Assembly: GCA_045803545.1 (NCBI GenBank) | Contig: JBJMOW010000004.1 | Span: 64,001 to 128,000, forward strand | Length of the DNA stretch: 64,000 nt | Origin: Gemmatimonadaceae bacterium | GTDB taxonomy: Bacteria; Gemmatimonadota; Gemmatimonadetes; Gemmatimonadales; Gemmatimonadaceae | Direction of reading: 5' to 3' | Part shown: in pieces, positions 1 through 64,000 of the stretch | Layout of the letters: every line of letters begins with the position of its first letter | Numbering within the stretch: the first letter of the stretch is position 1 | The notes under the pieces: model-generated | Told to the model about the DNA's origin: nothing | Seen by the model: only the letters and a program-made list of their open reading frames with translations | Database searches by the model: none | Made by a program: the position numbers and the translations under genes

Positions 1-521
1 GGGATCTCGGTAAAGCCACGCCCTCGCCAGGTCGCCACATCGTCCGCCGTCCAGCGCATGGCATACGAGATTGCTGCCCACGTAACCAGCGAATTCACAT
101 TCGATCCCTCCGCTGCGGTGTACAGAATCGCCATCCCACCGCCGCGGGAGTGCCCAAACAATCCGAATTTTCCGCTGATCCACTTCATGCGACGCGCGTG
201 ATCCTCGATCAACTCGAGATCTTCCAGCTCACGCGTGAAAGTGTTGTGCTCGAACGCTTCCGCCTCGGTAAAGCTCTCGCGGTCGCGGCCAATGCCGCTG
301 CCCGAAAAATCGAAGGTGATCGCGGTTAGGCCGTTTTGCGCCAGCGTCCGCGACAAATGGGGAAAGAACGCCCATCGCGCAAAGCCCTTGAAGCCGTGAC
401 ACACGATCACGGAACCCAGCGCGTTCTCCGCGCGGTACAGATCGCCCCGCAACGACAACCCGTCCTTACATGGAATCTCGAACGGCTCGGGTGCAACTAT
501 GCTCTGCGCCGCGCTTGTCAT
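1..521 (-). CDS. Alpha/beta hydrolase (runs off window start)
   Basis: Manual minus-strand translation from ATG 521, which overlaps the rhodanese stop as ATGA: ...VIVCHGFKGF... and nucleophile elbow GHSRGG. Not in the ORF track. Confidence 0.8.
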   Translation of the reverse strand, partial: MTSAAQSIVAPEPFEIPCKDGLSLRGDLYRAENALGSVIVCHGFKGFARWAFFPHLSRTLAQNGLTAITFDFSGSGIGRDRESFTEAEAFEHNTFTRELEDLELIEDHARRMKWISGKFGLFGHSRGGGMAILYTAAEGSNVNSLVTWAAISYAMRWTADDVATWRGRGFTEI

Positions 522-880
522 CCTTCAATATCGCCGTTGATATCGGCCCATCCCTCAATGCCGCGCGACATCGACGAGACATCTTCGTAACCCATCTGCT
601 TCATCGTCACCGCCGCGAGTGCGGATCTGTTTCCGCGTGCGCAATAAATGACGACGCGCTTATCACGCGTAATCAGGCCTTCGACTTTGCCCTCCAGATT
701 GCCGCGCGCCAGATGCACGGCGCCGGGAAGATGTCCGAGGTTCCATTCGTTCGGTTCGCGCACATCGAGGTAGACCACCGGTTCTTTGCGCGACTGCATC
801 TCCTGCACCTGTTCTGGTGTCACCTGTTCGATTTGCTGCTTCGCTTCGTCGATCAGATCCTGGCCCGTCTTGAACGTCAT
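518..880 (-). CDS. Rhodanese-like sulfurtransferase
   Basis: LDVREPNEWNLGHLPGA and YCARGNRS motifs. Start trimmed to MTFKTG. Confidence 0.9.
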   Translation of the reverse strand: MTFKTGQDLIDEAKQQIEQVTPEQVQEMQSRKEPVVYLDVREPNEWNLGHLPGAVHLARGNLEGKVEGLITRDKRVVIYCARGNRSALAAVTMKQMGYEDVSSMSRGIEGWADINGDIEG

Positions 881-884
881 CGGA

Positions 885-1805
885 TCAGCCAGTATACGGA
901 GCGACCGAGAGCGTGCAGCTATCCGCATCGAGCGTCGCCATTGCTCCCAACGGAATCGTCCACTGCTCGGCGATGTGTCCCACCGGAATTCCGGTAACAC
1001 ACGGCACGTTGAGCTCGCGCACAATCTCGCCGAGCACTTCGTCGAGGGACCGCGCGCCGCCTCCGGCATCGTCCGGACATTTCACGCACTCGCCGAACGC
1101 CACTGCCTTACACCCGCGTAACATTCCCGACAGCTTGAGCTGCTGCAGCATGCGATCGATTCGATAAACAGGCTCGTTAATGTCCTCGAGAATCAGAATG
1201 CAATCACTGAGATCTGGCGCGTAGGGCGTGCCGCAAAGCGACGCCAGCACCGCCAGATTGCCGCCGGCGAGTCTCCCTTCTGCTTTTCCGTCGCTGATGG
1301 CGCGTGCTTTCGCTGCCGCACCACATGAGTCCGTTTGGCGCACGACGGCGCGCTCGAACGAGTCGCGCGAAAACTCGCCCATCGGTTCCCGCGCAGTGGG
1401 TCCGTGATAGCTGATCAGCCAACATTTGCGCTGCACCGCTGCGTGGAGCGCTGTCACGTCGGAATAACCAATGATCGGCTTGGGATTGCTCTCGATCGCA
1501 TGGTAATCGATGCCGTCGAGAATTCGGATCATCCCGTAGCCACCGCGCAGGCACCACAGGGCATCGATAGCCGGATCCTGCAATGCATGATTGATATCAT
1601 CGAGTCGCGCACGGTCGTCGCCGGCGAGGTAGCCCAGACGCCGCTGCGCGTTTTGACCGACGGCCGGATCCCATCCGAATGAGCGCGCGTTGTCGATGGC
1701 GCGGGGAAGCTCATCGTCCTTTACGAGTGGACCGGCGGGAGCGATCAACGCTACGCGTGCGCCGGGCGTGAGCGCGTTAGGGCTACGAAAATGCTTTGCT
1801 GACAC
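885..1805 (-). CDS. ldcA: LD-carboxypeptidase (peptidase S66)
   Basis: RGGYG, GYSD (Ser), GGNL, ILED (Glu), GH (His) motifs. Confidence 0.9.
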   Translation of the reverse strand: MSAKHFRSPNALTPGARVALIAPAGPLVKDDELPRAIDNARSFGWDPAVGQNAQRRLGYLAGDDRARLDDINHALQDPAIDALWCLRGGYGMIRILDGIDYHAIESNPKPIIGYSDVTALHAAVQRKCWLISYHGPTAREPMGEFSRDSFERAVVRQTDSCGAAAKARAISDGKAEGRLAGGNLAVLASLCGTPYAPDLSDCILILEDINEPVYRIDRMLQQLKLSGMLRGCKAVAFGECVKCPDDAGGGARSLDEVLGEIVRELNVPCVTGIPVGHIAEQWTIPLGAMATLDADSCTLSVAPYTG

Positions 1806-1864
1806 GAATTACGCTTTGTGGCGCGAATTACGCAGTGATTTGCCCGCTTGCATGTGTCGTAATA

Positions 1865-1880
1865 TGGCATATGCATTGCT
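1865..1880 (+). promoter_or_regulatory. Putative sigma54 -24/-12 promoter
   Basis: TGGCATATGCATTGCT fits TGGC-N7-TTGCW, 40 bp upstream of the Gly-rich ORF. A CGAATTACGC direct repeat lies upstream at 1805-1814 and 1824-1833. Confidence 0.6.
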
Positions 1881-1920
1881 TTTGTCGCGCCTGTAACAAA
1901 CAACTTCGGAGGGTAGTGGA

Positions 1921-2385
1921 ATGGCTGATACGGAAGATCGGTTCGGCGCCAAAGGTGGCGGTGGCGGCGGCCAGGGTGGTGGTGGTGGCGGCGGTCAACG
2001 CGGCGGTGGCGGCGGCATGGGCGGTGGTGGTTCTTCCGGCGGCGGTGGGGGCGGTGGTGGACGTCCTGGCGGAGGAGGCTCCGGAGGAGGCGGTCAAGGT
2101 GGTGGTGGCGGCGGTCGTCCTGGTGGTGGTGGTGGTGGACAAGGCGGCGGCGGTCAGGGCGGTGGTGGTCAAGGTGGTGGTGGCCGTCCCGGCGGTGGTG
2201 GGGGCGGTGGACAAGGTGGTGGCGGACAGGGTGGCGGCGGTGGCCGGCCCGGTGGCGGTGGTGGACAAGGCGGTGGTGGACAAGGCGGTGGTGGACAAGG
2301 CGGTGGTGGACAAGGTGGTGGCGGGCAGGGTGGCGGTGGTGGCGGCGGCCGTCCAGGTGGGGGCGGAGGCGGCGGGAGTCGTTAA
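1921..2385 (+). CDS. Extremely glycine-rich low-complexity protein (GGGGQ/GGGGRP repeats)
   Basis: GGAGG RBS, ATG, GGN codon periodicity with varying third positions, and a terminator directly downstream. Confidence 0.7.
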   Translation: MADTEDRFGAKGGGGGGQGGGGGGGQRGGGGGMGGGGSSGGGGGGGGRPGGGGSGGGGQGGGGGGRPGGGGGGQGGGGQGGGGQGGGGRPGGGGGGGQGGGGQGGGGGRPGGGGGQGGGGQGGGGQGGGGQGGGGQGGGGGGGRPGGGGGGGSR

Positions 2386-2401
2386 CTCTCCCCGATCTCA
2401 G

Positions 2402-2435
2402 CGGGGCGTCGCGTTTGTGCGACGCCCCGTTTTTT
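2402..2435 (+). terminator. Rho-independent terminator
   Basis: CGGGGCGTCGC-loop-GCGACGCCCCG followed by a T-run. Confidence 0.85.
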
Positions 2436-2439
2436 ATTA

Positions 2440-3600
2440 ATGCGCCTGATTCCCGCGATTCTTTGGTCGCTGCCGTGGATTCTACCGCTGCTAATCACTT
2501 ACGTTCGGCTGCGGAACTCACGCTCCCTCGACGACGAAAGCGACAGTGCGCCCGACCCGGCACCGCTCGTTTCGGTGATAGTGCCCGCACGAAATGAAGC
2601 GCGCAACATCGCTCGCTGCGTCACGTCGATCCTTGCAACAAACTATCCGAACCTCGAGCTGATCGTCGTCGACGATTCATCGACGGATGGAACGCGCGAC
2701 GTAGCAGAGCGTGCCATCGCTGGCGACAGCCGCGCCCGGGTCATCACCAATCCACCGTTGCCCTCGGGATGGTTCGGCAAACAATGGGCGTGCAACACCG
2801 GTGCGAAAGCGGCGCGCGGCGCGATTCTGCAATTCACCGATGCTGACACTGAGCACGCACCCGATCTGGTTGCGCGCAGCATCAACGCGATGGAGAGAAC
2901 ACGCGCTGATCTTTTCTCGCTCGCCGGGCACCAGGAGCTTGGCGGATTTTGGGAGAAAGTCCTTCAACCGCAGATGTTCACCGTGCTGTCGATGCGCTAC
3001 GGAGGCACCGAGTCGATCACGCGATCCGATCGTGTCAGCAACAAGATCGCCGCCGGCCAATGCATTTTCGTCAAGCGATCGAGCTACGACTCGATCGGCG
3101 GTCACGTTGCCGTACGCTCGTCCGTCGCCGAAGACCTGCTGCTCGCACAGCGCTTTTTCGCCGCACGGAAGCATGTGGTGGTGATGCTCGGTGTAAAGCA
3201 ATTGTCGACGCGCATGTACGCGTCACTGGGCGAGATCATCAACGGCTGGCGCAAGAACGTCTTCGCCGGCGGACTCGACTCGGTCCCCTTCGGCAAGGTT
3301 GGACAGAGCCTCCTCCCACTCGCGCTGCTGATGCCGCCGCTGTTGGAGCTCCTCCCACCGCTGGCCCTCGCCCTCGCGATCTTCTTTCTGCCGGTGGAGA
3401 GTACGACCATTCTCTGGGCATCGATCGCGGTTGCCGCGACACTCATTTGGTGGTTCGTCGTCTATAGAAGGATCGGCGAGAATCTGTTGTATGCACTCGC
3501 GTATCCGCTTGGCGCACTAGCGCTGCTATACATTTTCTTGACGGCCATCATCCGTGGCCGACGAGTAACCTGGAAAGGTCGCACTTACATCTCTCAATGA
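2440..3600 (+). CDS. GT2 glycosyltransferase (CrtQ/HpnB-like, membrane)
   Basis: VSVIVPARNE, DDSSTDGT, GWFGKQWAC, FTDAD, AEDL motifs and C-terminal TM helices. Confidence 0.9.
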   Translation: MRLIPAILWSLPWILPLLITYVRLRNSRSLDDESDSAPDPAPLVSVIVPARNEARNIARCVTSILATNYPNLELIVVDDSSTDGTRDVAERAIAGDSRARVITNPPLPSGWFGKQWACNTGAKAARGAILQFTDADTEHAPDLVARSINAMERTRADLFSLAGHQELGGFWEKVLQPQMFTVLSMRYGGTESITRSDRVSNKIAAGQCIFVKRSSYDSIGGHVAVRSSVAEDLLLAQRFFAARKHVVVMLGVKQLSTRMYASLGEIINGWRKNVFAGGLDSVPFGKVGQSLLPLALLMPPLLELLPPLALALAIFFLPVESTTILWASIAVAATLIWWFVVYRRIGENLLYALAYPLGALALLYIFLTAIIRGRRVTWKGRTYISQ

Positions 3601-4118
3601 AACGCTGGTTGATTCTTTGCGCCGCTCTCGCGCTGCCGCCGGTCGTCGCTGCCCAACAGCCCGCCGACAGCACCACGCCGATACAACCGGCGGCGAGCTC
3701 CACTCCGACGAGTACCTCGACTCCTCCAAGCGAAGCTGCCATGCCTACCGCTGCATCAGATTCGGCCAAAGTGAGGATCGCGCGTCTGCTCCGCACCAAG
3801 GGAATCAATCCTGCCGTTGCTGAGTACTGGAGGCTCCATGACCAGGACTCGACCGCGACGCCTGAGAGCTTGCTCAACGACCTCGGCTATAATTTGCTCA
3901 AGCAGTCACGGGTCGACGACGCGATCAGAGCGTTCCGCGCCAACATCGCTGCCTATCCTGAATCGCCCCGCGTTTATGAGGCGATCGGTGATGCGTACCT
4001 GGCGGGCGGTCACCGCACCGCAGCCCGCGATGGTTATCGACGAGCCGCGGAGCTCGACACCACGATGACTCGTGCTCGACGACTGGCCGATAGCCTCAAC
4101 GCCCACCTTCGTCACTAA
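3597..4118 (+). CDS. Secreted TPR-repeat protein
   Basis: Signal peptide, then LNDLGY...AIRAF...YPES..VYEAIGDAY TPR pattern. Confidence 0.75.
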   Translation: MKRWLILCAALALPPVVAAQQPADSTTPIQPAASSTPTSTSTPPSEAAMPTAASDSAKVRIARLLRTKGINPAVAEYWRLHDQDSTATPESLLNDLGYNLLKQSRVDDAIRAFRANIAAYPESPRVYEAIGDAYLAGGHRTAARDGYRRAAELDTTMTRARRLADSLNAHLRH

Positions 4119-4193
4119 CGTTCCGCGATAGATCGCGCTGAACGGCTGACAAACGATGTGAGGGTTCGAGCGCGGCGAGCGTAGCCTCGGTGC

Positions 4194-7142
4194 GTGAAGA
4201 CTCTTGAGCGCGCCACGCAGCTTTTGCGAAACGCGAATTCGCTGGACACCCTCGACGAGCTTTTCCGCGAGCTTGGCTTCGCACCGCCACTGCTGCCGCT
4301 CGACCACTCGGCGCTGGCATCGCTCGGGCTCAACGCGCTGAGCGGCGCAAGGATAGTGAAAGGCGAGGGCGCGCTCCGCGGGCTGGCTTTGGCGCTTGAC
4401 CTCACCACTGAGTTGCGCGATGCGTTGACGGGCATCGCGAACGCGCTCGCCCGTAACGCCTCGCAGCTGCTGTGGATCGTGATTGCGCTTCGTCAGCCTG
4501 ACGAGCTGGCGATCGTCTGCTGGCGCTCAATCAACGGGCGCGTGCGCGTCGCGTCACTCATTTGCTCCAAAGACCGCGTGGTTCAAAGCGACGCGGAGAC
4601 ACTATGCATGCTCTCGGCCGTCGGCGGTGAGTCGGATCTGCTAACTCACGCGCGCTGGCTCGATGTACTCGGCCGCGAGGCCATCACCAACAGATTCTTT
4701 CGCGTACTCGAGAGTACCGTTGTCGAGCTCGCGAGATCGCTGAGTGGACGGGTTTCCGCAGCTGAGCGCCGCGAGCTCGCGCTGCTCTACGTGTCGCGTC
4801 TCGTCTTTCTCTCGTTTCTCGAGAGCAAGGGTTGGCTGAACGGCGATTTCTGCTTTCTGTCCAATACCTACGGCGATTGCATCGCCAAGGGCGGACAGTA
4901 CCAGCAGCGGGTTCTGGAGCCGCTGTTCTTCGGTACGCTTAATACGCGCATTCAATCGCGCTCTTCCCGCGCCCGTGATTTCGGAAGGATCCCATTCCTC
5001 AACGGCGGCCTGTTTTCGCGATCTGTACTGGAGAAGCAACGGCGGACGAGCCTGTTCTCCGACGAGGCGTTTGGCAACGCGTTCGGCAATCTCTTCTCGC
5101 GTTTTCGATTCAGCGGCCGCGAAGAGACTACCACCTGGTCCGACGCGTCGATCGATCCGGAAATCCTCGGCAAGGCATTCGAAGCGCTGATGGCAAACAG
5201 CGATCGCAAGAAAAGCGGGTCGTATTACACGCCACAGACTCTCGTCGAGAGACTTGCTGACGAAACCCTGCGCTGTCTCACACAGGGAACGACGCCCGGC
5301 GATCTCGATCGATTATGTCAGGCGAAGCTCCTCGATCCTGCGTGCGGCTCGGGCGCTTTCCTGGTGTACGTCCTTGAACGCGTTGCATCCCACCGCAAGG
5401 ATTGCGGCGAAGCCGGTACGATCGCCGATATCAGACGTCGAGTCTTGTCATCGTCGATTTTCGGCGTCGACCTCAACCCGATGGCGGTCTGGCTCTGTGA
5501 GCTGAGGCTTTGGCTTTCGATCGTGATCGAGAGTAAGGAGCCAGATCCGATGAACGTCGCGACTTTGCCGAATCTTGACCGTCACATCCGGGTTGGTGAT
5601 TCCCTCTCCGCCGGCTCCTTTGACGATCGCGGTAGCACCCTCGGCAGTCGCAAGCTTGCTTCACTGCGCGCGAGGTACATGCGCGCTGTGGGCCCGCGTA
5701 AACGAACGCTCGGGCGGGAGCTGGATCGCATGGAACGCGCGTCCGCCATCGACGTGCTCGCGCGCCGACGAGTGCGTCTCACCGTTGATCGGAAGGAGAT
5801 GCTGCTGCTTCTGCGCGCGCGCGATCTCTTCGGCTTGCGCCATCCGCCCGATCTCGCGACGCAGTTGCGTCTCAAGTCACTGCGTCAAAGTCTGCGTGAG
5901 TCAAGCGAGCGAGTCAGGTCCCTGCGCGCCGGCGCAGCGCTGCCCTTCTCTTTCGACGCTCACTTCCCGGACATCGCAGCCGCCGGCGGATTTGATTGCA
6001 TCATCGGCAATCCGCCGTGGGTGCGGATTCATCGGATCGATGCTGGTGCGCGGCAGAAATTTCGCCAGGAGTTCAAGGTCTACCGCAACGCGCCGTGGCG
6101 CAGCGGCGCCGAGCAAGCCGGCGCAGGCCGTGGATTCGCTGCGCAGGTGGATTTGTCAGCGCTGTTCGTTGAGCGTGCGTGCGGCCTCGCCCGCCCGGGT
6201 GGTGTCATTGCGTACATCCTGCCATCCAAGCTCTGGCGATCGCTGGCGGGCGGCGGACTGCGTGAGCTGCTTCTCGAGCACACCAGCATCGTGATGATCG
6301 AAGATCTGAGCGACGCGCGCAACGAGTTCGAGGCGGCGGTCTATCCATCGCTGCTCATCGCACGCAAGTGTGACGACTCCCGCGCGACACCGACTGGGCT
6401 GCGAGGCGACAAGGCTACTGTAGCCGAGGATTTAATCACGGTAACTGTGCGAACCTCTCGCGGCGGCAAGCGCTGGCGCTGCGAGTCCCACCGTCTGTCC
6501 GTCGACGGACCCGGCAGTCCCTGGCTGCTTTTGCCGGCCGCGGTGCGCAGGGCGTTCGATCGAGTAACCAGAGCAGGCGTTCCATTGCGGGTTACGCCGT
6601 TCGGCCGACCTCAACTTGGCGTCAAGACTGGATGCAACGACGCGTACATCGTTCGGGTGGATTCCGTCGATGGCGACATCGCGCGGGTCTCCAGTAGTCG
6701 AAGCGGTGTGATCGAGCGCTCGCTCCTTCGTCCCCTCGTCCGCGGTGAAACACTGGCGAGGTGGAAATCCGACAAGGCGGGCGAGTACATCGTTTGGCCA
6801 CACGATGACGACGCACACCCGATGCGCGCCCTGCCGCCTCTCGGGCGGGCTTGGCTGCTCCCGTTCCGCGACGCACTCTTGCAGCGAACGGACTTGCACG
6901 ACGCCCGACGCTGGTGGTCGGTGTTTCGCACTGAAGGCGCAACCTGCCACCGACCACGTGTGATCTGGGCAGACTTCGGCTTGCATCCCCGCGCCATGGT
7001 CGTGGCAGAGAACGATCGGTTCGTTCCGCTCAACACCTGCTACGTCGTTCACATCCAGAAACTGATCGACGCCTTCGCACTCGCCGCTATTCTGAACGGA
7101 CCATTGGCGACCGCGTGGCTGAACGCCATCGCGGGTATATAG
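4194..7142 (+). pseudogene. Eco57I/TaqI-like N6-adenine DNA methyltransferase, 5' part (interrupted by casposon)
   Basis: FLNGGLF, GSYYTP, LDPACGSGAF, IGNPPW motifs. The frame ends ...WLNAIA-GI* just inside the element's left end. Confidence 0.88.
7119..7132. repeat. Target-site duplication, left copy
   Basis: CTGAACGCCATCGC, identical to 21490-21503. The match extends 2 nt further (GG). Confidence 0.92.
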
Positions 7143-7163
7143 AGAAGCCTTCAGTTCGCTTCC
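7133..7163 (+). repeat. Left terminal inverted repeat
   Basis: GGGTATATAGAGAAG-N8-TCGCTTCC versus right-end reverse complement GGGTATAGAGGGAAG-N8-TCACTTCC (13/15 and 7/8 matches). Confidence 0.85.
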
Positions 7164-7266
7164 CCTTGTAGATTTCGTATCGCTCGACTGTCGATTTTCT
7201 ATAAAATCGTTCGCAGCCTAGACGTGTTACACTGCTCTGGCAGCGACTGACGATAGGAGGAACACG

Positions 7267-7989
7267 ATGTCTAGATGCACTGCACCCGTATACGGCCACC
7301 GTTCAGCTAGCGCGGCTGCGAACTGCCCTGCGTGCGGAAGCCGGTACCGCTACCGCAGCTACGGCTACGGGTCATACTCTCCATCGTCCTATTCTTCTTA
7401 TGGGAGCAGCGGAGCCGGTCGAAGCAGCAGCGGCGTAGCCCGAAGCAGCGCAAGACCTCGTTGGTCGCCAAGCAGTTCGTCAGCGGTCTACACCCCTACC
7501 GAGGTGGCGGCGCTTACGCCGATCCGCGACAACGTCGAGAAGCTGGCGACGGTGCCTGACCTTCGCGATGTCTTTCTGTGCCACGCGTGGGACGACCGAC
7601 AAGGCGTCGCGAAGGAGCTTCACGACCTCTTAGAGTCGCGGGGAGTGAAGGTATGGTTCAGCGAAAAGGATGTTGGCCTTGGCGTTCCGTTGCTTCGTGC
7701 AATCGACAAGGGCTTGGCTCACTCAAGAGTCGGAATAGTGCTAGTGACTCCCTCACTGTTGCGCCGCCTTCCGAACGAGGGCATTGCTGACAAAGAACTC
7801 TCGGCACTTCTAGCGCGTGAACGGCTTGTGCCAGTTGTGCACGAAACGACATACGAAGCGCTCCGCGACGTCAGTCCCCTTCTGGCCTCGCGAAGCGGCT
7901 TGAGCACTGCAGAAGATTCGATGACTGGCGTCGCGGACAAGCTCGCCGAGCTAGTTGCCTTTGAGCTCTGTCCCGCCCCCGAAGCGTGA
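7267..7989 (+). CDS. TIR-domain protein with N-terminal Cys/His (Zn-ribbon-like) segment
   Basis: DVFLCHAWDDR...GVKVWFSE...IDKGL...KEL TIR pattern. N-terminal C..H..CPAC. AGGAGG RBS. Confidence 0.85.
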   Translation: MSRCTAPVYGHRSASAAANCPACGSRYRYRSYGYGSYSPSSYSSYGSSGAGRSSSGVARSSARPRWSPSSSSAVYTPTEVAALTPIRDNVEKLATVPDLRDVFLCHAWDDRQGVAKELHDLLESRGVKVWFSEKDVGLGVPLLRAIDKGLAHSRVGIVLVTPSLLRRLPNEGIADKELSALLARERLVPVVHETTYEALRDVSPLLASRSGLSTAEDSMTGVADKLAELVAFELCPAPEA

Positions 7990-9092
7990 GTCGCCGAGAT
8001 GGGCAGATGACGCAGCACGCCAAACGGGGGACTGTCAAAGGTTCCTTGGTTGTAGTGCTTCCAGTTGTTCTGAACAGCGATGTTCCAAAAAAAGCAACGC
8101 GACTGCTGCTCAAAGAGCTGGAGGAGCAGTTTTCTCGAACTTTCCTTTCATTGCCGTGGGGCCAAGTGGCGAAGCTCAATGCTGAGCGACTAGCGTCCCC
8201 GAAGTCGTATCCGGCATACGCGCTATCAAAGACTCGCCGTGAATTAAAGGCGGGTCGGCCTCACTTGTTAAAGGTCAGCGTAGATGTCGAAGCACCTAAC
8301 GACGCGAACTGCGTTTGGGGTGACGACACGTTTGTAGTTGCGGAGCACCCGCAATCAGCGCTTTGTTCTGCGACTGAACGGCTTTTCGAGCGCGTAGCAC
8401 TGATGGCATTTGCTTCTCAGCTCGCCGCTCCTGGCTACGCTCATTTCCCCAAGACGGCGGGCTTCATCAATGATCAGCCCTGGGGTGTCGCTTCCGAGAT
8501 TTCCTGGGTGCTACATGAAGCGTGGTTCACTGCGACCAAGTACGGGTGGCCGTCGATTTCTCGACTTCCACTCCAAGAAACGGATGCATGGCTTTGCGGA
8601 ATTCCTGGAATACTTGACGGCATGGGCCGGGGCCGCACAGGACGTGCAATTGCGGCACTGTCACGCATTGTATGCAGCGATATAAATGACAGCTCTGAAA
8701 TGGGCATTGCTTGGTCGTTGCTAGGTCTCGAAGCGTTATATGCGGATGGCAGCCAAGGATCGAGTCAGCAAATCCTTCGAAAATCCGAGATACTACTTGG
8801 TCCTAGAAACCCGAAAAAGCCGCGACTGAAAGGGGTATATGACTACCGTTCTCGGTTTCTGCACGGAAGCATCGACATCCCACTTGCGTACACGAGAGAC
8901 AGCTTTGACCCGCCAGATCAAGGCAAGTTTATGAACGACACGTACGAATACTGGGGCATTGCCACTTGCATGCTGATCGCAACGCTTCAGCAAATGATTC
9001 TTCGCAATCTTGGCGAACTAACTTTTTCGTTGACTCTAGATGTGCCGCTAGCCAGTACGCCTGAATCGCGGAATCTCAAGCTACTGGGCTAG
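7986..9092 (+). CDS. HEPN-domain (ApeA-like) protein
   Basis: SLLGLEALY followed by YDYRSRFLHG (R-x4-H). GTGA overlap with the TIR gene stop. Confidence 0.7.
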   Translation: MSRRDGQMTQHAKRGTVKGSLVVVLPVVLNSDVPKKATRLLLKELEEQFSRTFLSLPWGQVAKLNAERLASPKSYPAYALSKTRRELKAGRPHLLKVSVDVEAPNDANCVWGDDTFVVAEHPQSALCSATERLFERVALMAFASQLAAPGYAHFPKTAGFINDQPWGVASEISWVLHEAWFTATKYGWPSISRLPLQETDAWLCGIPGILDGMGRGRTGRAIAALSRIVCSDINDSSEMGIAWSLLGLEALYADGSQGSSQQILRKSEILLGPRNPKKPRLKGVYDYRSRFLHGSIDIPLAYTRDSFDPPDQGKFMNDTYEYWGIATCMLIATLQQMILRNLGELTFSLTLDVPLASTPESRNLKLLG

Positions 9093-10227
9093 GCGAGTCG
9101 TCGTTTCCATTTGCCTCAATCAGTTTCGCAATGAGGGCCGGGATTGGATTGCGACTAAGCGCGTGCTGTTCCGCCCACGTTAGCCACTGTTTTGTGTTTG
9201 AGTTTGCGGCTGACTCGGTAGCCTCACGGACCGCTGCCACGAACGATAAAAGAGTTTGACTCCGCGCCCACTGCATTGCTTGCTCTTCCAAGTGGCGTAT
9301 TCGAGCTAGTTGCTCTTCTTTTCGTCTCGCAATTTCCGCCAGACGCTTTGATTCAAGCGCTCTAATTCGCTCCGCATCTTCCCAGTACGCTGCGCTTTCA
9401 ATCTCATTGTACGCTCTGGCAAATGCTGCAAATATGAACTCGTTAAGGCGGTCTTCGAGTTTGCCGGTTGGCGTCTCGTCTAAGCTTTTGTCTACGCCGT
9501 GTCCCCAACTATTTCTGAACACCAAGGCGAGACGGCCCGAAGGTTCGTCCTTGTACTTGGGTTCCCAGCTTGACGTCGCCTGCGTCGCAACCTTCTTGAG
9601 TTTTTCGCGAATTCCGAAGGGGATTTCGCGGCCAAGTATGTTCACGTAGGTATTGCGATCCCGCTCCTTTCGCTTCGAGCTGAGAGAAACTTTCCACCCT
9701 CTTTCTTCGAACGCTTTAACGAGAGCGTCCATGATGCGAAGCGCTCGCGGCAGAAGGTCTCGCGTGACCTCTACGTCGAGATACGATTCCTGGTAGTTGT
9801 ACAGAAATTGTTTGAAGGTCGATTTGCCTGATTGCCTAAGTATTTGTTCAGTTCGGCGGACAAGTGGATGCGCATTTCGAAGCGTGTCAGCGACAACGAC
9901 GAGGTTTTCCGGGACGAACTCGAACTCTTCCTGCTTTCTCAGCGCATGTGGCTGGGAGAGATTTATAGGCTCTGCGTGATACCCCAACGTCACTTCGCGA
10001 TCTGTCAGCGAAGGATTCTGCGGCAATGCTGGCAGGGGTTTTTGCTTCACTGGATGTCCGGCCGCTTTCTTGGCCCAATACCCACGTCCAGGGACCGGCA
10101 CGCGTAATCGCTTGCACGTTTTCGCGAGGCCGACGTCCGACAGTCCATAATGCGGCGCGAGGTTTTTCATCGGCTCTGTCCACACTCGCTCGTACAACTG
10201 CTCACGCGTTAATCTGACGATCTCCAC
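9076..10227 (-). CDS. Hypothetical protein with N-terminal HTH-like motif
   Basis: LTREQLYERVWTEPMKNLAPHYGLSDVGLAKTCKRLRVPVPGRGYWAK. Start trimmed to GTG 10227. Confidence 0.75.
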   Translation of the reverse strand: MEIVRLTREQLYERVWTEPMKNLAPHYGLSDVGLAKTCKRLRVPVPGRGYWAKKAAGHPVKQKPLPALPQNPSLTDREVTLGYHAEPINLSQPHALRKQEEFEFVPENLVVVADTLRNAHPLVRRTEQILRQSGKSTFKQFLYNYQESYLDVEVTRDLLPRALRIMDALVKAFEERGWKVSLSSKRKERDRNTYVNILGREIPFGIREKLKKVATQATSSWEPKYKDEPSGRLALVFRNSWGHGVDKSLDETPTGKLEDRLNEFIFAAFARAYNEIESAAYWEDAERIRALESKRLAEIARRKEEQLARIRHLEEQAMQWARSQTLLSFVAAVREATESAANSNTKQWLTWAEQHALSRNPIPALIAKLIEANGNDDSPSPVA

Positions 10228-10238
10228 GGATTGCTTCG

Positions 10239-10976
10239 TTACGATTTGACTTTGATGAGCTTGCCGTTGACGCACTCATAGAAGTCGGGATTCCTGTCAG
10301 CAACTTGCTGGACCAGATCGTCAAAGACCTCAGTGAGTGAAACCGTCTTAGTCGCGTCTCCGACCTTGTACGTTGCTACGCTCGCGGCAAATGGCGATGC
10401 TCCCATGAGGAACAGATACAGCCGCTCGAATTGCTCGTCACGTCCAGCAGGGTCATTGCGATCAGTGAACAGTCGAAGCCTGCTGTGAGCATTAATAAAA
10501 GTCGGACGTCTTTTCGCTGTTCCGTCTGTCTCTGCGCCTTTGTCGAAAAACATGAAAGCGGCAAGAACGGCGTACGGGAAGCGGCGATGCAGTGTGACTG
10601 CTTCGATCAGCATGTCACCGCGACGATTGGTGAGGTTCTTCTGATAATTCTTTGAGCGCTTGTCTTTGAAAGAGATGGCCTTAATCGAAATGCCGAGGAG
10701 GAGTCCTGACACTTCGGTTGCCCACGTTACATCTACTTTCTTCGCGCCGATTCCTCCCGCCATTCTGCGCTCAGCGCCAGACCCTTCAAGCTCACCCGGA
10801 CCAGCGGGCCGTGCACCGTCGAGTCCGCGATTTCGCAGTTCTTCTGCGCACGCGAGTGCGATCTTCTCCGATAAGCGCTCGGAGTAACGCTTCTTTACTT
10901 CCCTCGATGAATCGTCTGGAGGTTTTTCGCCGACAGCCTTTAGCGCTGCCTCGAAGAGTTCGTCAATCGCGGCCAT
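10239..10976 (-). CDS. Putative type II restriction endonuclease (PD-(D/E)xK-like)
   Basis: KKVDV...GISIK pattern. Overlaps the 3' end of the MTase gene. Confidence 0.6.
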   Translation of the reverse strand: MAAIDELFEAALKAVGEKPPDDSSREVKKRYSERLSEKIALACAEELRNRGLDGARPAGPGELEGSGAERRMAGGIGAKKVDVTWATEVSGLLLGISIKAISFKDKRSKNYQKNLTNRRGDMLIEAVTLHRRFPYAVLAAFMFFDKGAETDGTAKRRPTFINAHSRLRLFTDRNDPAGRDEQFERLYLFLMGASPFAASVATYKVGDATKTVSLTEVFDDLVQQVADRNPDFYECVNGKLIKVKS

Positions 10977-12645
10977 TGGCTGACCTACTCCGCGCTTCGC
11001 GTCGCCCGAACAACACTTCTTTCGATTCGCGAAGCGAAGCGATTGCTTTGTAAGACAGACCGCAAGCCGCCGAGAGAATGACTCTGTCCACGAGCTTCAC
11101 AGCTTCGGACAGCTCCCCTCTTCCTAGCGCTTGATTCACCTGAGGACGTAGCGCTCGCAATTCGTCACCGAAAGCGAGCAGAATTTCAGGTGACGGAACA
11201 GGCAGCTTGTCGGCTTCAGTGGGTTCCAACTTCAGAAGGCCACCACCATACGCTCGACCGACCATCTCAGCGCCGAGCAACGTGAGACTGTTTATAGAAG
11301 CGAGTGGGAGAAGGTCCATACCGAGCTTTCGATAGTCCTGCCTGAGTGCGACGCCGTACAGAGAGTTCAGATAGCGTACTCGCGCCAAGTTGGTAGTGAG
11401 TCTAGGTCTCACATGATCCATGTACGTCAACAGAATATCAGGGACAGCTTTAACGGGAACTTTCCACCAAGGTTTGCGATTTCTGCACTTGTAAGCCTCG
11501 TGGACGTTCATCGTCTCGCCGAGTGCGATGTATTTCTCTGCTGCATCAGAGAGTTCGCCTTCGCCGGTTGGCGCGAAAAGGTAGACACTCGCTCCATGTT
11601 TGCCGAGTTCTTCCCAGCTCTTTTTGGTGAACGAGAGGCCGCGCAAATGCCGAGACCCCGGCGGCGAAATTCTTTGTAGCTCGTTGCGCCTGATGCCTAA
11701 CTTCTTCACCTCAGCAACCGTCAGCGTGAAGTAGGCATTGTTACCAGTGACAGAGCCGAGAGACGTGTCACCCCAATCCAGGAGAGTGCAGAAGCCATCA
11801 CCTGTAGCAGTGTCGCGGTATTGTTTGACCGCCTCCGTTGGAAGCAGAGCGGAAGTCCACTTACCGCCTTTATCTGGTGCGAACCAATTCCAATCGCCCG
11901 TCTCCACGCTGCCGAGTGCACTCAGATCGTACGCTTGCGACACCTCGAAGTGCGGGGCGGGTCCCTCGCCCTCAGCGAGGAGCAACACAACATCTTCGAG
12001 AACTTGCGGGAAGACTCGCGCTTCAAACATGACGAGACGAACAGACTTGAATCTCTTCAGCAGAAAGCGACGAACTTCGGCCGCGTAGTTGACCGTCAGC
12101 AGCTCGGCGGGAAGAACTAGTCCGAGTCTTCCACCGGGTTTGAGAAAGCAAGACGCGTGAACAACGAACGGAGCCCACGAGCTCGTGAGTCCGGTGAGGC
12201 GCACCCCCTGTGTCAGTGCGGCTTCCAACCCCTTGAGACGATTTTCGCCTGCGAAATCTTGGTAGCGTACATACGGCGGATTGCCGATCACAGCATCGTA
12301 GCGCGGAACAGGTTCGATGTCGAAGAAATCACCAACGTAAATCTCTGGACGATACCCAGCCTCACCCATGATTCGCTGAGCTTGTTCGACTGATTCCGGA
12401 TGAACGTCGACGCCGACGATCTGAGGCGGGAAAGGAAGCCCGTCTGCTCTGAGAGCTGAGAGGCGAGTTGCAGCGGGGAGAAGAAAAGCCGCTTCCCCGC
12501 ATGACGGTTCGAGCACGGCATCATCAGGACTTCGCACAGCCCAGTCCACTATGAACTGGGTCATGGCGGATGGCGTGAAGTACGCGCCTCTAGTTTTTCG
12601 TTGTGCGAGAGTATCAGCCACAGCGGGCCCTGGGTTGGTCGCCAT
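10963..12645 (-). CDS. N6-adenine DNA methyltransferase (gamma class)
   Basis: GAYFTP, LEPSCGEAAF, VIGNPPY and GGGLLKLEP motifs. Confidence 0.92.
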   Translation of the reverse strand: MATNPGPAVADTLAQRKTRGAYFTPSAMTQFIVDWAVRSPDDAVLEPSCGEAAFLLPAATRLSALRADGLPFPPQIVGVDVHPESVEQAQRIMGEAGYRPEIYVGDFFDIEPVPRYDAVIGNPPYVRYQDFAGENRLKGLEAALTQGVRLTGLTSSWAPFVVHASCFLKPGGRLGLVLPAELLTVNYAAEVRRFLLKRFKSVRLVMFEARVFPQVLEDVVLLLAEGEGPAPHFEVSQAYDLSALGSVETGDWNWFAPDKGGKWTSALLPTEAVKQYRDTATGDGFCTLLDWGDTSLGSVTGNNAYFTLTVAEVKKLGIRRNELQRISPPGSRHLRGLSFTKKSWEELGKHGASVYLFAPTGEGELSDAAEKYIALGETMNVHEAYKCRNRKPWWKVPVKAVPDILLTYMDHVRPRLTTNLARVRYLNSLYGVALRQDYRKLGMDLLPLASINSLTLLGAEMVGRAYGGGLLKLEPTEADKLPVPSPEILLAFGDELRALRPQVNQALGRGELSEAVKLVDRVILSAACGLSYKAIASLRESKEVLFGRREARSRSANGRD

Positions 12646-12720
12646 CGCGAAAGGAGGCAAGCGCTGCGGGAAACTTACGGTGCGCCTTCGGTTTAGCCAA
12701 TGCCTTTCTAGCTCAACAGT

Positions 12721-12954
12721 TCAGTCCGGTTCGGCCGAGGAGTCGCTAGCGATGCGGGCTCGAAGTGAGCGCGCATTCACAGCACAGAGAGCCATGCGAT
12801 ACGCAGCGAACAATTCATCTAGGCGCGTTCTTTCCGCGCGGGTCAGCACCGACGCCCCGTCGAGGTGCGCCAACAGCCTGTCGGTTTCAATGCCCGTGAC
12901 GATTGAGACGATGAGCGCTCCAGGTATCGACGTGAGCCAGGCGCATTCAGACAC
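12721..12954 (-). CDS. Small hypothetical protein
   Basis: GGAGG upstream of GTG. Fills the gap between cas1 and the MTase on the same strand. Confidence 0.45.
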   Translation of the reverse strand: MSECAWLTSIPGALIVSIVTGIETDRLLAHLDGASVLTRAERTRLDELFAAYRMALCAVNARSLRARIASDSSAEPD

Positions 12955-13036
12955 GACCCGCCTCCAGCGGAGTAAGTCGGGTAAACTGCACTAAGCAGCA
13001 GCATACTTCGCAACCTGATTGGCGCGACAATAATCA

Positions 13037-14611
13037 CTAGTCCGCAGGGTCGTTTTCTCTTTCAGAAATGAGACGCCTCAAAGAGTCCCAGTGACGGGGA
13101 TGCGGCGTTATCTCTCCACTTCTAATCTTCTTGCAGGAGCTTATGGACAGATGCGACGCGGCAGCTATTTCGCGAACGGGGACGCTCCTGATCGCTGGAA
13201 GTATTTCTGTTTTGAAAACCGCAGCTGTTGGGATGTCGCGATGCTTTGCTTCCCACGTGGCGTTCAGTGCGTTTTGAGCTACGGCGTGTTGTCGATGCTT
13301 CTCTCGAACCTGCGGGCTGCTTCGCTTGTCCTCGCCAATCGCACGAAGCATCGCTTGTGTTTCTACACCTTTTCTTGAAGCCCTAGCAGCGTGCTTTGGT
13401 AGACACGTGTCGCAATACGTGCGAGTACGCCGTTCCATTGCGACTCCGCAATCCGCACAGCGCTTGGTTAGTCCGCTAGACTGCTTTCCGACTGGCCGCT
13501 TCGCAGTCGGACGTCGTTGACGGTTTCGCTGGGTAAGCGGAGTTCGGTGGCGTCTAGTACCGATATTTTCTTCGGAATTGATTCGCGTGGGCGTAAGCGA
13601 CATCTGCGCGAAGTAAGCTGCGAGTCGTTCTGCCCATGGCGCGACGGCACGCGACCATTTTGTAGTAGTGACTGCGAGAGGGCGTGTAAGCTCTGGCATT
13701 AACCGACAATTCCCGTTTCGCAATTCGAAAAAGTCGCTGCGGGCAAACGTCTGCGAGTTTAGAAGTTCAAGAAGATGTAGATCGACGCTTGGCCGCGTTG
13801 GTTCCATCAAGTCGCAGGCAAACGAATCGCGTGGACTGACGTCCGCGTGTATGATGCCGATTGCAGGATCACAGCCAACCGCGATCGCGGCTAGCCGTGC
13901 CTCAGCTTCTAGAAGCGCGTAGAGATAATTCAGAATCGCATTTGCCGGTGACGCAGCTTTCCGAGGAGAAGCGCTTAGGACCGAGCGTCGCGTCCCAAAC
14001 GCCAGCCAATGTTGCGGCACGTAGCGCGCATCGCTCTTAGTGAAGCGCACGGGAATTGTTTCCCAGGCTTGCCAGTACGCGGCCGCAGCTCGGGATTCGA
14101 AAAATCTGATCTCTTCGAGAGAGGTTGCTGATTGAAGGCGATCATGGAACTGAGTGACCGCGGCCCGATTTTCTTTAACGCCTTCGATTACTTCGAGCAC
14201 GCGTAATTGGCCGCTCACTTTATGAGCGATCAGATCACGCAGGATCTGTAGCGCATCTGCGGAATACATTGCGACAGCCTGCCCGCGTCGCACGCGCGTG
14301 TCTCGAATCGCGTTCGGCGCTCCACTGGCGATGAGTTCACCGTCAGGACCGATTTGCACAAAGGCCGCATCTATCTCGTGCAGCCAACGGAGCGCTTCGA
14401 GCGTCACTGTACCAGAGTGTCCGACAACAATCAGTCTCCGGATGCCTGACGCAACGCGCGGAAAGCGACCGACGCGACGATGCGCGCCCGCGCCATCCTC
14501 CGTTACCAAGTGCCCTCGTTCTACGGCAACGCGAATTCCGTAACCGGAGAGAGCAAGAACGCCGCTTTCTGACGGCAGATTATTGATTGTTTCGAGCTTC
14601 TGTTGCTGCAT
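13037..14611 (-). CDS. cas1: Casposase: stand-alone Cas1 with C-terminal Zn ribbon and HTH
   Basis: Cas1 motifs LSGYG..V.VERGHL, GTVTLEALRWL, E(SRAAAAYW), NAILNYLY, GIIH, DLMEP. C-terminal CADC...CDTC and HTH. GGAG RBS before ATG 14611. Confidence 0.92.
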   Translation of the reverse strand: MQQQKLETINNLPSESGVLALSGYGIRVAVERGHLVTEDGAGAHRRVGRFPRVASGIRRLIVVGHSGTVTLEALRWLHEIDAAFVQIGPDGELIASGAPNAIRDTRVRRGQAVAMYSADALQILRDLIAHKVSGQLRVLEVIEGVKENRAAVTQFHDRLQSATSLEEIRFFESRAAAAYWQAWETIPVRFTKSDARYVPQHWLAFGTRRSVLSASPRKAASPANAILNYLYALLEAEARLAAIAVGCDPAIGIIHADVSPRDSFACDLMEPTRPSVDLHLLELLNSQTFARSDFFELRNGNCRLMPELTRPLAVTTTKWSRAVAPWAERLAAYFAQMSLTPTRINSEENIGTRRHRTPLTQRNRQRRPTAKRPVGKQSSGLTKRCADCGVAMERRTRTYCDTCLPKHAARASRKGVETQAMLRAIGEDKRSSPQVREKHRQHAVAQNALNATWEAKHRDIPTAAVFKTEILPAIRSVPVREIAAASHLSISSCKKIRSGEITPHPRHWDSLRRLISERENDPAD

Positions 14612-15464
14612 TGAGCAACTCCGGAATAATAGGAACGGTGATGAGGGCAAAAAGCATTTGCGACTCAATATCAGGGTGTACGGTGTGCTTACTAAGCAGA
14701 GCAACCAACGGCGCTTGATCCGCGCGCTCGGCGGAGATTCGTGGGAGGGCTTCGCCTATAGCCGCCGCAACTTCGAGGAGATCGAGAGGCGTTTTCTCAG
14801 CTACTTCGATAAAGTTCGCACGCGCCCATATCGTGGCGAACGAACGAAATGCAGAATCCCAGCTCGAAGAGTGAAAGAGCTGATCCAGCGTCTTTCGCTC
14901 TGATTGTAGCACTGGGGTGAATTCACCTTCGCCGAGTTTTGCGATCAAAACGGCGAGATTGCCGTAACGGTTCTTTGGGTATCGCCCGGGCTTATTCACA
15001 GCTCTCCGGACATCCCGTAAGAACGGACTTGATATAGCTCCGCTCGAATGATTGATCGCGTGCTCGACTAGTTGCGAATGTTCGGCGCCGGTACGTGTTC
15101 GTAGTCTGTCGAACTTGGTAGCTGCGCGCACGAGTGCAGCTCGAAGCATGGGCTCCGGAACTGTGTGACCTGCGCGCCAAAGAGCCCAAGCAGAATGCCC
15201 GAGTGGTATACGCAACGCGGAGACACGGTCGGCGCGTAGGCCAGAGACGCGAGCGATTATCCGCAGACGGTGCAAGACGGTTTGAGAGAATCGCGCGGCT
15301 TCCCATCCCGCAGCTCGGCCGCGTCCACGTCTTTTTGCGATTGGCGGCTCTAGGAGCCCTGCTTGCTGCCAACGCCGGAACTGATCGCGCGAAACGCGAA
15401 GCCCCTCCACTCGAAGGGCGGCCCGCATTTCCTCAATGGTAAGGGACTCCGGCTGAGCTTCCAC
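14580..15464 (-). CDS. Hypothetical protein, N-terminal winged-HTH-like region
   Basis: LTIEEMRAAL...VSRDQFRRWQQAGLL. Overlaps the cas1 start. Confidence 0.6.
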   Translation of the reverse strand: MEAQPESLTIEEMRAALRVEGLRVSRDQFRRWQQAGLLEPPIAKRRGRGRAAGWEAARFSQTVLHRLRIIARVSGLRADRVSALRIPLGHSAWALWRAGHTVPEPMLRAALVRAATKFDRLRTRTGAEHSQLVEHAINHSSGAISSPFLRDVRRAVNKPGRYPKNRYGNLAVLIAKLGEGEFTPVLQSERKTLDQLFHSSSWDSAFRSFATIWARANFIEVAEKTPLDLLEVAAAIGEALPRISAERADQAPLVALLSKHTVHPDIESQMLFALITVPIIPELLNAATEARNNQ

Positions 15465-15584
15465 GCTTTAATTTAGTACTGCGCGCCTAAGCCCGCAACA
15501 TTAAACTGCGCAAGTAGTTAGCCTCCTACCGCAAGCGGATGCAGCAGGCGTCCGTAGCAGTCTTGTTTCCACCCAGGAGGCCCC

Positions 15585-15782
15585 ATGACGACCTATCTCA
15601 CCTCGGCAGACGCCGCGAGGGTTCTCGATCTGTCGCCCAGCGCTGTACGGCTGATGGCGCGGCTCGGAACTCTCCGCGTCTCAGCTCGAACCGAAGGCGG
15701 TATTTCCCTTTTCCGACGCCAAGACGTCGAGCGATTAGCAGCTCGCCGAACACTTCTCCATCGCAATCAAGGGAGGAGCTAA
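15585..15782 (+). CDS. Excisionase/MerR-like HTH protein
   Basis: YLTSADAARVLDLSPSAVR...F...DVE. AGGAGG RBS. Confidence 0.85.
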   Translation: MTTYLTSADAARVLDLSPSAVRLMARLGTLRVSARTEGGISLFRRQDVERLAARRTLLHRNQGRS

Positions 15783-15786
15783 TCGG

Positions 15787-16092
15787 ATGCCGAAGCGCAA
15801 ACGGGGCACATCACGCCACCTCACCAAGGAGATGCGATTCCTGACTCCGCAGGGTGTGGTTGCGCTGCCGATTCGAAACTCACAATCCGCGTCAGATATC
15901 GGCGAGTACTGGAATGCAGTGAATCACTATCTCAAAACAGGCCGCTCAAATCGACTGAGACCGTTTCGAGGCAGAACGGTGCAAGCAGCAGGAGCGCAGC
16001 ACCGATTCGTCACTGATGAAGCGACGTTAGAACGATTGGCGAATGCTGGTGAAGTGCGCTTTGAAGACCTCTACGTACTCACCGGGCTCTGA
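15787..16092 (+). CDS. Small basic hypothetical protein
   Basis: GGAGG RBS. Lies in the operon between the HTH and HNH genes. Confidence 0.7.
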   Translation: MPKRKRGTSRHLTKEMRFLTPQGVVALPIRNSQSASDIGEYWNAVNHYLKTGRSNRLRPFRGRTVQAAGAQHRFVTDEATLERLANAGEVRFEDLYVLTGL

Positions 16093-16101
16093 GAGACGGA
16101 A

Positions 16102-16521
16102 ATGAAAACCAACTCAAATGCCGCGCGGAACGTCGCTCGGCGGGCAAGGAGAGCGAGAATGTTTCCGGCAAGTGCAGTATGCGCGTTGTGCGGATATGCC
16201 AACCCGGTAGCCCTGATAGCAGTAGACAAAACCCTTCTCGAAGAGCATCACGTTTTCGGCGCTGCTTTCGATGACGGTACGCGCATCCCATTGTGCCGCA
16301 ATTGTCACGCGGAAGTTACGGAGGGAATTCGTGCAACGGGCGCATCCATGCGCCCGCAGCCGTCGTTGTTTGAGAATCTCATACAGGCAACCAAGGCGCT
16401 TGAGGTTTATTACCGTGCTCAGGCAATTACGCACGGTCGCATCGCGCATGAACTGCAACGGCGAGTCGATACGCTCGACGCGCTATTTCCCGATTGGCGC
16501 TCCATCGAGGAGGAACTATGA
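16102..16521 (+). CDS. HNH endonuclease-like protein
   Basis: CALC...EEHH...LCRNCH. ATGA overlap with polB. Confidence 0.8.
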   Translation: MKTNSNAARNVARRARRARMFPASAVCALCGYANPVALIAVDKTLLEEHHVFGAAFDDGTRIPLCRNCHAEVTEGIRATGASMRPQPSLFENLIQATKALEVYYRAQAITHGRIAHELQRRVDTLDALFPDWRSIEEEL

Positions 16522-19500
16522 CCGCCGACCGCTTACCGATTGCGCTCAGAGCGTACGCCGAGCGCACTGACGTACCGCACAGAGGCGGTTCGCCACTCGC
16601 CCGCAAAGTTTGGCCCCAACAAATCCTTGTCTTCGACACAGAAACGACAGTTGACGCGTTACAACGCCTCACGTTCGGTAGCTATCGACATCTGGAACGT
16701 GGCGCCGATGGAAAAGCGACGCTACTCGAAGAAGGGCTTTTCTACGAAGACGCGTTGCCGAGGTCGGATCCGAACGGCTTCGCTGCGTTGCGAGCGTACG
16801 TTAAGCAGCATTCCGAATTGAAACTGTTTTCGAAGTCGGAGTTTCTTGGCGAGGTCTTTTACAGAGTCGCTTACCAAGCGCGCGGGTTAGTCGTTGGCTT
16901 CAATCTCCCATTTGATCTAACCAGGCTCGCCGCTACTTGGGGTGAGGGACGAGAAAAGTTCTACGGTGGTTTCTCGCTCGTACTGTGGCAGGCTTGGCAC
17001 CCAGAAAGAGAAGAGTGGATCGAAGATCCTTGGCGGCCTCGCGTTCTACTCAATCTCGTCAATAGCAAAATGGCATTTATCGAGTTCGGTACACCGATGG
17101 AACTCGATCCCCGAGACGCGGTTCGCGACGCAACGCAGCAAGTAGGCGCGAGAAAAAGGCCGTGGGCGTTTCGCGGAAATTTCTTGGACGTTAGAACGCT
17201 AGCGTTTGCGCTTACGGGCGAGTCGTACTCACTCGAAGGGGCATGCAAAGCGTTTAACGTCGAGCATGGAAAGACGGTAGCAGAGGAACACGGCAGGATT
17301 ACCGACGCCTACATCGAGTATAACCGTCGCGACGTACTTGCTACTAGCGAGCTACTAGAGCGGCTAAAACTCGAATTCGACACACACCCTATAGCTCTTA
17401 ACCCATGTAAGGCGTACTCACCCGCGAGTATCGGCAAGGCCTATGTACGGGCGTTGGGCGTTACATCCCCTGTTGTAAAGTTTGCCGATATACCGCGCGA
17501 ACTCCACGGAATCGCGATGAGCGCTTACTACGGTGGTAGAGCAGAGTGTCACATTAGAAAAGTACCGCTACCCGTAGTTCACACCGATTTCATCTCGATG
17601 TACCCGACTGTTTTTGCACTGCTCGGAATGTGGGCTTTAGTCACGGCCAAAAGTATCAGCGTTGAAAGGTGCACTGAGGAAGCACAACGCCAGCTCGATA
17701 CCGCAAGTACCGATGCCTACTTCCAGCAACATCTATGGCGCGACCTGAATTGGTTTGGTGAGATCGAACCTGATGGTGACATCGTTCCTGTTCGCGCTCA
17801 GTATGATCCTTCAAGTGATGCACTGAACATCGGCGTCAATCAGTTCTCTACGAGCCAACCATTTTGGTATGCTGGCCCCGATTTAGTAGCCTCGCTCCTA
17901 CTTACGGGTAAAGCTCCAAAGATCAAACGGGCAATTCGCCTAGTAGCGAACGGTCGGCAAGATGGACTCAAAGAAGTTCTGTTTTCGGGAAGCTTGCCCA
18001 TCGACGCGGCTACCGGCGACTTCATAAAGAACGTGATCGAAGAAAGAAAGCGCACTCAGCGCGGTACTGCCTTAACTCGCGAAGACCGCGACCGGATTGC
18101 GCGCACCCTTAAGCTCGTTGCGAATAGCACGAGCTACGGAATCTTCGCCGAGGTCAATCAGCAGGTACTTCCACTAGACACCGAGGCAGATGTAAGAATC
18201 TTCGCTTCGGGAAAGAGTTTCGACGCTAAGACTCGTCGTCCTGAAACGCCGGGCGAATTCTGTTTCCCGCCGTTTGCTGCACTCGTGACCGCAGCTGCGC
18301 GATTGATGCTAGCAATGCTCGAACGGACTGTGACGGACGCAGAAGGGACCTTTGCCTTCTGCGATACCGATTCGATGGCGATTGTGGCGACTGAAAATGG
18401 TGGTTCTGTCGCGGTACCTGGTGCGACTCGCCGACATCAGAACGGAGTGCGAGGAGTAAAGGCGCTTTCGTGGTCAGCCGTGAACGAGATTGTTCAGCGC
18501 TTCGAAGCGCTAAACCCGTATGAGCGATCAGTCATTCCCGGGTCCGTCCTCGAAATCAAGGATGTGAACTTCGATGATGAGCGAAAGCAACGGCAACTAT
18601 ATGTCTACGCAATCGCTTCAAAGCGGTACACGTTCTTTGCCAAAAACGGCGAGAAAAAAGTCCAGATCATTGAGCCTTCGGAGCACGGTCTCGGACATCT
18701 GATAAATCCGCTGACTGACGGAGGGCCTCGGCAATGGATCGAGGTGTTTTGGGAGTATATCGTGGCTGGCGCATTGGGCTTGCGGCCCGTGCGACCTTCC
18801 TTTCTACACGTACCCGCGTTGACGCGTATTACCGTCAGCTCACCGCATATTCTGCGACCGTTTGCGCAACAAGAGAAGGAATTACCGTTTAATGAGCGCA
18901 CTAGCCCAACGGTATTTCTTTTGAGCGCGAGCATCGCTCCGAATGGACATCCAGTTGGTGCCGACCCGGAACGCTTTCACCTGTTGGCACCGTACCAACG
19001 GGATTCAACTAAGTGGCTGGAAATGAAATGGACCGAGTTACACTCAGCTCATGATTATCCGGTAACAACGGAATTTCCGGCCCCGCCTTACGTGGCACAA
19101 GTTCGTTCATTCGCGGACGTGCTGACAGATTTTGTTATGCGACCCGAGCCTAAAAGTGCGTCCAGTTCTGGCGAGCTTTGTGAGAGAAAAACGCTCGGGT
19201 TATTGCAGCGTCGCGATGTCCGCGTTGCTTCGATCCATTGTGTTGGAAAGGAAACCAACCGACTCGAACCAGTACAACAGGGTTTGGTACATGATTGGAG
19301 CGAAGTCTATACGCTTTACCGCAATCCTGAATTGGATGCCTGGCGCAACGATATCTTGCCCGGCTTGAAACGGATTCGACGCAAAGCACTGAGCGAAGCA
19401 ACCGGCATTACTCGGCGCGCGATTCGTTCAATTCTTAATGGCTACAGCCTTCCGAGCCCAAGGACGCGAGAGAGATTGATAGCGACGCTCGAAACACAGG

Positions 19501-19541
19501 CTTCGCCAAGTATTGCAACTGGCGGTAACCGTCCGTTATGA
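16518..19541 (+). CDS. polB: Family B DNA polymerase with C-terminal HTH
   Basis: Exo I FDTET, Exo II GFNLPFD, Exo III YNRRD, YYGGR, motif A DFISMYP, motif B KLVANSTSYG, motif C CDTDS, KRY. GAGGAGG RBS. Confidence 0.93.
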   Translation: MTADRLPIALRAYAERTDVPHRGGSPLARKVWPQQILVFDTETTVDALQRLTFGSYRHLERGADGKATLLEEGLFYEDALPRSDPNGFAALRAYVKQHSELKLFSKSEFLGEVFYRVAYQARGLVVGFNLPFDLTRLAATWGEGREKFYGGFSLVLWQAWHPEREEWIEDPWRPRVLLNLVNSKMAFIEFGTPMELDPRDAVRDATQQVGARKRPWAFRGNFLDVRTLAFALTGESYSLEGACKAFNVEHGKTVAEEHGRITDAYIEYNRRDVLATSELLERLKLEFDTHPIALNPCKAYSPASIGKAYVRALGVTSPVVKFADIPRELHGIAMSAYYGGRAECHIRKVPLPVVHTDFISMYPTVFALLGMWALVTAKSISVERCTEEAQRQLDTASTDAYFQQHLWRDLNWFGEIEPDGDIVPVRAQYDPSSDALNIGVNQFSTSQPFWYAGPDLVASLLLTGKAPKIKRAIRLVANGRQDGLKEVLFSGSLPIDAATGDFIKNVIEERKRTQRGTALTREDRDRIARTLKLVANSTSYGIFAEVNQQVLPLDTEADVRIFASGKSFDAKTRRPETPGEFCFPPFAALVTAAARLMLAMLERTVTDAEGTFAFCDTDSMAIVATENGGSVAVPGATRRHQNGVRGVKALSWSAVNEIVQRFEALNPYERSVIPGSVLEIKDVNFDDERKQRQLYVYAIASKRYTFFAKNGEKKVQIIEPSEHGLGHLINPLTDGGPRQWIEVFWEYIVAGALGLRPVRPSFLHVPALTRITVSSPHILRPFAQQEKELPFNERTSPTVFLLSASIAPNGHPVGADPERFHLLAPYQRDSTKWLEMKWTELHSAHDYPVTTEFPAPPYVAQVRSFADVLTDFVMRPEPKSASSSGELCERKTLGLLQRRDVRVASIHCVGKETNRLEPVQQGLVHDWSEVYTLYRNPELDAWRNDILPGLKRIRRKALSEATGITRRAIRSILNGYSLPSPRTRERLIATLETQASPSIATGGNRPL

Positions 19542-19572
19542 CCACCCTACATTTAACTATGTGCCCACAAGC

Positions 19573-19956
19573 ATGATAAAGCTTCGACCGAAAACGGTGC
19601 GTGATGCGGTAGGACCTTTTGCTGGCGCTGTCCTACTGACGCTTTGGGCATTCTTCATATTCGACGCCAATTGGCTAGAGCGCATAATCCTCGCGATCAT
19701 TTTTGGGTTTTTCGCTCAAGCCATTGGACTGATCGCATACTTCACGGCGTCGTACTTTAGCGCTTGGCTGATGGGCGAAAAGCTTGACACCAAGTCAATC
19801 GACATCTACGACCATCGAGTCGCGGGTGCGTTGCTGCTCGCCGCATTCGTGTACGTATTAGGCCAGCATTGGCGAAGCAGTGCTCGCGACTCTATAGCTC
19901 GCTGTGTACGAGAGGAAACTCGCGTGAGCATTCGGGCAGTTCACCAACGCGGTTGA
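19573..19956 (+). CDS. Membrane protein (about 3 TM), 3' end possibly frameshifted
   Basis: Hydrophobic segments. ATG at 19573. Confidence 0.6.
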   Translation: MIKLRPKTVRDAVGPFAGAVLLTLWAFFIFDANWLERIILAIIFGFFAQAIGLIAYFTASYFSAWLMGEKLDTKSIDIYDHRVAGALLLAAFVYVLGQHWRSSARDSIARCVREETRVSIRAVHQRG

Positions 19957-20042
19957 CTTAGTCCAGTACTGCACCGATGAATACGGGCGCGAGGATTCCT
20001 CGCCGGACGACTGACATCATTCTGCGCTAGGCGCAGCCGTAC

Positions 20043-20678
20043 TCAGGTACAGGTCGCTCGAAGGCCGGTGAGCCTGACCTTCTTCACAGTCACAGTTGAA
20101 AAGCCATTCGACACCGCGAGTACCATAGGACTCGCCTGACCCGTGCGCGCGTCGAGTGTCACCGCAGTCGTCTTGTCGGTCTGAAAGTACGCGTGTGCCT
20201 CGTGACCATTCACGAAGTTCTGATAGTCGTCTTTCGCCAGAACAACAACCTGGACGTCCTTCGCTCCCCCGTCCGTCACTTCAATGTGACCCGTGACATG
20301 ACACTGCGCTTGTTGCGGCGTAACGTTCCATTCGAAGGATTGAATACTGCCAGCGGGTATCGTGATCTCTCCGTCAGGAGCGAGTTGTGTCACCGATGGC
20401 TGCATCACTTGTAACGCGCTGGCGGCTGATCGAGCACCACTCGAAGAGTCGTCGTTGTTTGCTGTTGCGAGGACAATGAAGAGTACCAACACCGCGAGGA
20501 CCAACAGACCGACCATGTTGCGAGTTCTGTTCGAGCGCTGCTCGACAGGCTTGGACGGAGCAGGGCGTTCAGGTTTGGGGGTGGCTGGCGCCGACGCCGC
20601 AGGCAAATCGCGTTTGCAATGTTTGCACACTACAGCAGCGTCTTGGATTTCCTCAGCGCAGTAAGGGCACGTTCTCAT
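20043..20678 (-). CDS. Zinc-ribbon + TM + beta-rich extracytoplasmic domain protein
   Basis: MRTCPYCAEEIQDAAVVCKHC, Pro-rich linker, one TM helix. Confidence 0.8.
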   Translation of the reverse strand: MRTCPYCAEEIQDAAVVCKHCKRDLPAASAPATPKPERPAPSKPVEQRSNRTRNMVGLLVLAVLVLFIVLATANNDDSSSGARSAASALQVMQPSVTQLAPDGEITIPAGSIQSFEWNVTPQQAQCHVTGHIEVTDGGAKDVQVVVLAKDDYQNFVNGHEAHAYFQTDKTTAVTLDARTGQASPMVLAVSNGFSTVTVKKVRLTGLRATCT

Positions 20679-20889
20679 TAAATCAGCTCGGTGATGGACT
20701 GGCTTTAGACGCCTACATGCAAACACCCGCAACCGCGCGTTCCTTGCGCTTTCGATATTGCCAGCGTTCTTCGCGAGTCGCGGCAAGAAATGATAGAAAA
20801 CAGGCAGTTCGGTGATATAAAAACGACATTGTTCTAGCGGCCAAAGCAGGGCAGTGTAGGGTGACGAATGCTTCTCAACAGGAGGTCGC

Positions 20890-21060
20890 ATGGCCCGCGT
20901 CCCACCTTATCACACCAACTCTCCCGAGTACCCTCCTCAGCATCGCGAGGTGTATCACGACAAAGACACCTGTCCAGACGGTAGGCGCATTAAACGCGAG
21001 CACCTTTTACAGGGCACGGGGAACAAGAAACACTGCTTCGAGTGCGACAAGGTTAGTTAG
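20890..21060 (+). CDS. 56-aa His/Cys-containing small protein (not in ORF track)
   Basis: AGGAGG RBS. MARVPPYHTNSPEYPPQHREVYHDKDTCPDGRRIKREHLLQGTGNKKHCFECDKVS*. Followed by a hairpin. Confidence 0.75.
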   Translation: MARVPPYHTNSPEYPPQHREVYHDKDTCPDGRRIKREHLLQGTGNKKHCFECDKVS

Positions 21061-21071
21061 CCAATAAAGAA

Positions 21072-21106
21072 AGAGCGGGTAGGACTGAAAGGTCCTTACC
21101 CGCTCT
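21072..21106. terminator. Hairpin between convergent small genes (probable terminator)
   Basis: AGAGCGGGTAGGAC-loop-GTCCTTACCCGCTCT. Confidence 0.7.
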
Positions 21107-21128
21107 GATCGTTTCTACTTCTAGCCAG

Positions 21129-21335
21129 TTACGGCTTTCTCCATTTGTCGGGATGACCGGCCGATGTGTCCCGCACACGCTCAACGTGCGGAGCAACACC
21201 AGGCTCTAATTCCCTCGCGCGTGCAATCGCTTCCTTCTGAGTCGGCTCGACTGCACTCGCCCGCTGAGAACCTGCACGTCGCACTGCGTAATCGCCTTCC
21301 TCTCGACGTTCGACAAAAATTTTTTTGCTAGACAT
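21129..21335 (-). CDS. DUF2188-like protein
   Basis: YAVRRAGSQRAS...TQKEAIARARE pattern. Confidence 0.75.
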   Translation of the reverse strand: MSSKKIFVERREEGDYAVRRAGSQRASAVEPTQKEAIARARELEPGVAPHVERVRDTSAGHPDKWRKP

Positions 21336-21458
21336 CGTAAACCTACCGCGGAAGAGGTTTAGGTGAGACTCTTATGCACGATAACATCGCGTAATGTGCA
21401 AGTGGTAGATCGAGGCCGCGTGAAGAACGGTAGTTGTTAGTACAGATCGCTACTTGGC

Positions 21459-21489
21459 GGAAGTGATTCTTGCCCTTCCCTCTATACCC
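21459..21489 (-). repeat. Right terminal inverted repeat
   Basis: Reverse complement reads GGGTATAGAGGGAAGGGCAAGAATCACTTCC. Confidence 0.85.
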
Positions 21490-21503
21490 CTGAACGCCAT
21501 CGC
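21490..21503. repeat. Target-site duplication, right copy
   Basis: CTGAACGCCATCGC. Confidence 0.92.
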
Positions 21504-21732
21504 GGAGCCGGCCCGCGGTGGTTATCGACGCTACCTCGGCTGGACAATGGCGATGTTGCCGGTGCCTTCGGGTTGGAGCCGTGTTCGGAAAGTCCTTTCG
21601 CCGCTTGGTGAGCGCGCAACGGACGGCGATATCCCGTCAGACAGCGATCTGCTGGACGCAGCGCTCGAGGCGTATCGGCTGCGGCGTGAAAAGGTGCAGC
21701 CGTTGCTTGATTGGGGGATTGCCTGCGACTAG
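21490..21732 (+). pseudogene. 3' remnant of the interrupted host methyltransferase
   Basis: Reads LNAIAEPARGGYRRYLGWTMAMLPVP..., an in-frame continuation of WLNAIA. Confidence 0.85.
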
Positions 21733-23945
21733 CGGGGGCGGGCGAGTGGCGCGTCGCTCCCGCCGCAGAAGTGCGCGCGCTGATAGCTGAACTGATCCTC
21801 GGCGATACGCCCACGGTGTCGGGTCTCGGGCAAATCGAATTGCATGATCACCAGAGGTCGGTGCTCAGACGTTTGAATGATGCGATCGACCGTTTCAACG
21901 GCGCGCTGCTGTGCGATGAAGTCGGCATGGGCAAGACCTACGTCGCCATTGCGGTCTCGCGACGCTTTGCCGACTGGATGGTCGTGACTCCCGCTGCACT
22001 CGTTCCGATGTGGCGTTCCGCCCTCGAGCGCACAGAATCGCGCGCCGACGTTCTCACCTTCGAGACCCTCAGTCGATCTGACTTTGACGACTTTCGTGGG
22101 AAGCGCAGAACATCGCAACGCCGCGGCCTGGTGATCGTCGACGAAGCGCATCATGCGCGAAATCCACGAACCAATCGATACTTCGCGCTCGAGCACCTTG
22201 TTCGCAATGCCAGGGTTTTGCTCCTCAGCGCGACACCGATACACAACCGCCGAAATGATCTCGTCGCGCTGCTCTCATTGTTTCTGGGGTCTCGCGCGAC
22301 GACCATGACCGCTGCCGAGCTATCGCAATGTGTAATTCGTCGAGAGCAAAGCCAGCTCGATCGGTCATCGCCCATTCCGGGTATCCTGCCGGTGGTTCCC
22401 CATGCAGTGGGCGACGACCCTGCGATCGTCGCAGTGCTAATGAATCTCCCACCGCCGGTCCCGCTGCGTGATGGAGGAATCGCGAGTGCCCTTGTCGGCA
22501 GGAACCTCGTTCACCAATGGGCATCGAGTGAAGCAGCGCTCCACGAAGCGCTCCGGCGACGAATTGCCCGGGCAATCGCGCTGTCATCTTCACTCGAAGC
22601 CGGTAACTACCCGACACTCAAAGAGCTCGAGCATTGGGTCTACGAGGATGGCGCGTTACAGCTTGGTTTCGCCGAACTCCTGTCGTCTCCAGCGCCCGGA
22701 CATGTGGAGCTGTTGAACGGTGTACGCGCGCATGTGGCGACACTACAATCGATACGGAAGCGATTCGATTCGACCGCGCTCGATGCAAATCGAGCCGAAA
22801 CTGTTTCGCAAATTCGGGCATCACGCGGCAAAGCAAAGATTGTCGCGTTCTCACAATACGCGCAGACCATCGCAATGCTCTACCGGCGTCTCGCGAAGTT
22901 CGGCTACGTCGGCATGCTGACGTCGCACGGTGCACGAGTGGCTGGTGGTCCGCTCACTCGGAGTGAAGCAATTGCCCGATTTGCTCCGCTCGCCACTAGC
23001 TCGCGCCAGCCGCCTCGCGGCGAAGCGATTCAACTGCTGCTCACGACCGATTTGCTGAGCGAGGGAGTCAATCTGCAGGACGCCGACACGGTGATTCACC
23101 TCGACATCCCGTGGACTGCGGCCCGAATGGAACAGCGAGTTGGCCGTGTCGCTCGCATTGGCTCAATGCATGAAGAAGTTCACGTGCATCTGATTTGTCA
23201 GCCGGCGAGCGCGGCCAGAGTTTTGAATAGCGAGCCAACCGTAGAGCGCAAATTGACGATTGCTCGCGCGGAAGACGACGTGCCCCGCAAGGTCGAGCAG
23301 CTGCGCGACGTGCTCTATGAGTGGCGTGGCCGATCGCAGCTGTCGGGAGTCGATGACGCGGCGATTGTAGTCGGCGCAGCGACGGCCGACGAAGATCTTT
23401 TCATCGCAGCTGTCACGCTCGACGGACGAAAGCACCTCGTGGTCAGCTGCACCCAGAATGTGACCAATGCGTTGGGCGAGCAGCTACGTGTATGTAGCCT
23501 GCCAGCGAGCTCCGACGTTCCAGTAGACGAACGTGCGGCACTGGCAGCTGTGGATGCACTGAACGGCTGGTGCATAACTCAGCGCGCGGCATCAGCGGCG
23601 GGCGTGATTGCTTCGCAGGCAACTGGCCGCCGCGAGCTGATCGCCCGCATCGATCTGGCCATAGAATCAGCACCACCGCATCGGCGCAGCACCAGACTCG
23701 CGTTGGCCGCGCGAGCCCGCAGAGTCGTGACTGCCGCGCAGTGCGCCGATGTCGAGCACGACCTTGAGACCATTCTTCAGACCAGCCTGCCTGAAGAAGA
23801 ATGGCTTGCGGCGGTCGCTAATCTCGACACGCAGCAAGCCATTCGATCAGAGTCAGATGCTGACCGCTTCCATATTCACGCCGTTCTGCTTCTTAACGTC
23901 AGACAGCCTCGATCTCAGCCGCTGCCCGATCCAGAATGTCTTTGA
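21711..23945 (+). CDS. SNF2-like SF2 helicase
   Basis: DEVGMGKT, DEAH, SATP, SEGVNLQ, QRVGRVAR. Start codon uncertain. Confidence 0.9.
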   Translation: MGDCLRLAGAGEWRVAPAAEVRALIAELILGDTPTVSGLGQIELHDHQRSVLRRLNDAIDRFNGALLCDEVGMGKTYVAIAVSRRFADWMVVTPAALVPMWRSALERTESRADVLTFETLSRSDFDDFRGKRRTSQRRGLVIVDEAHHARNPRTNRYFALEHLVRNARVLLLSATPIHNRRNDLVALLSLFLGSRATTMTAAELSQCVIRREQSQLDRSSPIPGILPVVPHAVGDDPAIVAVLMNLPPPVPLRDGGIASALVGRNLVHQWASSEAALHEALRRRIARAIALSSSLEAGNYPTLKELEHWVYEDGALQLGFAELLSSPAPGHVELLNGVRAHVATLQSIRKRFDSTALDANRAETVSQIRASRGKAKIVAFSQYAQTIAMLYRRLAKFGYVGMLTSHGARVAGGPLTRSEAIARFAPLATSSRQPPRGEAIQLLLTTDLLSEGVNLQDADTVIHLDIPWTAARMEQRVGRVARIGSMHEEVHVHLICQPASAARVLNSEPTVERKLTIARAEDDVPRKVEQLRDVLYEWRGRSQLSGVDDAAIVVGAATADEDLFIAAVTLDGRKHLVVSCTQNVTNALGEQLRVCSLPASSDVPVDERAALAAVDALNGWCITQRAASAAGVIASQATGRRELIARIDLAIESAPPHRRSTRLALAARARRVVTAAQCADVEHDLETILQTSLPEEEWLAAVANLDTQQAIRSESDADRFHIHAVLLLNVRQPRSQPLPDPECL

Positions 23946-24516
23946 TCTTTTTTATTTGCTCAGCCGAACGAGTGCCGGTCCTGGCGTACACCGCGCGGCC
24001 GACGTCTTTGAAGCCGCGATGCACTTCCATCATCGGCTCCCCAAAAATGCTTTGTGCGAAGTCAGCGATCTTCGAGAAGATGTCGTCGATAAGCGGCTGA
24101 TTCTCGGCGAGGTGTTTGCGACCTTCATCGGTGATCTCGTAAATCTTCTTGCCGTTCTCTTCCGGCATCGCGCGTGCATAGCCGAGATCCTCGAGCATCG
24201 TCAAAGTGGGATAAACGGTGCCGGGGCTCGGTGAGTACATCCCGCCAAAACGCTCTTCGATCTCCTTGATGATCTCGTAGCCGTGCCTCGGCTTCTCATC
24301 GAGCAGACGCAGAATGACGAACTTGAGGTGACCTTGATCGAACATCCGGCCACCACCGAACGGACCGCCGCGACTTCTTCCGCGACCGGGCCACCCACCC
24401 CAGAACGCACCGGTATCGAATCCCCAGTTCTCGGGACGTCCCGCGAACGCCCAGGCGAAGCCAGGGCCACAGTTGCTACCAATGCCACCACCGGGTCCAA
24501 ATTTCCATTCGCGCAT
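23899..24516 (-). CDS. PadR-family transcriptional regulator
   Basis: PRHGYEII...SPGTVYPTL. GGAGG RBS before ATG 24516. Confidence 0.92.
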   Translation of the reverse strand: MREWKFGPGGGIGSNCGPGFAWAFAGRPENWGFDTGAFWGGWPGRGRSRGGPFGGGRMFDQGHLKFVILRLLDEKPRHGYEIIKEIEERFGGMYSPSPGTVYPTLTMLEDLGYARAMPEENGKKIYEITDEGRKHLAENQPLIDDIFSKIADFAQSIFGEPMMEVHRGFKDVGRAVYARTGTRSAEQIKKIKDILDRAAAEIEAV

Positions 24517-24582
24517 CGAATTGCCTCCGTGCCTAGCGTATTGAGCCAGCGAGGCGCCATTCAGCGCCGCAGATAGTACTGG

Positions 24583-24627
24583 CGATATATCGGTACGGCC
24601 AGAAGCTATATCTGGCGATATATCGCC
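24583..24627. promoter_or_regulatory. Two CGATATATCG palindromes, probable PadR operators
   Basis: CGATATATCG at 24583-24592 and GGCGATATATCGCC at 24614-24627, upstream of the padR-family gene. Confidence 0.65.
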
Positions 24628-24761
24628 GCAACCCCCCACTTCACTTGCCAATACAAAGGATGTGCGGAGAAACGGTCGCGCAAGTTGAAGCCAGAAAGCG
24701 ACTTACATCACTGACAATATTGGGGTTAGTCGGGCTTGCATCTTGCCGAAATCTCAACGTC

Positions 24762-26477
24762 ATGATCGCCGAGCCCCGCAGCCTCACGCTCCTGATCCTC
24801 TCGATTGCCCTCGTGCTGGTCGGCGCATACGCCGTAGTCGAGATCGCGCGAAGAGTGCGCTTTCATGAAGGACGTCGCCGGTATCGCTGGACATACCTTG
24901 GCGCACTCGCATTCGGACTCACTGTGTGGGCGGCAGATCTCACCGGCACACTGGCACTGAGCCCACACTGGCCAGTGTGGTTCAGTACTCTCTTCGTCAT
25001 CGCGTCAGCCGTCGCCGCACTCATCGCCGGCAGCGCTGTTTTTTTCGCTGTCTACAGAACGGAGCGCCATAACGCACTCATCGCTCTTGCGATTGTCGTT
25101 GCCTTCGGGGCGATCGGCGGTACTCACTACGCGACTTTCATGGGGACGCGGAGCACCCTGGCCGAGGCTGACGCCACCGAAGTTCTTCTAACGGGCACGT
25201 TCGCACTCGGTCTGACCGTTTCGATTCTTGGCACCGTCCTCCTCGCCGGCGCAGCCGCGTCGACACGTTTCGAACGGTGGAGCATCGCGACCCGAAGCAG
25301 GTTCGAAAGCCTGCTCGAGCTCGCTCCACAGATCGTTTGGTTCGCTGAGTCGGATGGCCGTATCACGTATTGCAACCAGTACTGGTACAACTACACCGGC
25401 ATGTCGACGGGTGAGACACTCGGCGATGGCTGGGTAAGTGCCCTCCATCCCGACGACCGTGATTCAGTCCTGCTCAATTGGTCGAACGCGGTGAAAGCGG
25501 GAGAAGATTTTGAGAGCGAGATGAGACTCCGCTCTGCTGATGGAGACTACTGCTGGTTCCTGGTGCGGAGCCGCCCCAGCCGGGATGAATCAGGTAAGAT
25601 CCATTCGTGGCTCGGGATCGCTGTCGACATCGAGGAGCGGAAACAGGCAGAAGAACAAGCCCTCGCCGCTAGCCAGGCCAAGTCTGAATTCCTCGCCAGC
25701 ATGAGTCACGAGCTTCGCACACCACTCAACGCGATTGGTGGCTACGCAGAGCTCCTCGCGCTCGGTGTACGTGGGTCCCTAAACGCTGATCAGGCGCAGG
25801 ACATCGCTCGCATCAGGCGCAGTCAGAAGCACCTGCTCACCCTTATCAACGATGTCCTGAATTTCGCCAAGGTGGACGCCGGTCAGGCGGAATATAGAAT
25901 GACCGCGGTTCCCATCGACGAAGCGCTAAAGGACACTGAGTCGATGATCGCACCGCAGATTCTGGCGAAGGGCCTGCAATACGCCTACAAAGGAGCCGGC
26001 AGAGCGGAAGCGGTGCTCGCGGATCCGGAGAAGATGCAGCAGATCGTTCTCAACCTCCTCAGCAACGCTGTGAAGTTCACCGAAACCGGTGGCTCGATCA
26101 GCATGTCCGCGACGCCCCGCGGTCAGTGCATTGAGATCGCAGTGCAGGACACCGGCGTTGGGATTCCGGAAGAGAAACTCGACAAGGTTTTCGATCCCTT
26201 CGTCCAGGCTGGTCGCCAGCTCAATCAGCCGGCGCAGGGCATTGGTCTCGGCCTCGCAATCAGCCGGGACCTCGCGCGCGCCATGAACGGCGAGATCATA
26301 CTCGATAGCTCGGTCGGCAAAGGCTCGACGTTCACCCTCGCATTGCCGCGCGCGCCACGTATGGATCCCGCCGATGTCGCTGCGGCTACCGCCGCCGCGC
26401 TCGGTGAAGACGCAATGCCTCGCCCGGACGCCAGCGGGCTAGCCGACCGCTCGCTTCAGGAAGCTTCGCATACCTAG
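24762..26477 (+). CDS. Membrane (MHYT-like) PAS sensor histidine kinase
   Basis: TM region with THYA, PAS (LHPDD), SHELRTPL, NLLSNAVKFT, DTGVG, GLGL. Start uncertain. Confidence 0.9.
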   Translation: MIAEPRSLTLLILSIALVLVGAYAVVEIARRVRFHEGRRRYRWTYLGALAFGLTVWAADLTGTLALSPHWPVWFSTLFVIASAVAALIAGSAVFFAVYRTERHNALIALAIVVAFGAIGGTHYATFMGTRSTLAEADATEVLLTGTFALGLTVSILGTVLLAGAAASTRFERWSIATRSRFESLLELAPQIVWFAESDGRITYCNQYWYNYTGMSTGETLGDGWVSALHPDDRDSVLLNWSNAVKAGEDFESEMRLRSADGDYCWFLVRSRPSRDESGKIHSWLGIAVDIEERKQAEEQALAASQAKSEFLASMSHELRTPLNAIGGYAELLALGVRGSLNADQAQDIARIRRSQKHLLTLINDVLNFAKVDAGQAEYRMTAVPIDEALKDTESMIAPQILAKGLQYAYKGAGRAEAVLADPEKMQQIVLNLLSNAVKFTETGGSISMSATPRGQCIEIAVQDTGVGIPEEKLDKVFDPFVQAGRQLNQPAQGIGLGLAISRDLARAMNGEIILDSSVGKGSTFTLALPRAPRMDPADVAAATAAALGEDAMPRPDASGLADRSLQEASHT

Positions 26478-27248
26478 CACCCAGAAAAGTGCGGTGATCG
26501 CGATCAATGCGACGACCACGATCGGCAGCGTCATGTGGGGCGAGGCTGGCGTCAGCGCGCCCCGCATTCCTTCTGCGACGTAAACCAGCGGGTTGATCAA
26601 CACCGCGTACTTCATGACGGGAACTGTGCTCAGTCCCTGCCACGGGTAATACGCGCAGCCAAAGAAAATCATCGGCGCCAGTATGACGCCGAACATCAAG
26701 CCGATCTGCTGCGGCTGAATAGCGGTGCCCAGGAAAAGTCCGAGCGATGAGAACGCGGCGGCACCGAGAATGGTGATTAGCAGCACACTCCCGAAATGCG
26801 CGAACGTAAGATTCGGGATCGTACCCATGATCAGTCTCGCTACGGGGAGAACGAAGAGGGCCGACACGATTCCTTGCAGAACGCCCGCCACAATTTTTTC
26901 TGCCGCGACGAGGATAATCGGAACCGGAGCAAGCAAACGATCCTCGATCTCTTTCGTCCAGCCAAAGTCCTGCACCATTGGCAGCGCCACCGACTGGATG
27001 CTGGAGAAAGTGAGGCTGATCGCTAGGACTCCGGGCAGCAGTGCCGTCGTGTAGCCGCGACCCATGAACCCCATCCGCGGCAGCAAGTACCCGAACACGA
27101 TTACGAACATCAGGGGCTGCAGCGTCGTGCGCAGCAGAAAAAACGGCAATTCTCGCCGCGCCACGCGCATGTCGCGACGCAGAAGTGCAAAGAAAACCGA
27201 AGACGCGCGGACCTCAGCGCGAGTCGGCGCCAGAGTCGCGACGGTCAC
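26439..27248 (-). CDS. ABC-2 exporter permease
   Basis: Multi-TM, EDRLLAP and NPLVY motifs. Confidence 0.9.
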   Translation of the reverse strand: MTVATLAPTRAEVRASSVFFALLRRDMRVARRELPFFLLRTTLQPLMFVIVFGYLLPRMGFMGRGYTTALLPGVLAISLTFSSIQSVALPMVQDFGWTKEIEDRLLAPVPIILVAAEKIVAGVLQGIVSALFVLPVARLIMGTIPNLTFAHFGSVLLITILGAAAFSSLGLFLGTAIQPQQIGLMFGVILAPMIFFGCAYYPWQGLSTVPVMKYAVLINPLVYVAEGMRGALTPASPHMTLPIVVVALIAITALFWVLGMRSFLKRAVG

Positions 27249-27306
27249 TCAGCCCTCACACTCATCCCGCCGTCGCGTCCCGCATCCCCGCATCCCGCCT
27301 CCGCCA

Positions 27307-28314
27307 TCAGCCAAGCTTCCTCCCCGTCAGTGACACAAAGAGCGTTTCCAGGCTCGGCGGCAACAGATGAATGTCCGTGACGGTTCGGCCGGCTGTCTCC
27401 GCGGCTTCGATCAACGCCGGAAGAATTTGCCCACCGCGCGTGCTGTGCGCGCGCAGCAACCCATCCCGTGCTTCCACCCTGCTGACACCGTTGATCGTCT
27501 CCGCAATCTCCGCTGTTGGTGCGGCGTCGCCGTCGAGGACGAGCTCGATCAGCGTTCCGCCCGGCGCTTTCGCTTTCAGCGCGCGCGGAGTATCGAGCGC
27601 AAGCAACTTGCCCTGATCGATTATCGCGAGCCGGTCACACAGCTGGTCGGCTTCATCCATGTAGTGCGTCGTCATGACAATGGTGCGACCGCGATTGTGC
27701 ATGTCGCGCAGAATTTCCCACAAGCCGAGTCGCGCCTGGGGGTCGAGACCAACGGTCGGCTCGTCGAGGAAGATGATGTCCGGCTCGTGCATCAATGCAC
27801 GCACGATCATCAGGCGCTGTTGTTGTCCGCCGGAGAGTTCGGTGAGCTTGGCGTTTGACTTGTCGGAGAGGCCAAGCCTCTCGAGCAGCTCGTAGGCGCG
27901 CTTCGTCGCAATCTCGGTCGGAATGCCAAAGTACGCGGCGTGAAACTGCAGGTTCTCGAGAACGTCCAGGCTGAGATCTGCATTCGGGCGCTGCGGCACT
28001 ACGCCGATTGTCTGTCGAACGCGCACAGAATCGGCGACGACATCGGAACCGGCGACGAACGCCGTGCCCGACGTCGGTAGAATCCGCGTCGTAAGGATTC
28101 CAATCGCAGTAGTCTTACCGGCCCCGTTCGGGCCCAGCAGGCCGAAGAATTCCCCGGCAGCAATGTCGAGATCGAGCGATTCGAGGGCGATCACGTCCCC
28201 CGCGGGCGGCGACATAGTTCCCGGAGGCGCCCAACGCGCGCTGTGAGAGCTGCTTTTAGTCTTGCCACTGCCCTTATACACTTTGCGCAGCGCGCGCATT
28301 TCGATTGCTTTCAC
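27307..28314 (-). CDS. ABC transporter ATP-binding protein (DrrA-like)
   Basis: GPNGAGKTT, LSGGQ, LDEPT. Confidence 0.93.
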   Translation of the reverse strand: MKAIEMRALRKVYKGSGKTKSSSHSARWAPPGTMSPPAGDVIALESLDLDIAAGEFFGLLGPNGAGKTTAIGILTTRILPTSGTAFVAGSDVVADSVRVRQTIGVVPQRPNADLSLDVLENLQFHAAYFGIPTEIATKRAYELLERLGLSDKSNAKLTELSGGQQQRLMIVRALMHEPDIIFLDEPTVGLDPQARLGLWEILRDMHNRGRTIVMTTHYMDEADQLCDRLAIIDQGKLLALDTPRALKAKAPGGTLIELVLDGDAAPTAEIAETINGVSRVEARDGLLRAHSTRGGQILPALIEAAETAGRTVTDIHLLPPSLETLFVSLTGRKLG

Positions 28315-29183
28315 TTTTTCCGCTTGGTACGCTCAACGTCGAAAAAGAAATCCATCAAAGCGGAGTTGAAGCTAGCGGGCTGGGCGAAGTGCGCGCCATG
28401 CCCGGCGTTTGAGATTACGACTTTCTTCGCACCCGGTATCCACCGCGCCAGGGAGTCATCGGCCGCGGCGATAAACGACGCTTCGTGATCTCCGACGATC
28501 ACCAACGTCGGTATTTGCAGCGCCTCGATTTGCGCGGTGGTGGCCGCCGGAACACGAAGAGACTCAGGATGAGGATCGAGCAAATCCTTGCCGCTGTAGC
28601 TCGCCCACAGGTGACGGTAGCGTTCCACGAGATCGTTGCGTCCGGGCGGTACCCAGCCGAGCGGGCTGGCGAGCACGAGTTTCCCGACTGAATCGAGCCC
28701 GCTCGTCCTCGCGACATTCGGTAGCGAGGCGAGGAGCTGCCGGAATTCGGCCGGCGCCGGGAATCCTTTGGAGAATGCACCGTAAAGCACGAGTCCCTTC
28801 ACCCGCTGCGGATACGCCGCCGCAAATCGCAACGCGACGTCTCCACCGCGGGAATGCCCCACTATGTAGGCACGCGGGATGTGCAATGCCTCGAGCAGGG
28901 TGAGGAGATCCTGCGGATCCGCGGACGCATCCGCGTAACCGGTCGATCGCCCAAACCCACGAGAGTCGAACCGCACGACCCGATAGCGACTTTTCAGCGC
29001 CGCCACCTGATCGTCCCAGACGCTCAGGTTGTGAGTCCATCCGTGGATGAAGACGACGGCAGGTCCATTTCCCGATACGTCGTAATTGATCAGCGCGTCG
29101 CCGACGTTGAGGGTGCGCTGCTGTGCGACGCCAGGCCGTGCAAAGAGTGCTGCTAAAATCAGGAGCCGAATCGCTGGCCTCAT
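28311..29183 (-). CDS. Secreted alpha/beta hydrolase
   Basis: Signal peptide, HGW, GHSRGG, AGH. Confidence 0.88.
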   Translation of the reverse strand: MRPAIRLLILAALFARPGVAQQRTLNVGDALINYDVSGNGPAVVFIHGWTHNLSVWDDQVAALKSRYRVVRFDSRGFGRSTGYADASADPQDLLTLLEALHIPRAYIVGHSRGGDVALRFAAAYPQRVKGLVLYGAFSKGFPAPAEFRQLLASLPNVARTSGLDSVGKLVLASPLGWVPPGRNDLVERYRHLWASYSGKDLLDPHPESLRVPAATTAQIEALQIPTLVIVGDHEASFIAAADDSLARWIPGAKKVVISNAGHGAHFAQPASFNSALMDFFFDVERTKRKK

Positions 29184-29215
29184 GTCGCCTCCCGCTTGAT
29201 TGTGGCTGTGCTCCT

Positions 29216-30118
29216 TTACGCTCCGATCGGATGCCAGGTCGTCTTGAACTCGATGAAATCGCGGATCTCATACGCGCCCTGCATTCGCGCATCGAGCCAA
29301 TCGATATCATCGCGCTTCCGCGCCCGCACGCGCTTGATGCTCTCAGCGGCACCGAGTTGCAGCTGTTTTTTCTCTTCCTGGTCCACGATGGCATTGACGC
29401 CGCGGATGTGGGTGTGCGTCGCAAACGTCGCCATCAGCTCTTTCCTGAATCCCGTGAGAATGTTGACGACACCACCAGGCAGATCGGAAACGGCGAGTTG
29501 CTCGCCAAGCACGATGGCAGGATACGGAAACTCCTGCGACGCGAGGCAGACGCAGGTGTTGCCGGCGACGATCACGGGAGCTATCTGACTGATCAAACCG
29601 AGTAATGGCGCCGCGTCATCGGCGATGATGCCGATGATCCCCATTGGCTCGGCGACCGTGAAATTGAAAAACGGTCCTGCAACGGGATTGGTATTACCGA
29701 GCACCTGTTCGTATTTGTCCGACCAGCCCGCGTAATAAATCAACCGATCGACACTCGCCGTGACTTCTTTCGCTGCGACCGCCTTTGTCGCCGCACCAGA
29801 GATCACGAGCGCTTCCGCCATCTCCGCACTGCGCGACTCGAGCATCTCGCCGAGCCGATAGAGAATCTGCCCACGGTTGTACGGCGTGCGCTGCGCCCAA
29901 TCCGGCCCCGCCTTCGCCGCTGCTTCGACAGCGTTGCGCAAGTCTTTGCGCGTGCACTGCGGAATGTTGCCAAGCAATCGCGTTTCCTTAGCGCCGCCTC
30001 CCGCCTCTCGCCTCCCGCCTCCCGCCTCTCGCACAGGAAACACCCGCCCGCTCTCCGAGCGAATGAACTGCCCGCCGACGTAGACCTTCGGGGTCTTGGT
30101 TACCGGAATGCGCGCCAT
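29216..30118 (-). CDS. Truncated aldehyde dehydrogenase-family protein
   Basis: NAD-binding ALDH half (LPGGVVNILTG). No catalytic Cys region. Confidence 0.85.
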   Translation of the reverse strand: MARIPVTKTPKVYVGGQFIRSESGRVFPVREAGGGRREAGGGAKETRLLGNIPQCTRKDLRNAVEAAAKAGPDWAQRTPYNRGQILYRLGEMLESRSAEMAEALVISGAATKAVAAKEVTASVDRLIYYAGWSDKYEQVLGNTNPVAGPFFNFTVAEPMGIIGIIADDAAPLLGLISQIAPVIVAGNTCVCLASQEFPYPAIVLGEQLAVSDLPGGVVNILTGFRKELMATFATHTHIRGVNAIVDQEEKKQLQLGAAESIKRVRARKRDDIDWLDARMQGAYEIRDFIEFKTTWHPIGA

Positions 30119-30119
30119 G

Positions 30120-31622
30120 TCAGACCACCTTCCCGTAATCCATCAAACCTTGCCGTCCGCCTTCGCGACCGAAGCCCGACTCCTTGTAGCCGCCGAAAGG
30201 CGAGGAAGGATCGAACTTGTTGAAAGTGTTCGCCCACACCACACCCGCCTTGAGCAGCGTACTCATCTTGAGAATCCGCGAGCCCTTGTCGGTCCAGACA
30301 CCCGCCGACAACCCGTACATGGTGTTGTTTGCTTTTTCGACCGCCTCTTCGAGCGTGCGGAAGGTCAGCACGCTGAGCACCGGGCCAAAGATTTCTTCAC
30401 GCGCGATGCGGTGACTCTGCGTCACGCCAGTGAACACCGTCGGTTTGAAGTAGAATCCGCGCCCTGGCAGCGTGCACGCCGCCGATTGATACATCTCGGC
30501 GCCCGCCGTCACGCCCGAATCGACGAGCTCGCAGATCCTGTCCAGCTGTGCCTTGGAGTTTATCGCCCCAACATCGGTGTTCTTGTCGAGCGGATTGCCG
30601 ACACGCAGAACGTCGATGCGGTTGCGCAGCTTGGCGACAAACATCTCCGCGATCGATTCCTGCACCAGCAGACGACTGCCTGCGCAGCACACATGACCCT
30701 GGTTGAAGAAGATGCCGTTTACGACGCCTTCAACCGCCTGATCGGCCGGCGAGTCGTCGAAGACGATGTTCGCTGCTTTGCCACCGAGCTCGAGGGTGAG
30801 CTTCTTGTCGGTGCCAGCGAGCTGCCGCATGATGATCTTGCCAACTTCGGTCGAGCCGGTAAACGCAATCTTGGCCGGCGTCGGGTGAGTCACTACGGCC
30901 GCGCCCGTCTCTCCCGCGCCGCAAACGATGTTCACCACACCCGGCGGCAGCTCAGCCTCCTGCAACAGCTCCGCGAACTTGAGCGCGGTCACCGAGGTCG
31001 TCTCGGCAGGCTTCAGTACGACCGTGTTTCCCACCGCGAGCGCGGGTGCAATCTTCCACGCCAGCATCAGCAACGGGAAATTCCACGGTATCACCTGGCC
31101 GACAACACCCAACGGCGCGATCGTCGCGCCCGGCACCGCGTACTCGAGCTTGTCTGCCCATCCGGCATGATAAAAGAAGTGCGCGGCGGTCATCGGCACA
31201 TCGAAGTCGCGCGATTCCTTGATCGGCTTGCCGCCATCCATCGTCTCGGCGACCGCAAACTCGCGCGCGCGATCCTGAATCAGGCGCGCAATTCGGTACA
31301 GATACTTTCCTCGCTCGCTCGGCGCGAGCTTGCTCCACGGACCAAACGCTTTCTGCGCTGCCTGATAGGCGGCGTCGACGTCGGAGTGATTTGCCAACGC
31401 GATCTCCGCCAGCGATTCCTCGGTCGCCGGATTGATCGATGGAAAGTATTTGCCGGACTTCGGCGCTACGAATTTGCCGTTGATGAAAAGATCGTAGCGC
31501 GATTTGAGTCGAGGATCCGCGGTCTCGGGCGCCGGATCGTATTGCCAGAGATCGCCGAAAATCAGCTGCGGGACCGAGCTGCTTCCCGCCTGTCCCCTGG
31601 TGACGGCCCTCGTTGATGTCAT
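30120..31622 (-). CDS. Aldehyde dehydrogenase
   Basis: PWNFP, FTGST, LELGGK, GHVCCAG, EEIFGP. Confidence 0.95.
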   Translation of the reverse strand: MTSTRAVTRGQAGSSSVPQLIFGDLWQYDPAPETADPRLKSRYDLFINGKFVAPKSGKYFPSINPATEESLAEIALANHSDVDAAYQAAQKAFGPWSKLAPSERGKYLYRIARLIQDRAREFAVAETMDGGKPIKESRDFDVPMTAAHFFYHAGWADKLEYAVPGATIAPLGVVGQVIPWNFPLLMLAWKIAPALAVGNTVVLKPAETTSVTALKFAELLQEAELPPGVVNIVCGAGETGAAVVTHPTPAKIAFTGSTEVGKIIMRQLAGTDKKLTLELGGKAANIVFDDSPADQAVEGVVNGIFFNQGHVCCAGSRLLVQESIAEMFVAKLRNRIDVLRVGNPLDKNTDVGAINSKAQLDRICELVDSGVTAGAEMYQSAACTLPGRGFYFKPTVFTGVTQSHRIAREEIFGPVLSVLTFRTLEEAVEKANNTMYGLSAGVWTDKGSRILKMSTLLKAGVVWANTFNKFDPSSPFGGYKESGFGREGGRQGLMDYGKVV

Positions 31623-32563
31623 CAGTAGCTCTCCGCCGCCTCAGTGAAGTAGTAAGGAGCCTGATACGCTCCCGTCTTTTCTTTCTCGATTTGCCGCAGC
31701 AGATCGTTCAGTAGTGAGCTCGCCCCAAAGCGATAACGCGACGAGTTGAGCCACGCGTCACCGAGCGTTTCCTTGACTGCCACGAGATAGTGCAACGCCT
31801 GCTTGGCGGTTCTGATTCCGCCGGCCGGCTTCATTCCGATTGGAATTCCCGTCGCGAGATAAAAATCCCGAATCGCCTCGACCATCACCTGGGTATTCGC
31901 CAGCGTCGCGCTACCCGATGCTTTGCCGGTGCTGGTCTTGATGAAGTCACCCGGTCGAATCACCTGCATCGCCAGGAACGACGCCGCGCGAATGTTGTCG
32001 TACGTGTCGAGCTCGCTGACTTCGAGAATGACCTTGAGCTGAGCGTCGCCGCACGCTTCGACCACCGCGCTGATCTCGTCCTGCACCGCGCTGAACTCGC
32101 CGGCGAGGAAGAGTCCGCGGTTGATCACCATATCGATCTCGTCGGCGCCGTCACCGACAGCAGTGCGCACCTCGCTTAAACGAAGCTCGAGCGGGCTCTG
32201 CCCCGAGGGAAAGGAAGTCGCGACTGATGCGACTTTGATCGGCGTATCTGCAAGCCAACGCGCCGCGTGCTTTACCAGAAATGGGTAGATGCAAACCGCG
32301 GCCACCGGCGGAACGTCCGGATCGGCGCTCGGGCGTCTCGCCTTCTGGCACAAGGAGGCGATCTTCCCGGGTGTATCCTTGCCCTCGAGCGTCGTGAGAT
32401 CGACCATCGAGACGGCAGTTTTCAGCCCCCAGACCTTGGAGCCCTTCTTGATACTGCGTGTTGTGAACTTGGCGACTCGCTCCTCGATACCAACCTGATC
32501 GACGGTACCGATCTCATCGAACAGTTTGCTGAAACTCGAGCGAATTGTCGCGGCAGTAGCCAT
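31622..32563 (-). CDS. deoC: Deoxyribose-phosphate aldolase
   Basis: DLTTL, GADEIDMV, KVILE, FIKTSTGK, KPAGGI, RFGASSL. Confidence 0.95.
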   Translation of the reverse strand: MATAATIRSSFSKLFDEIGTVDQVGIEERVAKFTTRSIKKGSKVWGLKTAVSMVDLTTLEGKDTPGKIASLCQKARRPSADPDVPPVAAVCIYPFLVKHAARWLADTPIKVASVATSFPSGQSPLELRLSEVRTAVGDGADEIDMVINRGLFLAGEFSAVQDEISAVVEACGDAQLKVILEVSELDTYDNIRAASFLAMQVIRPGDFIKTSTGKASGSATLANTQVMVEAIRDFYLATGIPIGMKPAGGIRTAKQALHYLVAVKETLGDAWLNSSRYRFGASSLLNDLLRQIEKEKTGAYQAPYYFTEAAESY

Positions 32564-32613
32564 GGTTCTAATATTGTCTGCCGACTCAGGCATTACCAGT
32601 TTACTTTGGCATA

Positions 32614-33306
32614 ATGGCCGACACACGCCCGTACGCTGTCCTGTTCGACCTCGACGGCACTCTCGTCGACTCGATCGCTTTACTGCTCGCGTCGATGCGC
32701 CACACATTTCACGGCAGAGTGCGCCAGCCGACAGATGCCGAGTGGATCGAGGGAATCGGCACCCCGCTGCCCAAGCAGCTCACGCCCTACGTTGAGTCCG
32801 ACGAGGATCGCGAGCGCCTCGTGAATCGCTATCGCACGTTCCAGATGGAGAATCACGACAAGCTGATGGCCCGCTATGAAGGCGTGATCGACACGCTCGC
32901 CCTGCTCTATCAGCGTGGCCACCCGATGGGCATTGTCACCAGCAAAGGCAACTCGATGATGGAGCGCGGGCTCAAATTCATCGGCGCTGACGATTACATA
33001 GAAGTCGCGATTGGCTACGACTCCGTCCACATTCACAAACCGGATCCTTACCCGGTGAAAGCGGCACTCGAAAAACTCGAATACGGGGCCGACGAAGCTG
33101 TATTCGTCGGCGACTCGCCCCACGACGTCAAGTCAGGCAACGCCGCTGGCGTGATCACCATCGCAGCCCTTTGGGGGCCGTTCACAAAGTCCCAGCTGGC
33201 GCCGTTCAACCCCACCCATTTCCTCGATGACATCAAGCAGCTGCCGCCGCTGCTGGACCGGATAGCGGGAGCAGGGAGGGGACAGGCGGGAGGCGGTGAC
33301 CACTAA
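32614..33306 (+). CDS. HAD-family phosphatase (PpaX/Gph-like)
   Basis: FDLDGTLVDS, KPDP, VGDSPHD. Confidence 0.92.
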   Translation: MADTRPYAVLFDLDGTLVDSIALLLASMRHTFHGRVRQPTDAEWIEGIGTPLPKQLTPYVESDEDRERLVNRYRTFQMENHDKLMARYEGVIDTLALLYQRGHPMGIVTSKGNSMMERGLKFIGADDYIEVAIGYDSVHIHKPDPYPVKAALEKLEYGADEAVFVGDSPHDVKSGNAAGVITIAALWGPFTKSQLAPFNPTHFLDDIKQLPPLLDRIAGAGRGQAGGGDH

Positions 33307-33435
33307 GCGGCGACGACTAGACGCGATTCCTTCCCTCCCCGCTTCCCGCTTCCCTCATCCCGCTGTCCCCTCCCGCACTTCGCGTCCCGAGCGGGGTAAT
33401 ATATTTCGCACGTTTGACCTCTCAGGAGTTACTCA

Positions 33436-34107
33436 ATGGGTGTTTCGTATCAGACCGGTACTCTAGTCCGGACCGGCGAGGAAAGAGCGACGCTAGTTCG
33501 GCGCACTTATGCGCTGGTTCTGGTAAGTGTGATCGTGACAATGGTGGGAGCGTCTTTCGCGCTGTCTCAGCCGCGACTCCTTCAGGCTGTCATCGAGCAT
33601 CCGTGGCTCGCCCTCATCGCCGCGTTCGTGCCGCTCTTCGCGGCGTCCGCGAAAAAAACCGATTTCCCGTTCAACATCGGCCTCGTGCTGACGTTCAACT
33701 TCGTGATGGGCGTCATCATCTCGCCGGCGTTGTACTTCTCCGAGAGATCGCAGCCAGGTTTGATTGGTCAGGCCGCCGTTCTGACTCTTGGCGCGTTCGG
33801 CATTCTCACGCTCTATGCTTTCGTCAGCCGTCGCGATTTCAGCCCGTGGGGCAGCTTCCTGATGGTCGGCCTCTGGGTGCTGATCGGCACTTCGTTGCTG
33901 AATCTTTTTTTCCAGAACGCAATCGTCGGTACGTGGCTCGCCTCGGTAACAGTGCTGCTCTTCAGCGGCCTGCTCGTCTTCGACACCTGGCGCCTCCGCA
34001 ACTTCTATGGACCCGACGAGTACGTCGGCGCCGCCGTCCAGATTTATCTGGATCTGCTGAACATCTTCATGGCGATACTGCGCGTGATGTCGAACCGTAG
34101 GAACTGA
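33436..34107 (+). CDS. Bax inhibitor-1/YccA family membrane protein
   Basis: About 7 TM, YLDLLNIF. Confidence 0.9.
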   Translation: MGVSYQTGTLVRTGEERATLVRRTYALVLVSVIVTMVGASFALSQPRLLQAVIEHPWLALIAAFVPLFAASAKKTDFPFNIGLVLTFNFVMGVIISPALYFSERSQPGLIGQAAVLTLGAFGILTLYAFVSRRDFSPWGSFLMVGLWVLIGTSLLNLFFQNAIVGTWLASVTVLLFSGLLVFDTWRLRNFYGPDEYVGAAVQIYLDLLNIFMAILRVMSNRRN

Positions 34108-34327
34108 GGACTGCGGACTTTAACTGATAACGACCTCGCTATTAGCTGATAGCAGCAGGCTGTTAGCTGATGGCTGCCTGCGTAGGGACAGAACTCTAGG
34201 CATAAAAGCGAACATAACGCCTTTCCTCCGACTCAAGCGCGATCTGTCCCGTCGCTTGCAGCGACTAGCTATTAGCGAGCTGCTATCAGCTACTAGCGAG
34301 GTCGTTGTCACTTGAGTCCGCAGTCCT
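34107..34327. repeat. Long imperfect inverted repeat (~70-bp arms) between convergent genes
   Basis: 34107-34177 pairs with the reverse complement of 34258-34327. Confidence 0.85.
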
Positions 34328-34613
34328 ATCTCTCTGCCAACCGCTCCATCTGCTTAGCAAGATCAAGATCGCTTTGAGTTATCCCGCCAGCGGAGTGTGT
34401 GCTAAGCGAGCACACTATCTTCGTGTACCGGATATCGAGGTCCGGGTGGTGGTCCGCAGCTTCCGCCGCTTTCGCGACGGCGACCACGAAATCGATCCCG
34501 GCCATGAACGTCCGGAACTGATAAGTCTTCGTGATCACATCACCACGCCGGCTCCAGCCCGGCAGGTTTCCGAGCTCACGCTGAATTGCAATGTCAGATA
34601 AACGATCAGCCAT
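34326..34613 (-). CDS. phhB: Pterin-4-alpha-carbinolamine dehydratase
   Basis: AEAADHHPD, LSTHSAGGIT. Confidence 0.92.
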   Translation of the reverse strand: MADRLSDIAIQRELGNLPGWSRRGDVITKTYQFRTFMAGIDFVVAVAKAAEAADHHPDLDIRYTKIVCSLSTHSAGGITQSDLDLAKQMERLAER

Positions 34614-34656
34614 CGATGCACCGCCCGGCGTGAAAGGCACGGAGTCCAAGATACGT

Positions 34657-35268
34657 TTGCATAAGCGACGCGCAATCGCTGCATTTGCCGTCGTGATCGG
34701 CGCGGCATCGATGCCGACTCGATTGGCCGCACAGCTGTCGCCCTATTCTGCAACTTCCAGTCAACCGAGCGGCTATTGGTCCAAGGTCGCCATCGGTTTT
34801 GGAATCAGCCTTCTCGCACACGAGAGTGCGCACATCCTCAGCTCACTGGCAATGGGATTCCAGCCGTCAGTGGGGTTCGATCACGGCCGGCCCACCGTAT
34901 ACTCGGGCATCGACAGCCAAAAGTATCCGCACAAGCAGTTCATTTTCTCGGCCTCCGGCCTCACCACCCAGGCATTGATCGACGAGTTGATTCTCGACGT
35001 ACCGCACTCGCGGGGCGGCGCGATCGAGCGCGGCATTCTTGCCGGAGGAATCGGCACGACGCTGTTTTACATCACCATCGGCCGCAACGGCTCAGTGAGT
35101 GACGTGAGCTTCATGTCCCGCATGTCTCACATGTCGAAGACCCAGATCTCACTCATTTTCGGCGGGGTCAACGCGATCCACGCCTTTAGAATCTCGCGTG
35201 ATCCGGAGTTCGATCATTTCTTCGTCGCGCCGTCTGGGGATGGAGCGCGGATAGGGCTGCGCTTCTAA
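34657..35268 (+). CDS. Hypothetical exported/membrane protein with HExxH motif
   Basis: AHESAH within a hydrophobic helix. Start uncertain. Confidence 0.65.
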   Translation: MHKRRAIAAFAVVIGAASMPTRLAAQLSPYSATSSQPSGYWSKVAIGFGISLLAHESAHILSSLAMGFQPSVGFDHGRPTVYSGIDSQKYPHKQFIFSASGLTTQALIDELILDVPHSRGGAIERGILAGGIGTTLFYITIGRNGSVSDVSFMSRMSHMSKTQISLIFGGVNAIHAFRISRDPEFDHFFVAPSGDGARIGLRF

Positions 35269-35349
35269 TCCGAAGCGCGTACGTATCTCGAGAAGGCGGT
35301 GGGCGATCCTTACGCTGGCGGCCCAAGCCGTTTCGGTCTATATTCGGGT

Positions 35350-36432
35350 ATGGCCAAGCTCAACGAAACCGGCCTTTTCGGCGAAGCCTACGAGCGCCAA
35401 TCGCGCCAACTCCCTGTCATCGGCGAGCAGAAGGACATCCGCTACTACGCTTCGCCGGCCAGGAGCGTGCTCAATGGACCCGAGACAACGGGGATGGGCT
35501 TCTGGTCGATCAATCCGTACATCGGCTGCGCTTTCGGCTGCGCCTACTGCTATGCGCGCTACACCCATCGCTGGGTGATGGAGCGCGCTGCGGACGATCA
35601 TAGGATGGTGCAGGAGCTCGGCGATGCGTACAACAAACTGCCACCGTGGCTCGCGTTCGAGCGAAACATCTTCGTCAAGAAAAACGCGCCCGAGGTCTTG
35701 AGCAGGACCCTTCGCTTCGGCAGTGATCGGCACCTCCGCTTACTCGAAGGCGAGACTATCGTCGTCGGCACCGCTACGGATCCGTATCAACCCGCCGAGC
35801 GCAGATTCCGCGTCACTCGCGGGATACTGGAAGTTCTCGCCGATCATCCGGGATTGTCGGTGACTATCATCACCAAGAGTCCGCTGATCACGCGGGACAT
35901 CGACTTGCTGTCGCGAATCAATAGACACTCGGATCTGTCGATTCACATTTCGTTGATCACACTCGACCGCGATCTTGCTCGACGCATCGAGCCGCGCGCG
36001 CCGACACCTGAATCACGAGTGCGTGCGCTGTCGCGGTTGCGCGAGGCCGGCATCGACGCCGGCATCAACTGCATGCCGGTTCTTCCCGGCATCACCGACA
36101 ATCCATCGGATCTGGAAGCCCTTGTGAAGCGTGTCGCCGAGGCGGGCGCGACGTATGTCGGGGCGTGCGCGGTGAGATTGAAGGCGGCAGCGAAGAAGCG
36201 CTATTTACCGTTCATCGAGCAGGAGTTTCCGCACCTCGCTGAGCGATATCGCAATACTTACGGCAACAGCGCTTATGCTGGCGAGAAGTATCGCGAGGGC
36301 CTGGCGCGTTTCTTCGACAAAATCACCGCGAAGTACGGAGTGCGCGGCTGGTCAGCGCGCGATGATGAGGACGAAGGGGACGAGGCGCTTGGTGCGCTCG
36401 TCCCCTCGATGCAACTCAGCTTCGATTTGTAA
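35350..36432 (+). CDS. Radical SAM protein (SplB-like/Rv2578c family)
   Basis: INPYIGCAFGCAYCYAR, TDPYQPAE, TKS. Confidence 0.9.
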   Translation: MAKLNETGLFGEAYERQSRQLPVIGEQKDIRYYASPARSVLNGPETTGMGFWSINPYIGCAFGCAYCYARYTHRWVMERAADDHRMVQELGDAYNKLPPWLAFERNIFVKKNAPEVLSRTLRFGSDRHLRLLEGETIVVGTATDPYQPAERRFRVTRGILEVLADHPGLSVTIITKSPLITRDIDLLSRINRHSDLSIHISLITLDRDLARRIEPRAPTPESRVRALSRLREAGIDAGINCMPVLPGITDNPSDLEALVKRVAEAGATYVGACAVRLKAAAKKRYLPFIEQEFPHLAERYRNTYGNSAYAGEKYREGLARFFDKITAKYGVRGWSARDDEDEGDEALGALVPSMQLSFDL

Positions 36433-36452
36433 GCGAACCTACCAAGAGCTAA

Positions 36453-36863
36453 TCAGCCAGCTTTCTTAGCGGCTGCTTTTCTGTGGGCCTTTGCCGCCGA
36501 AGCGTGCTCTTTATGCTCGGTCTTCGTGCTCTCCCCTTCCGCTGCTGCTTCGGTAGCCATGCCGCCACCGGCGGTGGCAGTGCCGCCCGCAGGTGCTGCC
36601 GGCGCATTGTCGTTCGGCCCGAAGCCAATGTTCATCGCCTGAAGCAGCGCCGACGCGTTGTTCGCAGAATTGAATTTCTTGGCGCACGTCGCGATCGCGC
36701 GACGCGTCTGCGGACCGTAGTGGCCGTCAACGTTAGTCACTCCGCATCCCTGGTCACGGAGCTCTTGCTGCAGTGCGAGGAACTGGATTCGGTTGAGGCC
36801 AGCCTGAGCAGAAGCCAGGGCTGGGACAGCCATTAACGCGATTACAGCGATGGTCTTCTTCAT
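36453..36863 (-). CDS. Secreted peptidoglycan-binding domain protein
   Basis: Signal peptide, LQQEL...VDGHYGPQTRRAI. Confidence 0.8.
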   Translation of the reverse strand: MKKTIAVIALMAVPALASAQAGLNRIQFLALQQELRDQGCGVTNVDGHYGPQTRRAIATCAKKFNSANNASALLQAMNIGFGPNDNAPAAPAGGTATAGGGMATEAAAEGESTKTEHKEHASAAKAHRKAAAKKAG

Positions 36864-36924
36864 ACCTAAAACGCCTCCGATCAGGATTGGTCTCTACTTA
36901 AACAGTAAAGAGTTGCCGTGCAGT

Positions 36925-36972
36925 TGCAAGGTCTACGCCGGTTGCGGAACTCTCGCAGCAATGTCTACGCCG
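36925..36972 (-). promoter_or_regulatory. Tandem sigma54-like motifs (15-bp direct repeat)
   Basis: Minus strand CGGCGTAGACATTGCT and CGGCGTAGACCTTGCA, both GG-N10-GC. Confidence 0.5.
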
Positions 36973-37000
36973 CACTTCGAGATTTCACTGCTGAAGTTGA

Positions 37001-37039
37001 CAAAAAAACGCCCGGCTTTCAAGAAGCCGGGCGTTTTTG
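37001..37039. terminator. Rho-independent terminator
   Basis: A-run, CGCCCGGCTT-loop-AAGCCGGGCG, T-run. Confidence 0.85.
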
Positions 37040-37059
37040 CTCAGGAGAAAAACGGAGTT

Positions 37060-37485
37060 TTAACGAAGAGCCTGGATGATCAAAGCTCCAACTGCCAGCA
37101 ATGCGACGCCGATTGCGATCGCCGCCACAGGCGTGATCTGCTGCTGCTTCCACCAGCTGTTGGCGGTGCCAGGGGTATCAGGCAACGAGGCCATGATACG
37201 CTGCTGTACACCAACCGGAGTCACGCGCCGGCGGAGCATTTCGCTCTCGGCGTTGATTCGCGTCCAAAGCTCAACCTTCGACTTGCCCTCGACTTCGCTG
37301 GCGCGCATGACATCGACTTCACCGTCGAGCCAATCGTGCAGCAAGCTGTGTGCGGTCGAAGATCCACTGAGGGGAACTTCGCGGTCGTAGAGCGGCTCAG
37401 CGGGCTTGTTGTTGTCCCGTCTGATGCCCTGCTCGCGACCAGTGATTTTGTCGTTTCTTTCGAACCCAGCGTCGTCAAACATCAT
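37060..37485 (-). CDS. Putative anti-sigma factor (single C-terminal TM)
   Basis: ATGA overlap with the ECF sigma gene. LHDWLDGE motif and TM helix. Confidence 0.7.
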   Translation of the reverse strand: MMFDDAGFERNDKITGREQGIRRDNNKPAEPLYDREVPLSGSSTAHSLLHDWLDGEVDVMRASEVEGKSKVELWTRINAESEMLRRRVTPVGVQQRIMASLPDTPGTANSWWKQQQITPVAAIAIGVALLAVGALIIQALR

Positions 37486-38093
37486 GCGTACTTCTCCTCG
37501 AGCAGTTGTTGGAGCGCCTCTCGCGCCCGATGCACTCGCATCTTTAGCGCGCCAACCGTTGTTTCCAGTAACAGCGCCATCTCTTCGTACGACCTTCCCT
37601 CGACGTGCTTCATAACGAATGCTTCACGCAGCGAGGGAGCCAACCGTGCAAGTGCAACTTGTAGATCAGTCCGCAGTTCATTGCGGTCCATCTCTTCTTC
37701 CGGCGTCGAGTACGTCGAGGGCTGATCGTCCTCGTCATAACTCACGTGCGTACGCCGAATGTTTTTCAGCCAATCTTTGCAACTATTTGCGACGATTCGG
37801 AAAACCCAGGCATCAAATCGACCGCGAACTTCGCCCAGATGCTGATAGGCTTTTATAAAAGACGCTTGGAGTATGTCTTCCGCCACATCCGGGCTTCCGG
37901 TCATCCCAAGTGCATGTCGGTACAAGGGATCACTGTAGCGAGTAATCAGTATCCCAAACGAATCCTTGTGACCCGCCAGAACCTTGGAGATAACCTCCTG
38001 ATCGGCGTCGACTTGCGGCACCCCGTCGGCCGGGTTCGAACCCCCGGACCCAAGTCCCTGAGCACCTTCATTTTGCAGCGGCGTGGCTGTCAT
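37482..38093 (-). CDS. ECF RNA polymerase sigma factor
   Basis: AEDILQASFIKAY, FDAWVFRIVAN, SYEEMA...GALKMRVHRAR. Confidence 0.93.
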   Translation of the reverse strand: MTATPLQNEGAQGLGSGGSNPADGVPQVDADQEVISKVLAGHKDSFGILITRYSDPLYRHALGMTGSPDVAEDILQASFIKAYQHLGEVRGRFDAWVFRIVANSCKDWLKNIRRTHVSYDEDDQPSTYSTPEEEMDRNELRTDLQVALARLAPSLREAFVMKHVEGRSYEEMALLLETTVGALKMRVHRAREALQQLLEEKYA

Positions 38094-38212
38094 TTTCACC
38101 TGCCTAGTGTAACCCCTTTGCCACCGCCTGTATAGGGTCAAATGGCGTTGGGATAACACCTTATCACCGTTACAAGGCACTGACGAACGAGCCTTCGTGG
38201 AAGCAACCAAGT

Positions 38213-39241
38213 TTACCGAAGACGCACCATGTAGAGGTGCTCCTGGGCAAAATCCCGGTGGTATTTCCGACCCTCGTGATCGCTGTCAGCCCGGTATCGA
38301 CGGTAGCGTTGGGTGAAGTGGGAAACCCTGCCGTCGACGGCTGCTTTTCTTAGCAAAGTCTCCAGGGTTTCGGGGTCGAGATGACCCTCCGAGTTGAAGC
38401 TCACCAGCGCATGACGCGCACCACTCTCCGACAAAAGTCCCGCGAACAACTTCTGGACGCGCCGGCCGTGAGACCACTGACTTCGCCCCTCGTCGCCAGC
38501 CAGCAGTCCCACCTTGCCACGAATCGCCGGATCTCCGTCGGACCAACCCCGGGCAAGGATCTCCGGGATGTGATAGTAGGCGACGTACTGCCGCGAATTG
38601 TACGGCGGATCGATGTATATGAGATCGACCTCGCCGATCGCACGTGCCGCATCAGCCGCATCCATGAGATGAGCGACCGCGGGTCTGCCCCGCACCGGTG
38701 CGTCGACGCTGACTGAGAACGCTCGCCTCGCGTTCGGCTGCCAACGCTTCATGTACGAAGCGTACACTCCGGCGGTGTTCGCAACGCGATCGGCTCCCTC
38801 GATGATCCCCGCCAGCAGCAGAAAATAAGCGTCTTCCCTGACCGCGCCCGACTTGCGCCATCGCTCGAGCTCTTCCCGCGCCGCGTCGATCCGCGCCGCA
38901 TTCTCGACAGTGAAGTACATCCTGCCCGCGCTCGCAACGCCACCGGCTGGAGTGAAATGCGTGCTGATGAAACCCTCGTGAGGTGTCACATGTGAAAGCA
39001 CGAGCGCCTTCTCGTTGAGTGAAGGGTCAGCGCAATCGGCAACTACATAGGCGCGCTGGAACACGTAGGACGACATCAGCAGGTCGCTACTATATACCTG
39101 CCAACCCTTCTCCTTCAGTGCGCGGCTGACACTGGCGGTACCGGCAAACGCATCGTGGACTGCGCCCGCACCGATGCCTTCCTTCTCGAGCGTACGCAGG
39201 ATGAACGGAAGCAGGCGCGTTTTGTTGCCGATGTACCTCAT
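38213..39241 (-). CDS. Orphan DNA adenine methyltransferase (alpha class, D12/FokI-like)
   Basis: MRYIGNK, DAFAGTASVS, YIDPPY. Confidence 0.9.
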   Translation of the reverse strand: MRYIGNKTRLLPFILRTLEKEGIGAGAVHDAFAGTASVSRALKEKGWQVYSSDLLMSSYVFQRAYVVADCADPSLNEKALVLSHVTPHEGFISTHFTPAGGVASAGRMYFTVENAARIDAAREELERWRKSGAVREDAYFLLLAGIIEGADRVANTAGVYASYMKRWQPNARRAFSVSVDAPVRGRPAVAHLMDAADAARAIGEVDLIYIDPPYNSRQYVAYYHIPEILARGWSDGDPAIRGKVGLLAGDEGRSQWSHGRRVQKLFAGLLSESGARHALVSFNSEGHLDPETLETLLRKAAVDGRVSHFTQRYRRYRADSDHEGRKYHRDFAQEHLYMVRLR

Positions 39242-39246
39242 GATGC

Positions 39247-39277
39247 AAAAAGGGGCGAGGTTGTTCGCCTCGCCCCT
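39247..39277 (-). terminator. Rho-independent terminator after the SGNH gene
   Basis: AGGGGCGAGG-loop-CCTCGCCCCT with a T-run on the minus strand. Confidence 0.75.
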
Positions 39278-39299
39278 CGGATACGATGTTAAACCGATA

Positions 39300-40586
39300 T
39301 CACGGACAAACCTGCGCCGGCGTCAAGACTGGTTGCGTGAGGCCAGGAATGGCAAACGAGTACGTCGAGTTCAAGGCAGCGGCAGCCGCGTTGGTCATCT
39401 CCTGATAGCCCGTTGAGTTGGGATGCACACCATCGAGACTCGTATACTGCCCGTAGGGGAGAGTGCACGTAAGCAATTTGCTGAGACTAAACGGTCCACG
39501 GGCCGCGACCCATTGCGCCCACACCGTGGCGAAGTCCACGTACGCCCATCCGTTCTGTTGTGCGACGGCCTGAATGTGGGTGTTCATTCCATCGATGACG
39601 GTGTTCACCGTCTGTACGTCCGCGGGCGTCAGAATAAAGTCCTGCTGACCAGGTTGGTCGGTGCAGCTGAAGTTCTGCGGCTGACCAGTTGCCTGCGCAG
39701 CGCCGACTGCGTTAATGACCTTGATCGGAACGAAAATCGAATTTGGACTGCCCTGACAATCCGGGTTGACGATCACACCAAAGGCCTGGAACTCGGCGCG
39801 ATCCTGATATAGCTCGTCACCAGTTCGTATCGACACGAATCCAGTCGTCTTCGGAACTCCGGCAAGCAATGCTTTGGCGCCGGTTTTCTTCACGCTGTCG
39901 ATCAGCTGGTCATAGACAGGCTGCCAGACAGTGTTTGGTACGAACGTGCCGGCCGCCGCTGCTCCGCGATATCCGGCCTTGGGGAACAGTAATCCCGATG
40001 CAACGCCCAGGACTTCGTTAGCACCTAGCTCCACGGACACCAGCGTCGGGTGCTGCTGCATCATCGCCGTCACCTGAGTCGTCTTCGGCGGTAGCACCAG
40101 ACGATACTGACGGCGACGTTTGACGCCTTCCACCGAGGCAGTCTCCGGTGTGACGTAAAGTGCGTCGTAGGTGTTCGCTCCATCGATCGCTACGTCGTTC
40201 GCCGGTAAAGTGATCGAGCCGAAAAGAGCGCACGTCGTGTCGGGAATGCTCTTCGTTTGATCTGAGCCGGTACCGCTCGCTGGAATCCCACTCAGGCGCC
40301 TGTTGAACTGCAACGGCGCAATGAGAGGGGAGAAGCAACCTGGCGGCGCCACCAGTGGTTGCGTGTACGAAGCAAAAGCCTGGTGAGCGAGAAGCGCGGT
40401 CCAATCGTGTTGCTGACTGAAGTAGACGACGCCGTCAGACTGGACTCCCATGCTGAGGCTGGTGCCGATCGCGACGTACTTGCTGAACGCTTCTTGTCCC
40501 GCCGGTCCCGTTGTCCTGTCCTCACTACAGGCGACAAGGGCTATAGATGCAAGTGCGATAGCGGAGAGAGACCACGTACGCTTCAT
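39300..40586 (-). CDS. SGNH/GDSL-like hydrolase lipoprotein
   Basis: Lipobox LVAC, GTSLS, GANE, DGVHP. Confidence 0.85.
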   Translation of the reverse strand: MKRTWSLSAIALASIALVACSEDRTTGPAGQEAFSKYVAIGTSLSMGVQSDGVVYFSQQHDWTALLAHQAFASYTQPLVAPPGCFSPLIAPLQFNRRLSGIPASGTGSDQTKSIPDTTCALFGSITLPANDVAIDGANTYDALYVTPETASVEGVKRRRQYRLVLPPKTTQVTAMMQQHPTLVSVELGANEVLGVASGLLFPKAGYRGAAAAGTFVPNTVWQPVYDQLIDSVKKTGAKALLAGVPKTTGFVSIRTGDELYQDRAEFQAFGVIVNPDCQGSPNSIFVPIKVINAVGAAQATGQPQNFSCTDQPGQQDFILTPADVQTVNTVIDGMNTHIQAVAQQNGWAYVDFATVWAQWVAARGPFSLSKLLTCTLPYGQYTSLDGVHPNSTGYQEMTNAAAAALNSTYSFAIPGLTQPVLTPAQVCP

Positions 40587-40654
40587 AACTCGTCCTTAAA
40601 GAATGGAAACAAAGACTGCGGTGGGGGCCGGAAACAGGCGGCTGATAATATCTG

Positions 40655-41743
40655 TCATGGCGTAAAGGCGCGCCACCCCAGCTTCCGGATGGCATCACCA
40701 TGTTCGTCCAGACGAGGCGGTGGCATTCGCACGTCTCCCGGCACGCTTGGTGGCACGCCCGTGAGAGCGTTCGATTTCGTACCAGTCAGCGCTTCTTGAA
40801 CGCTGCGCACCAATCCGCACGGGACGTTCGCAGAGGAGAGCCGATCGATCCAATGCCGCGCATTCTTCTCCCGCGTGCGCGCCTCGATCGCTCTCACCAA
40901 CCGCTCGCGGTTTGCGACGCGACCAGCGTTAGTCGATACCGCTGTGTCGGCGGCGATATCGGTCAACCCGAGCGCCTTTGCGCACTGCTGCCATTGCCCG
41001 TCGCTGCCAACGGCGATCACGAACGGACGATCCGCCGCTTCAAATAATTGGTAAGGAACCAGGTTGGGATGAGCATTGCCCCACCGCTTCGCATCCTCGC
41101 CCGACACAAGCACGTTCTGCGCGACATTCACCAGAGCGGCGACTGAGCTCGCCTCAAGAGAGATCACGATCTTCCTGCGCCAGTCTGCGAGTGTGCCCGC
41201 TGTCCGCTCGGCGATTGCAGCGATTATCGCGATGGCTGCGTCTTTCCCGGCAATCACATCCGCGAGAGCAACTCCGACTTTCATCGGCGGTCCGCCGGCC
41301 TCACCCGTAATCGACATCCAACCACTTTCCGCCTGGATCACGAAATCGTAGCCGGGCCGAGAGCTATCTTCGCCGAAGCCGGAGATTGTGCACCAGACGA
41401 GCGACGGGTTTCTCCGTAGCTGCTCATAGGAGTCGATGCCGAGCTTACGAAGTGCACCAGGCAGAAAATTCTCCACTACGACGTCGGCCTCCGCGATCAG
41501 GCCGAGCACCAGATCGCGATCCGACCGGGCCGACAAATCAGCAACGACACTTTTCTTGTTCCGATTTACGGAAAGGAAATAGGCGCTCTCGCCCGTTTGA
41601 TCGAAGGGCGGTCCCCAGCCGCGGGTCTCATCGCCGGATCCGGGACGCTCGACCTTGATGACATCTGCGCCCAAATCAGCGAGAATCATTGAGCAAAAAG
41701 GGCCTGCAAGGACTCGGCTCAAATCAACGACGCGAAGCTTCAA
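40655..41743 (-). CDS. CaiB/BaiF family III CoA-transferase
   Basis: DLSRVLAGP, NRNKKS, GYD. Confidence 0.93.
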   Translation of the reverse strand: MKLRVVDLSRVLAGPFCSMILADLGADVIKVERPGSGDETRGWGPPFDQTGESAYFLSVNRNKKSVVADLSARSDRDLVLGLIAEADVVVENFLPGALRKLGIDSYEQLRRNPSLVWCTISGFGEDSSRPGYDFVIQAESGWMSITGEAGGPPMKVGVALADVIAGKDAAIAIIAAIAERTAGTLADWRRKIVISLEASSVAALVNVAQNVLVSGEDAKRWGNAHPNLVPYQLFEAADRPFVIAVGSDGQWQQCAKALGLTDIAADTAVSTNAGRVANRERLVRAIEARTREKNARHWIDRLSSANVPCGLVRSVQEALTGTKSNALTGVPPSVPGDVRMPPPRLDEHGDAIRKLGWRAFTP

Positions 41744-41970
41744 TATTGCCTCAAGTTTCGGTATACTGGCGTCAATCTGTCGTTATTGAGTTCTTACTAG
41801 GTGGGATCTTGGCCGAAATCGGTGCAGCGAAAGCACTGCAACAGCCTACCTTGTTTTAGTGACGAAAAATCATATACTTAGCGCCGTTCAGCCCGGACGG
41901 GCATCGAACAAAACATCTGTGATTAGAGGCCGTCATCAGCACCACCCTTTCGCTGGACGGAGCCCATATA

Positions 41971-42675
41971 ATGATTGATAAGGACAAGACAGCTGTGGCC
42001 ACCACCGCTATCCCCGCTACCACCCCACCTGCCGCCCCTGCGGGCGCCGCATCGCCTACGGTCCCACCGCCGCCAAAGCGGAGTCCCGGCCACCGCGGAG
42101 CTGATGTAAAAGATACCGTCGCCGAGATGGCCGCGAAGGCGCAGGAAATCAGCATGGAGGCGGGCAGCAAGATGGCCGCAGCCATGAAGGACGTCATCGG
42201 AGCCGCTGCCGGACTCACTGGCTTCGTCATCGAGAGCGCGCGCGACCTTCTCCAGTACATGGTCCGTCGCGGGCAAATGACTCAGGAAGAAGCGGACAAG
42301 CTGATGCGCGAGGTCGAGGCGTCGCACGCCAAACGGAAGCCAACCACTCCGCCCGCCACCGCCAGTGTTCTGAGGCCGCCGCCGCGGGTTGAGCCCGTGC
42401 ACGCGCACGCTCAGGCCGCGCACGTTCACACTTCTCAAGCCCACACTTCGCACGCTCACACTCCTCAAGCGCACACTTCTCAAGCGCACACTTCGCACGC
42501 TCACACTTCGCATGCCGCTGCTCCGGTGCATCATGCAGCGCCAGCGAAGCATGCTGCGCCCGCCAAGCATGCACCGGCGAGAGGGGCTGTGAAAAAGCCG
42601 GCAGCAAAAGCCGCTGCGAAGAAGCACCCCGCGAAGGCTAAGCCGAAAGCCGCAGCCAAGGCGAAAAGAAGGTAG
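41971..42675 (+). CDS. Phasin/PhaF-like protein with His-rich repeats and histone H1-like tail
   Basis: MVRRGQMTQEEA helix, AHTSQ/AHTSH repeats, Ala/Lys/Pro-rich C-terminus. Confidence 0.6.
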   Translation: MIDKDKTAVATTAIPATTPPAAPAGAASPTVPPPPKRSPGHRGADVKDTVAEMAAKAQEISMEAGSKMAAAMKDVIGAAAGLTGFVIESARDLLQYMVRRGQMTQEEADKLMREVEASHAKRKPTTPPATASVLRPPPRVEPVHAHAQAAHVHTSQAHTSHAHTPQAHTSQAHTSHAHTSHAAAPVHHAAPAKHAAPAKHAPARGAVKKPAAKAAAKKHPAKAKPKAAAKAKRR

Positions 42676-42677
42676 GC

Positions 42678-43844
42678 GTGATGGTACCGCGTGGCGATGC
42701 AGTCGCGCTCGCCCGCGCCCTGATCAAAATCGATTCGAGAAATCCAACTCTCGTTCCTGATGCGCCGGGCGAGCGCGCTTGCGCGCTCATGCTCGCGTCG
42801 GTGCTCGACGAATGGGGCTTTGAAGTCGAGCTACAGGAAAAAGTGCCGGACCGTCCCAACGTCATCGCACGGATGGGCGCACGCGACGCGCCGGCGCTGA
42901 TGCTCAACGGTCACCTTGATGTGGTCGGCATCGAAGGCATGGTCCACGCTCCATTCACCGCCGACGTGCGCGACAATCGCATTTATGGTCGCGGGTCCGC
43001 CGATATGAAGGCTGGAATCGCGGCGATGTGTGCTGCCGCGCTCCGCGCAGCCGACTCCGCGTGTTCCCGCCAGATTGTAATCGCCGCTGTCGCGGATGAG
43101 GAATACGAGAGCCTGGGCATGCGCGCGTTGATCGACAGTGGGGTGCGCGCCGAAGCCGCGATCATTACCGAGCCGACGCGTCTTGCGATTTGTCCCGCGC
43201 ATCGCGGCTTCGTCTGGATCGATGTGGCGTTCCGTGGTCGCGCGGCGCACGGCAGCCGCTACGACATCGGGGTTGATGCCATCACCCACGCCGGGCTCGT
43301 GCTCGCAGAGCTCGAAAAACTCGAGCACACGAGAGAGCATGGCAGGCGTCATTCGTTACTGGGTCGGGGCTCGTTGCACGCGTCGATGATTCGCGGCGGT
43401 GTGGGTATGTCGACCTATCCCGAGGAGTGCGTGCTCTCGATCGAGCGACGTACACTGCCCGGCGAGACAGCCGACACCGCGATGAAAGAAATCGAGGAAG
43501 CGTGTGCAGCCGTGCGGGCCCGCGACTCACGTCTCGATGCGCGTATCACCCACACCACTTCGCAATTGCCAAGCGATGTCTCAACCGATGCGCGGATCGT
43601 CGGTTTGCTGAGGGGAGCGATGGAAAGCGAAGGAGTGCCGGTCAGCATCGAAGGAATGTCGGCGTGGACCGACGCCGCACTCCTCAACGCAGCTGGAATC
43701 CCCACGATCTGTTTCGGCCCCGGCGACATCGGTCTCGCTCACGCCGCCGAAGAATTCGTTCCGGTTTCCGAGATCGAGACGGCGACACGAGTATTGGCTC
43801 GCGTGGTGCGCGACTGGTGCGACTCGCTAACTTCTGTCGAGTAG
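42678..43844 (+). CDS. ArgE/DapE-family M20 deacylase
   Basis: NGHLDVV, GRGSADMK, DEE, AHAAEE. Confidence 0.92.
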   Translation: MMVPRGDAVALARALIKIDSRNPTLVPDAPGERACALMLASVLDEWGFEVELQEKVPDRPNVIARMGARDAPALMLNGHLDVVGIEGMVHAPFTADVRDNRIYGRGSADMKAGIAAMCAAALRAADSACSRQIVIAAVADEEYESLGMRALIDSGVRAEAAIITEPTRLAICPAHRGFVWIDVAFRGRAAHGSRYDIGVDAITHAGLVLAELEKLEHTREHGRRHSLLGRGSLHASMIRGGVGMSTYPEECVLSIERRTLPGETADTAMKEIEEACAAVRARDSRLDARITHTTSQLPSDVSTDARIVGLLRGAMESEGVPVSIEGMSAWTDAALLNAAGIPTICFGPGDIGLAHAAEEFVPVSEIETATRVLARVVRDWCDSLTSVE

Positions 43845-43871
43845 CGGGCGAAACCGAGAACCCGAAGCAGC

Positions 43872-44090
43872 ATGGCGCAGTGGACTCATAAGCAGTACGA
43901 CGCGCTCGAGCGCGCGATCTCGAGTGGCAAGCGGATCGCGGCGTATCGACGCGGAACGGAGTACGTCGTCGTTCCGACGCGTTTGCGCATGATCAGCGGC
44001 CGCGAAGCCGTCGAAGCGACTCATCCCACCACCGGCGACGAAATCACGCTCTACTTGGACGAGATGGACAGCTTCGAGGTCGTGCGTTGA
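43872..44090 (+). CDS. Small hypothetical protein
   Basis: Operonic position between the M20 gene and rnhA. Confidence 0.7.
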   Translation: MAQWTHKQYDALERAISSGKRIAAYRRGTEYVVVPTRLRMISGREAVEATHPTTGDEITLYLDEMDSFEVVR

Positions 44091-44716
44091 CCCGCACCGA
44101 AGCGAGAGCCGGGGATCTCGTTGCCATCTACGCCGATGAATCCTGCCTCGGCAACGGACGGGATGGCGAGAATCCCGGCGGAGCAGCAGGTGTCGTTGAG
44201 TGGCTCCATCCAAGGTCCCAGAAAGTCACACGCTACGACTACTGGATCTCCGAACCGGCGACAACCAACAATCGAATGGCTCTCCGCTCCGTCATTGAAG
44301 CATTTCGCGAGATCTCGCGACGAGGGAACGCCTATCGCGTCTTGTTCACCAGCGATTCGAAGTACATCGTCGATGGAATGGAGAAGTGGCTGCCGAGCTG
44401 GATTGCGCGCGGGTGGAAACGAAAGACCGGCAGCGTGGAGAATCTCTCACTGTGGAAAGAGGCAACCGCGGCGATCGACGCGCACGAAGTTCAGTGGCGT
44501 TGGGTACGCGGCCATGCCGGACATCCGCAGAATGAGTATGCGAACTTCCTTGCCACGCGCGCGGCGGCGGAACAATCCACCTCCGGCGGGTTACGTCAAT
44601 CCGGCTACGATGGGTGGTTGACGGAAAACGACGGTGGAAAACTGAAAATGAAAGATCCGTCTCCGTTCCCCGACCTTCAGTCGTTCAGGCCGACCAGGCG
44701 CGTATGGACGATCTAG
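44087..44716 (+). CDS. rnhA: Ribonuclease HI
   Basis: YADESCLGN, TTNNRM, SDSKY, WVRGHAG. Note the atypical residues in NRMAL and NEYAN. Confidence 0.85.
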   Translation: MTRTEARAGDLVAIYADESCLGNGRDGENPGGAAGVVEWLHPRSQKVTRYDYWISEPATTNNRMALRSVIEAFREISRRGNAYRVLFTSDSKYIVDGMEKWLPSWIARGWKRKTGSVENLSLWKEATAAIDAHEVQWRWVRGHAGHPQNEYANFLATRAAAEQSTSGGLRQSGYDGWLTENDGGKLKMKDPSPFPDLQSFRPTRRVWTI

Positions 44717-45300
44717 ACCGACTTTTTCAGCGTCTCGTTCACAACATCAGAAACGGCCACGCCGAATATCTCAGCGTTCCGTTTACGGTGCAGGAGCTGT
44801 ACGACACACTTGTGCCGTACCGGCATTATCGTCGCGACCTTGGCATCGAGACCAATCAGGACTACGAAGCGGCGGTGACGCGTTTGCTCGCCGGCGAGAA
44901 GGGCTATGTCCGCGCGGACAAATCGATGCAGGATCGGCTCAAGCAGGAGCTCGAATCTCCCCACGCTGATGTCGGTGCGTTCCGGGATTTCGCCGAAGCA
45001 CGCATCTCGCTGGCGCCCGAGGCAGTACAGAACCTGGGGGTATCCGTACCGACGCAGAACTCCGGCGGATACGCTGGCCAGGGAAACGGTAACGGTTCCG
45101 CGACGTCGTTCGGGCTGAGCGCCGTCGATCTCGCGGAAGGCTGCAAGTTCTGCGGCGGGACTCTGCCTGAGGGGCGCGCCGTCACCTATTGCCCGCATTG
45201 CGGACAGAATCTCGCCGCCAAGCATTGCGCAGGCTGCGGCGGCGAGCTCGATCCGCTTTGGAAGTTCTGCATCAACTGCGGCAAGAAAGCAAACTTCTAG
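44704..45300 (+). CDS. Double zinc-ribbon protein
   Basis: Four C-terminal CxxC motifs. Confidence 0.8.
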   Translation: MDDLDRLFQRLVHNIRNGHAEYLSVPFTVQELYDTLVPYRHYRRDLGIETNQDYEAAVTRLLAGEKGYVRADKSMQDRLKQELESPHADVGAFRDFAEARISLAPEAVQNLGVSVPTQNSGGYAGQGNGNGSATSFGLSAVDLAEGCKFCGGTLPEGRAVTYCPHCGQNLAAKHCAGCGGELDPLWKFCINCGKKANF

Positions 45301-45304
45301 CGCT

Positions 45305-46522
45305 ATGACACGAAATGGACCGGGAAGCAATGGTGACGGTGTGGTGTTTCTCTCCGCCGTCCGCACTCCGTTCGGTACTTTCGGCGGCAAGCTCAAGGAT
45401 TTCTCTCCGGTAGATCTCGCCGTTATCGCATCCAAGAATGCGATAGAGCGGGCTGGCGTGGATGCCGCGGACATCGATCAAAGCATCTTCGGTAACGTCC
45501 TCTACACCACGCGCGATTCGATTTACTTCGCGCGGCATGTCGGGCTCAAATCAGGACTTCGGCAGGAGAGCTCCGCGCTTACGGTCAATCGACTATGCGG
45601 GTCGGGTTTTCAGTCGGTAGTGAGCGGCGCGCAGGAAATTCTGTTCGGCGACGCGCAGATCTGTCTCGTCGGCGGCGCGGAGTCGATGTCTCAGGCCCCG
45701 CACGTAACCCGGGGACTGCGTTGGGGGACTCCCCTCGGCAAGTCGCCCACCCTGGAAGACACGTTGTGGGAAGGGCTCACCGACTCTTTTGTCGGACTCG
45801 GAATGGCGGAGACCGCGGAGAACCTCGCCGATAAGTACAAGCTCGATCGCGGCTGCGTCGATGAGTTCGCGCTGCGGTCCCAACAGCTCGCGAAGAACGC
45901 ATGGGACGAAGGAATCTTTCGCGATGAGGTCGTGCCGGTGCCGATCACGGATCTGAAGACCGGGAAAGTCGGGCAGCTCGCGAGCGACGAGCACATGCGG
46001 CCGGATACCACCGCCGAAAAGCTGGCAGCGCTAAAGCCTGTCTTTCGCAAAGGCGGCGTCGTCACCGCGGGTAATGCATCTGGAATCGGCGATGGTGCGG
46101 CGGCGATGCTCATCGCCAGCGAGAAGTTTGCGCGCGATCGCAAACTCAAGCCGCTCGGCCGGCTTATTTCGTGGGGCATTGCCGGTGTTGATCCATCGAT
46201 TATGGGAATCGGCCCCGTGCCCGCGTCCAAAGCGGCGTTGGCGAAGGCAGGATTGAGCATGGATGACATGGATCTGATCGAAGTCAACGAAGCGTTTGCC
46301 GCGCAGACGTGCGCCGTCGAGCGAGAGCTTTCATTGCCCCGTGAGCGGCTCAATGTGCACGGCGGCGCGATTGCTTTGAGCCACCCGCTCGGCGCGTCCG
46401 GCGCCAGGATAACGGCCCATCTACTGCATGCATTGCGTGCGCAAGGCAAACGGTACGGGCTGGGCACCGCCTGCATCGGCGGCGGTCAGGGAATCGCCGT
46501 GGTCATCGAATCCATTCAATAG
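45305..46522 (+). CDS. Acetyl-CoA C-acyltransferase (thiolase)
   Basis: NRLCGSG, NEAF, SHPLGASG, CIGGGQG. Confidence 0.95.
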   Translation: MTRNGPGSNGDGVVFLSAVRTPFGTFGGKLKDFSPVDLAVIASKNAIERAGVDAADIDQSIFGNVLYTTRDSIYFARHVGLKSGLRQESSALTVNRLCGSGFQSVVSGAQEILFGDAQICLVGGAESMSQAPHVTRGLRWGTPLGKSPTLEDTLWEGLTDSFVGLGMAETAENLADKYKLDRGCVDEFALRSQQLAKNAWDEGIFRDEVVPVPITDLKTGKVGQLASDEHMRPDTTAEKLAALKPVFRKGGVVTAGNASGIGDGAAAMLIASEKFARDRKLKPLGRLISWGIAGVDPSIMGIGPVPASKAALAKAGLSMDDMDLIEVNEAFAAQTCAVERELSLPRERLNVHGGAIALSHPLGASGARITAHLLHALRAQGKRYGLGTACIGGGQGIAVVIESIQ

Positions 46523-46553
46523 AACTGCACTGCGCGCAGAACTCGAGGAAAAA

Positions 46554-47666
46554 ATGAAGCGACTCATAAAATCATCCGCGATTACTGCGGCCGCATTGAC
46601 CGTCGCCGCTTGCGCAACGTCCACTGGGGGTGGCGGTGGTCCCTCAGGTGGCGGAGTGTCGCCGGATCAGACAACTACGCAACCCGGCATCGTCTGGGGC
46701 ATCAAGACCCGTGAGCACGTCGACCTCTGGTTGCACGGGTTTGCGCTGCTGCAGGAAGACACGACCTTCGTTCCGTTTTTCCGGCGCGGATACGGCACGG
46801 ACATGACAGTGCTGAAGAATCGCGCGAACGTAGTCACGCAGCTCGATGCCAATCGGGATCGACTCCGCCAGCGGTTGGCGACTAACCCGCAATTGATCAA
46901 CGCGCAGTTTGTGCCGCTTTCGTTCTCTTCGTGGAACGAGCTGACTCAGGTTGTGGATCTGTTCGTTCGCTCGAACGGAAACCCGCGCGCTGCGTCGTCA
47001 CAGGAGCAGGCCAGCGCGATCGCGTTTCTCGCGGCCTACTTTCCGACCGGCCCCGATCGCGACTGGCTGCGCCTGTTCGTGCAGTCGTTGAACGACGAGA
47101 GCACCCGGTTTTATCACTCTTATTGGCTGCAACAACAGGGTGAGCGCGCCAATGTGCTCGAGGTTGTCGATACGCTTTGGCAGCGGACGTACCGCCCGCG
47201 CTTCCAGCGCTTCCTCAGCAACACTCAGCAGGCAAACGGGACGATTCTGTTGTCGTTGCCGCTCGATGGTGAAGGCCGCTCGCTCACCAACGGCAAGCTC
47301 TCGAACACGATCACGGTCACGTTCCCCGACCGACCGAACGATGCGATGGACGCCATATACGTAATCGCGCACGAGGCGGTTGGTGCACTCGCCACCACGT
47401 CGGTGACCGACAACATCACACCGGAGCAGCGGCGTACCGGGCTGGGCGAGCGCTATCAGAGCAGCGCCGCAGTGCGCGCCGGGGCAATGCTGATCCAGCG
47501 CGCCGCGCCCGACGCGCTCGATGGCTACATGCGCTATTACCTGAAATCGGTCAATCGACCCGTGGGGTCAAACGTTGCCGCAACGTTTACGTCCACTTTC
47601 TCGATCCCCGACACTATCCGCGACGCACTCGGTCGACAACTGGATGTGGTCCTGGGAGGGATTTAA
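46554..47666 (+). CDS. Lipoprotein, unknown function
   Basis: MKR...VAAC lipobox. GAGG RBS. Confidence 0.8.
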   Translation: MKRLIKSSAITAAALTVAACATSTGGGGGPSGGGVSPDQTTTQPGIVWGIKTREHVDLWLHGFALLQEDTTFVPFFRRGYGTDMTVLKNRANVVTQLDANRDRLRQRLATNPQLINAQFVPLSFSSWNELTQVVDLFVRSNGNPRAASSQEQASAIAFLAAYFPTGPDRDWLRLFVQSLNDESTRFYHSYWLQQQGERANVLEVVDTLWQRTYRPRFQRFLSNTQQANGTILLSLPLDGEGRSLTNGKLSNTITVTFPDRPNDAMDAIYVIAHEAVGALATTSVTDNITPEQRRTGLGERYQSSAAVRAGAMLIQRAAPDALDGYMRYYLKSVNRPVGSNVAATFTSTFSIPDTIRDALGRQLDVVLGGI

Positions 47667-47680
47667 GCAGATAATTCTGC

Positions 47681-48535
47681 ATGGCCGATACCCAGGCTCC
47701 GCTGCCAGCGCCGGTTGGCGGTAAGCAAACACTGCTCGATCGACAGGCGCTGGAGCGCGTGCTCGCGCGCGCGGCGGAGCTGCAAGGGACTGCGGCAATT
47801 CCTGAGTCCAGCGATCTAATTAGCGAAACCCAGCTCCTCGAGATCGGCAAAGAGGTCGGGCTGAGCGCGGCGACCCTCAATCAGGCGTTGGCTGAGGAGC
47901 GCACGCGAATCAACGTCCCCGAGGAACGTGGCCTTATCGCTCAGATTGCGGGGGCCGGATACGCGACCGCGACCAGGACTGTGGCGGGTAACGCCCGCGA
48001 CATTCTCACAACTATAGATACGTGGATGGTGCGGGACGAATGCCTGCAGGTTCAACGTCGATTCGCCGACCGCATTACGTGGGAACCGCAGCGTGGGCTG
48101 TTCGGTAAGCTCCGCCGCACCGTCAACGTCACCGGCAAAGGCTTTTACCTGATGGATGCGGCGCAGGTATCAGCCACAGTGCTACCCGTCGACTCGTCGC
48201 GGGTCGTCGTGCGCCTCGACGCCGACATCCACCCGAGTCGTTCGAGACGCGTCGGAGCCAGCGGATTTGTTGGCGCGCTTGGCCTGGCGGTGTCGGGCCT
48301 GGTTGGTCTCGGTCTGATAATCGCCAACCTGCCGTTGCTGGTCGCCGCCGGCGCGACCGTGATACCAATTGCCGGATCCGGCATCGGAGCATACCAGATC
48401 GCCAAGTCGCATCGAAACATTCTTTCAAGCGTGCAGCTTGCGCTCGAGCAGGTCCTCGATCGACTCGAACACGGCGAGTTCACTCGCGCCGGATTGCTCG
48501 GCGCGCTCTCATCGCGCGCGCGACTTCCGCGCTAG
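47681..48535 (+). CDS. Hypothetical membrane protein
   Basis: Operonic long ORF with 2 TM helices. Confidence 0.75.
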   Translation: MADTQAPLPAPVGGKQTLLDRQALERVLARAAELQGTAAIPESSDLISETQLLEIGKEVGLSAATLNQALAEERTRINVPEERGLIAQIAGAGYATATRTVAGNARDILTTIDTWMVRDECLQVQRRFADRITWEPQRGLFGKLRRTVNVTGKGFYLMDAAQVSATVLPVDSSRVVVRLDADIHPSRSRRVGASGFVGALGLAVSGLVGLGLIIANLPLLVAAGATVIPIAGSGIGAYQIAKSHRNILSSVQLALEQVLDRLEHGEFTRAGLLGALSSRARLPR

Positions 48536-48546
48536 TCTATCAACCG

Positions 48547-49434
48547 ATGAAACGAATCGAAAGAGTGGCGGTGTTCGGAGGCGGCCTGATGGGGAGCGGC
48601 ATTGCCCAGGTCGCAGCCGCTGCCGGATTTCCAACGGTGGTGCGCGAAGTCACACGAGAGCTATGCGACAAGTCCCGCCAGTCGATAGAGAAAACCCTGG
48701 CGAAGGGCATCGAGCGCGGCAAGGTCACCGAACAGGAACGCGAGAAGACGCTGGCAAACCTCAAGTTCGAGACGGAACTGCGCGACTTCGCAGATGCTGA
48801 TGTCTTCATCGAAGCTGTGGTCGAAGACCTCGACGTCAAGAACTCGCTCTGGACTCAACTCGACGCGATCGCCAAGCCCGACGCCATCTTCGCCTCCAAT
48901 ACGTCGAGTCTCACCATCGTCGCAATGGCAGCGGCCAGCGGCCGGGCGGACCGGATGCTCGGACTCCATTTCTTTAATCCGGTGCCGCTGATGAAGCTGG
49001 TCGAAGTCGTACGGACCATCACCACCAGTGATGAAACCGAACAAACTGCCACTGAATTCGTGCGCGCACTTGGCAAAGAGCCGATTCGCGCCAAGGATAG
49101 CTCGGGTTTCATCGTCAACCGACTGTTGATTCCCTACATGCTCGACGCGATACGCGCGCTCGAGTCAGGCGTCGGAACGGTCGAGGACATCGACAAAGGC
49201 ATGCAGCTGGGAGCCGGTTACCCGATGGGACCATTCGTGCTGCTCGACTTCGTCGGTCTCGACACGGCTTACAAAATCGCCGAGATCATGTTCACCGAGT
49301 ATCGCGAACCGCGATTTGCACCGCCGCCCCTGCTCAAGCGAATGGTCCTGGCGGGAATGTTCGGCAAGAAATCCGGAAAGGGATTTTACGATTATTCGTC
49401 CACGCCTCCGCGCGTGAGCCCGCTTGGACTGTGA
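48547..49434 (+). CDS. 3-hydroxybutyryl/3-hydroxyacyl-CoA dehydrogenase
   Basis: GGGLMGSG, ASNTSS, HFFNP, GFIVNR, PMGP. Confidence 0.95.
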   Translation: MKRIERVAVFGGGLMGSGIAQVAAAAGFPTVVREVTRELCDKSRQSIEKTLAKGIERGKVTEQEREKTLANLKFETELRDFADADVFIEAVVEDLDVKNSLWTQLDAIAKPDAIFASNTSSLTIVAMAAASGRADRMLGLHFFNPVPLMKLVEVVRTITTSDETEQTATEFVRALGKEPIRAKDSSGFIVNRLLIPYMLDAIRALESGVGTVEDIDKGMQLGAGYPMGPFVLLDFVGLDTAYKIAEIMFTEYREPRFAPPPLLKRMVLAGMFGKKSGKGFYDYSSTPPRVSPLGL

Positions 49435-51059
49435 GCGTCATCGGTTTCCGCGGCTACTATCGTGAGGACGAGCTAGCTCGCGCCGTCTATTCTGAAGCGG
49501 CGGGAATCGGCCGAGCGATTCCGGCAGCGGTCGCGGTGCCCGTCGATGCGGAAGACGTCGTAGTGCTGGTGAAGTGGGCGGCGCAAACGGGGACGACGCT
49601 GATCCCGCGTGGCAGTGGCAGCAGCATGGCGGGTGGTGCGATCGGCAACGGAGTCGTCGTCGATCTGTCACGCATCAATCATCTCGACAAAATCGACGAG
49701 CGCGATCGAACTGTCTGGTTGGAGCCGGGCGTGCTCTGGTCGACGCTTGATGTCGCTGCTCGCCGGAAAGGCGTGCACCTTCCGGTCGATCCGTCCAGCG
49801 GCACGTTCTGCACACTCGGCGGAATGGTGTCAACCAACGCCGCCGGCGCTCACAGCCTTCGCTACGGTGCGACGCGCGCATGGGTCAACGCGCTCGATTG
49901 CGTGTTCAGTGACGGAGATCGTGCCATTGTAACCCGGGGTGAGCCGCCACCGAAGCGTATAGCTGCGATTGCCCGCTTCATGCGGGACGTTCATGGCGAC
50001 ATCGTCTCCTCCGACAAACGCCGCCCAATCGCTCACGTCGGCGTGCGCAAAGACGCGTCGGGTTACGGAATCCACGATTACGCCACCAAAGCGGATCTGG
50101 TCGATCTACTCGTTGGAAGTGAAGGAACGCTGGCGATCATCCTCGGCGTACAGCTCAACCTGGCACCGGTGCCGGCCGCAACGAGCAGCGTCCTCGGTGC
50201 GTTCCCATCGCTCGAGGCGGCAACCGCCGCCGCGACGAAGGCTGTCGAAACTGGCGCCAGCGCGTGCGAGATGCTCGACAAGACCTTCTTGTCTTATGCC
50301 GCAACGGGTAAGGACCCCGACCACAAACTGCGTAAGCTCCTTGAAAGTTCGACGGCGATCCTGCTCGCCGAAGTCGAGGGCGCGAACGCGGATGCCGCAG
50401 CGTCGGGCGCGCAACAATTGGCGATTGCATTTCGCGATGCAGGCGCAACCGAAGTGGAAGTTGCACTGACCACCGACGCCGAGCGTGACCTCTGGCACCT
50501 TCGGCACGCGGCGAGCCCGATTCTCTCCGATCTCACCCACGTCACTTCGATGCAGTTCATCGAAGACGGCGCCGTGCCGTTACCCAAGCTTCCCGATTAC
50601 GTGAAGGGAGTGAAGAACGCTCTGGCGCAACGAGAGCTGAGCGGAGTGATCTTCGGTCATGCCGGCGACGCGCACGTTCACGTGAACCCACTGGTCGATG
50701 TGCGTCAGGCGGACTGGAGAGATCGCATCACCCGTTTGCTTGAAGACGTCGTCGGGCTCACCCGTCTCCTCGGTGGAACGCTGACCGGCGAGCACGGCGA
50801 CGGCCGCATTCGCACTCCGCTTCTGTCGCGGGTCTGGCACAAGGACGCGATCAAGGCTTTCAGTCAGGTGAAGGCCGCGTTCGATCCGCAAAACATTTTC
50901 AACCCTGGCGTCAAAGTGCCGCTGGCCGGGCAAAAGTCGCTCGGCGATATCAAGTACGACCCGTCGTTGCCGCCTCTTCCGGAAAAAGCGAGGGCGGCGC
51001 TTGACGATGTCGTGAGGTCACGAGCTTATGATCGCTTTCGACTTTCTCTGATCGGCTGA
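49431..51059 (+). CDS. FAD-linked oxidase (GlcD/D-lactate dehydrogenase family)
   Basis: RGSGSS, GSEGTL, HAGD, GEHGDG, FNPG. Confidence 0.92.
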   Translation: MSVIGFRGYYREDELARAVYSEAAGIGRAIPAAVAVPVDAEDVVVLVKWAAQTGTTLIPRGSGSSMAGGAIGNGVVVDLSRINHLDKIDERDRTVWLEPGVLWSTLDVAARRKGVHLPVDPSSGTFCTLGGMVSTNAAGAHSLRYGATRAWVNALDCVFSDGDRAIVTRGEPPPKRIAAIARFMRDVHGDIVSSDKRRPIAHVGVRKDASGYGIHDYATKADLVDLLVGSEGTLAIILGVQLNLAPVPAATSSVLGAFPSLEAATAAATKAVETGASACEMLDKTFLSYAATGKDPDHKLRKLLESSTAILLAEVEGANADAAASGAQQLAIAFRDAGATEVEVALTTDAERDLWHLRHAASPILSDLTHVTSMQFIEDGAVPLPKLPDYVKGVKNALAQRELSGVIFGHAGDAHVHVNPLVDVRQADWRDRITRLLEDVVGLTRLLGGTLTGEHGDGRIRTPLLSRVWHKDAIKAFSQVKAAFDPQNIFNPGVKVPLAGQKSLGDIKYDPSLPPLPEKARAALDDVVRSRAYDRFRLSLIG

Positions 51060-51102
51060 TCTTCTTAGCTTTCCGCGACCGATCATCGAGACTGAGGCCG
51101 CT

Positions 51103-51882
51103 GTGAGCTCTGTTCTACTTGCTGAGACTTCCGTGTTCTATACAGAACCAGTCGTAACGCTGCTGGCACGTCCGGTGTTTCTGGAGCCGGATCATCTCAA
51201 GGTTCACTGGCTTGGCGAGAGCACCGACGGCGAGCGCCTCGCCGAGTTCGCCGGACGTCTTTGCTACATGAGCCAGAAGAATCCGGCCAAACGCGCCACG
51301 CGTGAGTATCTCGAGAACATAAAGAAGCAGGGCCACGGTTCGGTTCTCGAGCACGCTAACTATTCTGTGCTACTCGAGGGCGTGAGCCGCTCACTGACCC
51401 ACGAGCTGGTTCGCCATCGCGCCGGTTTCGCGTATAGCCAGCTAAGCCAGCGTTATGTCGACGAGTCGGAAGCAAACTTCGTCGTGCCGCCGGCGATCGT
51501 CGGCGATGAGGCCCTGGAAAAAGAATGGCGCGATCAGATCGAAGAGGCGCAGAGGACATATGTCCGACTCGTCGAGCACCTGATGGAGCGCTACGCGTGG
51601 GTGGGCGATAAGGTTCATCGCCGGAAAATGGCGCGCGAGGCTGCGAGAGGAGTTCTTCCCAACTCCACGGAGACGAAAATCGTCGTTACCGCAAACGCTC
51701 GCGCCTGGCGGACGATGCTGGAGCTGAGATCCAGTGAGGGCGCCGAGTTGGAAATTCGCCGCTGCGCTGTTGCGATGCTCAAGCTTTTGCTGGCGGAGAG
51801 CCCGGCTTTCTTCTCCGACTTCGAGATCTACCAGGCCGAAGATCGGAGAGAGGCGGCGAGGATCGTCTACCACAAAGTCTGA
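51103..51882 (+). CDS. thyX: FAD-dependent thymidylate synthase
   Basis: GHGSVLEH and RHR-x7-SQRY motifs. Confidence 0.95.
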   Translation: MSSVLLAETSVFYTEPVVTLLARPVFLEPDHLKVHWLGESTDGERLAEFAGRLCYMSQKNPAKRATREYLENIKKQGHGSVLEHANYSVLLEGVSRSLTHELVRHRAGFAYSQLSQRYVDESEANFVVPPAIVGDEALEKEWRDQIEEAQRTYVRLVEHLMERYAWVGDKVHRRKMAREAARGVLPNSTETKIVVTANARAWRTMLELRSSEGAELEIRRCAVAMLKLLLAESPAFFSDFEIYQAEDRREAARIVYHKV

Positions 51883-51958
51883 GAGCGGGAAAATTTTTCC
51901 GGAGCCGCCGAAAAAAAAATTCCGCCAAAAAAAGTTTTTCGTCGCTTCGGAATAATTA

Positions 51959-51987
51959 TTGCGCTGCATCGTTGACGTTTATATACT
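51959..51987 (+). promoter_or_regulatory. Putative sigma70 promoter with upstream A/T tracts
   Basis: TTGCGC-17-TATACT. A and T tracts at 51889-51960. Confidence 0.55.
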
Positions 51988-52021
51988 CGGTCCAATGAAT
52001 CGAGCGCGAAATTTTCTGTAG

Positions 52022-53203
52022 GTGTCGATGACTCTCATCGGACTCGCCTACAACCAGAAGCCCGAGCCCACCGAGCTCCCAAGTGAGCTTCCAGAGGCGA
52101 TGCCGCAACGCGGCGAGCTTTCGCGTCCCGATGAAGAGCCTCCAAGTAAAAGTTTTGGTCTTACCGTCGCGGAGCTAACCGCTCGCGATGAGTTTGCCGA
52201 GTGGGATTCGCCGGTGACGATCGCCGCGGTGGAAGCGGCTCTCTCAAAACTTGGCAAGGTCGTTCGCATCGAAGCCACTGAAGAATTTCCAGAGCGGCTG
52301 CGCGCTGCCAGACCGGACATCGTCTTCAACATTGCAGAGGGCTTTCATGGCGTGAACCGAGAGTCGCATGTGCCCGCCATGTGTGAGTTCTTCGGAATTC
52401 CGTACTCGGGCAGCGATCCGTTTACGCTGACGCTCTGTCTCGACAAGGCGCGCGCCAAAGAGACTCTTTCGTTTCACGGCATCCCGACGCCCAGGTTCGC
52501 AGTCGTCGAGAATCTGGCCGACCTGGATGAACGAACGTTCAACCTCGAGCTGCCTCTCTTCATCAAGCCGCTGCACGAAGGATCTTCGAAAGGAATCACC
52601 GACGGCAATCTTTGCTGGGATCGTGATCATCTGCTCGCGCAGACCAAGTTCCTGCTCGAGAACTACCACCAGCCGGTTCTCGTCGAGGAGTACCTGCCGG
52701 GACAGGAGTTCACTTGCGGCGTCCTCGGCAACGGAGATGAGGCTACGGTTCTTCCGCTCGTCGGAATGAACTTCGAGGCGCTGCCGAAAGGAGCGCTACC
52801 GATCTATAGCTACGACGCCAAGTTCGTTTGGGATCGCCCCGAGCGTCCACTGGAAATCTTCGAGTGCCCCGCCAAAATCGGCGGCGATCTCCAGTCGGCG
52901 ATCGAGCGGGTCGTGCTGGACGCCTATCGAGTACTCGGCTGCCGTGACTGGGCGCGGATTGATGTCCGACTCGATGGCGCCGGAAATCCGAACATTCTGG
53001 AAGTGAATCCGCTCCCGGGAATTCTTCCCGACCCCGCGGATAATTCGTGTTTGCCGAAAGCTGCGCGCGCGGCCGGCATCGGTTACGACGAGCTGATTCA
53101 GAGCTGCCTGCGATTCGCGGCGGCGAGACAGGGCGTCGAGCTCGATGATTCAGCGGCCGCCACAACTGCAGTACCGGGCGAGCCAATGCTCGCTGCTGGC
53201 TGA
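52022..53203 (+). CDS. D-Ala-D-Ala ligase-like ATP-grasp enzyme
   Basis: FNIAEG, KPLHEGSSKGI, ARIDVR, EVNPLPG. Confidence 0.9.
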   Translation: MSMTLIGLAYNQKPEPTELPSELPEAMPQRGELSRPDEEPPSKSFGLTVAELTARDEFAEWDSPVTIAAVEAALSKLGKVVRIEATEEFPERLRAARPDIVFNIAEGFHGVNRESHVPAMCEFFGIPYSGSDPFTLTLCLDKARAKETLSFHGIPTPRFAVVENLADLDERTFNLELPLFIKPLHEGSSKGITDGNLCWDRDHLLAQTKFLLENYHQPVLVEEYLPGQEFTCGVLGNGDEATVLPLVGMNFEALPKGALPIYSYDAKFVWDRPERPLEIFECPAKIGGDLQSAIERVVLDAYRVLGCRDWARIDVRLDGAGNPNILEVNPLPGILPDPADNSCLPKAARAAGIGYDELIQSCLRFAAARQGVELDDSAAATTAVPGEPMLAAG

Positions 53204-53227
53204 CAGAGACTAGCGGAGGACGACGCG

Positions 53228-54241
53228 ATGAAAATTGCCCTGCTCTTCGACGGCCTATCTGCGCTAGGTAAGGCACCCGAGGTCCAGCTTCTCGACTCGA
53301 TCGAAGCCGTCGAGACAGCACTGCTGGACTGGGCCGCCGAGGTTGTCCGCGTTCCTGTCAGCAACGACGGTCGATGGGTCGAGCGCCTGCGTCGCGGCAA
53401 GTTCGATCTGGTCTTCAACCTCTGCGAAGGAATCGACGGTGAAGCAGTTCACGAGGCGCGCGTCATCTCTGTGCTGGAGCTGCTCGGCGTACCATTCACC
53501 GGCAGCAGCAGCTGGACGACGGCACTCACCCTCCGTAAAAACGTCGTCAACGGTGTTCTCGATCGCGCCGGTCTTCCGGTTCCGCGCTGGGCCCATATCC
53601 ACCGCGGCGAAAAGATCACCAGCGTTGGATTCCCGGCGATTTGCAAGCCTGTCGCCGAAGATGCCTCGGTCGGCATCGAGCAGCGGTCGGTAGTGCGTAG
53701 CATGCGCGCGCTGAACGCACGCGTGCGAGACATGTTTGACGGCTGGGACGAAGTGCTGGTCCAGCGGTTCATCGATGGCCGCGAGGTGAACGTCGGAATC
53801 GTCGGCGAGGAGGTGATGCCGATCGCCGAGATCGATTTCGCCGACATGCCGAAGGGGATGTGGCACATCGTCTCGTATCGCTCGAAGTGGGAAACAGGCA
53901 GTGACGAAGATCTGGGTGCCAAGCCGAATTGTCCCGCTGACCTGCCTCAAGCTCTCGCGAATGAGCTGACACAGATCGCGCGCACGGCGTGGAGCATCGT
54001 CGGCGGCGAAGGTTATGGTCGTTGCGATTTCCGAATCGATCCGTCTGGACGTCCGTGGCTGCTCGAAGTCAACGCAAATCCGGACATCTCGCCTGGCGCT
54101 GGGCTGGCGCGCATGGCCGGTGTCGCGACGATGAACTACTCGCAGCTTATTCGGAGGATTTGCGATTACGCACTGAAGCGGCCGCTCGACGATCACGTGG
54201 AGCGTTGGACCAAAACACTCAAGTTGTCCGGACTGGGCTGA
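53228..54241 (+). CDS. D-Ala-D-Ala ligase-like ATP-grasp enzyme (second paralog)
   Basis: FNLCEG, KPVAEDASVGI, GRCDFR, EVNANP. Confidence 0.9.
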   Translation: MKIALLFDGLSALGKAPEVQLLDSIEAVETALLDWAAEVVRVPVSNDGRWVERLRRGKFDLVFNLCEGIDGEAVHEARVISVLELLGVPFTGSSSWTTALTLRKNVVNGVLDRAGLPVPRWAHIHRGEKITSVGFPAICKPVAEDASVGIEQRSVVRSMRALNARVRDMFDGWDEVLVQRFIDGREVNVGIVGEEVMPIAEIDFADMPKGMWHIVSYRSKWETGSDEDLGAKPNCPADLPQALANELTQIARTAWSIVGGEGYGRCDFRIDPSGRPWLLEVNANPDISPGAGLARMAGVATMNYSQLIRRICDYALKRPLDDHVERWTKTLKLSGLG

Positions 54242-54376
54242 GCCCGGTCTTGCTGATGTCGGTTCGTGAGGTTTGCAGGAATCCGGTGGCGAGTCGTTCG
54301 TGGCCGGAGCATCGCCCCGACCCGAGGACGTTCGGGTCATCTACAACGCCCCTCGCGGGGCCGGAGTGGTAAAAGC

Positions 54377-55546
54377 ATGAGCGATTGGCAGCAAATCATC
54401 AGGAATCAGAGCATCGCTACTCTGGAAAAGCTCGCTGAGAAGTTCGGCCACGACGCAATCGACGTCGATGCGCTGAAGCCGGCGTTCGACAACTTCCAGA
54501 TGCGCCTTACTCCCGCTGCGCTCGAGCAAATCAAGGAAGTGGGCGATCCGATGTGGAATCAGTACATCCCGACGGTCGAAGAGCTCGACGTCGTCGATGG
54601 GGTGATCGATTCGCTGGATGAAGACGGCGATTCGCCGGTGCCGAACATCACGCATCGTTATCCTGACCGCGCGCTTTTCCTCGTCAGTCCGGTTTGCGCT
54701 TCCTACTGCCGCTTTTGCACCCGCCGCAGAAAGGTCGGTGACCCGGAGAAGATTCCTCTCAACCAGTACGAGTCAGCGTTCCAGTACCTGCGCGAACACA
54801 CCGAGATCCGCGACGTCATCATGAGCGGCGGGGATCCGATGATGCTGAGCGACCGCAGGCTGGAGTACCTCTTCCAGCAGCTGCGCGCGATCCCGCACAT
54901 CGAGATCATCCGCATTGGCAGCCGCATCACATCGCACCTGCCGGAGCGGATCACCCCCGAGTTCTGCGAGATGGTGCAGAAATACCATCCGATCTTCATG
55001 AACGTTCACTTCAATCACCCGAGCGAGCTGACGCCCGCCGCTGTCGCCGCGCTCGATCGTCTGTCCAAAGCCGGCGTTTCGCTCGGCTGTCAGACAGTGC
55101 TGCTCAAGGGCGTCAACGACGATCCGAAGGTGATGATGAAACTGATGCACGAGCTGCTCAAGGCGCGCGTCCGGCCCTACTATATATTCATGGCCGACCA
55201 GGTCGCCGGCGGCGAGCATTTCCGGACGACGGTGCAGAAAGGCCTCGAGATCATTCAGGCCCTGCGGGGCTGGACGTCGGGACTGGCAGTGCCGCAGTTC
55301 GTGATCGATTCCCCGGGCGGCGGCGGCAAGGTGCCGCTCTTACCCGAGTACGTCGAATCCATCACCGAAGACGAGGTGGTATTCCGCAACTACGAGGGCA
55401 AGCGGTACGTCTACAAGCAGCCGCATCAAGCTCCTGCGACACCCACAGAAGTCGAGCGGGCAGCGGAACTCGACGTTGTTCCAATCAGCCGTCCCAAAAC
55501 CGCGACGCCACGCAGAACCAAGAGGCGTCGCGCGGCCGGAGAATAA
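54377..55546 (+). CDS. KamA-family radical SAM aminomutase
   Basis: THRYPDR, CASYCRFC, SGGDP, HFNHP, GGGKVP. Confidence 0.93.
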   Translation: MSDWQQIIRNQSIATLEKLAEKFGHDAIDVDALKPAFDNFQMRLTPAALEQIKEVGDPMWNQYIPTVEELDVVDGVIDSLDEDGDSPVPNITHRYPDRALFLVSPVCASYCRFCTRRRKVGDPEKIPLNQYESAFQYLREHTEIRDVIMSGGDPMMLSDRRLEYLFQQLRAIPHIEIIRIGSRITSHLPERITPEFCEMVQKYHPIFMNVHFNHPSELTPAAVAALDRLSKAGVSLGCQTVLLKGVNDDPKVMMKLMHELLKARVRPYYIFMADQVAGGEHFRTTVQKGLEIIQALRGWTSGLAVPQFVIDSPGGGGKVPLLPEYVESITEDEVVFRNYEGKRYVYKQPHQAPATPTEVERAAELDVVPISRPKTATPRRTKRRRAAGE

Positions 55547-55566
55547 CCTGGCCCACCCGAGAGAAA

Positions 55567-55597
55567 GGCCGTCTCTGCGAGACGGCCCTTCTTTTTT
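55567..55597 (+). terminator. Rho-independent terminator
   Basis: GGCCGTCTC-TGC-GAGACGGCC followed by a T-rich run. Confidence 0.8.
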
Positions 55598-55625
55598 CCG
55601 GATCCGCAGCCCGCCGACCGCATCC

Positions 55626-57791
55626 TCAGGGGAGGAAGGACTTTGGTCGCCTTGGACTCTCGGCCAACAAGGCATCGTTGAGCGCTTCAAGCTCTGACCG
55701 AATTTCCGCGCCCTCGGCATCGTCTCGTATTTTCGTCAGACTCGGCGAGAAGAGAACGCGGGCGATCGCGATCGAATCGTGCGCGCCGGCAACAGCAAGC
55801 ACATCGTTCGCATGAATGACCTCGCGGCCGAGCGGAGTTGGTATCTGTTGATCACCACGCCTGATCGCCAATACGGTTGCGCCGGTCGCGCCGCGTAGAT
55901 TGAGCTGAGCGAGGCTGCGGCCCACGGCGATGCTTTCCGGTACGACCCGAATCGCAACCGGCTCGCCCAAACCGGGCAGAACCGCGTTCACGTCCTCGAG
56001 CTTGGTTTCTTCCTGTGAGTCACCCGCTGACGCCATCTGATGGGCGAGCGCGGAGGCGATGATCTGCGCGCCCGCTCGAGCGTGACCCTGAAGATTCGAC
56101 GCGTTTCTCCAGAGGGCGACCAATAGAACTATGGTCAGCAGCAACAGCACGAAGCCGCCCTGATGCGCCGGAAGGAATGGCTGGGTGATCGCAACCACCG
56201 GGATGCCTACCGCGATAACGACCGCGATTTGCACGAGAATTACCAGGGCGCGGCGTGGCGCGTCCGCGGGATCGACCTTCCCCTTCTGTGCTTCAGCGAA
56301 GGCGCGTTTCGCCAGGTGCAGCCCAAGCGAGCGAGCACTGGTGATGATGCCATAGATCAAAGGCGCCGCGATAAACCCGCTGAGCATCACCAGAGTGAAG
56401 CGGACGCGATCTGGCGGGAGTATCACCATTCGGCCGACGATGCCTGTGACGCGATCGATCTCCAGATCGACGCCGATCACTAGCGCGGCTAGCAGAGCGG
56501 CATCGACAAGAATGATCCGCACGATCCGTTTCGTCGCTGAACGCTCCGTCGGCGCTCTTGGCGCGCTGCGCACACGCTCGATCCACGACGCGTAAAGCGC
56601 GGCCACCGTCTGGATCGGCTCGGGCAGCCAGTGGTCGATCTCCGCTGCCGCCTTATTGGACAGTCTGATCAGTAGCGGCGTGGTGAGCGTCGTAATCGCT
56701 GATACCGCGATCGTCACCGGATAAATCCAGGAAGCGATCACGCCTGCGCTGACGCCGACACTGGCGATGATGAACGAGAACTCGCCGATTTGCGCCAGGC
56801 TCATTCCCGCTTTTATGGCCGTTCGCCGGCCGTGGCCGGCGAGGAACGCGCCGATCGTCACCGCCAATACCTTGCCCACGATCACGGTTATCGTCAGCGC
56901 CAGAACCGCCGGCCAGTGCACGGCGAGGGCCGCCGGATCGATGATCATGCCGACTGAGACGAAGAAAATCCCGGCGAACATGTCCCGCACCGGTCGTACC
57001 AGCGTCCCAATCTCACGCTCGTGCCCTGACTCGGCGACTAGCGATCCGGCGATGAACGCTCCCAACGCCACCGAGTAACCGAATGAAAGCGCGAGCAACG
57101 CGGCTCCGAAGCACAGACCAATGCTTGCAACCAGCGTCGTCTCGCTCGAGCCGATGCGCTGGACGTAGCGGATCGCGCGCGGTACGGTGAGCAGACCAAA
57201 ACCGATCAGGGGTACGAGGAACATCACCAGCCTCACCGCGGTGATGCCGAGGTCGCTTGGCGAGAACGCGCCAGATTGGGCGAGCGTTGTCAAAATCGTC
57301 AGGAGAAAGACTGCGATCAGATCCTCGATGATAAGGATTCCGAACACGAGCTCCGTGACGCGGCCCCTGACCTTCTGCTCTTCGAACGCTTTGACGATGA
57401 TGGTCGTGCTGGAGATGCCGACGATGGCGCCGACGAAGATGCTTTCGATGCGAGAGAGCCCGAGCATCTGTCCGACGAAATAGCCGATGGAGACCATGAT
57501 CGTCGATTCGAACAGAGCCACCGGTCCTGCTTTTTGGCTGACAGCGGCCAGTTTGCCGATGCTGAACTCGAGCCCCAGTGAGAACATCAGCAGAATCACA
57601 CCCAGCTCGGACAGCGTGTGAACGGTGTTCATATCCGCAACGAGTGGCAGCGGTATGTGCGGCCCTACGATCATTCCGGCGAACAGGTAGCCGAAAACCA
57701 CGGGTTGGCGCAGTCGCTGAAATACGACGGTTGCCAGCGCAGCCACCAGCAGTACCACTGCGAGATTCTGCAGGAAAACTACGGATTCCAT
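55626..57791 (-). CDS. CPA2 cation:proton antiporter with TrkA-C domain
   Basis: LGLEFS, LIIED, FFVSVG, QIGEFSF and a C-terminal RCK-C domain. Confidence 0.93.
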   Translation of the reverse strand: MESVVFLQNLAVVLLVAALATVVFQRLRQPVVFGYLFAGMIVGPHIPLPLVADMNTVHTLSELGVILLMFSLGLEFSIGKLAAVSQKAGPVALFESTIMVSIGYFVGQMLGLSRIESIFVGAIVGISSTTIIVKAFEEQKVRGRVTELVFGILIIEDLIAVFLLTILTTLAQSGAFSPSDLGITAVRLVMFLVPLIGFGLLTVPRAIRYVQRIGSSETTLVASIGLCFGAALLALSFGYSVALGAFIAGSLVAESGHEREIGTLVRPVRDMFAGIFFVSVGMIIDPAALAVHWPAVLALTITVIVGKVLAVTIGAFLAGHGRRTAIKAGMSLAQIGEFSFIIASVGVSAGVIASWIYPVTIAVSAITTLTTPLLIRLSNKAAAEIDHWLPEPIQTVAALYASWIERVRSAPRAPTERSATKRIVRIILVDAALLAALVIGVDLEIDRVTGIVGRMVILPPDRVRFTLVMLSGFIAAPLIYGIITSARSLGLHLAKRAFAEAQKGKVDPADAPRRALVILVQIAVVIAVGIPVVAITQPFLPAHQGGFVLLLLTIVLLVALWRNASNLQGHARAGAQIIASALAHQMASAGDSQEETKLEDVNAVLPGLGEPVAIRVVPESIAVGRSLAQLNLRGATGATVLAIRRGDQQIPTPLGREVIHANDVLAVAGAHDSIAIARVLFSPSLTKIRDDAEGAEIRSELEALNDALLAESPRRPKSFLP

Positions 57792-57842
57792 GAGCCCAAT
57801 TTACTCGCCAAAAACAGCCCGCATCCCGCAGTCGTGAGATGC

Positions 57843-57874
57843 AAAAAAGGCCACCGAATCATCGGTGGCCTTTT
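57843..57874. terminator. Bidirectional-type terminator
   Basis: AAAAAAGGCCACCGA-loop-TCGGTGGCCTTTT. Confidence 0.8.
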
Positions 57875-57889
57875 CTTCTCAGCGAAGAG

Positions 57890-58111
57890 CTACGCCGCGG
57901 TGTCTGCCTCTTCCTCGAAGGTGAGGGCATCTGCTTCACGTACCCGATCGAGCATTGCATTGACCGGGATGCCGATGCCGCGGTCGTTCAACGCGGACTC
58001 ATTGCTGGATCCACGCTGGAACCAACTCTTGAGATTGGGAGTTGGCTCAGTGCCGCTACTACCCGCCGCACCCTCTTCCTGAGGGCCGGTATCCGAACCA
58101 TACACGTCCAT
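57890..58111 (-). CDS. Small acidic hypothetical protein
   Basis: GGAGG RBS before ATG and a terminator directly downstream. Confidence 0.5.
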   Translation of the reverse strand: MDVYGSDTGPQEEGAAGSSGTEPTPNLKSWFQRGSSNESALNDRGIGIPVNAMLDRVREADALTFEEEADTAA

Positions 58112-58262
58112 TCAGCCTCCACGAGTTGCAGTGTGCTTGCCATGACTACGTTACCCCGTAACGCGGGTTTCGAGCCTGAACACAAAGTACAATTCGGAAC
58201 GAAACCGTCCAATACTGCGACTGCGTTCGAGGCCAGATTGGTCACAACCCGTGGTCTGGTTG

Positions 58263-59597
58263 TTACCGAATCGTCGCCGGGTCTATTTCCCTAGTAGCGA
58301 AAATTCGGCCAACTGCTTCGCCGATTTTATTGTTGGGTGTGCTGGCTCCCGCAGTAATCCCGATGCGTACGGGACCGGACGCTGGTAACCAATCGGAAGA
58401 TTCGACTTCTTCCTTCGCGCCGAGGGGCCGGTGGCGAATCGTGCGCGATTCGGGGTCGATGTCGTCTGCGTTTTCGACGTGGAAAGTGCGCACCGTCTCG
58501 GAGCAGAGCGCGGCAAGCGACATGGTGTTGCTGGAGTTGTAACCGCCGATTACGACCATCACATCGAGGGGTTCCCGCAACAGCTCGACGACGGCGTCCT
58601 GTCTTTCCTGCGTCGCGCTGCAGATCGTATCGAAGGTGCGGAAATTCTCGCGGGCGTAATCCGAGCCCCAGGCCTTCGCCATTGATTGACCAATCAATTC
58701 ACCAACGGCCAGCGATTCGCGCGCGAGCATCGTCGTCTGATTCGCAACACCGATTCGACGAAGATCGCGCGCGGGATCGAAGTTGGGCGATACGGCGTGC
58801 GGAAAACGATCGAGCAAAGCCTGTGAGCTCAGGCGCCCTTCAATGAAATCGCAAACGAGCTGGGCCTCCTCGAGATTGCGCACGATGAAGTACTGCCCGT
58901 TCGGATATTTCTCAGCCTGCGACGCTGTCGCGCGCGTCTCTTCGTGGTAGTACTTCCCGTGAATGAGCGAGGTGAACCCATCTCGGGCGTAACTCTCAAC
59001 TCGCTTCCACACGTTGAGGACCGAGCCGCAGGTGGTGTCGACCATCACGCAGCGGATTTCGCGCAGCCTCTCGAAATCCTTGATGGTGACGCCGAAGGCC
59101 GGAAGGATGACGACATCTTCAGGCTTCACCATGCTGAAGTCCAAGTGGGAGGCAGGAGGCGGCAGGGGGGAGGGGGGATGTGGCGTCTGGTCGTCATGCG
59201 CCTGTCCTCCCTCGCTTCCCGCCTTCCGCTTCCCGGCCCCCGCTTCCCGCTTTTCCCCTCCCGGCAAGAGAAACTCGATCCCCATCGCCTGTAGTTTCGA
59301 GTTCACGTGCGGGTTATGGATGATCTCGCCCGCCAGGTAGATGGTACGATCCGGAAACTTCTTTCTGGCTTGATAGGCGTACTCAACTGCCCGCTCGACC
59401 CCGTAACAGAAGCCGAATTCCTTGGCTAGCCGTATGGTTACGTCGCCAGCCGTGAGGGTGTACTCCTGAGCTTTGAGGAGGTCGACAAGGTGGCCAGTAT
59501 AGTCGGAATCCAGTTCGGCCTGGATCTCGGATTTCAAGCCGAAACCTTTCCGAAAGTACGTGCCTCCCCCAGTTCCGTTTGGGGTATTGGCCTGCAT
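58263..59597 (-). CDS. ispH: 4-hydroxy-3-methylbut-2-enyl diphosphate reductase
   Basis: GFCYGV, IIHN, DTTC, NQTT, TICSATQERQ, NSSNT, TAGASTP. Confidence 0.95.
   Translation of the reverse strand: MQANTPNGTGGGTYFRKGFGLKSEIQAELDSDYTGHLVDLLKAQEYTLTAGDVTIRLAKEFGFCYGVERAVEYAYQARKKFPDRTIYLAGEIIHNPHVNSKLQAMGIEFLLPGGEKREAGAGKRKAGSEGGQAHDDQTPHPPSPLPPPASHLDFSMVKPEDVVILPAFGVTIKDFERLREIRCVMVDTTCGSVLNVWKRVESYARDGFTSLIHGKYYHEETRATASQAEKYPNGQYFIVRNLEEAQLVCDFIEGRLSSQALLDRFPHAVSPNFDPARDLRRIGVANQTTMLARESLAVGELIGQSMAKAWGSDYARENFRTFDTICSATQERQDAVVELLREPLDVMVVIGGYNSSNTMSLAALCSETVRTFHVENADDIDPESRTIRHRPLGAKEEVESSDWLPASGPVRIGITAGASTPNNKIGEAVGRIFATREIDPATIR
59147..59262. repeat. Heptamer-repeat quasi-palindrome inside ispH
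   Basis: G-rich heptamers (GGGAGGC-like) followed by C-rich heptamers (TTCCCGC-like). Confidence 0.7.
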
Positions 59598-59710
59598 ATT
59601 CCGATGAGTGGGGGCGGCGGTCCCGGACGGCCCCGGTGCCTTCATCGACGTATCCGACATACCCTGAATCTAGCAGTGACCAACCGATAAATGCGCTTCG
59701 AGAAACGACG

Positions 59711-60766
59711 ATGACCGAATCCCTCGGAGCGTATCCCGCAGAAAACACAGTGGCCCCGATCGACACCGCTGCATCCTTCGGCCTTAGCCTGAGTGCGCCG
59801 GCATCGGCGCCGCGGCCGATGGGTTTGACGAGACCGGCACCACTCGCCAAAGGCGACACTATTGGAGTCGTCGCCCCATCGTACGCGCCAACTCCCGACT
59901 GGTTGCGGCTCGGCGCCAAAGTGATGGAAGAGGCCGGCTTCAACGTGCTGCTAGAACCGGGCGTCGAGCGCGAGCGGCGCTTTCATCACCGAGAGGACGA
60001 GGAGCGCGCGGAAAAGCTGATGGAGATGTGGAGCAATCCCAACGTGAAAGCGGTGATTGCTGCAACGGGGGGTTACGGCGCCGTACGGGTGATTCCCTAT
60101 CTCGATGCCGACGTCTTCAGGCGGAATCCGAAAATCTTCGTCGGCTACTCCGACATAACCGCACTGCATCTCTGGCTAATGCGTTGCGCCCAGCTCCGAG
60201 TCTTTCATGGTCCGACTCTGGACGACCTGTGCTGGACTGGCGAACAGACCATCCAATCACTTCTCGCCGCCATCACCAATCCGCAGCCACAAATCGAGCT
60301 CGGGGGAAGGACCGTGCGCGCTGTGCGTCCCGGTCGCGCGGTTGGTCGCCTCACCGGCGGCAACTTGTGCCTGGTGCAGCAAACGATCGGCACTCCCTAT
60401 GAGGTCGATACCCGAGACTCGATTCTCTTCCTCGAAGAAACCCGCGACCCTATGTCCTACGTCGACGAGCGACTCGTCCACCTGCGCTCGGCAGGCCTGT
60501 TGCGCGGCGTAAAGGGAATTGTTTTCGGTAATCTGTCCCTCGATCGCTGTGAAGAAGATGAATTCGAGGATTTCCTACTGGATCTGCTTCATGACTTCGA
60601 TGGTCCGATCCTGATGGATTTCCCGGCTGGACACGAAGCGCCTAACCTCACGCTGCCACTAGGAACGGAAGTCGAGCTGGTGAGCGATCAGTCGACCGGG
60701 TGGCTTTCCTACAAAGAAGACGCGTTGGCGGTCGTCGAAGAGAGACCGCGGCTCAGCCTCGTCTAA
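59711..60766 (+). CDS. LD-carboxypeptidase (peptidase S66), second paralog
   Basis: GGYG, GYSD, GGNL, FLEE, AGH. Start uncertain. Confidence 0.9.
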   Translation: MTESLGAYPAENTVAPIDTAASFGLSLSAPASAPRPMGLTRPAPLAKGDTIGVVAPSYAPTPDWLRLGAKVMEEAGFNVLLEPGVERERRFHHREDEERAEKLMEMWSNPNVKAVIAATGGYGAVRVIPYLDADVFRRNPKIFVGYSDITALHLWLMRCAQLRVFHGPTLDDLCWTGEQTIQSLLAAITNPQPQIELGGRTVRAVRPGRAVGRLTGGNLCLVQQTIGTPYEVDTRDSILFLEETRDPMSYVDERLVHLRSAGLLRGVKGIVFGNLSLDRCEEDEFEDFLLDLLHDFDGPILMDFPAGHEAPNLTLPLGTEVELVSDQSTGWLSYKEDALAVVEERPRLSLV

Positions 60767-61341
60767 AGTCCGCCAGTTTTGATGGCTGCATCGACGGCGA
60801 TGCACCAGAGGTGAATAACCATCAGGTGCACCTCTTGGGTGTACGCCCCGTTGTCGCTCGGTACAGAGACGACATGATCCGGCGTGAAGCCCTCGATTCC
60901 CTTCTGGCCGCATAGTGCGATCGTAACGCCGCCTTTGGCCTTCGCGGCTTTCAGACCGCGGATTACGTTTTCCGATTTTCCACTGGTCGTAATTCCAACG
61001 ACAGCGTCGCCCATCGACGTTAGTCCTTCCACCTGCCTCTCGAACAGGGCGCCGTAACCAAAATCGTTCGCGATACACGTGATAACGCCGCTATCGCCGA
61101 CGAGCGATAGTGCCGGCAAAGGCCGCCGGGTTTCTTTGAAGCGCCCGATCAACTCTTCGACGAGGTGGTTGGCCTGAGTCGCACTACCGCCGTTGCCGAA
61201 CGCCAGAATTTTTCCACCGCGTCCGATGGCGGCGATGATCGCATCGCCCGCTGCATCACACGACGGTTGAAGGGATGCTAGAGCAGCATCAATGACTTGC
61301 TGGTGTCCCTTGAAGTGAGCCGCAAAGTGTTCACTCGGCAT
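60763..61341 (-). CDS. gmhA: Phosphoheptose isomerase (SIS domain)
   Basis: GNGGSA, AND, TTSGKSEN, QEVH. Confidence 0.9.
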   Translation of the reverse strand: MPSEHFAAHFKGHQQVIDAALASLQPSCDAAGDAIIAAIGRGGKILAFGNGGSATQANHLVEELIGRFKETRRPLPALSLVGDSGVITCIANDFGYGALFERQVEGLTSMGDAVVGITTSGKSENVIRGLKAAKAKGGVTIALCGQKGIEGFTPDHVVSVPSDNGAYTQEVHLMVIHLWCIAVDAAIKTGGL

Positions 61342-61385
61342 GCGCGGATTATACGAACGAGATGCGAGTGCGCCAGTGGACGAGT

Positions 61386-64000
61386 CTAACGACCACGCCG
61401 CCGCCGTCGACTGCCGCGTTGATCGCTGTGTCGATCGTTGTTTCGATCGCGGCCGTGAGGTCGACCATCACGGCGACCTCGGCGCGCGTCACGGTGGCCC
61501 GAGTGGTCACGATTTCGCTTGAACTCCGACGCAATCTGGCGCACCTCGCGCTCAGCATGTGAAATCATCGCCTGGTCGTCATCGCTTTCCTCGACTTCGT
61601 CCGGGGACCATGGCTGGGCGAGTTTCTCCTGCAGCTCCTCAAGCGAATCAGCGCGGACTGCACCGCGCTGACCACGCAGCACCACGAACCGTAGCGGCCG
61701 ATCGAGCCGAGGGATCTCCTCCTCGACCAGCGTACGTGCGACTTTCTCGGGCAGTCGCAATCTCGCGACTCCAGTCCTTGTCCCGTTGCGGTCTTCCACA
61801 TCGTAATCGAGATCGATGTCGCGATCGCGGATGGTCACCTGCTCCGGCAGTTGTTCGAGGCGCTTGCGCAGCTCCGGTGTGACGAAGGCGTTGCGATCGA
61901 CATCGAGGCGCTTGGCCCGAAAATCGTCCATCGAGTTGACATCGGATAACTGTCGCTCGTACAGCGCCGTCAGCTCGGGGAGCCCAAGCCGTGGGATTTC
62001 GCCGCCAGAACGTTTGTAGGCTTCGCGAACTTCTTCGATCGCGTCACGGTTCTTCTTCACGGCGTGATGTCGCGCTTCACCTCGCGCTACTGCTTCGGCA
62101 AGGAGATGGCGTGCGGCCGCGGCTTCGGCGGCAGGGAATTCCTCAACAATCTCCTGCTCGCTCTCCAACTCAAAGCCGAAATAATCGAGCGAGGTCTTCA
62201 ACACTAGCGGGCCGTGTTTGCGGCGCGCGTCGTAGATCAACTGGGACTTGCCACGGGTCGCGTAGCGACGAATCAATTCCATCGGGATCTGAGTTCCCTC
62301 GATCGCGGCACGCGGAATTCCGGAGCGATCCGCGAAATAGCGCAGGGACCCGGCGATCGCGCCCCAGCTGCCACAAACGCTGGTCTTCGATACGCGGGCT
62401 TCGCTCCCGTCAGCCGTCAACTCGTCGATCACCAGGTCGAACGGCATGTACTGAGCGAGCAGCTCGGTGAACTTCCGGAAGATGTGATCGCGCGCGTACA
62501 CCATCTTGGTTGGCAGCTCCATGCCGAGGCTACGATAGATGCTCGCGGTAGCAAGAGCGGCGTCTTCGATCGCTTTCACGAGTACGCCGCGCTGTTCAGC
62601 CCATTTCTCGATACTTTCGTCGAACAGATGTCGCGGGAGCCCATACACTTCACCGATGTATCCGCAGTGAGAATAGGCCTCGGCGTAGAGGTTATATGCG
62701 GTGAGGTGATCACTGCCCGCCACCACGAGTCCGGACAGGTCGCGATCCTCGCGGGTCATGCGGTGCAGCGATTCTATTGAGCTCATGACGCCGAGGTACG
62801 GAACCAACTCGTCGTCTCCATTCACCAGAAGCTCCGCCCACGGCCGATCGACAGGCATCGCTTCGACAGCCTTTCCATAACGAGATAGTCGGCCATTCTC
62901 GATGATGCCGCGTTGCTCGAGCAGCTGTATCGCTTTGCGGTAAGCCACTCGATCCAGCGGCACTGGCAGATCGAGCTGATCGGCCGCAACGCCGAGGTCA
63001 GCGCAAGTCATCGCCACGCGCTCGGAATCGCCGGCTAACTGGAACTCCGGCGCGGTTGGCCTCAGTGAGGCGAAGTGAATGTCGCGGTCAGAGAGAATGA
63101 AAACCCGACCGCGCTCGACGCGTCCGTGCACACGCCCCGCCATCTGCAGAATCTCGTTGGCGCCCAGATGGAGACGCGTGAGAACATTCTTGCCGCGCTC
63201 GATGATATTACTGAAGCGAGTGTCATCGATAATGACCGTATCGAGCCCGTGAACGTTGAGTGCGCTCTGGCCTGCAGCGGTCATCGCCAGGAAGTAGGGT
63301 TTGGTTTCTTCGCCTTCCAGGAATGGCCGAATAATTCGAAGCGGTTCGCCGCCGTGATAGAACGCAGCGTTGATGCGCGGGAATCGTTCGCGCACCTGCT
63401 CGGCTGCTCCTTCTACGCCCGCTCGCGTCGGTAGAAACATCCCGACTCCACGACGCTCCTTCACTACCTGCTGCAGAAAGCGGTCGTCGAGAAAAGTCAG
63501 AGGATCTTTCCGGACGATCTTCACGTCGGCGGCTTTGGCGGGATCGAACGCCGAGCTCTCGAGCACCGCGGCCGCGCTCAGATAGGAAGCGTAGAAGGTC
63601 GGATCGACTGTGGCTGACAACCAGATGAAACGACAGCCAACTCTTTTTCCGAGAGCGAGACACAGCTCGAGCTCGGCCGAAGTCTGGTGGATCTCGTCGA
63701 CGACGAGAGTGTCGGTGGCGAGGATGTCACCATCCTGAAACCACCGCCGGGCGATGCCGGTGGTGACGACGATGACGTTCCAGGTCGGAGTCTCGGGAGT
63801 CGCCTCGCGCTCGCGATTGACGACGCCCACCTTCAGGTCAGTCGTTCCGAGAATGGTCTCGGCGATGGGCCGGATGGAGAGTGTCTTCCCGGTGCCCGTC
63901 CCGGCAACGATGCCGAAGCCTTTCCCGGCAGCCGCCAGCTCGCGGATCTCACGGCCGTGCTGTTTCTCGAGAACTGTCGGGATGTGAAGCCCGAGCGCCA
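61386..64000 (-). CDS. DEAH-box (HrpA/HrpB-like) helicase, 5' end outside window
   Basis: GTGTGKT near the window end, DEIH, SAT, QMAGRVHGR. Confidence 0.88.
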   Translation of the reverse strand, partial: ALGLHIPTVLEKQHGREIRELAAAGKGFGIVAGTGTGKTLSIRPIAETILGTTDLKVGVVNREREATPETPTWNVIVVTTGIARRWFQDGDILATDTLVVDEIHQTSAELELCLALGKRVGCRFIWLSATVDPTFYASYLSAAAVLESSAFDPAKAADVKIVRKDPLTFLDDRFLQQVVKERRGVGMFLPTRAGVEGAAEQVRERFPRINAAFYHGGEPLRIIRPFLEGEETKPYFLAMTAAGQSALNVHGLDTVIIDDTRFSNIIERGKNVLTRLHLGANEILQMAGRVHGRVERGRVFILSDRDIHFASLRPTAPEFQLAGDSERVAMTCADLGVAADQLDLPVPLDRVAYRKAIQLLEQRGIIENGRLSRYGKAVEAMPVDRPWAELLVNGDDELVPYLGVMSSIESLHRMTREDRDLSGLVVAGSDHLTAYNLYAEAYSHCGYIGEVYGLPRHLFDESIEKWAEQRGVLVKAIEDAALATASIYRSLGMELPTKMVYARDHIFRKFTELLAQYMPFDLVIDELTADGSEARVSKTSVCGSWGAIAGSLRYFADRSGIPRAAIEGTQIPMELIRRYATRGKSQLIYDARRKHGPLVLKTSLDYFGFELESEQEIVEEFPAAEAAAARHLLAEAVARGEARHHAVKKNRDAIEEVREAYKRSGGEIPRLGLPELTALYERQLSDVNSMDDFRAKRLDVDRNAFVTPELRKRLEQLPEQVTIRDRDIDLDYDVEDRNGTRTGVARLRLPEKVARTLVEEEIPRLDRPLRFVVLRGQRGAVRADSLEELQEKLAQPWSPDEVEESDDDQAMISHAEREVRQIASEFKRNRDHSGHRDARRGRRDGRPHGRDRNNDRHSDQRGSRRRRRGR

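Follow-up and report, generated by a model that had tools for sequence, protein, structure and literature searches.

A complete casposon, probably of the bacterial family 3 type, within a methylase gene of a Gemmatimonadales bacterium

Casposons have been known from bacteria since 2014. Reference elements of family 3 are AceAut-C1, NitAL212-C1, HenMar-C1 and StrAlb-C1, and the first two, described in the available text of PMC4046053, reside in bacterial hosts and share a core of Cas1, family-B DNA polymerase (PolB) and HNH nuclease. As described there, the Cas1 of AceAut-C1 carries a C-terminal zinc-binding domain and a helix-turn-helix (HTH), NitAL212-C1 spans 14,414 bp with a published duplication of 14–15 bp, and the ends of both begin with GGG followed by A/T-rich sequence (GGGGTATG in NitAL212-C1, GGGATAG in AceAut-C1). 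The activity of the family 2 casposon of Methanosarcina mazei, an archaeal element that targets the 3′ end of a tRNA-Leu gene, has been demonstrated in vitro and in vivo (PMC6977970; PMC10359463, available text); its casposase, denoted by the code 6opm_A in PMC6977970, has no zinc ribbon and was studied with a substrate whose termini are 5′-TATATCCC and a target of 14 bp. In the sources at hand, published evidence for casposon mobility is archaeal and, according to an abstract from 2021, casposons other than those of family 2 are little known; in the literature we found no biochemical characterisation of a bacterial casposase and no paper pairing “casposon” with “Gemmatimonadota.” Two further systems invite comparison. 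CRISPR adaptation by Cas1-Cas2 employs a Cas1 with a homologous fold and homologous catalytic residues, and duplicates the CRISPR repeat much as a casposon duplicates its target. Pipolins replicate themselves, encode a B-family polymerase and carry cargo of the defence type, and the density of defence genes in 48 published casposons is reported to be lower than in pipolins (PMC11551731, available text).

Here, we describe an element at positions 7133–21489 of a 64,000-nucleotide stretch of a Gemmatimonadaceae genome (hereafter, the window), which very probably is a complete casposon of the family 3 type, recently integrated towards the 3′ end of a host methylase gene. It combines a Cas1 casposase, PolB, terminal inverted repeats and a 14-bp target-site duplication with the absence of Cas2, of a CRISPR array and of any other recombinase, and an empty site exists for comparison, so that the first-pass annotation of this DNA as a casposon held for every defining feature examined. 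With family 3 it shares the bacterial host, the HNH nuclease and conserved small protein beside PolB, the domain composition of the casposase, the approximate size and the GGG ends followed by A/T-rich sequence; this placement is a probable one, drawn from gene architecture, the ranking of PDB relatives and the literature rather than from a tree of reference casposases. The element is thus a further casposon of a known but little-studied bacterial kind, and its distinctive features are an intragenic site, a target without the motif seen in most of its cousins and defence-type cargo. Its host, a Gemmatimonadales bacterium, differs from the published family 3 hosts. Pipolins resemble the element in being self-replicating, in the B-family polymerase and in the type of cargo, but their polymerase is primer-independent and they rely on tyrosine recombinases instead of Cas1 (PMC11551731).

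The boundaries are defined by a 14-mer, CTGAACGCCATCGC, with exactly two copies in the window, at 7119–7132 (left) and 21490–21503 (right), where shuffled sequences lead to an expectation of 0; a whole-genome search of the 3.7-Mb genome returned these element flanks and no other copy. Between these exact target-site duplications lie 14,357 bp with a GC content of 55.1%, against 60.5% in the flanks, and the element is present in a single copy in the host genome. The left terminal inverted repeat, GGGTATATAGAGAAG (7133–7147, plus strand), pairs with the reverse complement of the right end, GGGTATAGAGGGAAG (21475–21489, minus strand), with 7 of 7 identical positions at the tips (GGGTATA) and 13 of 15 overall in an ungapped alignment; beyond 15 nt the similarity is weaker and gapped, and extends to about 50 nt. 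The duplication around a lower-GC island and the inverted ends starting with GGGTATA had both been noted on first inspection, and both were confirmed. Because GG both follows the target and opens the element, the identity extends by 2 bases, to 16 bp; a 16-bp duplication was rejected since symmetric GGG...CCC ends are obtained only with the 14-bp reading. Compared with complete relatives, most of which match at 16 of 16 positions, the element has short inverted repeats with mismatches; they are also much shorter than the 36 to 602 bp given for published casposons (PMC4046053, available text).

Whereas the published family 3 elements are all reported as intergenic in the text available, this one interrupts a coding gene. 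Of this gene, which encodes an Eco57I/MmeI-like methylase, the 5′ portion (4194–7132, plus strand; Pfam Eco57I, N6_Mtase and MmeI_Mtase; PADLOC type IIG and DrmMI models) now runs to a stop three codons into the casposon. The 3′ part (21504–21732, plus strand), which comprises 76 codons and the stop and was delineated from the restored reading frame and a same-genus alignment, overlaps the beginning of a gene for an SNF2-type helicase (21711–23945; Pfam and PADLOC helicase domains). Deletion in silico of the element with one repeat restores a methylase ORF of 1055 aa, and the restored sequence aligns without gaps to the intact counterpart in a genome of the same genus (599 bp, 78% identity). 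The insertion costs the host methylase its last 76 codons and parts the helicase gene from its upstream gene. Among 36 same-genus genomes, 34 possess the methylase gene, with full-length matches in open frames of at least 1027 aa, and none encodes a related Cas1. An empty site was also found in a soil metagenome from a different study (run X3), where a 2073-bp contig aligns with positions 5800–7121 and then with 21493–21735, skipping 14,371 bp, that is, the element plus one repeat, with 26 differing letters in 1565 (about 98% identity). The uninterrupted allele sought by the first-pass annotation is accordingly present in same-genus genomes and, joined at the exact site, in this close strain; together with the perfect duplication, the latter also bears out the suggestion of a recent insertion.

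The same contigs bear on whether the junctions could be an assembly artefact, a foreign contig fused into the chromosome, which we consider extremely improbable. The genome has a metagenome-like source, the GC content of the element is unlike that of its flanks and, among the contigs listed, none bridges the left junction; however, a chimera would not yield a perfect 14-bp duplication along with a restored, conserved 1055-aa ORF, and the empty form from run X3 breaks at identical bases. A contig from run X1 spans the right junction (20780–22358) with zero mismatches, although runs X1, X2 and X4 may represent the source sample and hence are not independent. The check for a chimera proposed at the outset was therefore passed at the right junction, where a contig bridges it, and not at the left.

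The casposase gene (13037–14611, minus strand) encodes 524 aa from a start codon set by homologues, within an ORF that runs to 14704, and comprises a Cas1 domain (PF01867, 122 bits), a CxxC...CxxC zinc ribbon and a C-terminal HTH. In an alignment of 16 sequences, the catalytic residues E203, H286, D298 and E301 (numbered by the 555-aa ORF) and the cysteines C416, C419, C431 and C434 are invariant, in agreement with the E/H/D/E residues initially picked out as candidates. The four catalytic residues align with the same residues of the M. mazei casposase 6opm_A, the best solved relative, which ranks only slightly ahead of the CRISPR Cas1 4n06. The two systems also share the 14-bp duplication (PMC6977970) and, as described for family 2 (PMC4046053), an HTH tail common to Cas1 and PolB, but differ in host domain, target and the zinc ribbon, as well as in the 3′ end, TATATCCC in M. 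mazei vs TATACCC here.

A CRISPR-associated Cas1 was rejected as an identity for this protein, given that every subtype model failed and that Cas2 and an array are absent: the protein passes the generic cas1 model alone, with scores of 25 to 90 bits for the CRISPR-subtype models against cut-offs of 120 to 560. It is the one PF01867 match in the host genome, in which searches for Cas2 (PF09827) and for CRISPR-like arrays, the latter by a crude script that detected arrays at 38 of 46 CRISPR-type loci, were both empty; a search confined to the neighbourhood of the element found no other cas genes. The lack of cas2 and of an array, noted at the outset, extends to the genome. In a Cas1 tree, the window protein stands apart from 15 array-linked CRISPR Cas1 and, within the Cas1/PolB family that it shares with soil acidobacterial casposons, groups away from these in a supported clade of Gemmatimonadota; the CRISPR outgroup is narrow, consisting of 15 similar metagenome Cas1, and the tree tool warned of long branches meeting. 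The expectation that the protein would fall outside CRISPR-associated groups agrees with both the tree and the subtype models. Compared with CRISPR adaptation, this Cas1 is linked to PolB and fused to a zinc ribbon and HTH, with no Cas2, array or nearby cas genes.

The polymerase operon, on the plus strand, begins with a conserved small core protein of 101 aa (15787–16092), whose relatives take this place in 42 of 80 related loci and 9 of 14 metagenome loci. It is followed by an HNH-type nuclease of 139 aa (16102–16521; PHROG HNH endonuclease phrog_2255, E 1.5e-4) with the pattern CxxC...HH...CxxCH, relatives of which were detected in 14 of 80 related loci at E ≤ 1e-5, and by a family-B DNA polymerase of 1015 aa with a C-terminal HTH resembling the tail of Cas1 (16494–19541; PHROG DNA polymerase, E 1.8e-12). 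Exo I and motifs A, B and C of the polymerase are conserved in 15 sequences, with D624, T625 and D626 invariant, and an AlphaFold model (pLDDT 85) retrieved B-family polymerases throughout among the Foldseek matches to the PDB that were listed (ranks 1–50 with gaps; best E 9e-12); the Pfam DNA_pol_B_2 match alone is below its cut-off. Motif C reads CDTDS (FCDTDSM in the translation) and is shared, as a likeness by motif, with the PolB_CDTDS group, which includes the casposon polymerase of A. boonei (Kazlauskas et al. 2020, available text). The remaining genes of this part of the element encode a 294-aa protein whose gene lies upstream of the casposase gene and overlaps it (14580–15464, minus strand; no family match in Pfam, PADLOC, NCBIfam or PHROG and no tblastn match in 80 related loci), a 147-aa ORF with a sub-threshold Pfam match only (19513–19956, plus strand), a 282-aa zinc-ribbon protein (20043–20891, minus strand; sub-threshold Pfam zinc ribbon; PHROG families of unknown function, phrog_8032 at E 1.2e-10) and a 68-aa DUF2188 protein (21129–21335, minus strand; Pfam PF09954, E 5.4e-10; PADLOC candidate PDC-S16, E 4e-10). 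Motifs, the fold model and PHROG matches bear out the PolB, HNH and HTH genes named in the first-pass annotation. Its statement that no other integrase or transposase is present also held: among the 13 element ORFs scanned, none matched a Pfam family of transposases or of tyrosine or serine recombinases.

Relatives of the casposon are abundant in genomes of soil bacteria. Complete elements were recovered from 25 of 94 related loci, GGG ends are common to these, and the duplicated 14 bp start with GTCAA or end with TTGAC in 20 of the 25; this motif is absent from the window target, CTGAACGCCATCGC, and from the target of one cousin in the same order. The related loci also bear on the alternative that the element is a genomic island moved otherwise, by homologous recombination or an unrecognised recombinase, and carrying a polymerase gene along with an orphan cas1 of CRISPR origin. 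A hidden recombinase is possible in principle, as the four HMM libraries left 5 of 13 element ORFs unmatched (two of the five have Atlas leads only), but PolB lies within 10 kb of Cas1 in 73 of 80 related loci, and a perfect 14-bp duplication with GGG...CCC ends recurs in 25 of 25 complete relatives, as in published casposons (PMC4046053, available text). Furthermore, arrays flank 38 of 46 CRISPR-type Cas1 loci vs 2 of 80 loci of this family (those two with 3–4 repeats each), and we consider such an island very improbable.

By analogy with the studied archaeal casposases, from which the integration chemistry, a tetrameric integrase and replication by PolB are carried over as inferred features, the casposase, with its zinc ribbon and HTH tail, would bind the 3′ ends of the element, ...TATACCC-3′ on both strands, and join them to the two target strands 14 bp apart, after which gap filling would produce the 14-bp duplication. 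PolB would presumably act together with the HNH nuclease and the small conserved proteins of the operon to copy the element, either while it is excised or afterwards. On its sequence features, the casposon may still be mobile, as proposed initially. A genuine, recently inserted casposon that is now immobile, an intact-looking relic with imperfect ends or unseen regulatory defects, is a serious possibility, if not a probable one: its inverted repeats match at fewer positions than in most complete relatives, it has a single genomic copy and no related Cas1 in the same-genus genomes, and neither an excised nor a tandem form was seen among the metagenome contigs compared. Nevertheless, all core ORFs are open, the catalytic residues are conserved, the duplication is perfect, and a strain about 98% identical is without the element; moreover, the available text of a review states that studied casposases need the last five 3′ nucleotides, and in this element the identity between the two ends covers the last seven. 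No activity has been demonstrated for relatives of this element, in contrast to the M. mazei casposon. With its ends and 14-bp target defined and an empty-site sequence in a close strain, the casposon provides a clean test case, to which its casposase adds the zinc ribbon and HTH tail. It bears on the persistence of relatives of the CRISPR adaptation machinery in soil bacteria and indicates that bacterial casposons can insert inside genes and bear defence-type cargo.

This cargo, in the left part of the element, looks like two defence modules. The first pairs a ThsB-like TIR-domain protein of 240 aa (7267–7989, plus strand; Pfam TIR_2, E 1e-15; PADLOC ThsB PDLC00424, E 3.3e-124 over the full length) with a 368-aa protein overlapping the stop of the TIR gene (7986–9092, plus strand), a candidate ApeA-like HEPN effector. 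The latter has no match in Pfam, PADLOC, NCBIfam or PHROG; its nearest Atlas cluster, “putative Apea-like HEPN” (score 0.96, TM 0.79), and the stretch RSRFLH, compatible with the R-x4-H pattern, offer a lead to this role. Thoeris was rejected as an identity for the pair, since, despite the strong ThsB match, no element ORF matches any ThsA model and the neighbour is HEPN-like. The second module pairs an Eco57I-type N6-adenine DNA methyltransferase of 565 aa (10963–12660, minus strand; Pfam M_Eco57I_C, Eco57I and N6_Mtase; PADLOC MTase_II PDLC03301, E 6e-175) with a candidate restriction endonuclease of 245 aa that overlaps the end of the methylase gene (10239–10976, minus strand). In this putative type II restriction-modification pair the methyltransferase is clear, and the endonuclease, with no match in Pfam, PADLOC, NCBIfam or PHROG, is suggested by the gene overlap and by Atlas clusters named “Restriction endonuclease family protein” (score 0.98, TM 0.85–0.86). 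Between the modules lies a 399-aa cargo protein (9076–10275, minus strand), an ORF without a match in the same four libraries.

A broader and rather unlikely reading is that of an active Gemmatimonadota casposon lineage which, unlike the acidobacterial cousins, dispenses with GTCAA/TTGAC sites and can insert in genes, its elements being vehicles that swap defence systems. If so, the element would bring in its own restriction-modification pair, together with a TIR/HEPN-like pair not described before, and at the same time truncate a methylase-helicase module of its host; casposons of soil bacteria would form a defence-carrying class of mobile elements, in contrast to the 48 published casposons, for which a low density is reported. 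In the small set of 25 complete relatives, 14 (or 13, when one HTH-only match is left aside) bear one or more defence-type genes.

The element between positions 7133 and 21489 is a real, complete and recently inserted bacterial casposon, a new element within an already known kind, distinguished by its Gemmatimonadales host, its location within a gene, where the site lacks the GTCAA/TTGAC motif, its defence-type cargo and direct empty-site evidence from a ~98% identical strain in an independent sample. Two exact copies of the 14-mer CTGAACGCCATCGC (7119-7132 and 21490-21503; shuffles expect 0) are present in the window, with no further copies across the 3.7-Mb genome, and the 14,357 bp between the repeats have a GC content of 55.1% versus 60.5% in the flanks, in agreement with the first-pass annotation, which had described a lower-GC island of this length flanked by an identical 14-mer. 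When the sequence is read directly, identity at the borders reaches two bases past the 14-mer, since GG is both the next dinucleotide of the target and the first of the element; the ends are symmetric (GGGTATA... on the left, ...TATACCC on the right) only under the 14-bp reading. The inverted repeats proposed on the basis of GGGTATA are genuine: their first 7 positions are identical, and 13 of 15 agree overall. An additional end or tandem copy was sought in the window and none was found, the third end-match having 3 mismatches and lying inside polB; a genome search gave one copy of the element. An Rfam search of 6500-22500 produced zero matches at the gathering score, and promoter and terminator scans found sites rarer than in shuffles.

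Excision in silico of the element and one repeat copy restores a single open frame of 1055 aa. The interrupted gene (5' part at 4194-7132, 3' part at 21504-21732) encodes an Eco57I/MmeI-like methylase by Pfam, is also matched by the PADLOC type IIG and DrmMI models, and has a stop codon overlapping the start of a SNF2-type helicase gene; the insertion cuts off the final 76 codons of the methylase and puts distance between the helicase gene and the gene upstream of it. The methylase gene is present in 59 of the 61 genomes of the order searched, the window's own counted, and in 34 of the 36 further same-genus genomes; its full-length matches are uninterrupted frames of at least 1027 aa, and the restored site aligns with that of the closest same-genus genome without gaps over 599 bp (78% identity). 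A 2073-bp contig from soil-metagenome run X3, part of a study other than that of the best holders of the element, covers 5800-7121, resumes at 21493-21735 and omits 14,371 bp, the exact combined length of the element and one repeat copy, with 26 differing letters in 1565. Because this contig breaks at the predicted bases, it represents a ~98% identical strain without the element; close strains are thus observed both with and without it. The uninterrupted allele that the first-pass annotation had proposed to look for in relatives therefore exists, both as open frames within the genus and as the X3 contig across the exact site. The same annotation had raised the alternative of an assembly chimera at the junctions: one contig of the soil-metagenome run X1 (20780-22358) bridges the right junction and argues against a chimera there, and for the left junction a bridging contig was absent among the contigs listed. 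The element is found at 100% identity in runs X1, X2 and X4, which may be the source sample and are not independent support. Word depth along the X1 contigs, a measure that does not allow ranking, is ~5-7 over the element and ~3 over the flanks (5800-22800).

The casposase, the Cas1-family integrase of the element, scores 122 bits on PF01867, and its homologues set the start at an internal Met, giving a protein of 524 aa. In the numbering of the 555-aa ORF, E203, H286, D298 and E301 are invariant across a 16-member family alignment, as are the four zinc-ribbon cysteines (CxxC...CxxC), and an HTH-like C-terminal tail is conserved; the earlier reading of a Cas1 with catalytic E/H/D-E residues thus holds. 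By both sequence and profile, the closest solved structure is 6opm_A, with the archaeal CRISPR Cas1 4n06 narrowly behind. A paper describing the Methanosarcina mazei casposase (PMC6977970) gives the code 6OPM, and in its structure ends reading 5'-TATATCCC are joined to a 14-bp target; compared with these, the ends of the window element are ...TATACCC-3' on both strands. The casposase clears the NCBI generic cas1 model only and none of eight CRISPR-subtype Cas1 models. Searches of the genome for a second Cas1 match and for a Cas2 match found none, and a crude script, which as a control picked up arrays at 38 of 46 CRISPR-type Cas1 loci, detected no CRISPR array in the genome; together these results corroborate the noted lack of cas2 and of an array. 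None of the 13 element ORFs matches transposase or recombinase families in Pfam, in line with the noted absence of another integrase or transposase.

Whether this protein groups with CRISPR-associated Cas1 was addressed with a quick maximum-likelihood tree of 110 rows, in which 95 family rows, including the window, are split from 15 array-linked CRISPR Cas1 sequences with an SH-aLRT of 100%, a split that runs to a narrow outgroup on long branches that meet (tool warning), in a tree built without archaeal or published casposases. Within this limit, the casposase falls outside the CRISPR clade, in a supported 10-row clade of which 4 rows come from Gemmatimonadota records. The protein search behind the family scored 8000 candidates, 1746 of them at E ≤ 1e-10; the best 120 of these 1746 are all 331-616 aa long and all contain the Cas1 domain, and the nearest kin are five Cas1 proteins with 74-79% identity. 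A metagenome scan for casposase kin found none above 53% identity, and a related Cas1 was found in none of 36 same-genus genomes. Among 600 candidate stretches from one-genome-per-species contigs, 496 encode a relative, and the 80 loci kept derive mostly from Acidobacteriota, with Gemmatimonadota, Chloroflexota, Eremiobacterota, Actinomycetota and others also represented. Of these 80 loci, 73 have PolB within 10 kb of Cas1, 42 have the small protein and 14 the HNH gene (tblastn, E ≤ 1e-5).

The genes for a conserved 101-aa protein, for an HNH nuclease and for a polymerase of 1015 aa are transcribed divergently from the casposase. The HNH gene matches the PHROG HNH family (E 1.5e-4) and its translation shows CxxC...HH...CxxCH, so that the HNH and HTH annotations are both sustained, the latter by the Cas1 tail and by a similar tail on the polymerase (E 4e-5 for the pair); a tail common to Cas1 and polymerase is described for family 2 casposons in a passage of PMC4046053. 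The Pfam match of the polymerase alone is below cut-off; its assignment as a full PolB is supported by the conservation of Exo I and of motifs A, B and C across 15 homologues, a confident AlphaFold model (pLDDT 85, pTM 0.84) and a Foldseek search of the PDB in which, among the matches listed, all are B-family polymerases (best E 9e-12). Against PDB sequences, phmmer gave zero matches and the polymerase profile gave weak ones (E 0.017 or worse), the best being polymerases. Motif C reads CDTDS, the signature that names the PolB_CDTDS group, in which a passage of Kazlauskas et al. (2020) places the casposon polymerase of Aciduliprofundum boonei. By analogy with the archaeal enzymes, the casposase would bind the 3' ends of the element, probably as a tetramer, and join them, 14 bp apart, to the two strands of the target, after which repair would duplicate the 14 bp; the polymerase, HNH and small proteins have a putative role in replicating the element.

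With a script requiring 7 identical terminal bases beginning GG, an inverted repeat of at least 11/16 and a duplication of at least 11/14, complete elements were recovered in 25 of 94 related loci, and a perfect 14-bp duplication is present in all 25. The duplicated 14 bp begin GTCAA or end TTGAC in 20 of these relatives, and the motif is absent from the window site and from five loci with a related Cas1 (L059, L069, L070, L077 and L091). The 14-bp duplication of locus L036 has TTGAC at its end and GTCA inside, and the 15-bp repeat of L044 reads GTCAA...TTGAC; since both motif halves occur in each, the target may be partly palindromic. Several related elements adjoin the end of another element (their flanks read GGGATAGG or ...CCCC), suggesting tandem arrays of casposons among loci L018-L111. 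To look for a shared target gene, the restored junction frames from 13 relatives, several of these frames probably spurious in high-GC DNA, were compared by BLASTP with the window target and with one another; no match fell below E 0.25. ARAGORN found no tRNA in 12 of the 13 relatives and one tRNA-Gln in the 13th, 85 bp past the right duplication. All bacterial casposons known by 2016 were intergenic, according to a paper of that year, whereas the window element and L059 lie inside genes; insertion into a gene is not unique to the former, because L059, from an actinobacterial genome, is inserted mid-frame in a CpaF/VirB11-like ATPase, a name read from the 30-residue junction context.

The left arm carries defence-type cargo. 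A TIR-domain protein matches the PADLOC ThsB model (E 3.3e-124), and the start of a 368-aa protein overlaps the stop of its gene; the latter protein has zero matches in the HMM libraries, contains an R-x4-H motif and has ApeA-like HEPN proteins as its nearest Atlas clusters. The two genes (7267-9092) may form a TIR-plus-HEPN defence pair without ThsA; a Thoeris label was rejected because a ThsA-like protein is absent from the element. In the same arm, an Eco57I-type methyltransferase matches PADLOC MTase_II (E 6e-175), and a 245-aa protein whose Atlas look-alikes are restriction endonucleases overlaps the end of its gene. The likeness of this methyltransferase to the host methylase is generic and confined to the catalytic domain, and no targeting logic was read into it. 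The interrupted host methylase, which is MmeI/Eco57I-like and has no detected nuclease domain, and the SNF2 helicase whose gene overlaps it (4194-7132 with 21504-23945; loci L003-L013) look like a defence module themselves; the methylase occurs in all 35 high-quality genomes of the order, a conservation unusual for a defence gene.

At a cut-off of E ≤ 1e-10, at least one cargo ORF matches PADLOC in 14 of the 25 complete relatives (13 when one HTH-only match is set aside), amounting to 26 of 212 ORFs. These matches include parts of type I and IIG restriction-modification systems, PifA, a retron RT with NDT, dCTPase, PD-T4-6 and several candidate systems. A passage of a 2024 paper (PMC11551731) that annotated 48 published casposons puts their defence density below that of pipolins; given the 26 matching ORFs, casposons of soil bacteria may be richer in defence genes than those 48. 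Locus L036, a complete relative of 12.7 kb flanked by a perfect 14-bp duplication, lies on the chromosome of the cultured Tunturiibacter psychrotolerans X4BP1, a strain that could suit bench work on this casposon family.

Follow-up and report, generated by a model that had tools for sequence, protein, structure and literature searches.

A casposon, probably of the family-3 type, at a recurrent integration site in a DNA methylase gene of a Gemmatimonadaceae bacterium

The window analysed here, a 64,000-nucleotide stretch from the genome of a soil-dwelling Gemmatimonadaceae bacterium, carries a 14,357-bp insert (7133-21489) within a host gene for an N6-adenine DNA methylase. Casposons are self-replicating transposons whose insertion relies on a Cas1 enzyme of the CRISPR type. 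We consider it highly probable that this insert is a family-3-type casposon that was integrated recently by its Cas1 casposase at a recurrent 14-bp site in the methylase gene, most likely silencing the methylase-SNF2 module to which that gene belongs (Table 1). The empty allele found in a soil sequencing run and the recurrence of insertions at the methylase are new to this study.

Table 1. Features of the casposon and of the host genes around it.
Feature	Position	Strand	Remarks
Host N6-adenine DNA methylase gene, 5' part	4194..7132	+	codons 1-980 host-encoded
Target site duplication (TSD), left copy	7119..7132	.	14 bp, CTGAACGCCATCGC; part of the 16-bp repeat, next GG shared with TIR
Left terminal inverted repeat (TIR)	7133..7172	.	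begins GGGTATATAGAGAAGC; pairs with right end
Cargo, ThsB-like TIR-domain protein, 240 aa	7267..7989	+	PADLOC ThsB 3e-124, full length
Cargo, 368-aa partner	7986..9092	+	overlaps ThsB stop; ApeA-like HEPN look-alike
Cargo operon, three ORFs	9076..12660	-	methylase first
Cargo ORF, 399 aa	9076-10275	-	no family match
Cargo ORF, 245 aa	10239-10976	-	no family match
Cargo type II N6-adenine methylase, 565 aa	10963-12660	-	PADLOC MTase_II 6e-175
Casposase (Cas1 homolog), ORF 555 aa	13037..14704	-	Pfam Cas_Cas1 2.5e-35
294-aa ORF upstream of cas1	14580..15464	-	no family match
Small conserved gene, 101 aa	15787-16092	+	tblastn neighbors of cas1/polB
Putative HNH-like zinc-finger protein, 139 aa	16102-16521	+	CxxC...HH...CRNCH, read by eye
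Family B DNA polymerase, 1015 aa	16494..19541	+	motifs; C-terminal HTH
Element ORF, 147 aa	19513-19956	+	no family match
Zinc-ribbon protein, 282 aa	20043-20891	-	Pfam Zn_ribbon_3 4e-4
Right TIR	21450..21489	.	ends ...CCTTCCCTCTATACCC; pairs with left end
TSD, right copy	21490..21503	.	direct repeat
Host methylase gene, 3' part	21490..21732	+	LNAIA, 75-residue tail and stop
Host SNF2-family helicase gene, 744 aa	21711..23945	+	Pfam SNF2-rel_dom, Helicase_C, ResIII

The split methylase gene and its empty allele

The ORF called at 4194-7142 (+) encodes 982 residues ending in ...ATAWLNAIAGI*, of which the final G-I and the stop (TAG, 7140-7142) are supplied by the left end of the casposon. The methylase frame picks up again at 21490 with LNAIA-EPARGGYRR, within a frame (21454-21732) that reads ...SIPLNAIAEPARGGYRR...GIACD* and continues for 75 residues past LNAIA. 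When the element and one repeat copy are removed, 980 and 75 codons join into a protein of 1055 aa, just as the original prediction had it; full-length homologs have 1045-1062 aa, with near-identical tails. In a tblastn search with the full-length homolog P0004, residues 1-981 mapped to 4194-7133 (85% identity) and residues 977-1056 to 21490-21729 (92.5% identity). P0004 therefore runs contiguously over both pieces, with an overlap of the 5 residues that the repeat encodes, and the 75-residue tail matches homolog C-termini. The restored frame agrees to its end with about 120 homologs among the matches listed, an agreement that is far beyond chance. The 5' part matched Pfam Eco57I (6e-24) and N6_Mtase (1e-11) and the PADLOC models for type IIG REase/MTase (5e-46) and DrmMI (2e-27), while matches to MmeI_hel and MmeI_Mtase in Pfam were below cut-off.

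A perfect 16-bp direct repeat, CTGAACGCCATCGCGG, is found at 7119-7134 and 21490-21505. Its 14-bp core, which encodes L-N-A-I-A, occurs only twice in the 3.70-Mb genome, with a count of 0 for the reversed-pattern control. In run X3 (study P2, soil), a 2,073-nt contig (depth 12.4, 98.5% identity) joins position 7121 directly to 21493, skipping exactly 14,371 bases, and thus represents the empty site; the element interior is almost without cover in this run. The occupied form is present at 99% or more in runs X1 and X2 (study P1). The methylase was found in all 14 other genomes of the host genus searched, and the casposase in none of them. The methylase matches listed for these congeners are unbroken, with no internal stop, to at least residue 1051 of the 1056-aa query. 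Given the identical TSD copies in the window, the casposase-free congeners with a methylase, the uninterrupted site of congener G597 and the empty allele in X3, the insertion is recent.

The presence of Cas1, PolB, TIRs and a TSD, the mapping of P0004 and the empty allele together confirm that a casposon splits the host gene, as had been proposed. A misjoining of the casposon into the gene during assembly is next to negligible as an explanation. The genome does have 6 contigs and probably derives from metagenome binning, and the left junction is absent among the X1 bridging contigs listed. However, the right junction is spanned, with 0 differences, by a 1,579-nt contig of X1 (20780-22358), exact TSDs and in-frame restoration are unexpected from a chimera, and the same architecture is seen in independent assemblies (G077, L098, L104, L103 and G571; see below).

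Genes, termini and classification of the casposon

The insert is a bacterial casposon, since it has PolB, a Cas1 casposase, a putative HNH-like protein and inverted ends, and duplicates 14 bp of its target. The casposase scores 96.7 bits against TIGR00287 (cut-off 71.7), and its start is probably an internal Met about 33 codons into the ORF. Its best solved relative is 6opm_A (7e-21), which we take to be the M. mazei casposase. Residues H286, D298 and E301 are invariant in alignment A1, as is a CxxC...CxxC block, and the C-terminal part consists of a Cys4 zinc ribbon followed by a conserved HTH-like end. The polymerase carries exonuclease and polymerase A, B and C motifs (FDTETT, DFISMYPT, KLVANSTSYG and FCDTDS). 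Its Pfam matches are weak (DNA_pol_B_2, E 0.0012, 18.3 bits versus a cut-off of 25.8; HTH_3, 3e-4), and no PDB entry matched by sequence.

Across the 81 sequences of a tblastn search (80 related loci and the window itself), PolB homologs adjoin cas1 in 72, and the 101-aa and 139-aa genes adjoin cas1/polB in 43 and 14, respectively. Both small genes are also present in G077, G111, G277, G150, G342 and G571. The 139-aa ORF, which is kept adjoining polB in related loci, has only sub-threshold Pfam matches (zinc ribbon, E 0.28; DUF7097, E 0.0035). No family was found for the 294-aa ORF in Pfam, PADLOC or NCBIfam profile searches; a weak relative (27% identity) adjoins cas1 in G342.

The cargo includes a ThsB-like protein, which also matches Pfam TIR_2 (1e-15). 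Thoeris pairs ThsB with ThsA, of the SIR2/SLOG or Macro type, whereas the adjacent 368-aa protein matches no ThsA model, nor any other family, in Pfam, PADLOC or NCBIfam. Instead, its atlas features (0.96) and predicted structure (TM 0.79/0.82) resemble a cluster automatically named 'Apea-like HEPN', a likeness that we treat as a lead only. The cargo methylase matches Pfam M_Eco57I_C (2e-18) and Eco57I (4e-13). The 245-aa and 399-aa ORFs of the same operon matched no family in profile searches and, going by position alone, may be its restriction partner. Methylases have been reported as cargo of some casposons (PMC4046053, accessible in part).

The inverted ends of the insert start with GGGTATA... 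and are imperfect: 13 of the 16 terminal bases pair, and an alignment of about 40 nt needs a 2-nt indel and reaches about two thirds identity, which leaves the present mobility of this copy uncertain. GC content is 0.52-0.59 inside the element, compared with 0.59-0.66 for most bins of the flanks. Profile searches with 15 element ORFs (Pfam, PADLOC, NCBIfam) matched no other integrase family, and the element ORFs matched no other cas family (Pfam, PADLOC). A general repeat search, as distinct from a dedicated CRISPR finder, listed no CRISPR-like array in 3500-22500. No promoter-like site was seen at either element end, in a phylum whose promoters are poorly known. The insert thus shows the features of the superfamily: a Cas1-family integrase without a linked CRISPR array or cas2, a family B polymerase gene, TIRs with a TSD of about 14-15 bp, and a site known in both empty and occupied form.

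On these features, as opposed to placement in a Cas1 tree, the casposon appears to be of the family-3 type, because of its bacterial host, the fusion of Cas1 to zinc-binding and HTH parts, and TIRs and TSDs like those of NitAL212-C1 and AceAut-C1. The three elements of family 3 (NitAL212-C1, AceAut-C1 and HenMar-C1) combine Cas1, PolB and an HNH-like protein, to which the 139-aa ORF may be the counterpart here, in hosts that are likewise bacterial, and Cas1 of NitAL212-C1 has the same type of fusion (PMC4046053, accessible in part). Their TSDs are 14-15 bp long, with TIRs that start with GGGGTATG or GGGATAG, compared to GGGTATA here (PMC4046053). They differ in being intergenic according to the supplement of the same paper, whereas the element in the window and its relatives use a fixed intragenic site and truncate the gene. 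A literature search found no casposons in Gemmatimonadota.

Recurrent use of the methylase gene as a target

The original prediction missed that the insertion is not random: casposons of this lineage repeatedly use the methylase site for attachment. In genome G077, an 11,658-bp casposon occupies the same methylase codon (TSD CTCAACGCCATCGC), with ends that pair at 15 of 16 terminal bases and are well matched across about 37 nt; its Cas1 and the host methylase are 51% and 47% identical, respectively, to those of the window. The metagenome contigs L098, L104 and L103 have the same left junction, and the truncated proteins P0009 (...WLNAIAGI) and P0043 (...WLNAIAG) represent two more host lineages. 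In 7 of 73 short tail ORFs, a TIR-derived ..[S/P/Y]IP stands right before LN..A-EPARGG; these 7 share 86% identity or less with one another. Two casposons lie between the methylase body and tail in the unpublished genome G571. Beyond G077 and G571, truncated or tail ORFs show the same codon to be occupied in at least 8 further host lineages. In addition, the methylase gene of G111 carries a related casposon (Cas1 42%) at another position, a second site with TSD TTAATGGCCTCGCG.

A survey of the targets of related casposases had been suggested; the same site does recur, but specificity for it is not universal, as G277, G150, G342 and G533 have an intact methylase gene and carry their casposons at other places in the genome. 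Of 374 searched family genomes with the methylase, 4 have an insertion in it. Cas1 relatives numbered 421 in species-representative genomes; most of the best 80 belong to Acidobacteriota/Terriglobia, and the methylase adjoins the element at 2 of these 80 loci, both from Gemmatimonadaceae. Tandem copies at one site occur in G571, and a solo end adjoins the G150 element. The TSD ends in TTGAC in 23 of 28 confidently bounded related elements, and on its opposite strand the methylase site has TTCAG (window) or TTGAG (G077) as its end at this position. The degenerate motif common to both methylase sites, CTNAANGNCNTCGC, occurs 23 times in the genome versus 20 for its reversed control, and at this frequency cannot alone explain why the gene is used twice.

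By homology to studied casposases, Cas1 would integrate the element at one specific 14-bp site, CTGAACGCCATCGC, in recognition-domain codons, reading features of the target; with cuts staggered by 14 bp, the GGG-ended termini would be joined to the target and the gaps filled in, which would give the target duplication. The shared site could alternatively reflect common descent from a single ancient insertion, and the Cas1 divergence between G000 and G077 (51% identity) does resemble that of their methylases (47%). This highly improbable scenario is already contradicted by the strain with 98.5% identity in which the site is empty and by the 14 congeners without casposase, whose listed methylase matches are unbroken. 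Moreover, the TSDs are perfect in both G000 and G077, neither split gene has decayed, and of 14 searched genomes of the G077 genus only G077 and G533 carry the casposase, the G533 methylase being intact.

The original prediction called the target unusual, which fits the targets given in the accessible part of Krupovic 2014 (PMC4046053): aEF-2 3' regions, tRNA 3' ends and intergenic sites. Casposons at aEF-2 and tRNA genes share with these elements site-specific integration by the casposase into a conserved gene, a duplicated target next to a conserved flank ('leader'-TSD logic) and tandem copies at one site. In the literature accessible here, a tRNA target includes no more than the last 4-7 nt of its gene, and aEF-2 targets lie in the 3'-distal region, whereas in the window the methylase gene loses 75 conserved codons, 7% of the protein, without replacement, and the target is a DNA-modification gene instead of a translation gene. 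Soil Acidobacteriota casposons have the same Cas1 family, GGG(A/G/T)TA termini and a 14-bp TSD; the Gemmatimonadaceae elements differ in lying inside an ORF. Tn7 inserts downstream of glmS, leaving that gene whole, and uses TnsD rather than a Cas1-type integrase; in the window, the target gene is interrupted. As in Tn7 at attTn7, a conserved coding sequence appears to be read to find a single chromosomal site, and tandem arrays occur (PMC4046053, in part).

Consequences for the methylase-SNF2 module

The host methylase is type-IIG-like: a single chain contains a gamma-class N6-adenine methylase domain, a helical spacer and, at the C-terminus, a recognition domain, a layout shared with the MmeI, BpuSI and DrdV class. 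A model of the full-length protein (pLDDT 70.5, pTM 0.58) superposes to the end of the recognition domain on CamA (Z 21.4, model residues 340-1042) and M.BseCI (Z 20.4, 337-1045), and also on BrxX/PglX (Z 19.1, 161-1050), MmeI (Z 17.4, 165-1051) and DrdV (Z 16.7). The alignment with the M.BseCI sequence runs over the cut point, which the model places within a helix of the recognition domain. Residues 981-1056 hold 22 invariant columns in an alignment of 40 homologs, including EPARGG..R.LGWT, and the equivalent segment of CamA and M.BseCI is part of the DNA-bound domain. By alignment and predicted structure, then, the lost 75-residue tail is part of the DNA-recognition domain.

The first 22 nt of the SNF2 gene overlap the end of the methylase gene, which places both genes in one operon, and the insertion sets the SNF2 gene off from its upstream DNA by 14.4 kb. 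The methylase would lose its last 75 residues and gain only G-I-stop. With 22 invariant recognition-domain residues removed and the SNF2 gene parted from its upstream DNA, the insertion most likely silences the module as a whole, with a predicted loss of both methylase and helicase function, although the truncated methylase might conceivably be partly active. It is quite unlikely that the insertion is nearly neutral, at a site chosen for its conservation, with the 982-aa methylase still working or the tail ORF complementing it. Both pieces are still open, undecayed ORFs, the tail as an in-frame, TTG-started ORF of 92 codons (21454-21732) that starts within the right element end, and conserved 3' gene ends are commonly used by other integrating elements (PMC4046053, in part). 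However, the casposon sequence adds nothing but G-I-stop in place of the lost end, the cut falls ahead of the 22 invariant residues in a segment whose equivalent is DNA-bound in CamA and M.BseCI, and the SNF2 gene is deprived of its upstream operon context.

Silencing of the module by a recent insertion remains the preferred reading. The original prediction that a modification or defence locus may be disabled is well grounded as to the disabling. The label 'defence' has no firm basis: 374 of 401 genomes of the family have the gene, a near-universal presence unlike the patchy distribution typical of defence genes. Around the methylase, only the methylase and SNF2 genes are present of the full BREX (PglX with PglZ, BrxC, BrxL and others) and DISARM (DrmA, DrmB and DrmC with DrmMI/DrmD) sets. 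Matches of the module to PglX, DrmMI, DrmD and DpdE are partial and far under curated cut-offs, the DpdE/DrmD-like matches being those of the SNF2 gene.

A stronger reading would be that the lineage uses this near-core operon as a landing pad, at two or more sites, since silencing a DNA-surveillance module benefits the element, and that precise excision restores it; the casposon would then be a counter-defence device and a reversible switch of the host epigenome. We think this unlikely. Consistent with it, related casposons use two sites in the same 3.2-kb gene although CTNAANGNCNTCGC is no rarer elsewhere in the genome, and the module resembles type IIG enzymes, BREX PglX and parts of DISARM (DrmMI/DrmD). 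In vivo, excision of the M. mazei casposon is precise and leaves one empty target (PMC10359463, accessible in part). Precise excision here would restore the frame, as seen in the X3 empty allele. That allele, however, belongs to a 1.5%-diverged strain and is no evidence of excision, and a conserved protein motif would by itself suffice as a dependable target. Furthermore, we know of no defence activity of the module, its near-universal presence sets it apart from most defence systems, all its family matches fall under curated cut-offs, and few genomes have an occupied site (4 of 374).

A separate model of the N-terminal 162 aa of the methylase (pLDDT 81) gave weak structural matches to DrdV (residues 2-147, Z 6.0), BpuSI (27-174, Z 5.0) and several further restriction-endonuclease-like folds (Z 4-5); a 5-sequence alignment of this part contained no invariant lysine or (D/E)xK of a PD-(D/E)xK nuclease signature. 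The methylase and SNF2 genes are neighbored by genes for a glycosyltransferase, a TPR protein, a PadR regulator and a histidine kinase, and the order GT2-methylase-SNF2 is conserved in G077, G111 and G571.

A casposon inside a DNA methylase gene

The original prediction held that a host DNA methyltransferase gene had been split by an inserted casposon, and reading both pieces confirmed this: the 982-aa frame ends in ...LATAWLNAIAGI, with its stop codon within GGGTATATAG, and the frame resumes downstream at LNAIA (...LPSIPLNAIAEPARGGYRRYLGW...DWGIACD, stop), continuing for 75 residues beyond this motif. When the 982-aa piece was compared with 5.8 billion proteins, nearly all of the 120 close homologs listed were 1045–1062 aa long, and the named ones were annotated as "N-6 DNA methylase" of Gemmatimonadaceae. 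Homologs thus do not naturally end near LNAIA, and the 75-aa tail matches their C-termini almost letter for letter, as in P0004, a full-length homolog of 1056 aa (...WLNAIAEPARGGYRRYLGWTMAMLPVPSRWGRVRKVLSPLGERAMEGDAPSDSDLLDAALDAYRLRREKVQPLLDWGIACD). Residues 1–981 of P0004 map to 4194–7133 and residues 977–1056 to 21490–21729; no residue is lost, and the only doubled part consists of the five residues encoded by the repeat. As P0004 maps completely over both pieces, a natural end near LNAIA and a tail foreign to homologs are both resolved in favor of a split gene.

The repeat flanking the insertion, CTGAACGCCATCGCGG, is a perfect 16-bp direct repeat, whose 14-bp core matches twice in the whole 3.70-Mb genome, both times at the insertion, with 0 matches for the reversed control. 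The inserted DNA ends in inverted repeats (GGGTATATAGAGAAGC and GGGTATAGAGGGAAGG, with 13 of 16 terminal bases matching), which are imperfect and alignable over ~40 nt with one 2-nt indel. When the ends are taken as GGG...CCC, the target-site duplication (TSD) is 14 bp.

The inserted element is a casposon, most like family 3. Its coding features are collected in the table. The C-terminal extension of the Cas1 homolog contains a Cys4 ribbon, and its conserved end, ...PHPRHW..., is shared with six relatives. The polymerase sequence gave no match to solved structures, and no tyrosine or serine recombinase or DDE transposase was found among the 15 element ORFs scanned. Neither the window nor six related loci showed a tRNA gene, and scanning each end of the element for promoters and for terminators returned 0 sites each. 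The GC fraction per 1-kb bin is 0.52–0.59 within the element, compared with 0.59–0.66 in most flanking bins.

Features of the casposon and of the methylase locus
Feature	Position	Evidence or remark
Host methylase, N-terminal piece (982 aa)	4194–7142 (+)	
Host methylase, C-terminal frame	21454–21732	
Direct repeat, two copies	7119–7134 and 21490–21505	
Casposon (14,357 bp)	7133–21489	
ThsB-type TIR protein and overlapping 368-aa protein	7267–9092	ThsB PADLOC 3e-124, full-length
Eco57I-family type II N6-adenine methylase, then two ORFs (245 and 399 aa)	9076–12660	Methylase PADLOC 6e-175
Cas1 homolog	within element	Pfam 2.5e-35; TIGR00287 above cut-off; best solved relative 6opm_A, 7e-21
Conserved 101-aa protein		Divergent from cas1
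139-aa protein		HNH-like pattern CxxC...HH...CRNCH
Family B polymerase (1015 aa)		Pfam weak (E 0.0012); motifs FDTETT, DFISMYPT, KLVANSTSYG, and FCDTDS present
SNF2 helicase gene (744 aa)	21711–23945	Start overlaps methylase stop by 22 nt

Two groups of cargo genes accompany this core. The 368-aa partner of ThsB showed no match to any ThsA model and resembles ApeA-like HEPN clusters (Atlas 0.96, TM 0.79), which is a lead only; the pair may represent a TIR-HEPN variant of Thoeris on a transposon. The two ORFs grouped with the cargo methylase (9076–10275 and 10239–10976) matched none of the families of Pfam, PADLOC, or NCBIfam; in the Atlas, the 399-aa ORF matched only unnamed clusters. These ORFs may encode an undescribed restriction partner of that methylase. 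The casposon carries its own adenine methylase while breaking that of its host.

Pieces 95–98% identical to the casposon were also present in X4, a soil run of a third study (placed on window positions 7195–8279, 9453–9791, 16158–16398, and 21234–21389). These come with little host flank, and one contig leaves the window sequence at 21389, stopping 100 nt short of the right end, a sign that a closely related element may occur in other surroundings.

The interrupted methylase–SNF2 pair and its empty allele

The host methylase has a gamma-class methylase core. A model of full-length P0004 (40-sequence alignment, pLDDT 70.5, pTM 0.58) was superposed on CamA (Z 21.4, model residues 340–1042), M.BseCI (Z 20.4, model residues 337–1045), the BREX protein PglX/BrxX (Z 19.1, starting at residue 161), and MmeI (Z 17.4, model residues 165–1051). 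The N-terminal 162 residues, folded alone, showed weak similarity to the DrdV (Z 6.0) and BpuSI (Z 5.0) nuclease domains; the top Z of this fold search, 6.5, is under the level trusted, and no conserved catalytic motif was found in these residues. No Pfam family matched this region or the C-terminal 224 aa of the SNF2 protein at E values up to 5.

The gene order glycosyltransferase–methylase–SNF2 is kept in two other Gemmatimonadaceae genomes, G077 and G571 (few related loci were inspected), and in a third, G111, the same genes are present, divided over two contigs by an insertion. Of 401 family genomes, 374 have the methylase, and among those of high quality the figure is 234 of 242; the unpublished genomes G157, G586, G571, G481, G613, and G418 are part of this tally. 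It thus acts as a near-core gene, unlike patchy defense genes. Membership of BREX or DISARM was rejected on gene content; the methylase–SNF2 pair is a near-core Gemmatimonadaceae module that matches no catalogued defense system.

The cut falls at residue 980/981, within a predicted helix (971–984), and is directly followed by the invariant block A981-E-P-A-R-G-G..R.LGWT...LP; among 40 homologs, the last 76 residues contain 22 invariant columns. The sequence alignment with M.BseCI spans the cut (AILNGPLATAWLN-AIAEPARGGYRRYLGWT against the ...RRYL... segment of M.BseCI), and the structural alignments of the P0004 model with CamA and M.BseCI continue to where the recognition domains of these two proteins end. 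In place of the tail, the element supplies only G-I-stop. We infer that the insertion inactivates the host methylase and leaves little or no expression of the SNF2 gene, whose upstream DNA is now 14.4 kb away. The final gene of the element is oriented away from the SNF2 gene, and a scan of 20800–21800 found no promoter-like site. As such, the insertion would constitute a natural knock-out of a methylase–helicase pair carried by almost every Gemmatimonadaceae genome, and a methylome comparison between strains with and without the insertion would reveal the methylase motif.

The window sequence was recovered at ≥99% identity in two public runs of one study (X1 and X2 of study P1), and a 1,579-nt contig of X1 spans the right junction with 0 differences. 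In X3, a soil run of study P2, a contig of 2,073 nt (depth 12.4, 32 differences) joins position 7121 directly to 21493. It omits 14,371 bases, equal to the element and one copy of the repeat, and 13 letters at the join can be assigned to either side; by arithmetic from the coordinates the join is in frame, and depth over the element interior is near zero. Element parts without cover in runs X2–X4 were left out of the evidence. The empty form exists in a 98.5%-identical strain; as the X1–X3 data are contigs, they show the presence of this form and do not demonstrate excision. All 14 congeneric genomes have the methylase and none has the casposase, and the site is uninterrupted in genome G597 (...GCCTGGCTAAACGCGATCGCCGAGCCGGCT..., that is, AAWLNAIAEPARGG). 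The insertion is a recent event. Precise, footprint-free excision in vivo is described for the M. mazei casposon (PMC10359463); by analogy, a reversible disruption is conceivable for the window gene, for which our data show none.

Repeated occupation of the methylase gene

A Cas1 profile detected casposases in 9 of the 401 genomes of the family; the genome of the window and the unpublished G571 are among the 9. In G077, an 11,658-bp casposon with a Cas1 51% identical to ours and the same core of cas1, small genes, and polB occupies the same codon (site A), in a host methylase only 47% identical to that of the window. Its left junction reads TGGCTCAACGCCATCGCGG/GTTAAGAGAG... and its right junction ...CTCTTAACCC/CTCAACGCCATCGCGG/AGCC. 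A scan of metagenomes by the literal left-junction pattern returned 10 stretches, 3 of which were real: contigs L098 and L104 carry the G077-type junction and L103 a variant of it. The other 7 were matches by chance, in unrelated genes.

This literal pattern was too strict to find the contigs of P0009 (993 aa, ending in WLNAIAGI) and P0043 (987 aa, ending in WLNAIAG), two proteins cut exactly like the pieces of the window and G077; the four N-terminal pieces share 46–78% mutual identity. With the 92-codon tail ORF as query, 73 short proteins were found, mostly contig-end fragments. Seven of these tails (P0124, P0125, P0129, P0133, P0168, P0179, and P0193) have an unrelated start, followed by ..(S/P/Y)-I-P and, immediately after it, L-N-x-x-A-EPARGG, and the casposon end ...ATACCC encodes "IP" in the tail frame. 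Another tail, P0142, lies on a contig of the same size (41,755) as that of P0009. These tails, P0142 included, are at most 86% identical to one another. The occupied status of P0009, P0043, P0129, and similar proteins is read from the protein ends. Site A appears to be occupied in 10 distinct host lineages (the window, G077, the seven tails, and P0142), with G571 not counted.

In G571, two casposons, ~29 kb apart, separate the methylase body from its tail (junctions ...WLAVIA/GGTATAGAGAG... and ...CTCTATACCC/TTGGCGGTGATTGC/CGAGCC), and the insertion is at the same protein position, though the 14-mer differs at about half of its bases. In this single unpublished genome, the pair indicates that one site was used repeatedly. 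The two elements (loci L108 and L109) have opposite cas1 orientation and, with a polB fragment between them, fill ~29 kb between methylase body and tail.

The related casposon of G111 (Cas1 42% identical, terminal inverted repeats of ~100 nt, near-perfect) sits elsewhere in the same gene, at site B (...AFESLMASR/ERKSSGAFYTP..., TSD TTAATGGCCTCGCG), and crosses a contig break. The casposons of G277 (two), G150, G342, and G533 are located elsewhere, with the methylase whole in those genomes, which counts against universal methylase targeting.

Target sequence and relation to known casposons

Interest in casposons comes from their likely role as the source from which CRISPR spacer integration arose. 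Casposase biochemistry, in the literature retrieved, concerns the archaeal A. boonei, M. mazei, and N. koreensis, with tRNA or aEF-2 targets. Krupovic et al. 2014 (PMC4046053) describe 10 insertions between genes and 8 that overlap coding sequences; among these 8 are three in the 3′-distal aEF-2 gene and five over the last 4–7 nt of tRNA genes. In its supplement, the family-3 elements HenMar-C1, NitAL212-C1, and AceAut-C1 are intergenic, whereas the window element lies inside a near-core methylase gene, which it truncates; for NitAL212-C1 and AceAut-C1, the terminal inverted repeats start with GGGGTATG... and GGGATAG..., and the TSDs are 14–15 bp (PMC4046053). Full-text literature searches found no report of casposons in Gemmatimonadota nor, judged by title and abstract, of acidobacterial casposons. 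No report of a methylase gene as casposon target was found by title and abstract, and subscription literature may hold one. On this comparison, therefore, the element is of a known kind and its target of a new kind: a fixed site in a near-core DNA methylase gene, with truncation of the gene. Within the literature searched, the host phylum is previously unreported with casposons.

Across species-representative genomes, 421 Cas1 relatives were confirmed, the best 80 of them mostly from Acidobacteriota/Terriglobia; the methylase adjoins the element in 2 of these best 80 loci, both from Gemmatimonadaceae. Searching for TSDs and terminal inverted repeats bounded 28 of the 80 loci (L018–L097) confidently and left 52 without confident ends, many being broken by contig ends or having diverged repeats. 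All 28 start with GGG(A/G/T)T.. and have TSDs of 14–15 bp, and in 23 of them, mostly from Acidobacteriota, the TSD ends in TTGAC beside an element end. Exceptions include L029, L049, and L090 (Gaiellaceae, Acidimicrobiales), L072 (titled Bryobacteraceae), and L018 (Gemmatimonadaceae). Read on the opposite strand, the methylase site is GCGATGGCGTTCAG in the window and GCGATGGCGTTGAG in G077, and together with the intergenic site of G150 (TSD CCGACACATTTGAG) these have one common form, N9-TT(G/C)A(G/C).

Aligned in register, sites A and B agree at 5 of 14 bases; a shift of one position raises this to 10 of 14. A common degenerate motif was considered as the cause of two hits in one gene; it occurs 23 times in the genome against 20 for the reversed control, and therefore the motif alone is no explanation. 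Beside the TSD, the flank encoding EPARGG (GAGCCNGCNCGCGGTGG) is conserved in the genome of the window, G077, and G571, and is a candidate "leader" by analogy with the leader–TSD logic shown for archaeal casposases (PMC8464041 and PMC9939771). The window thus contains a bacterial casposase whose natural target is well defined and of which the occupied and empty alleles are 1.5% apart; site B within the methylase gene and the many relatives with TTGAC-ended targets add to this material, making the rules of bacterial Cas1-type target reading directly testable.

The elements of G277 were left unbounded by the end search. One of its loci (L014, 8944–18338) has a 9.4-kb stretch with a casposase homolog, 42% identical, for which no PolB match and no TSD were found; the stretch is flanked by inverted repeats (30 and 66 nt) that end in TATCACAAATCTGATGTC instead of GGG..., and it may represent an element that is non-autonomous or a Cas1-bearing element of another kind. 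In G150 (L016, 2250–2360 and 12790–12900), an extra solo copy of the right end (...CTCTATCTCTATACCCC) lies directly before the left TSD of the casposon and marks a tandem insertion, or a previous one, at this same site.
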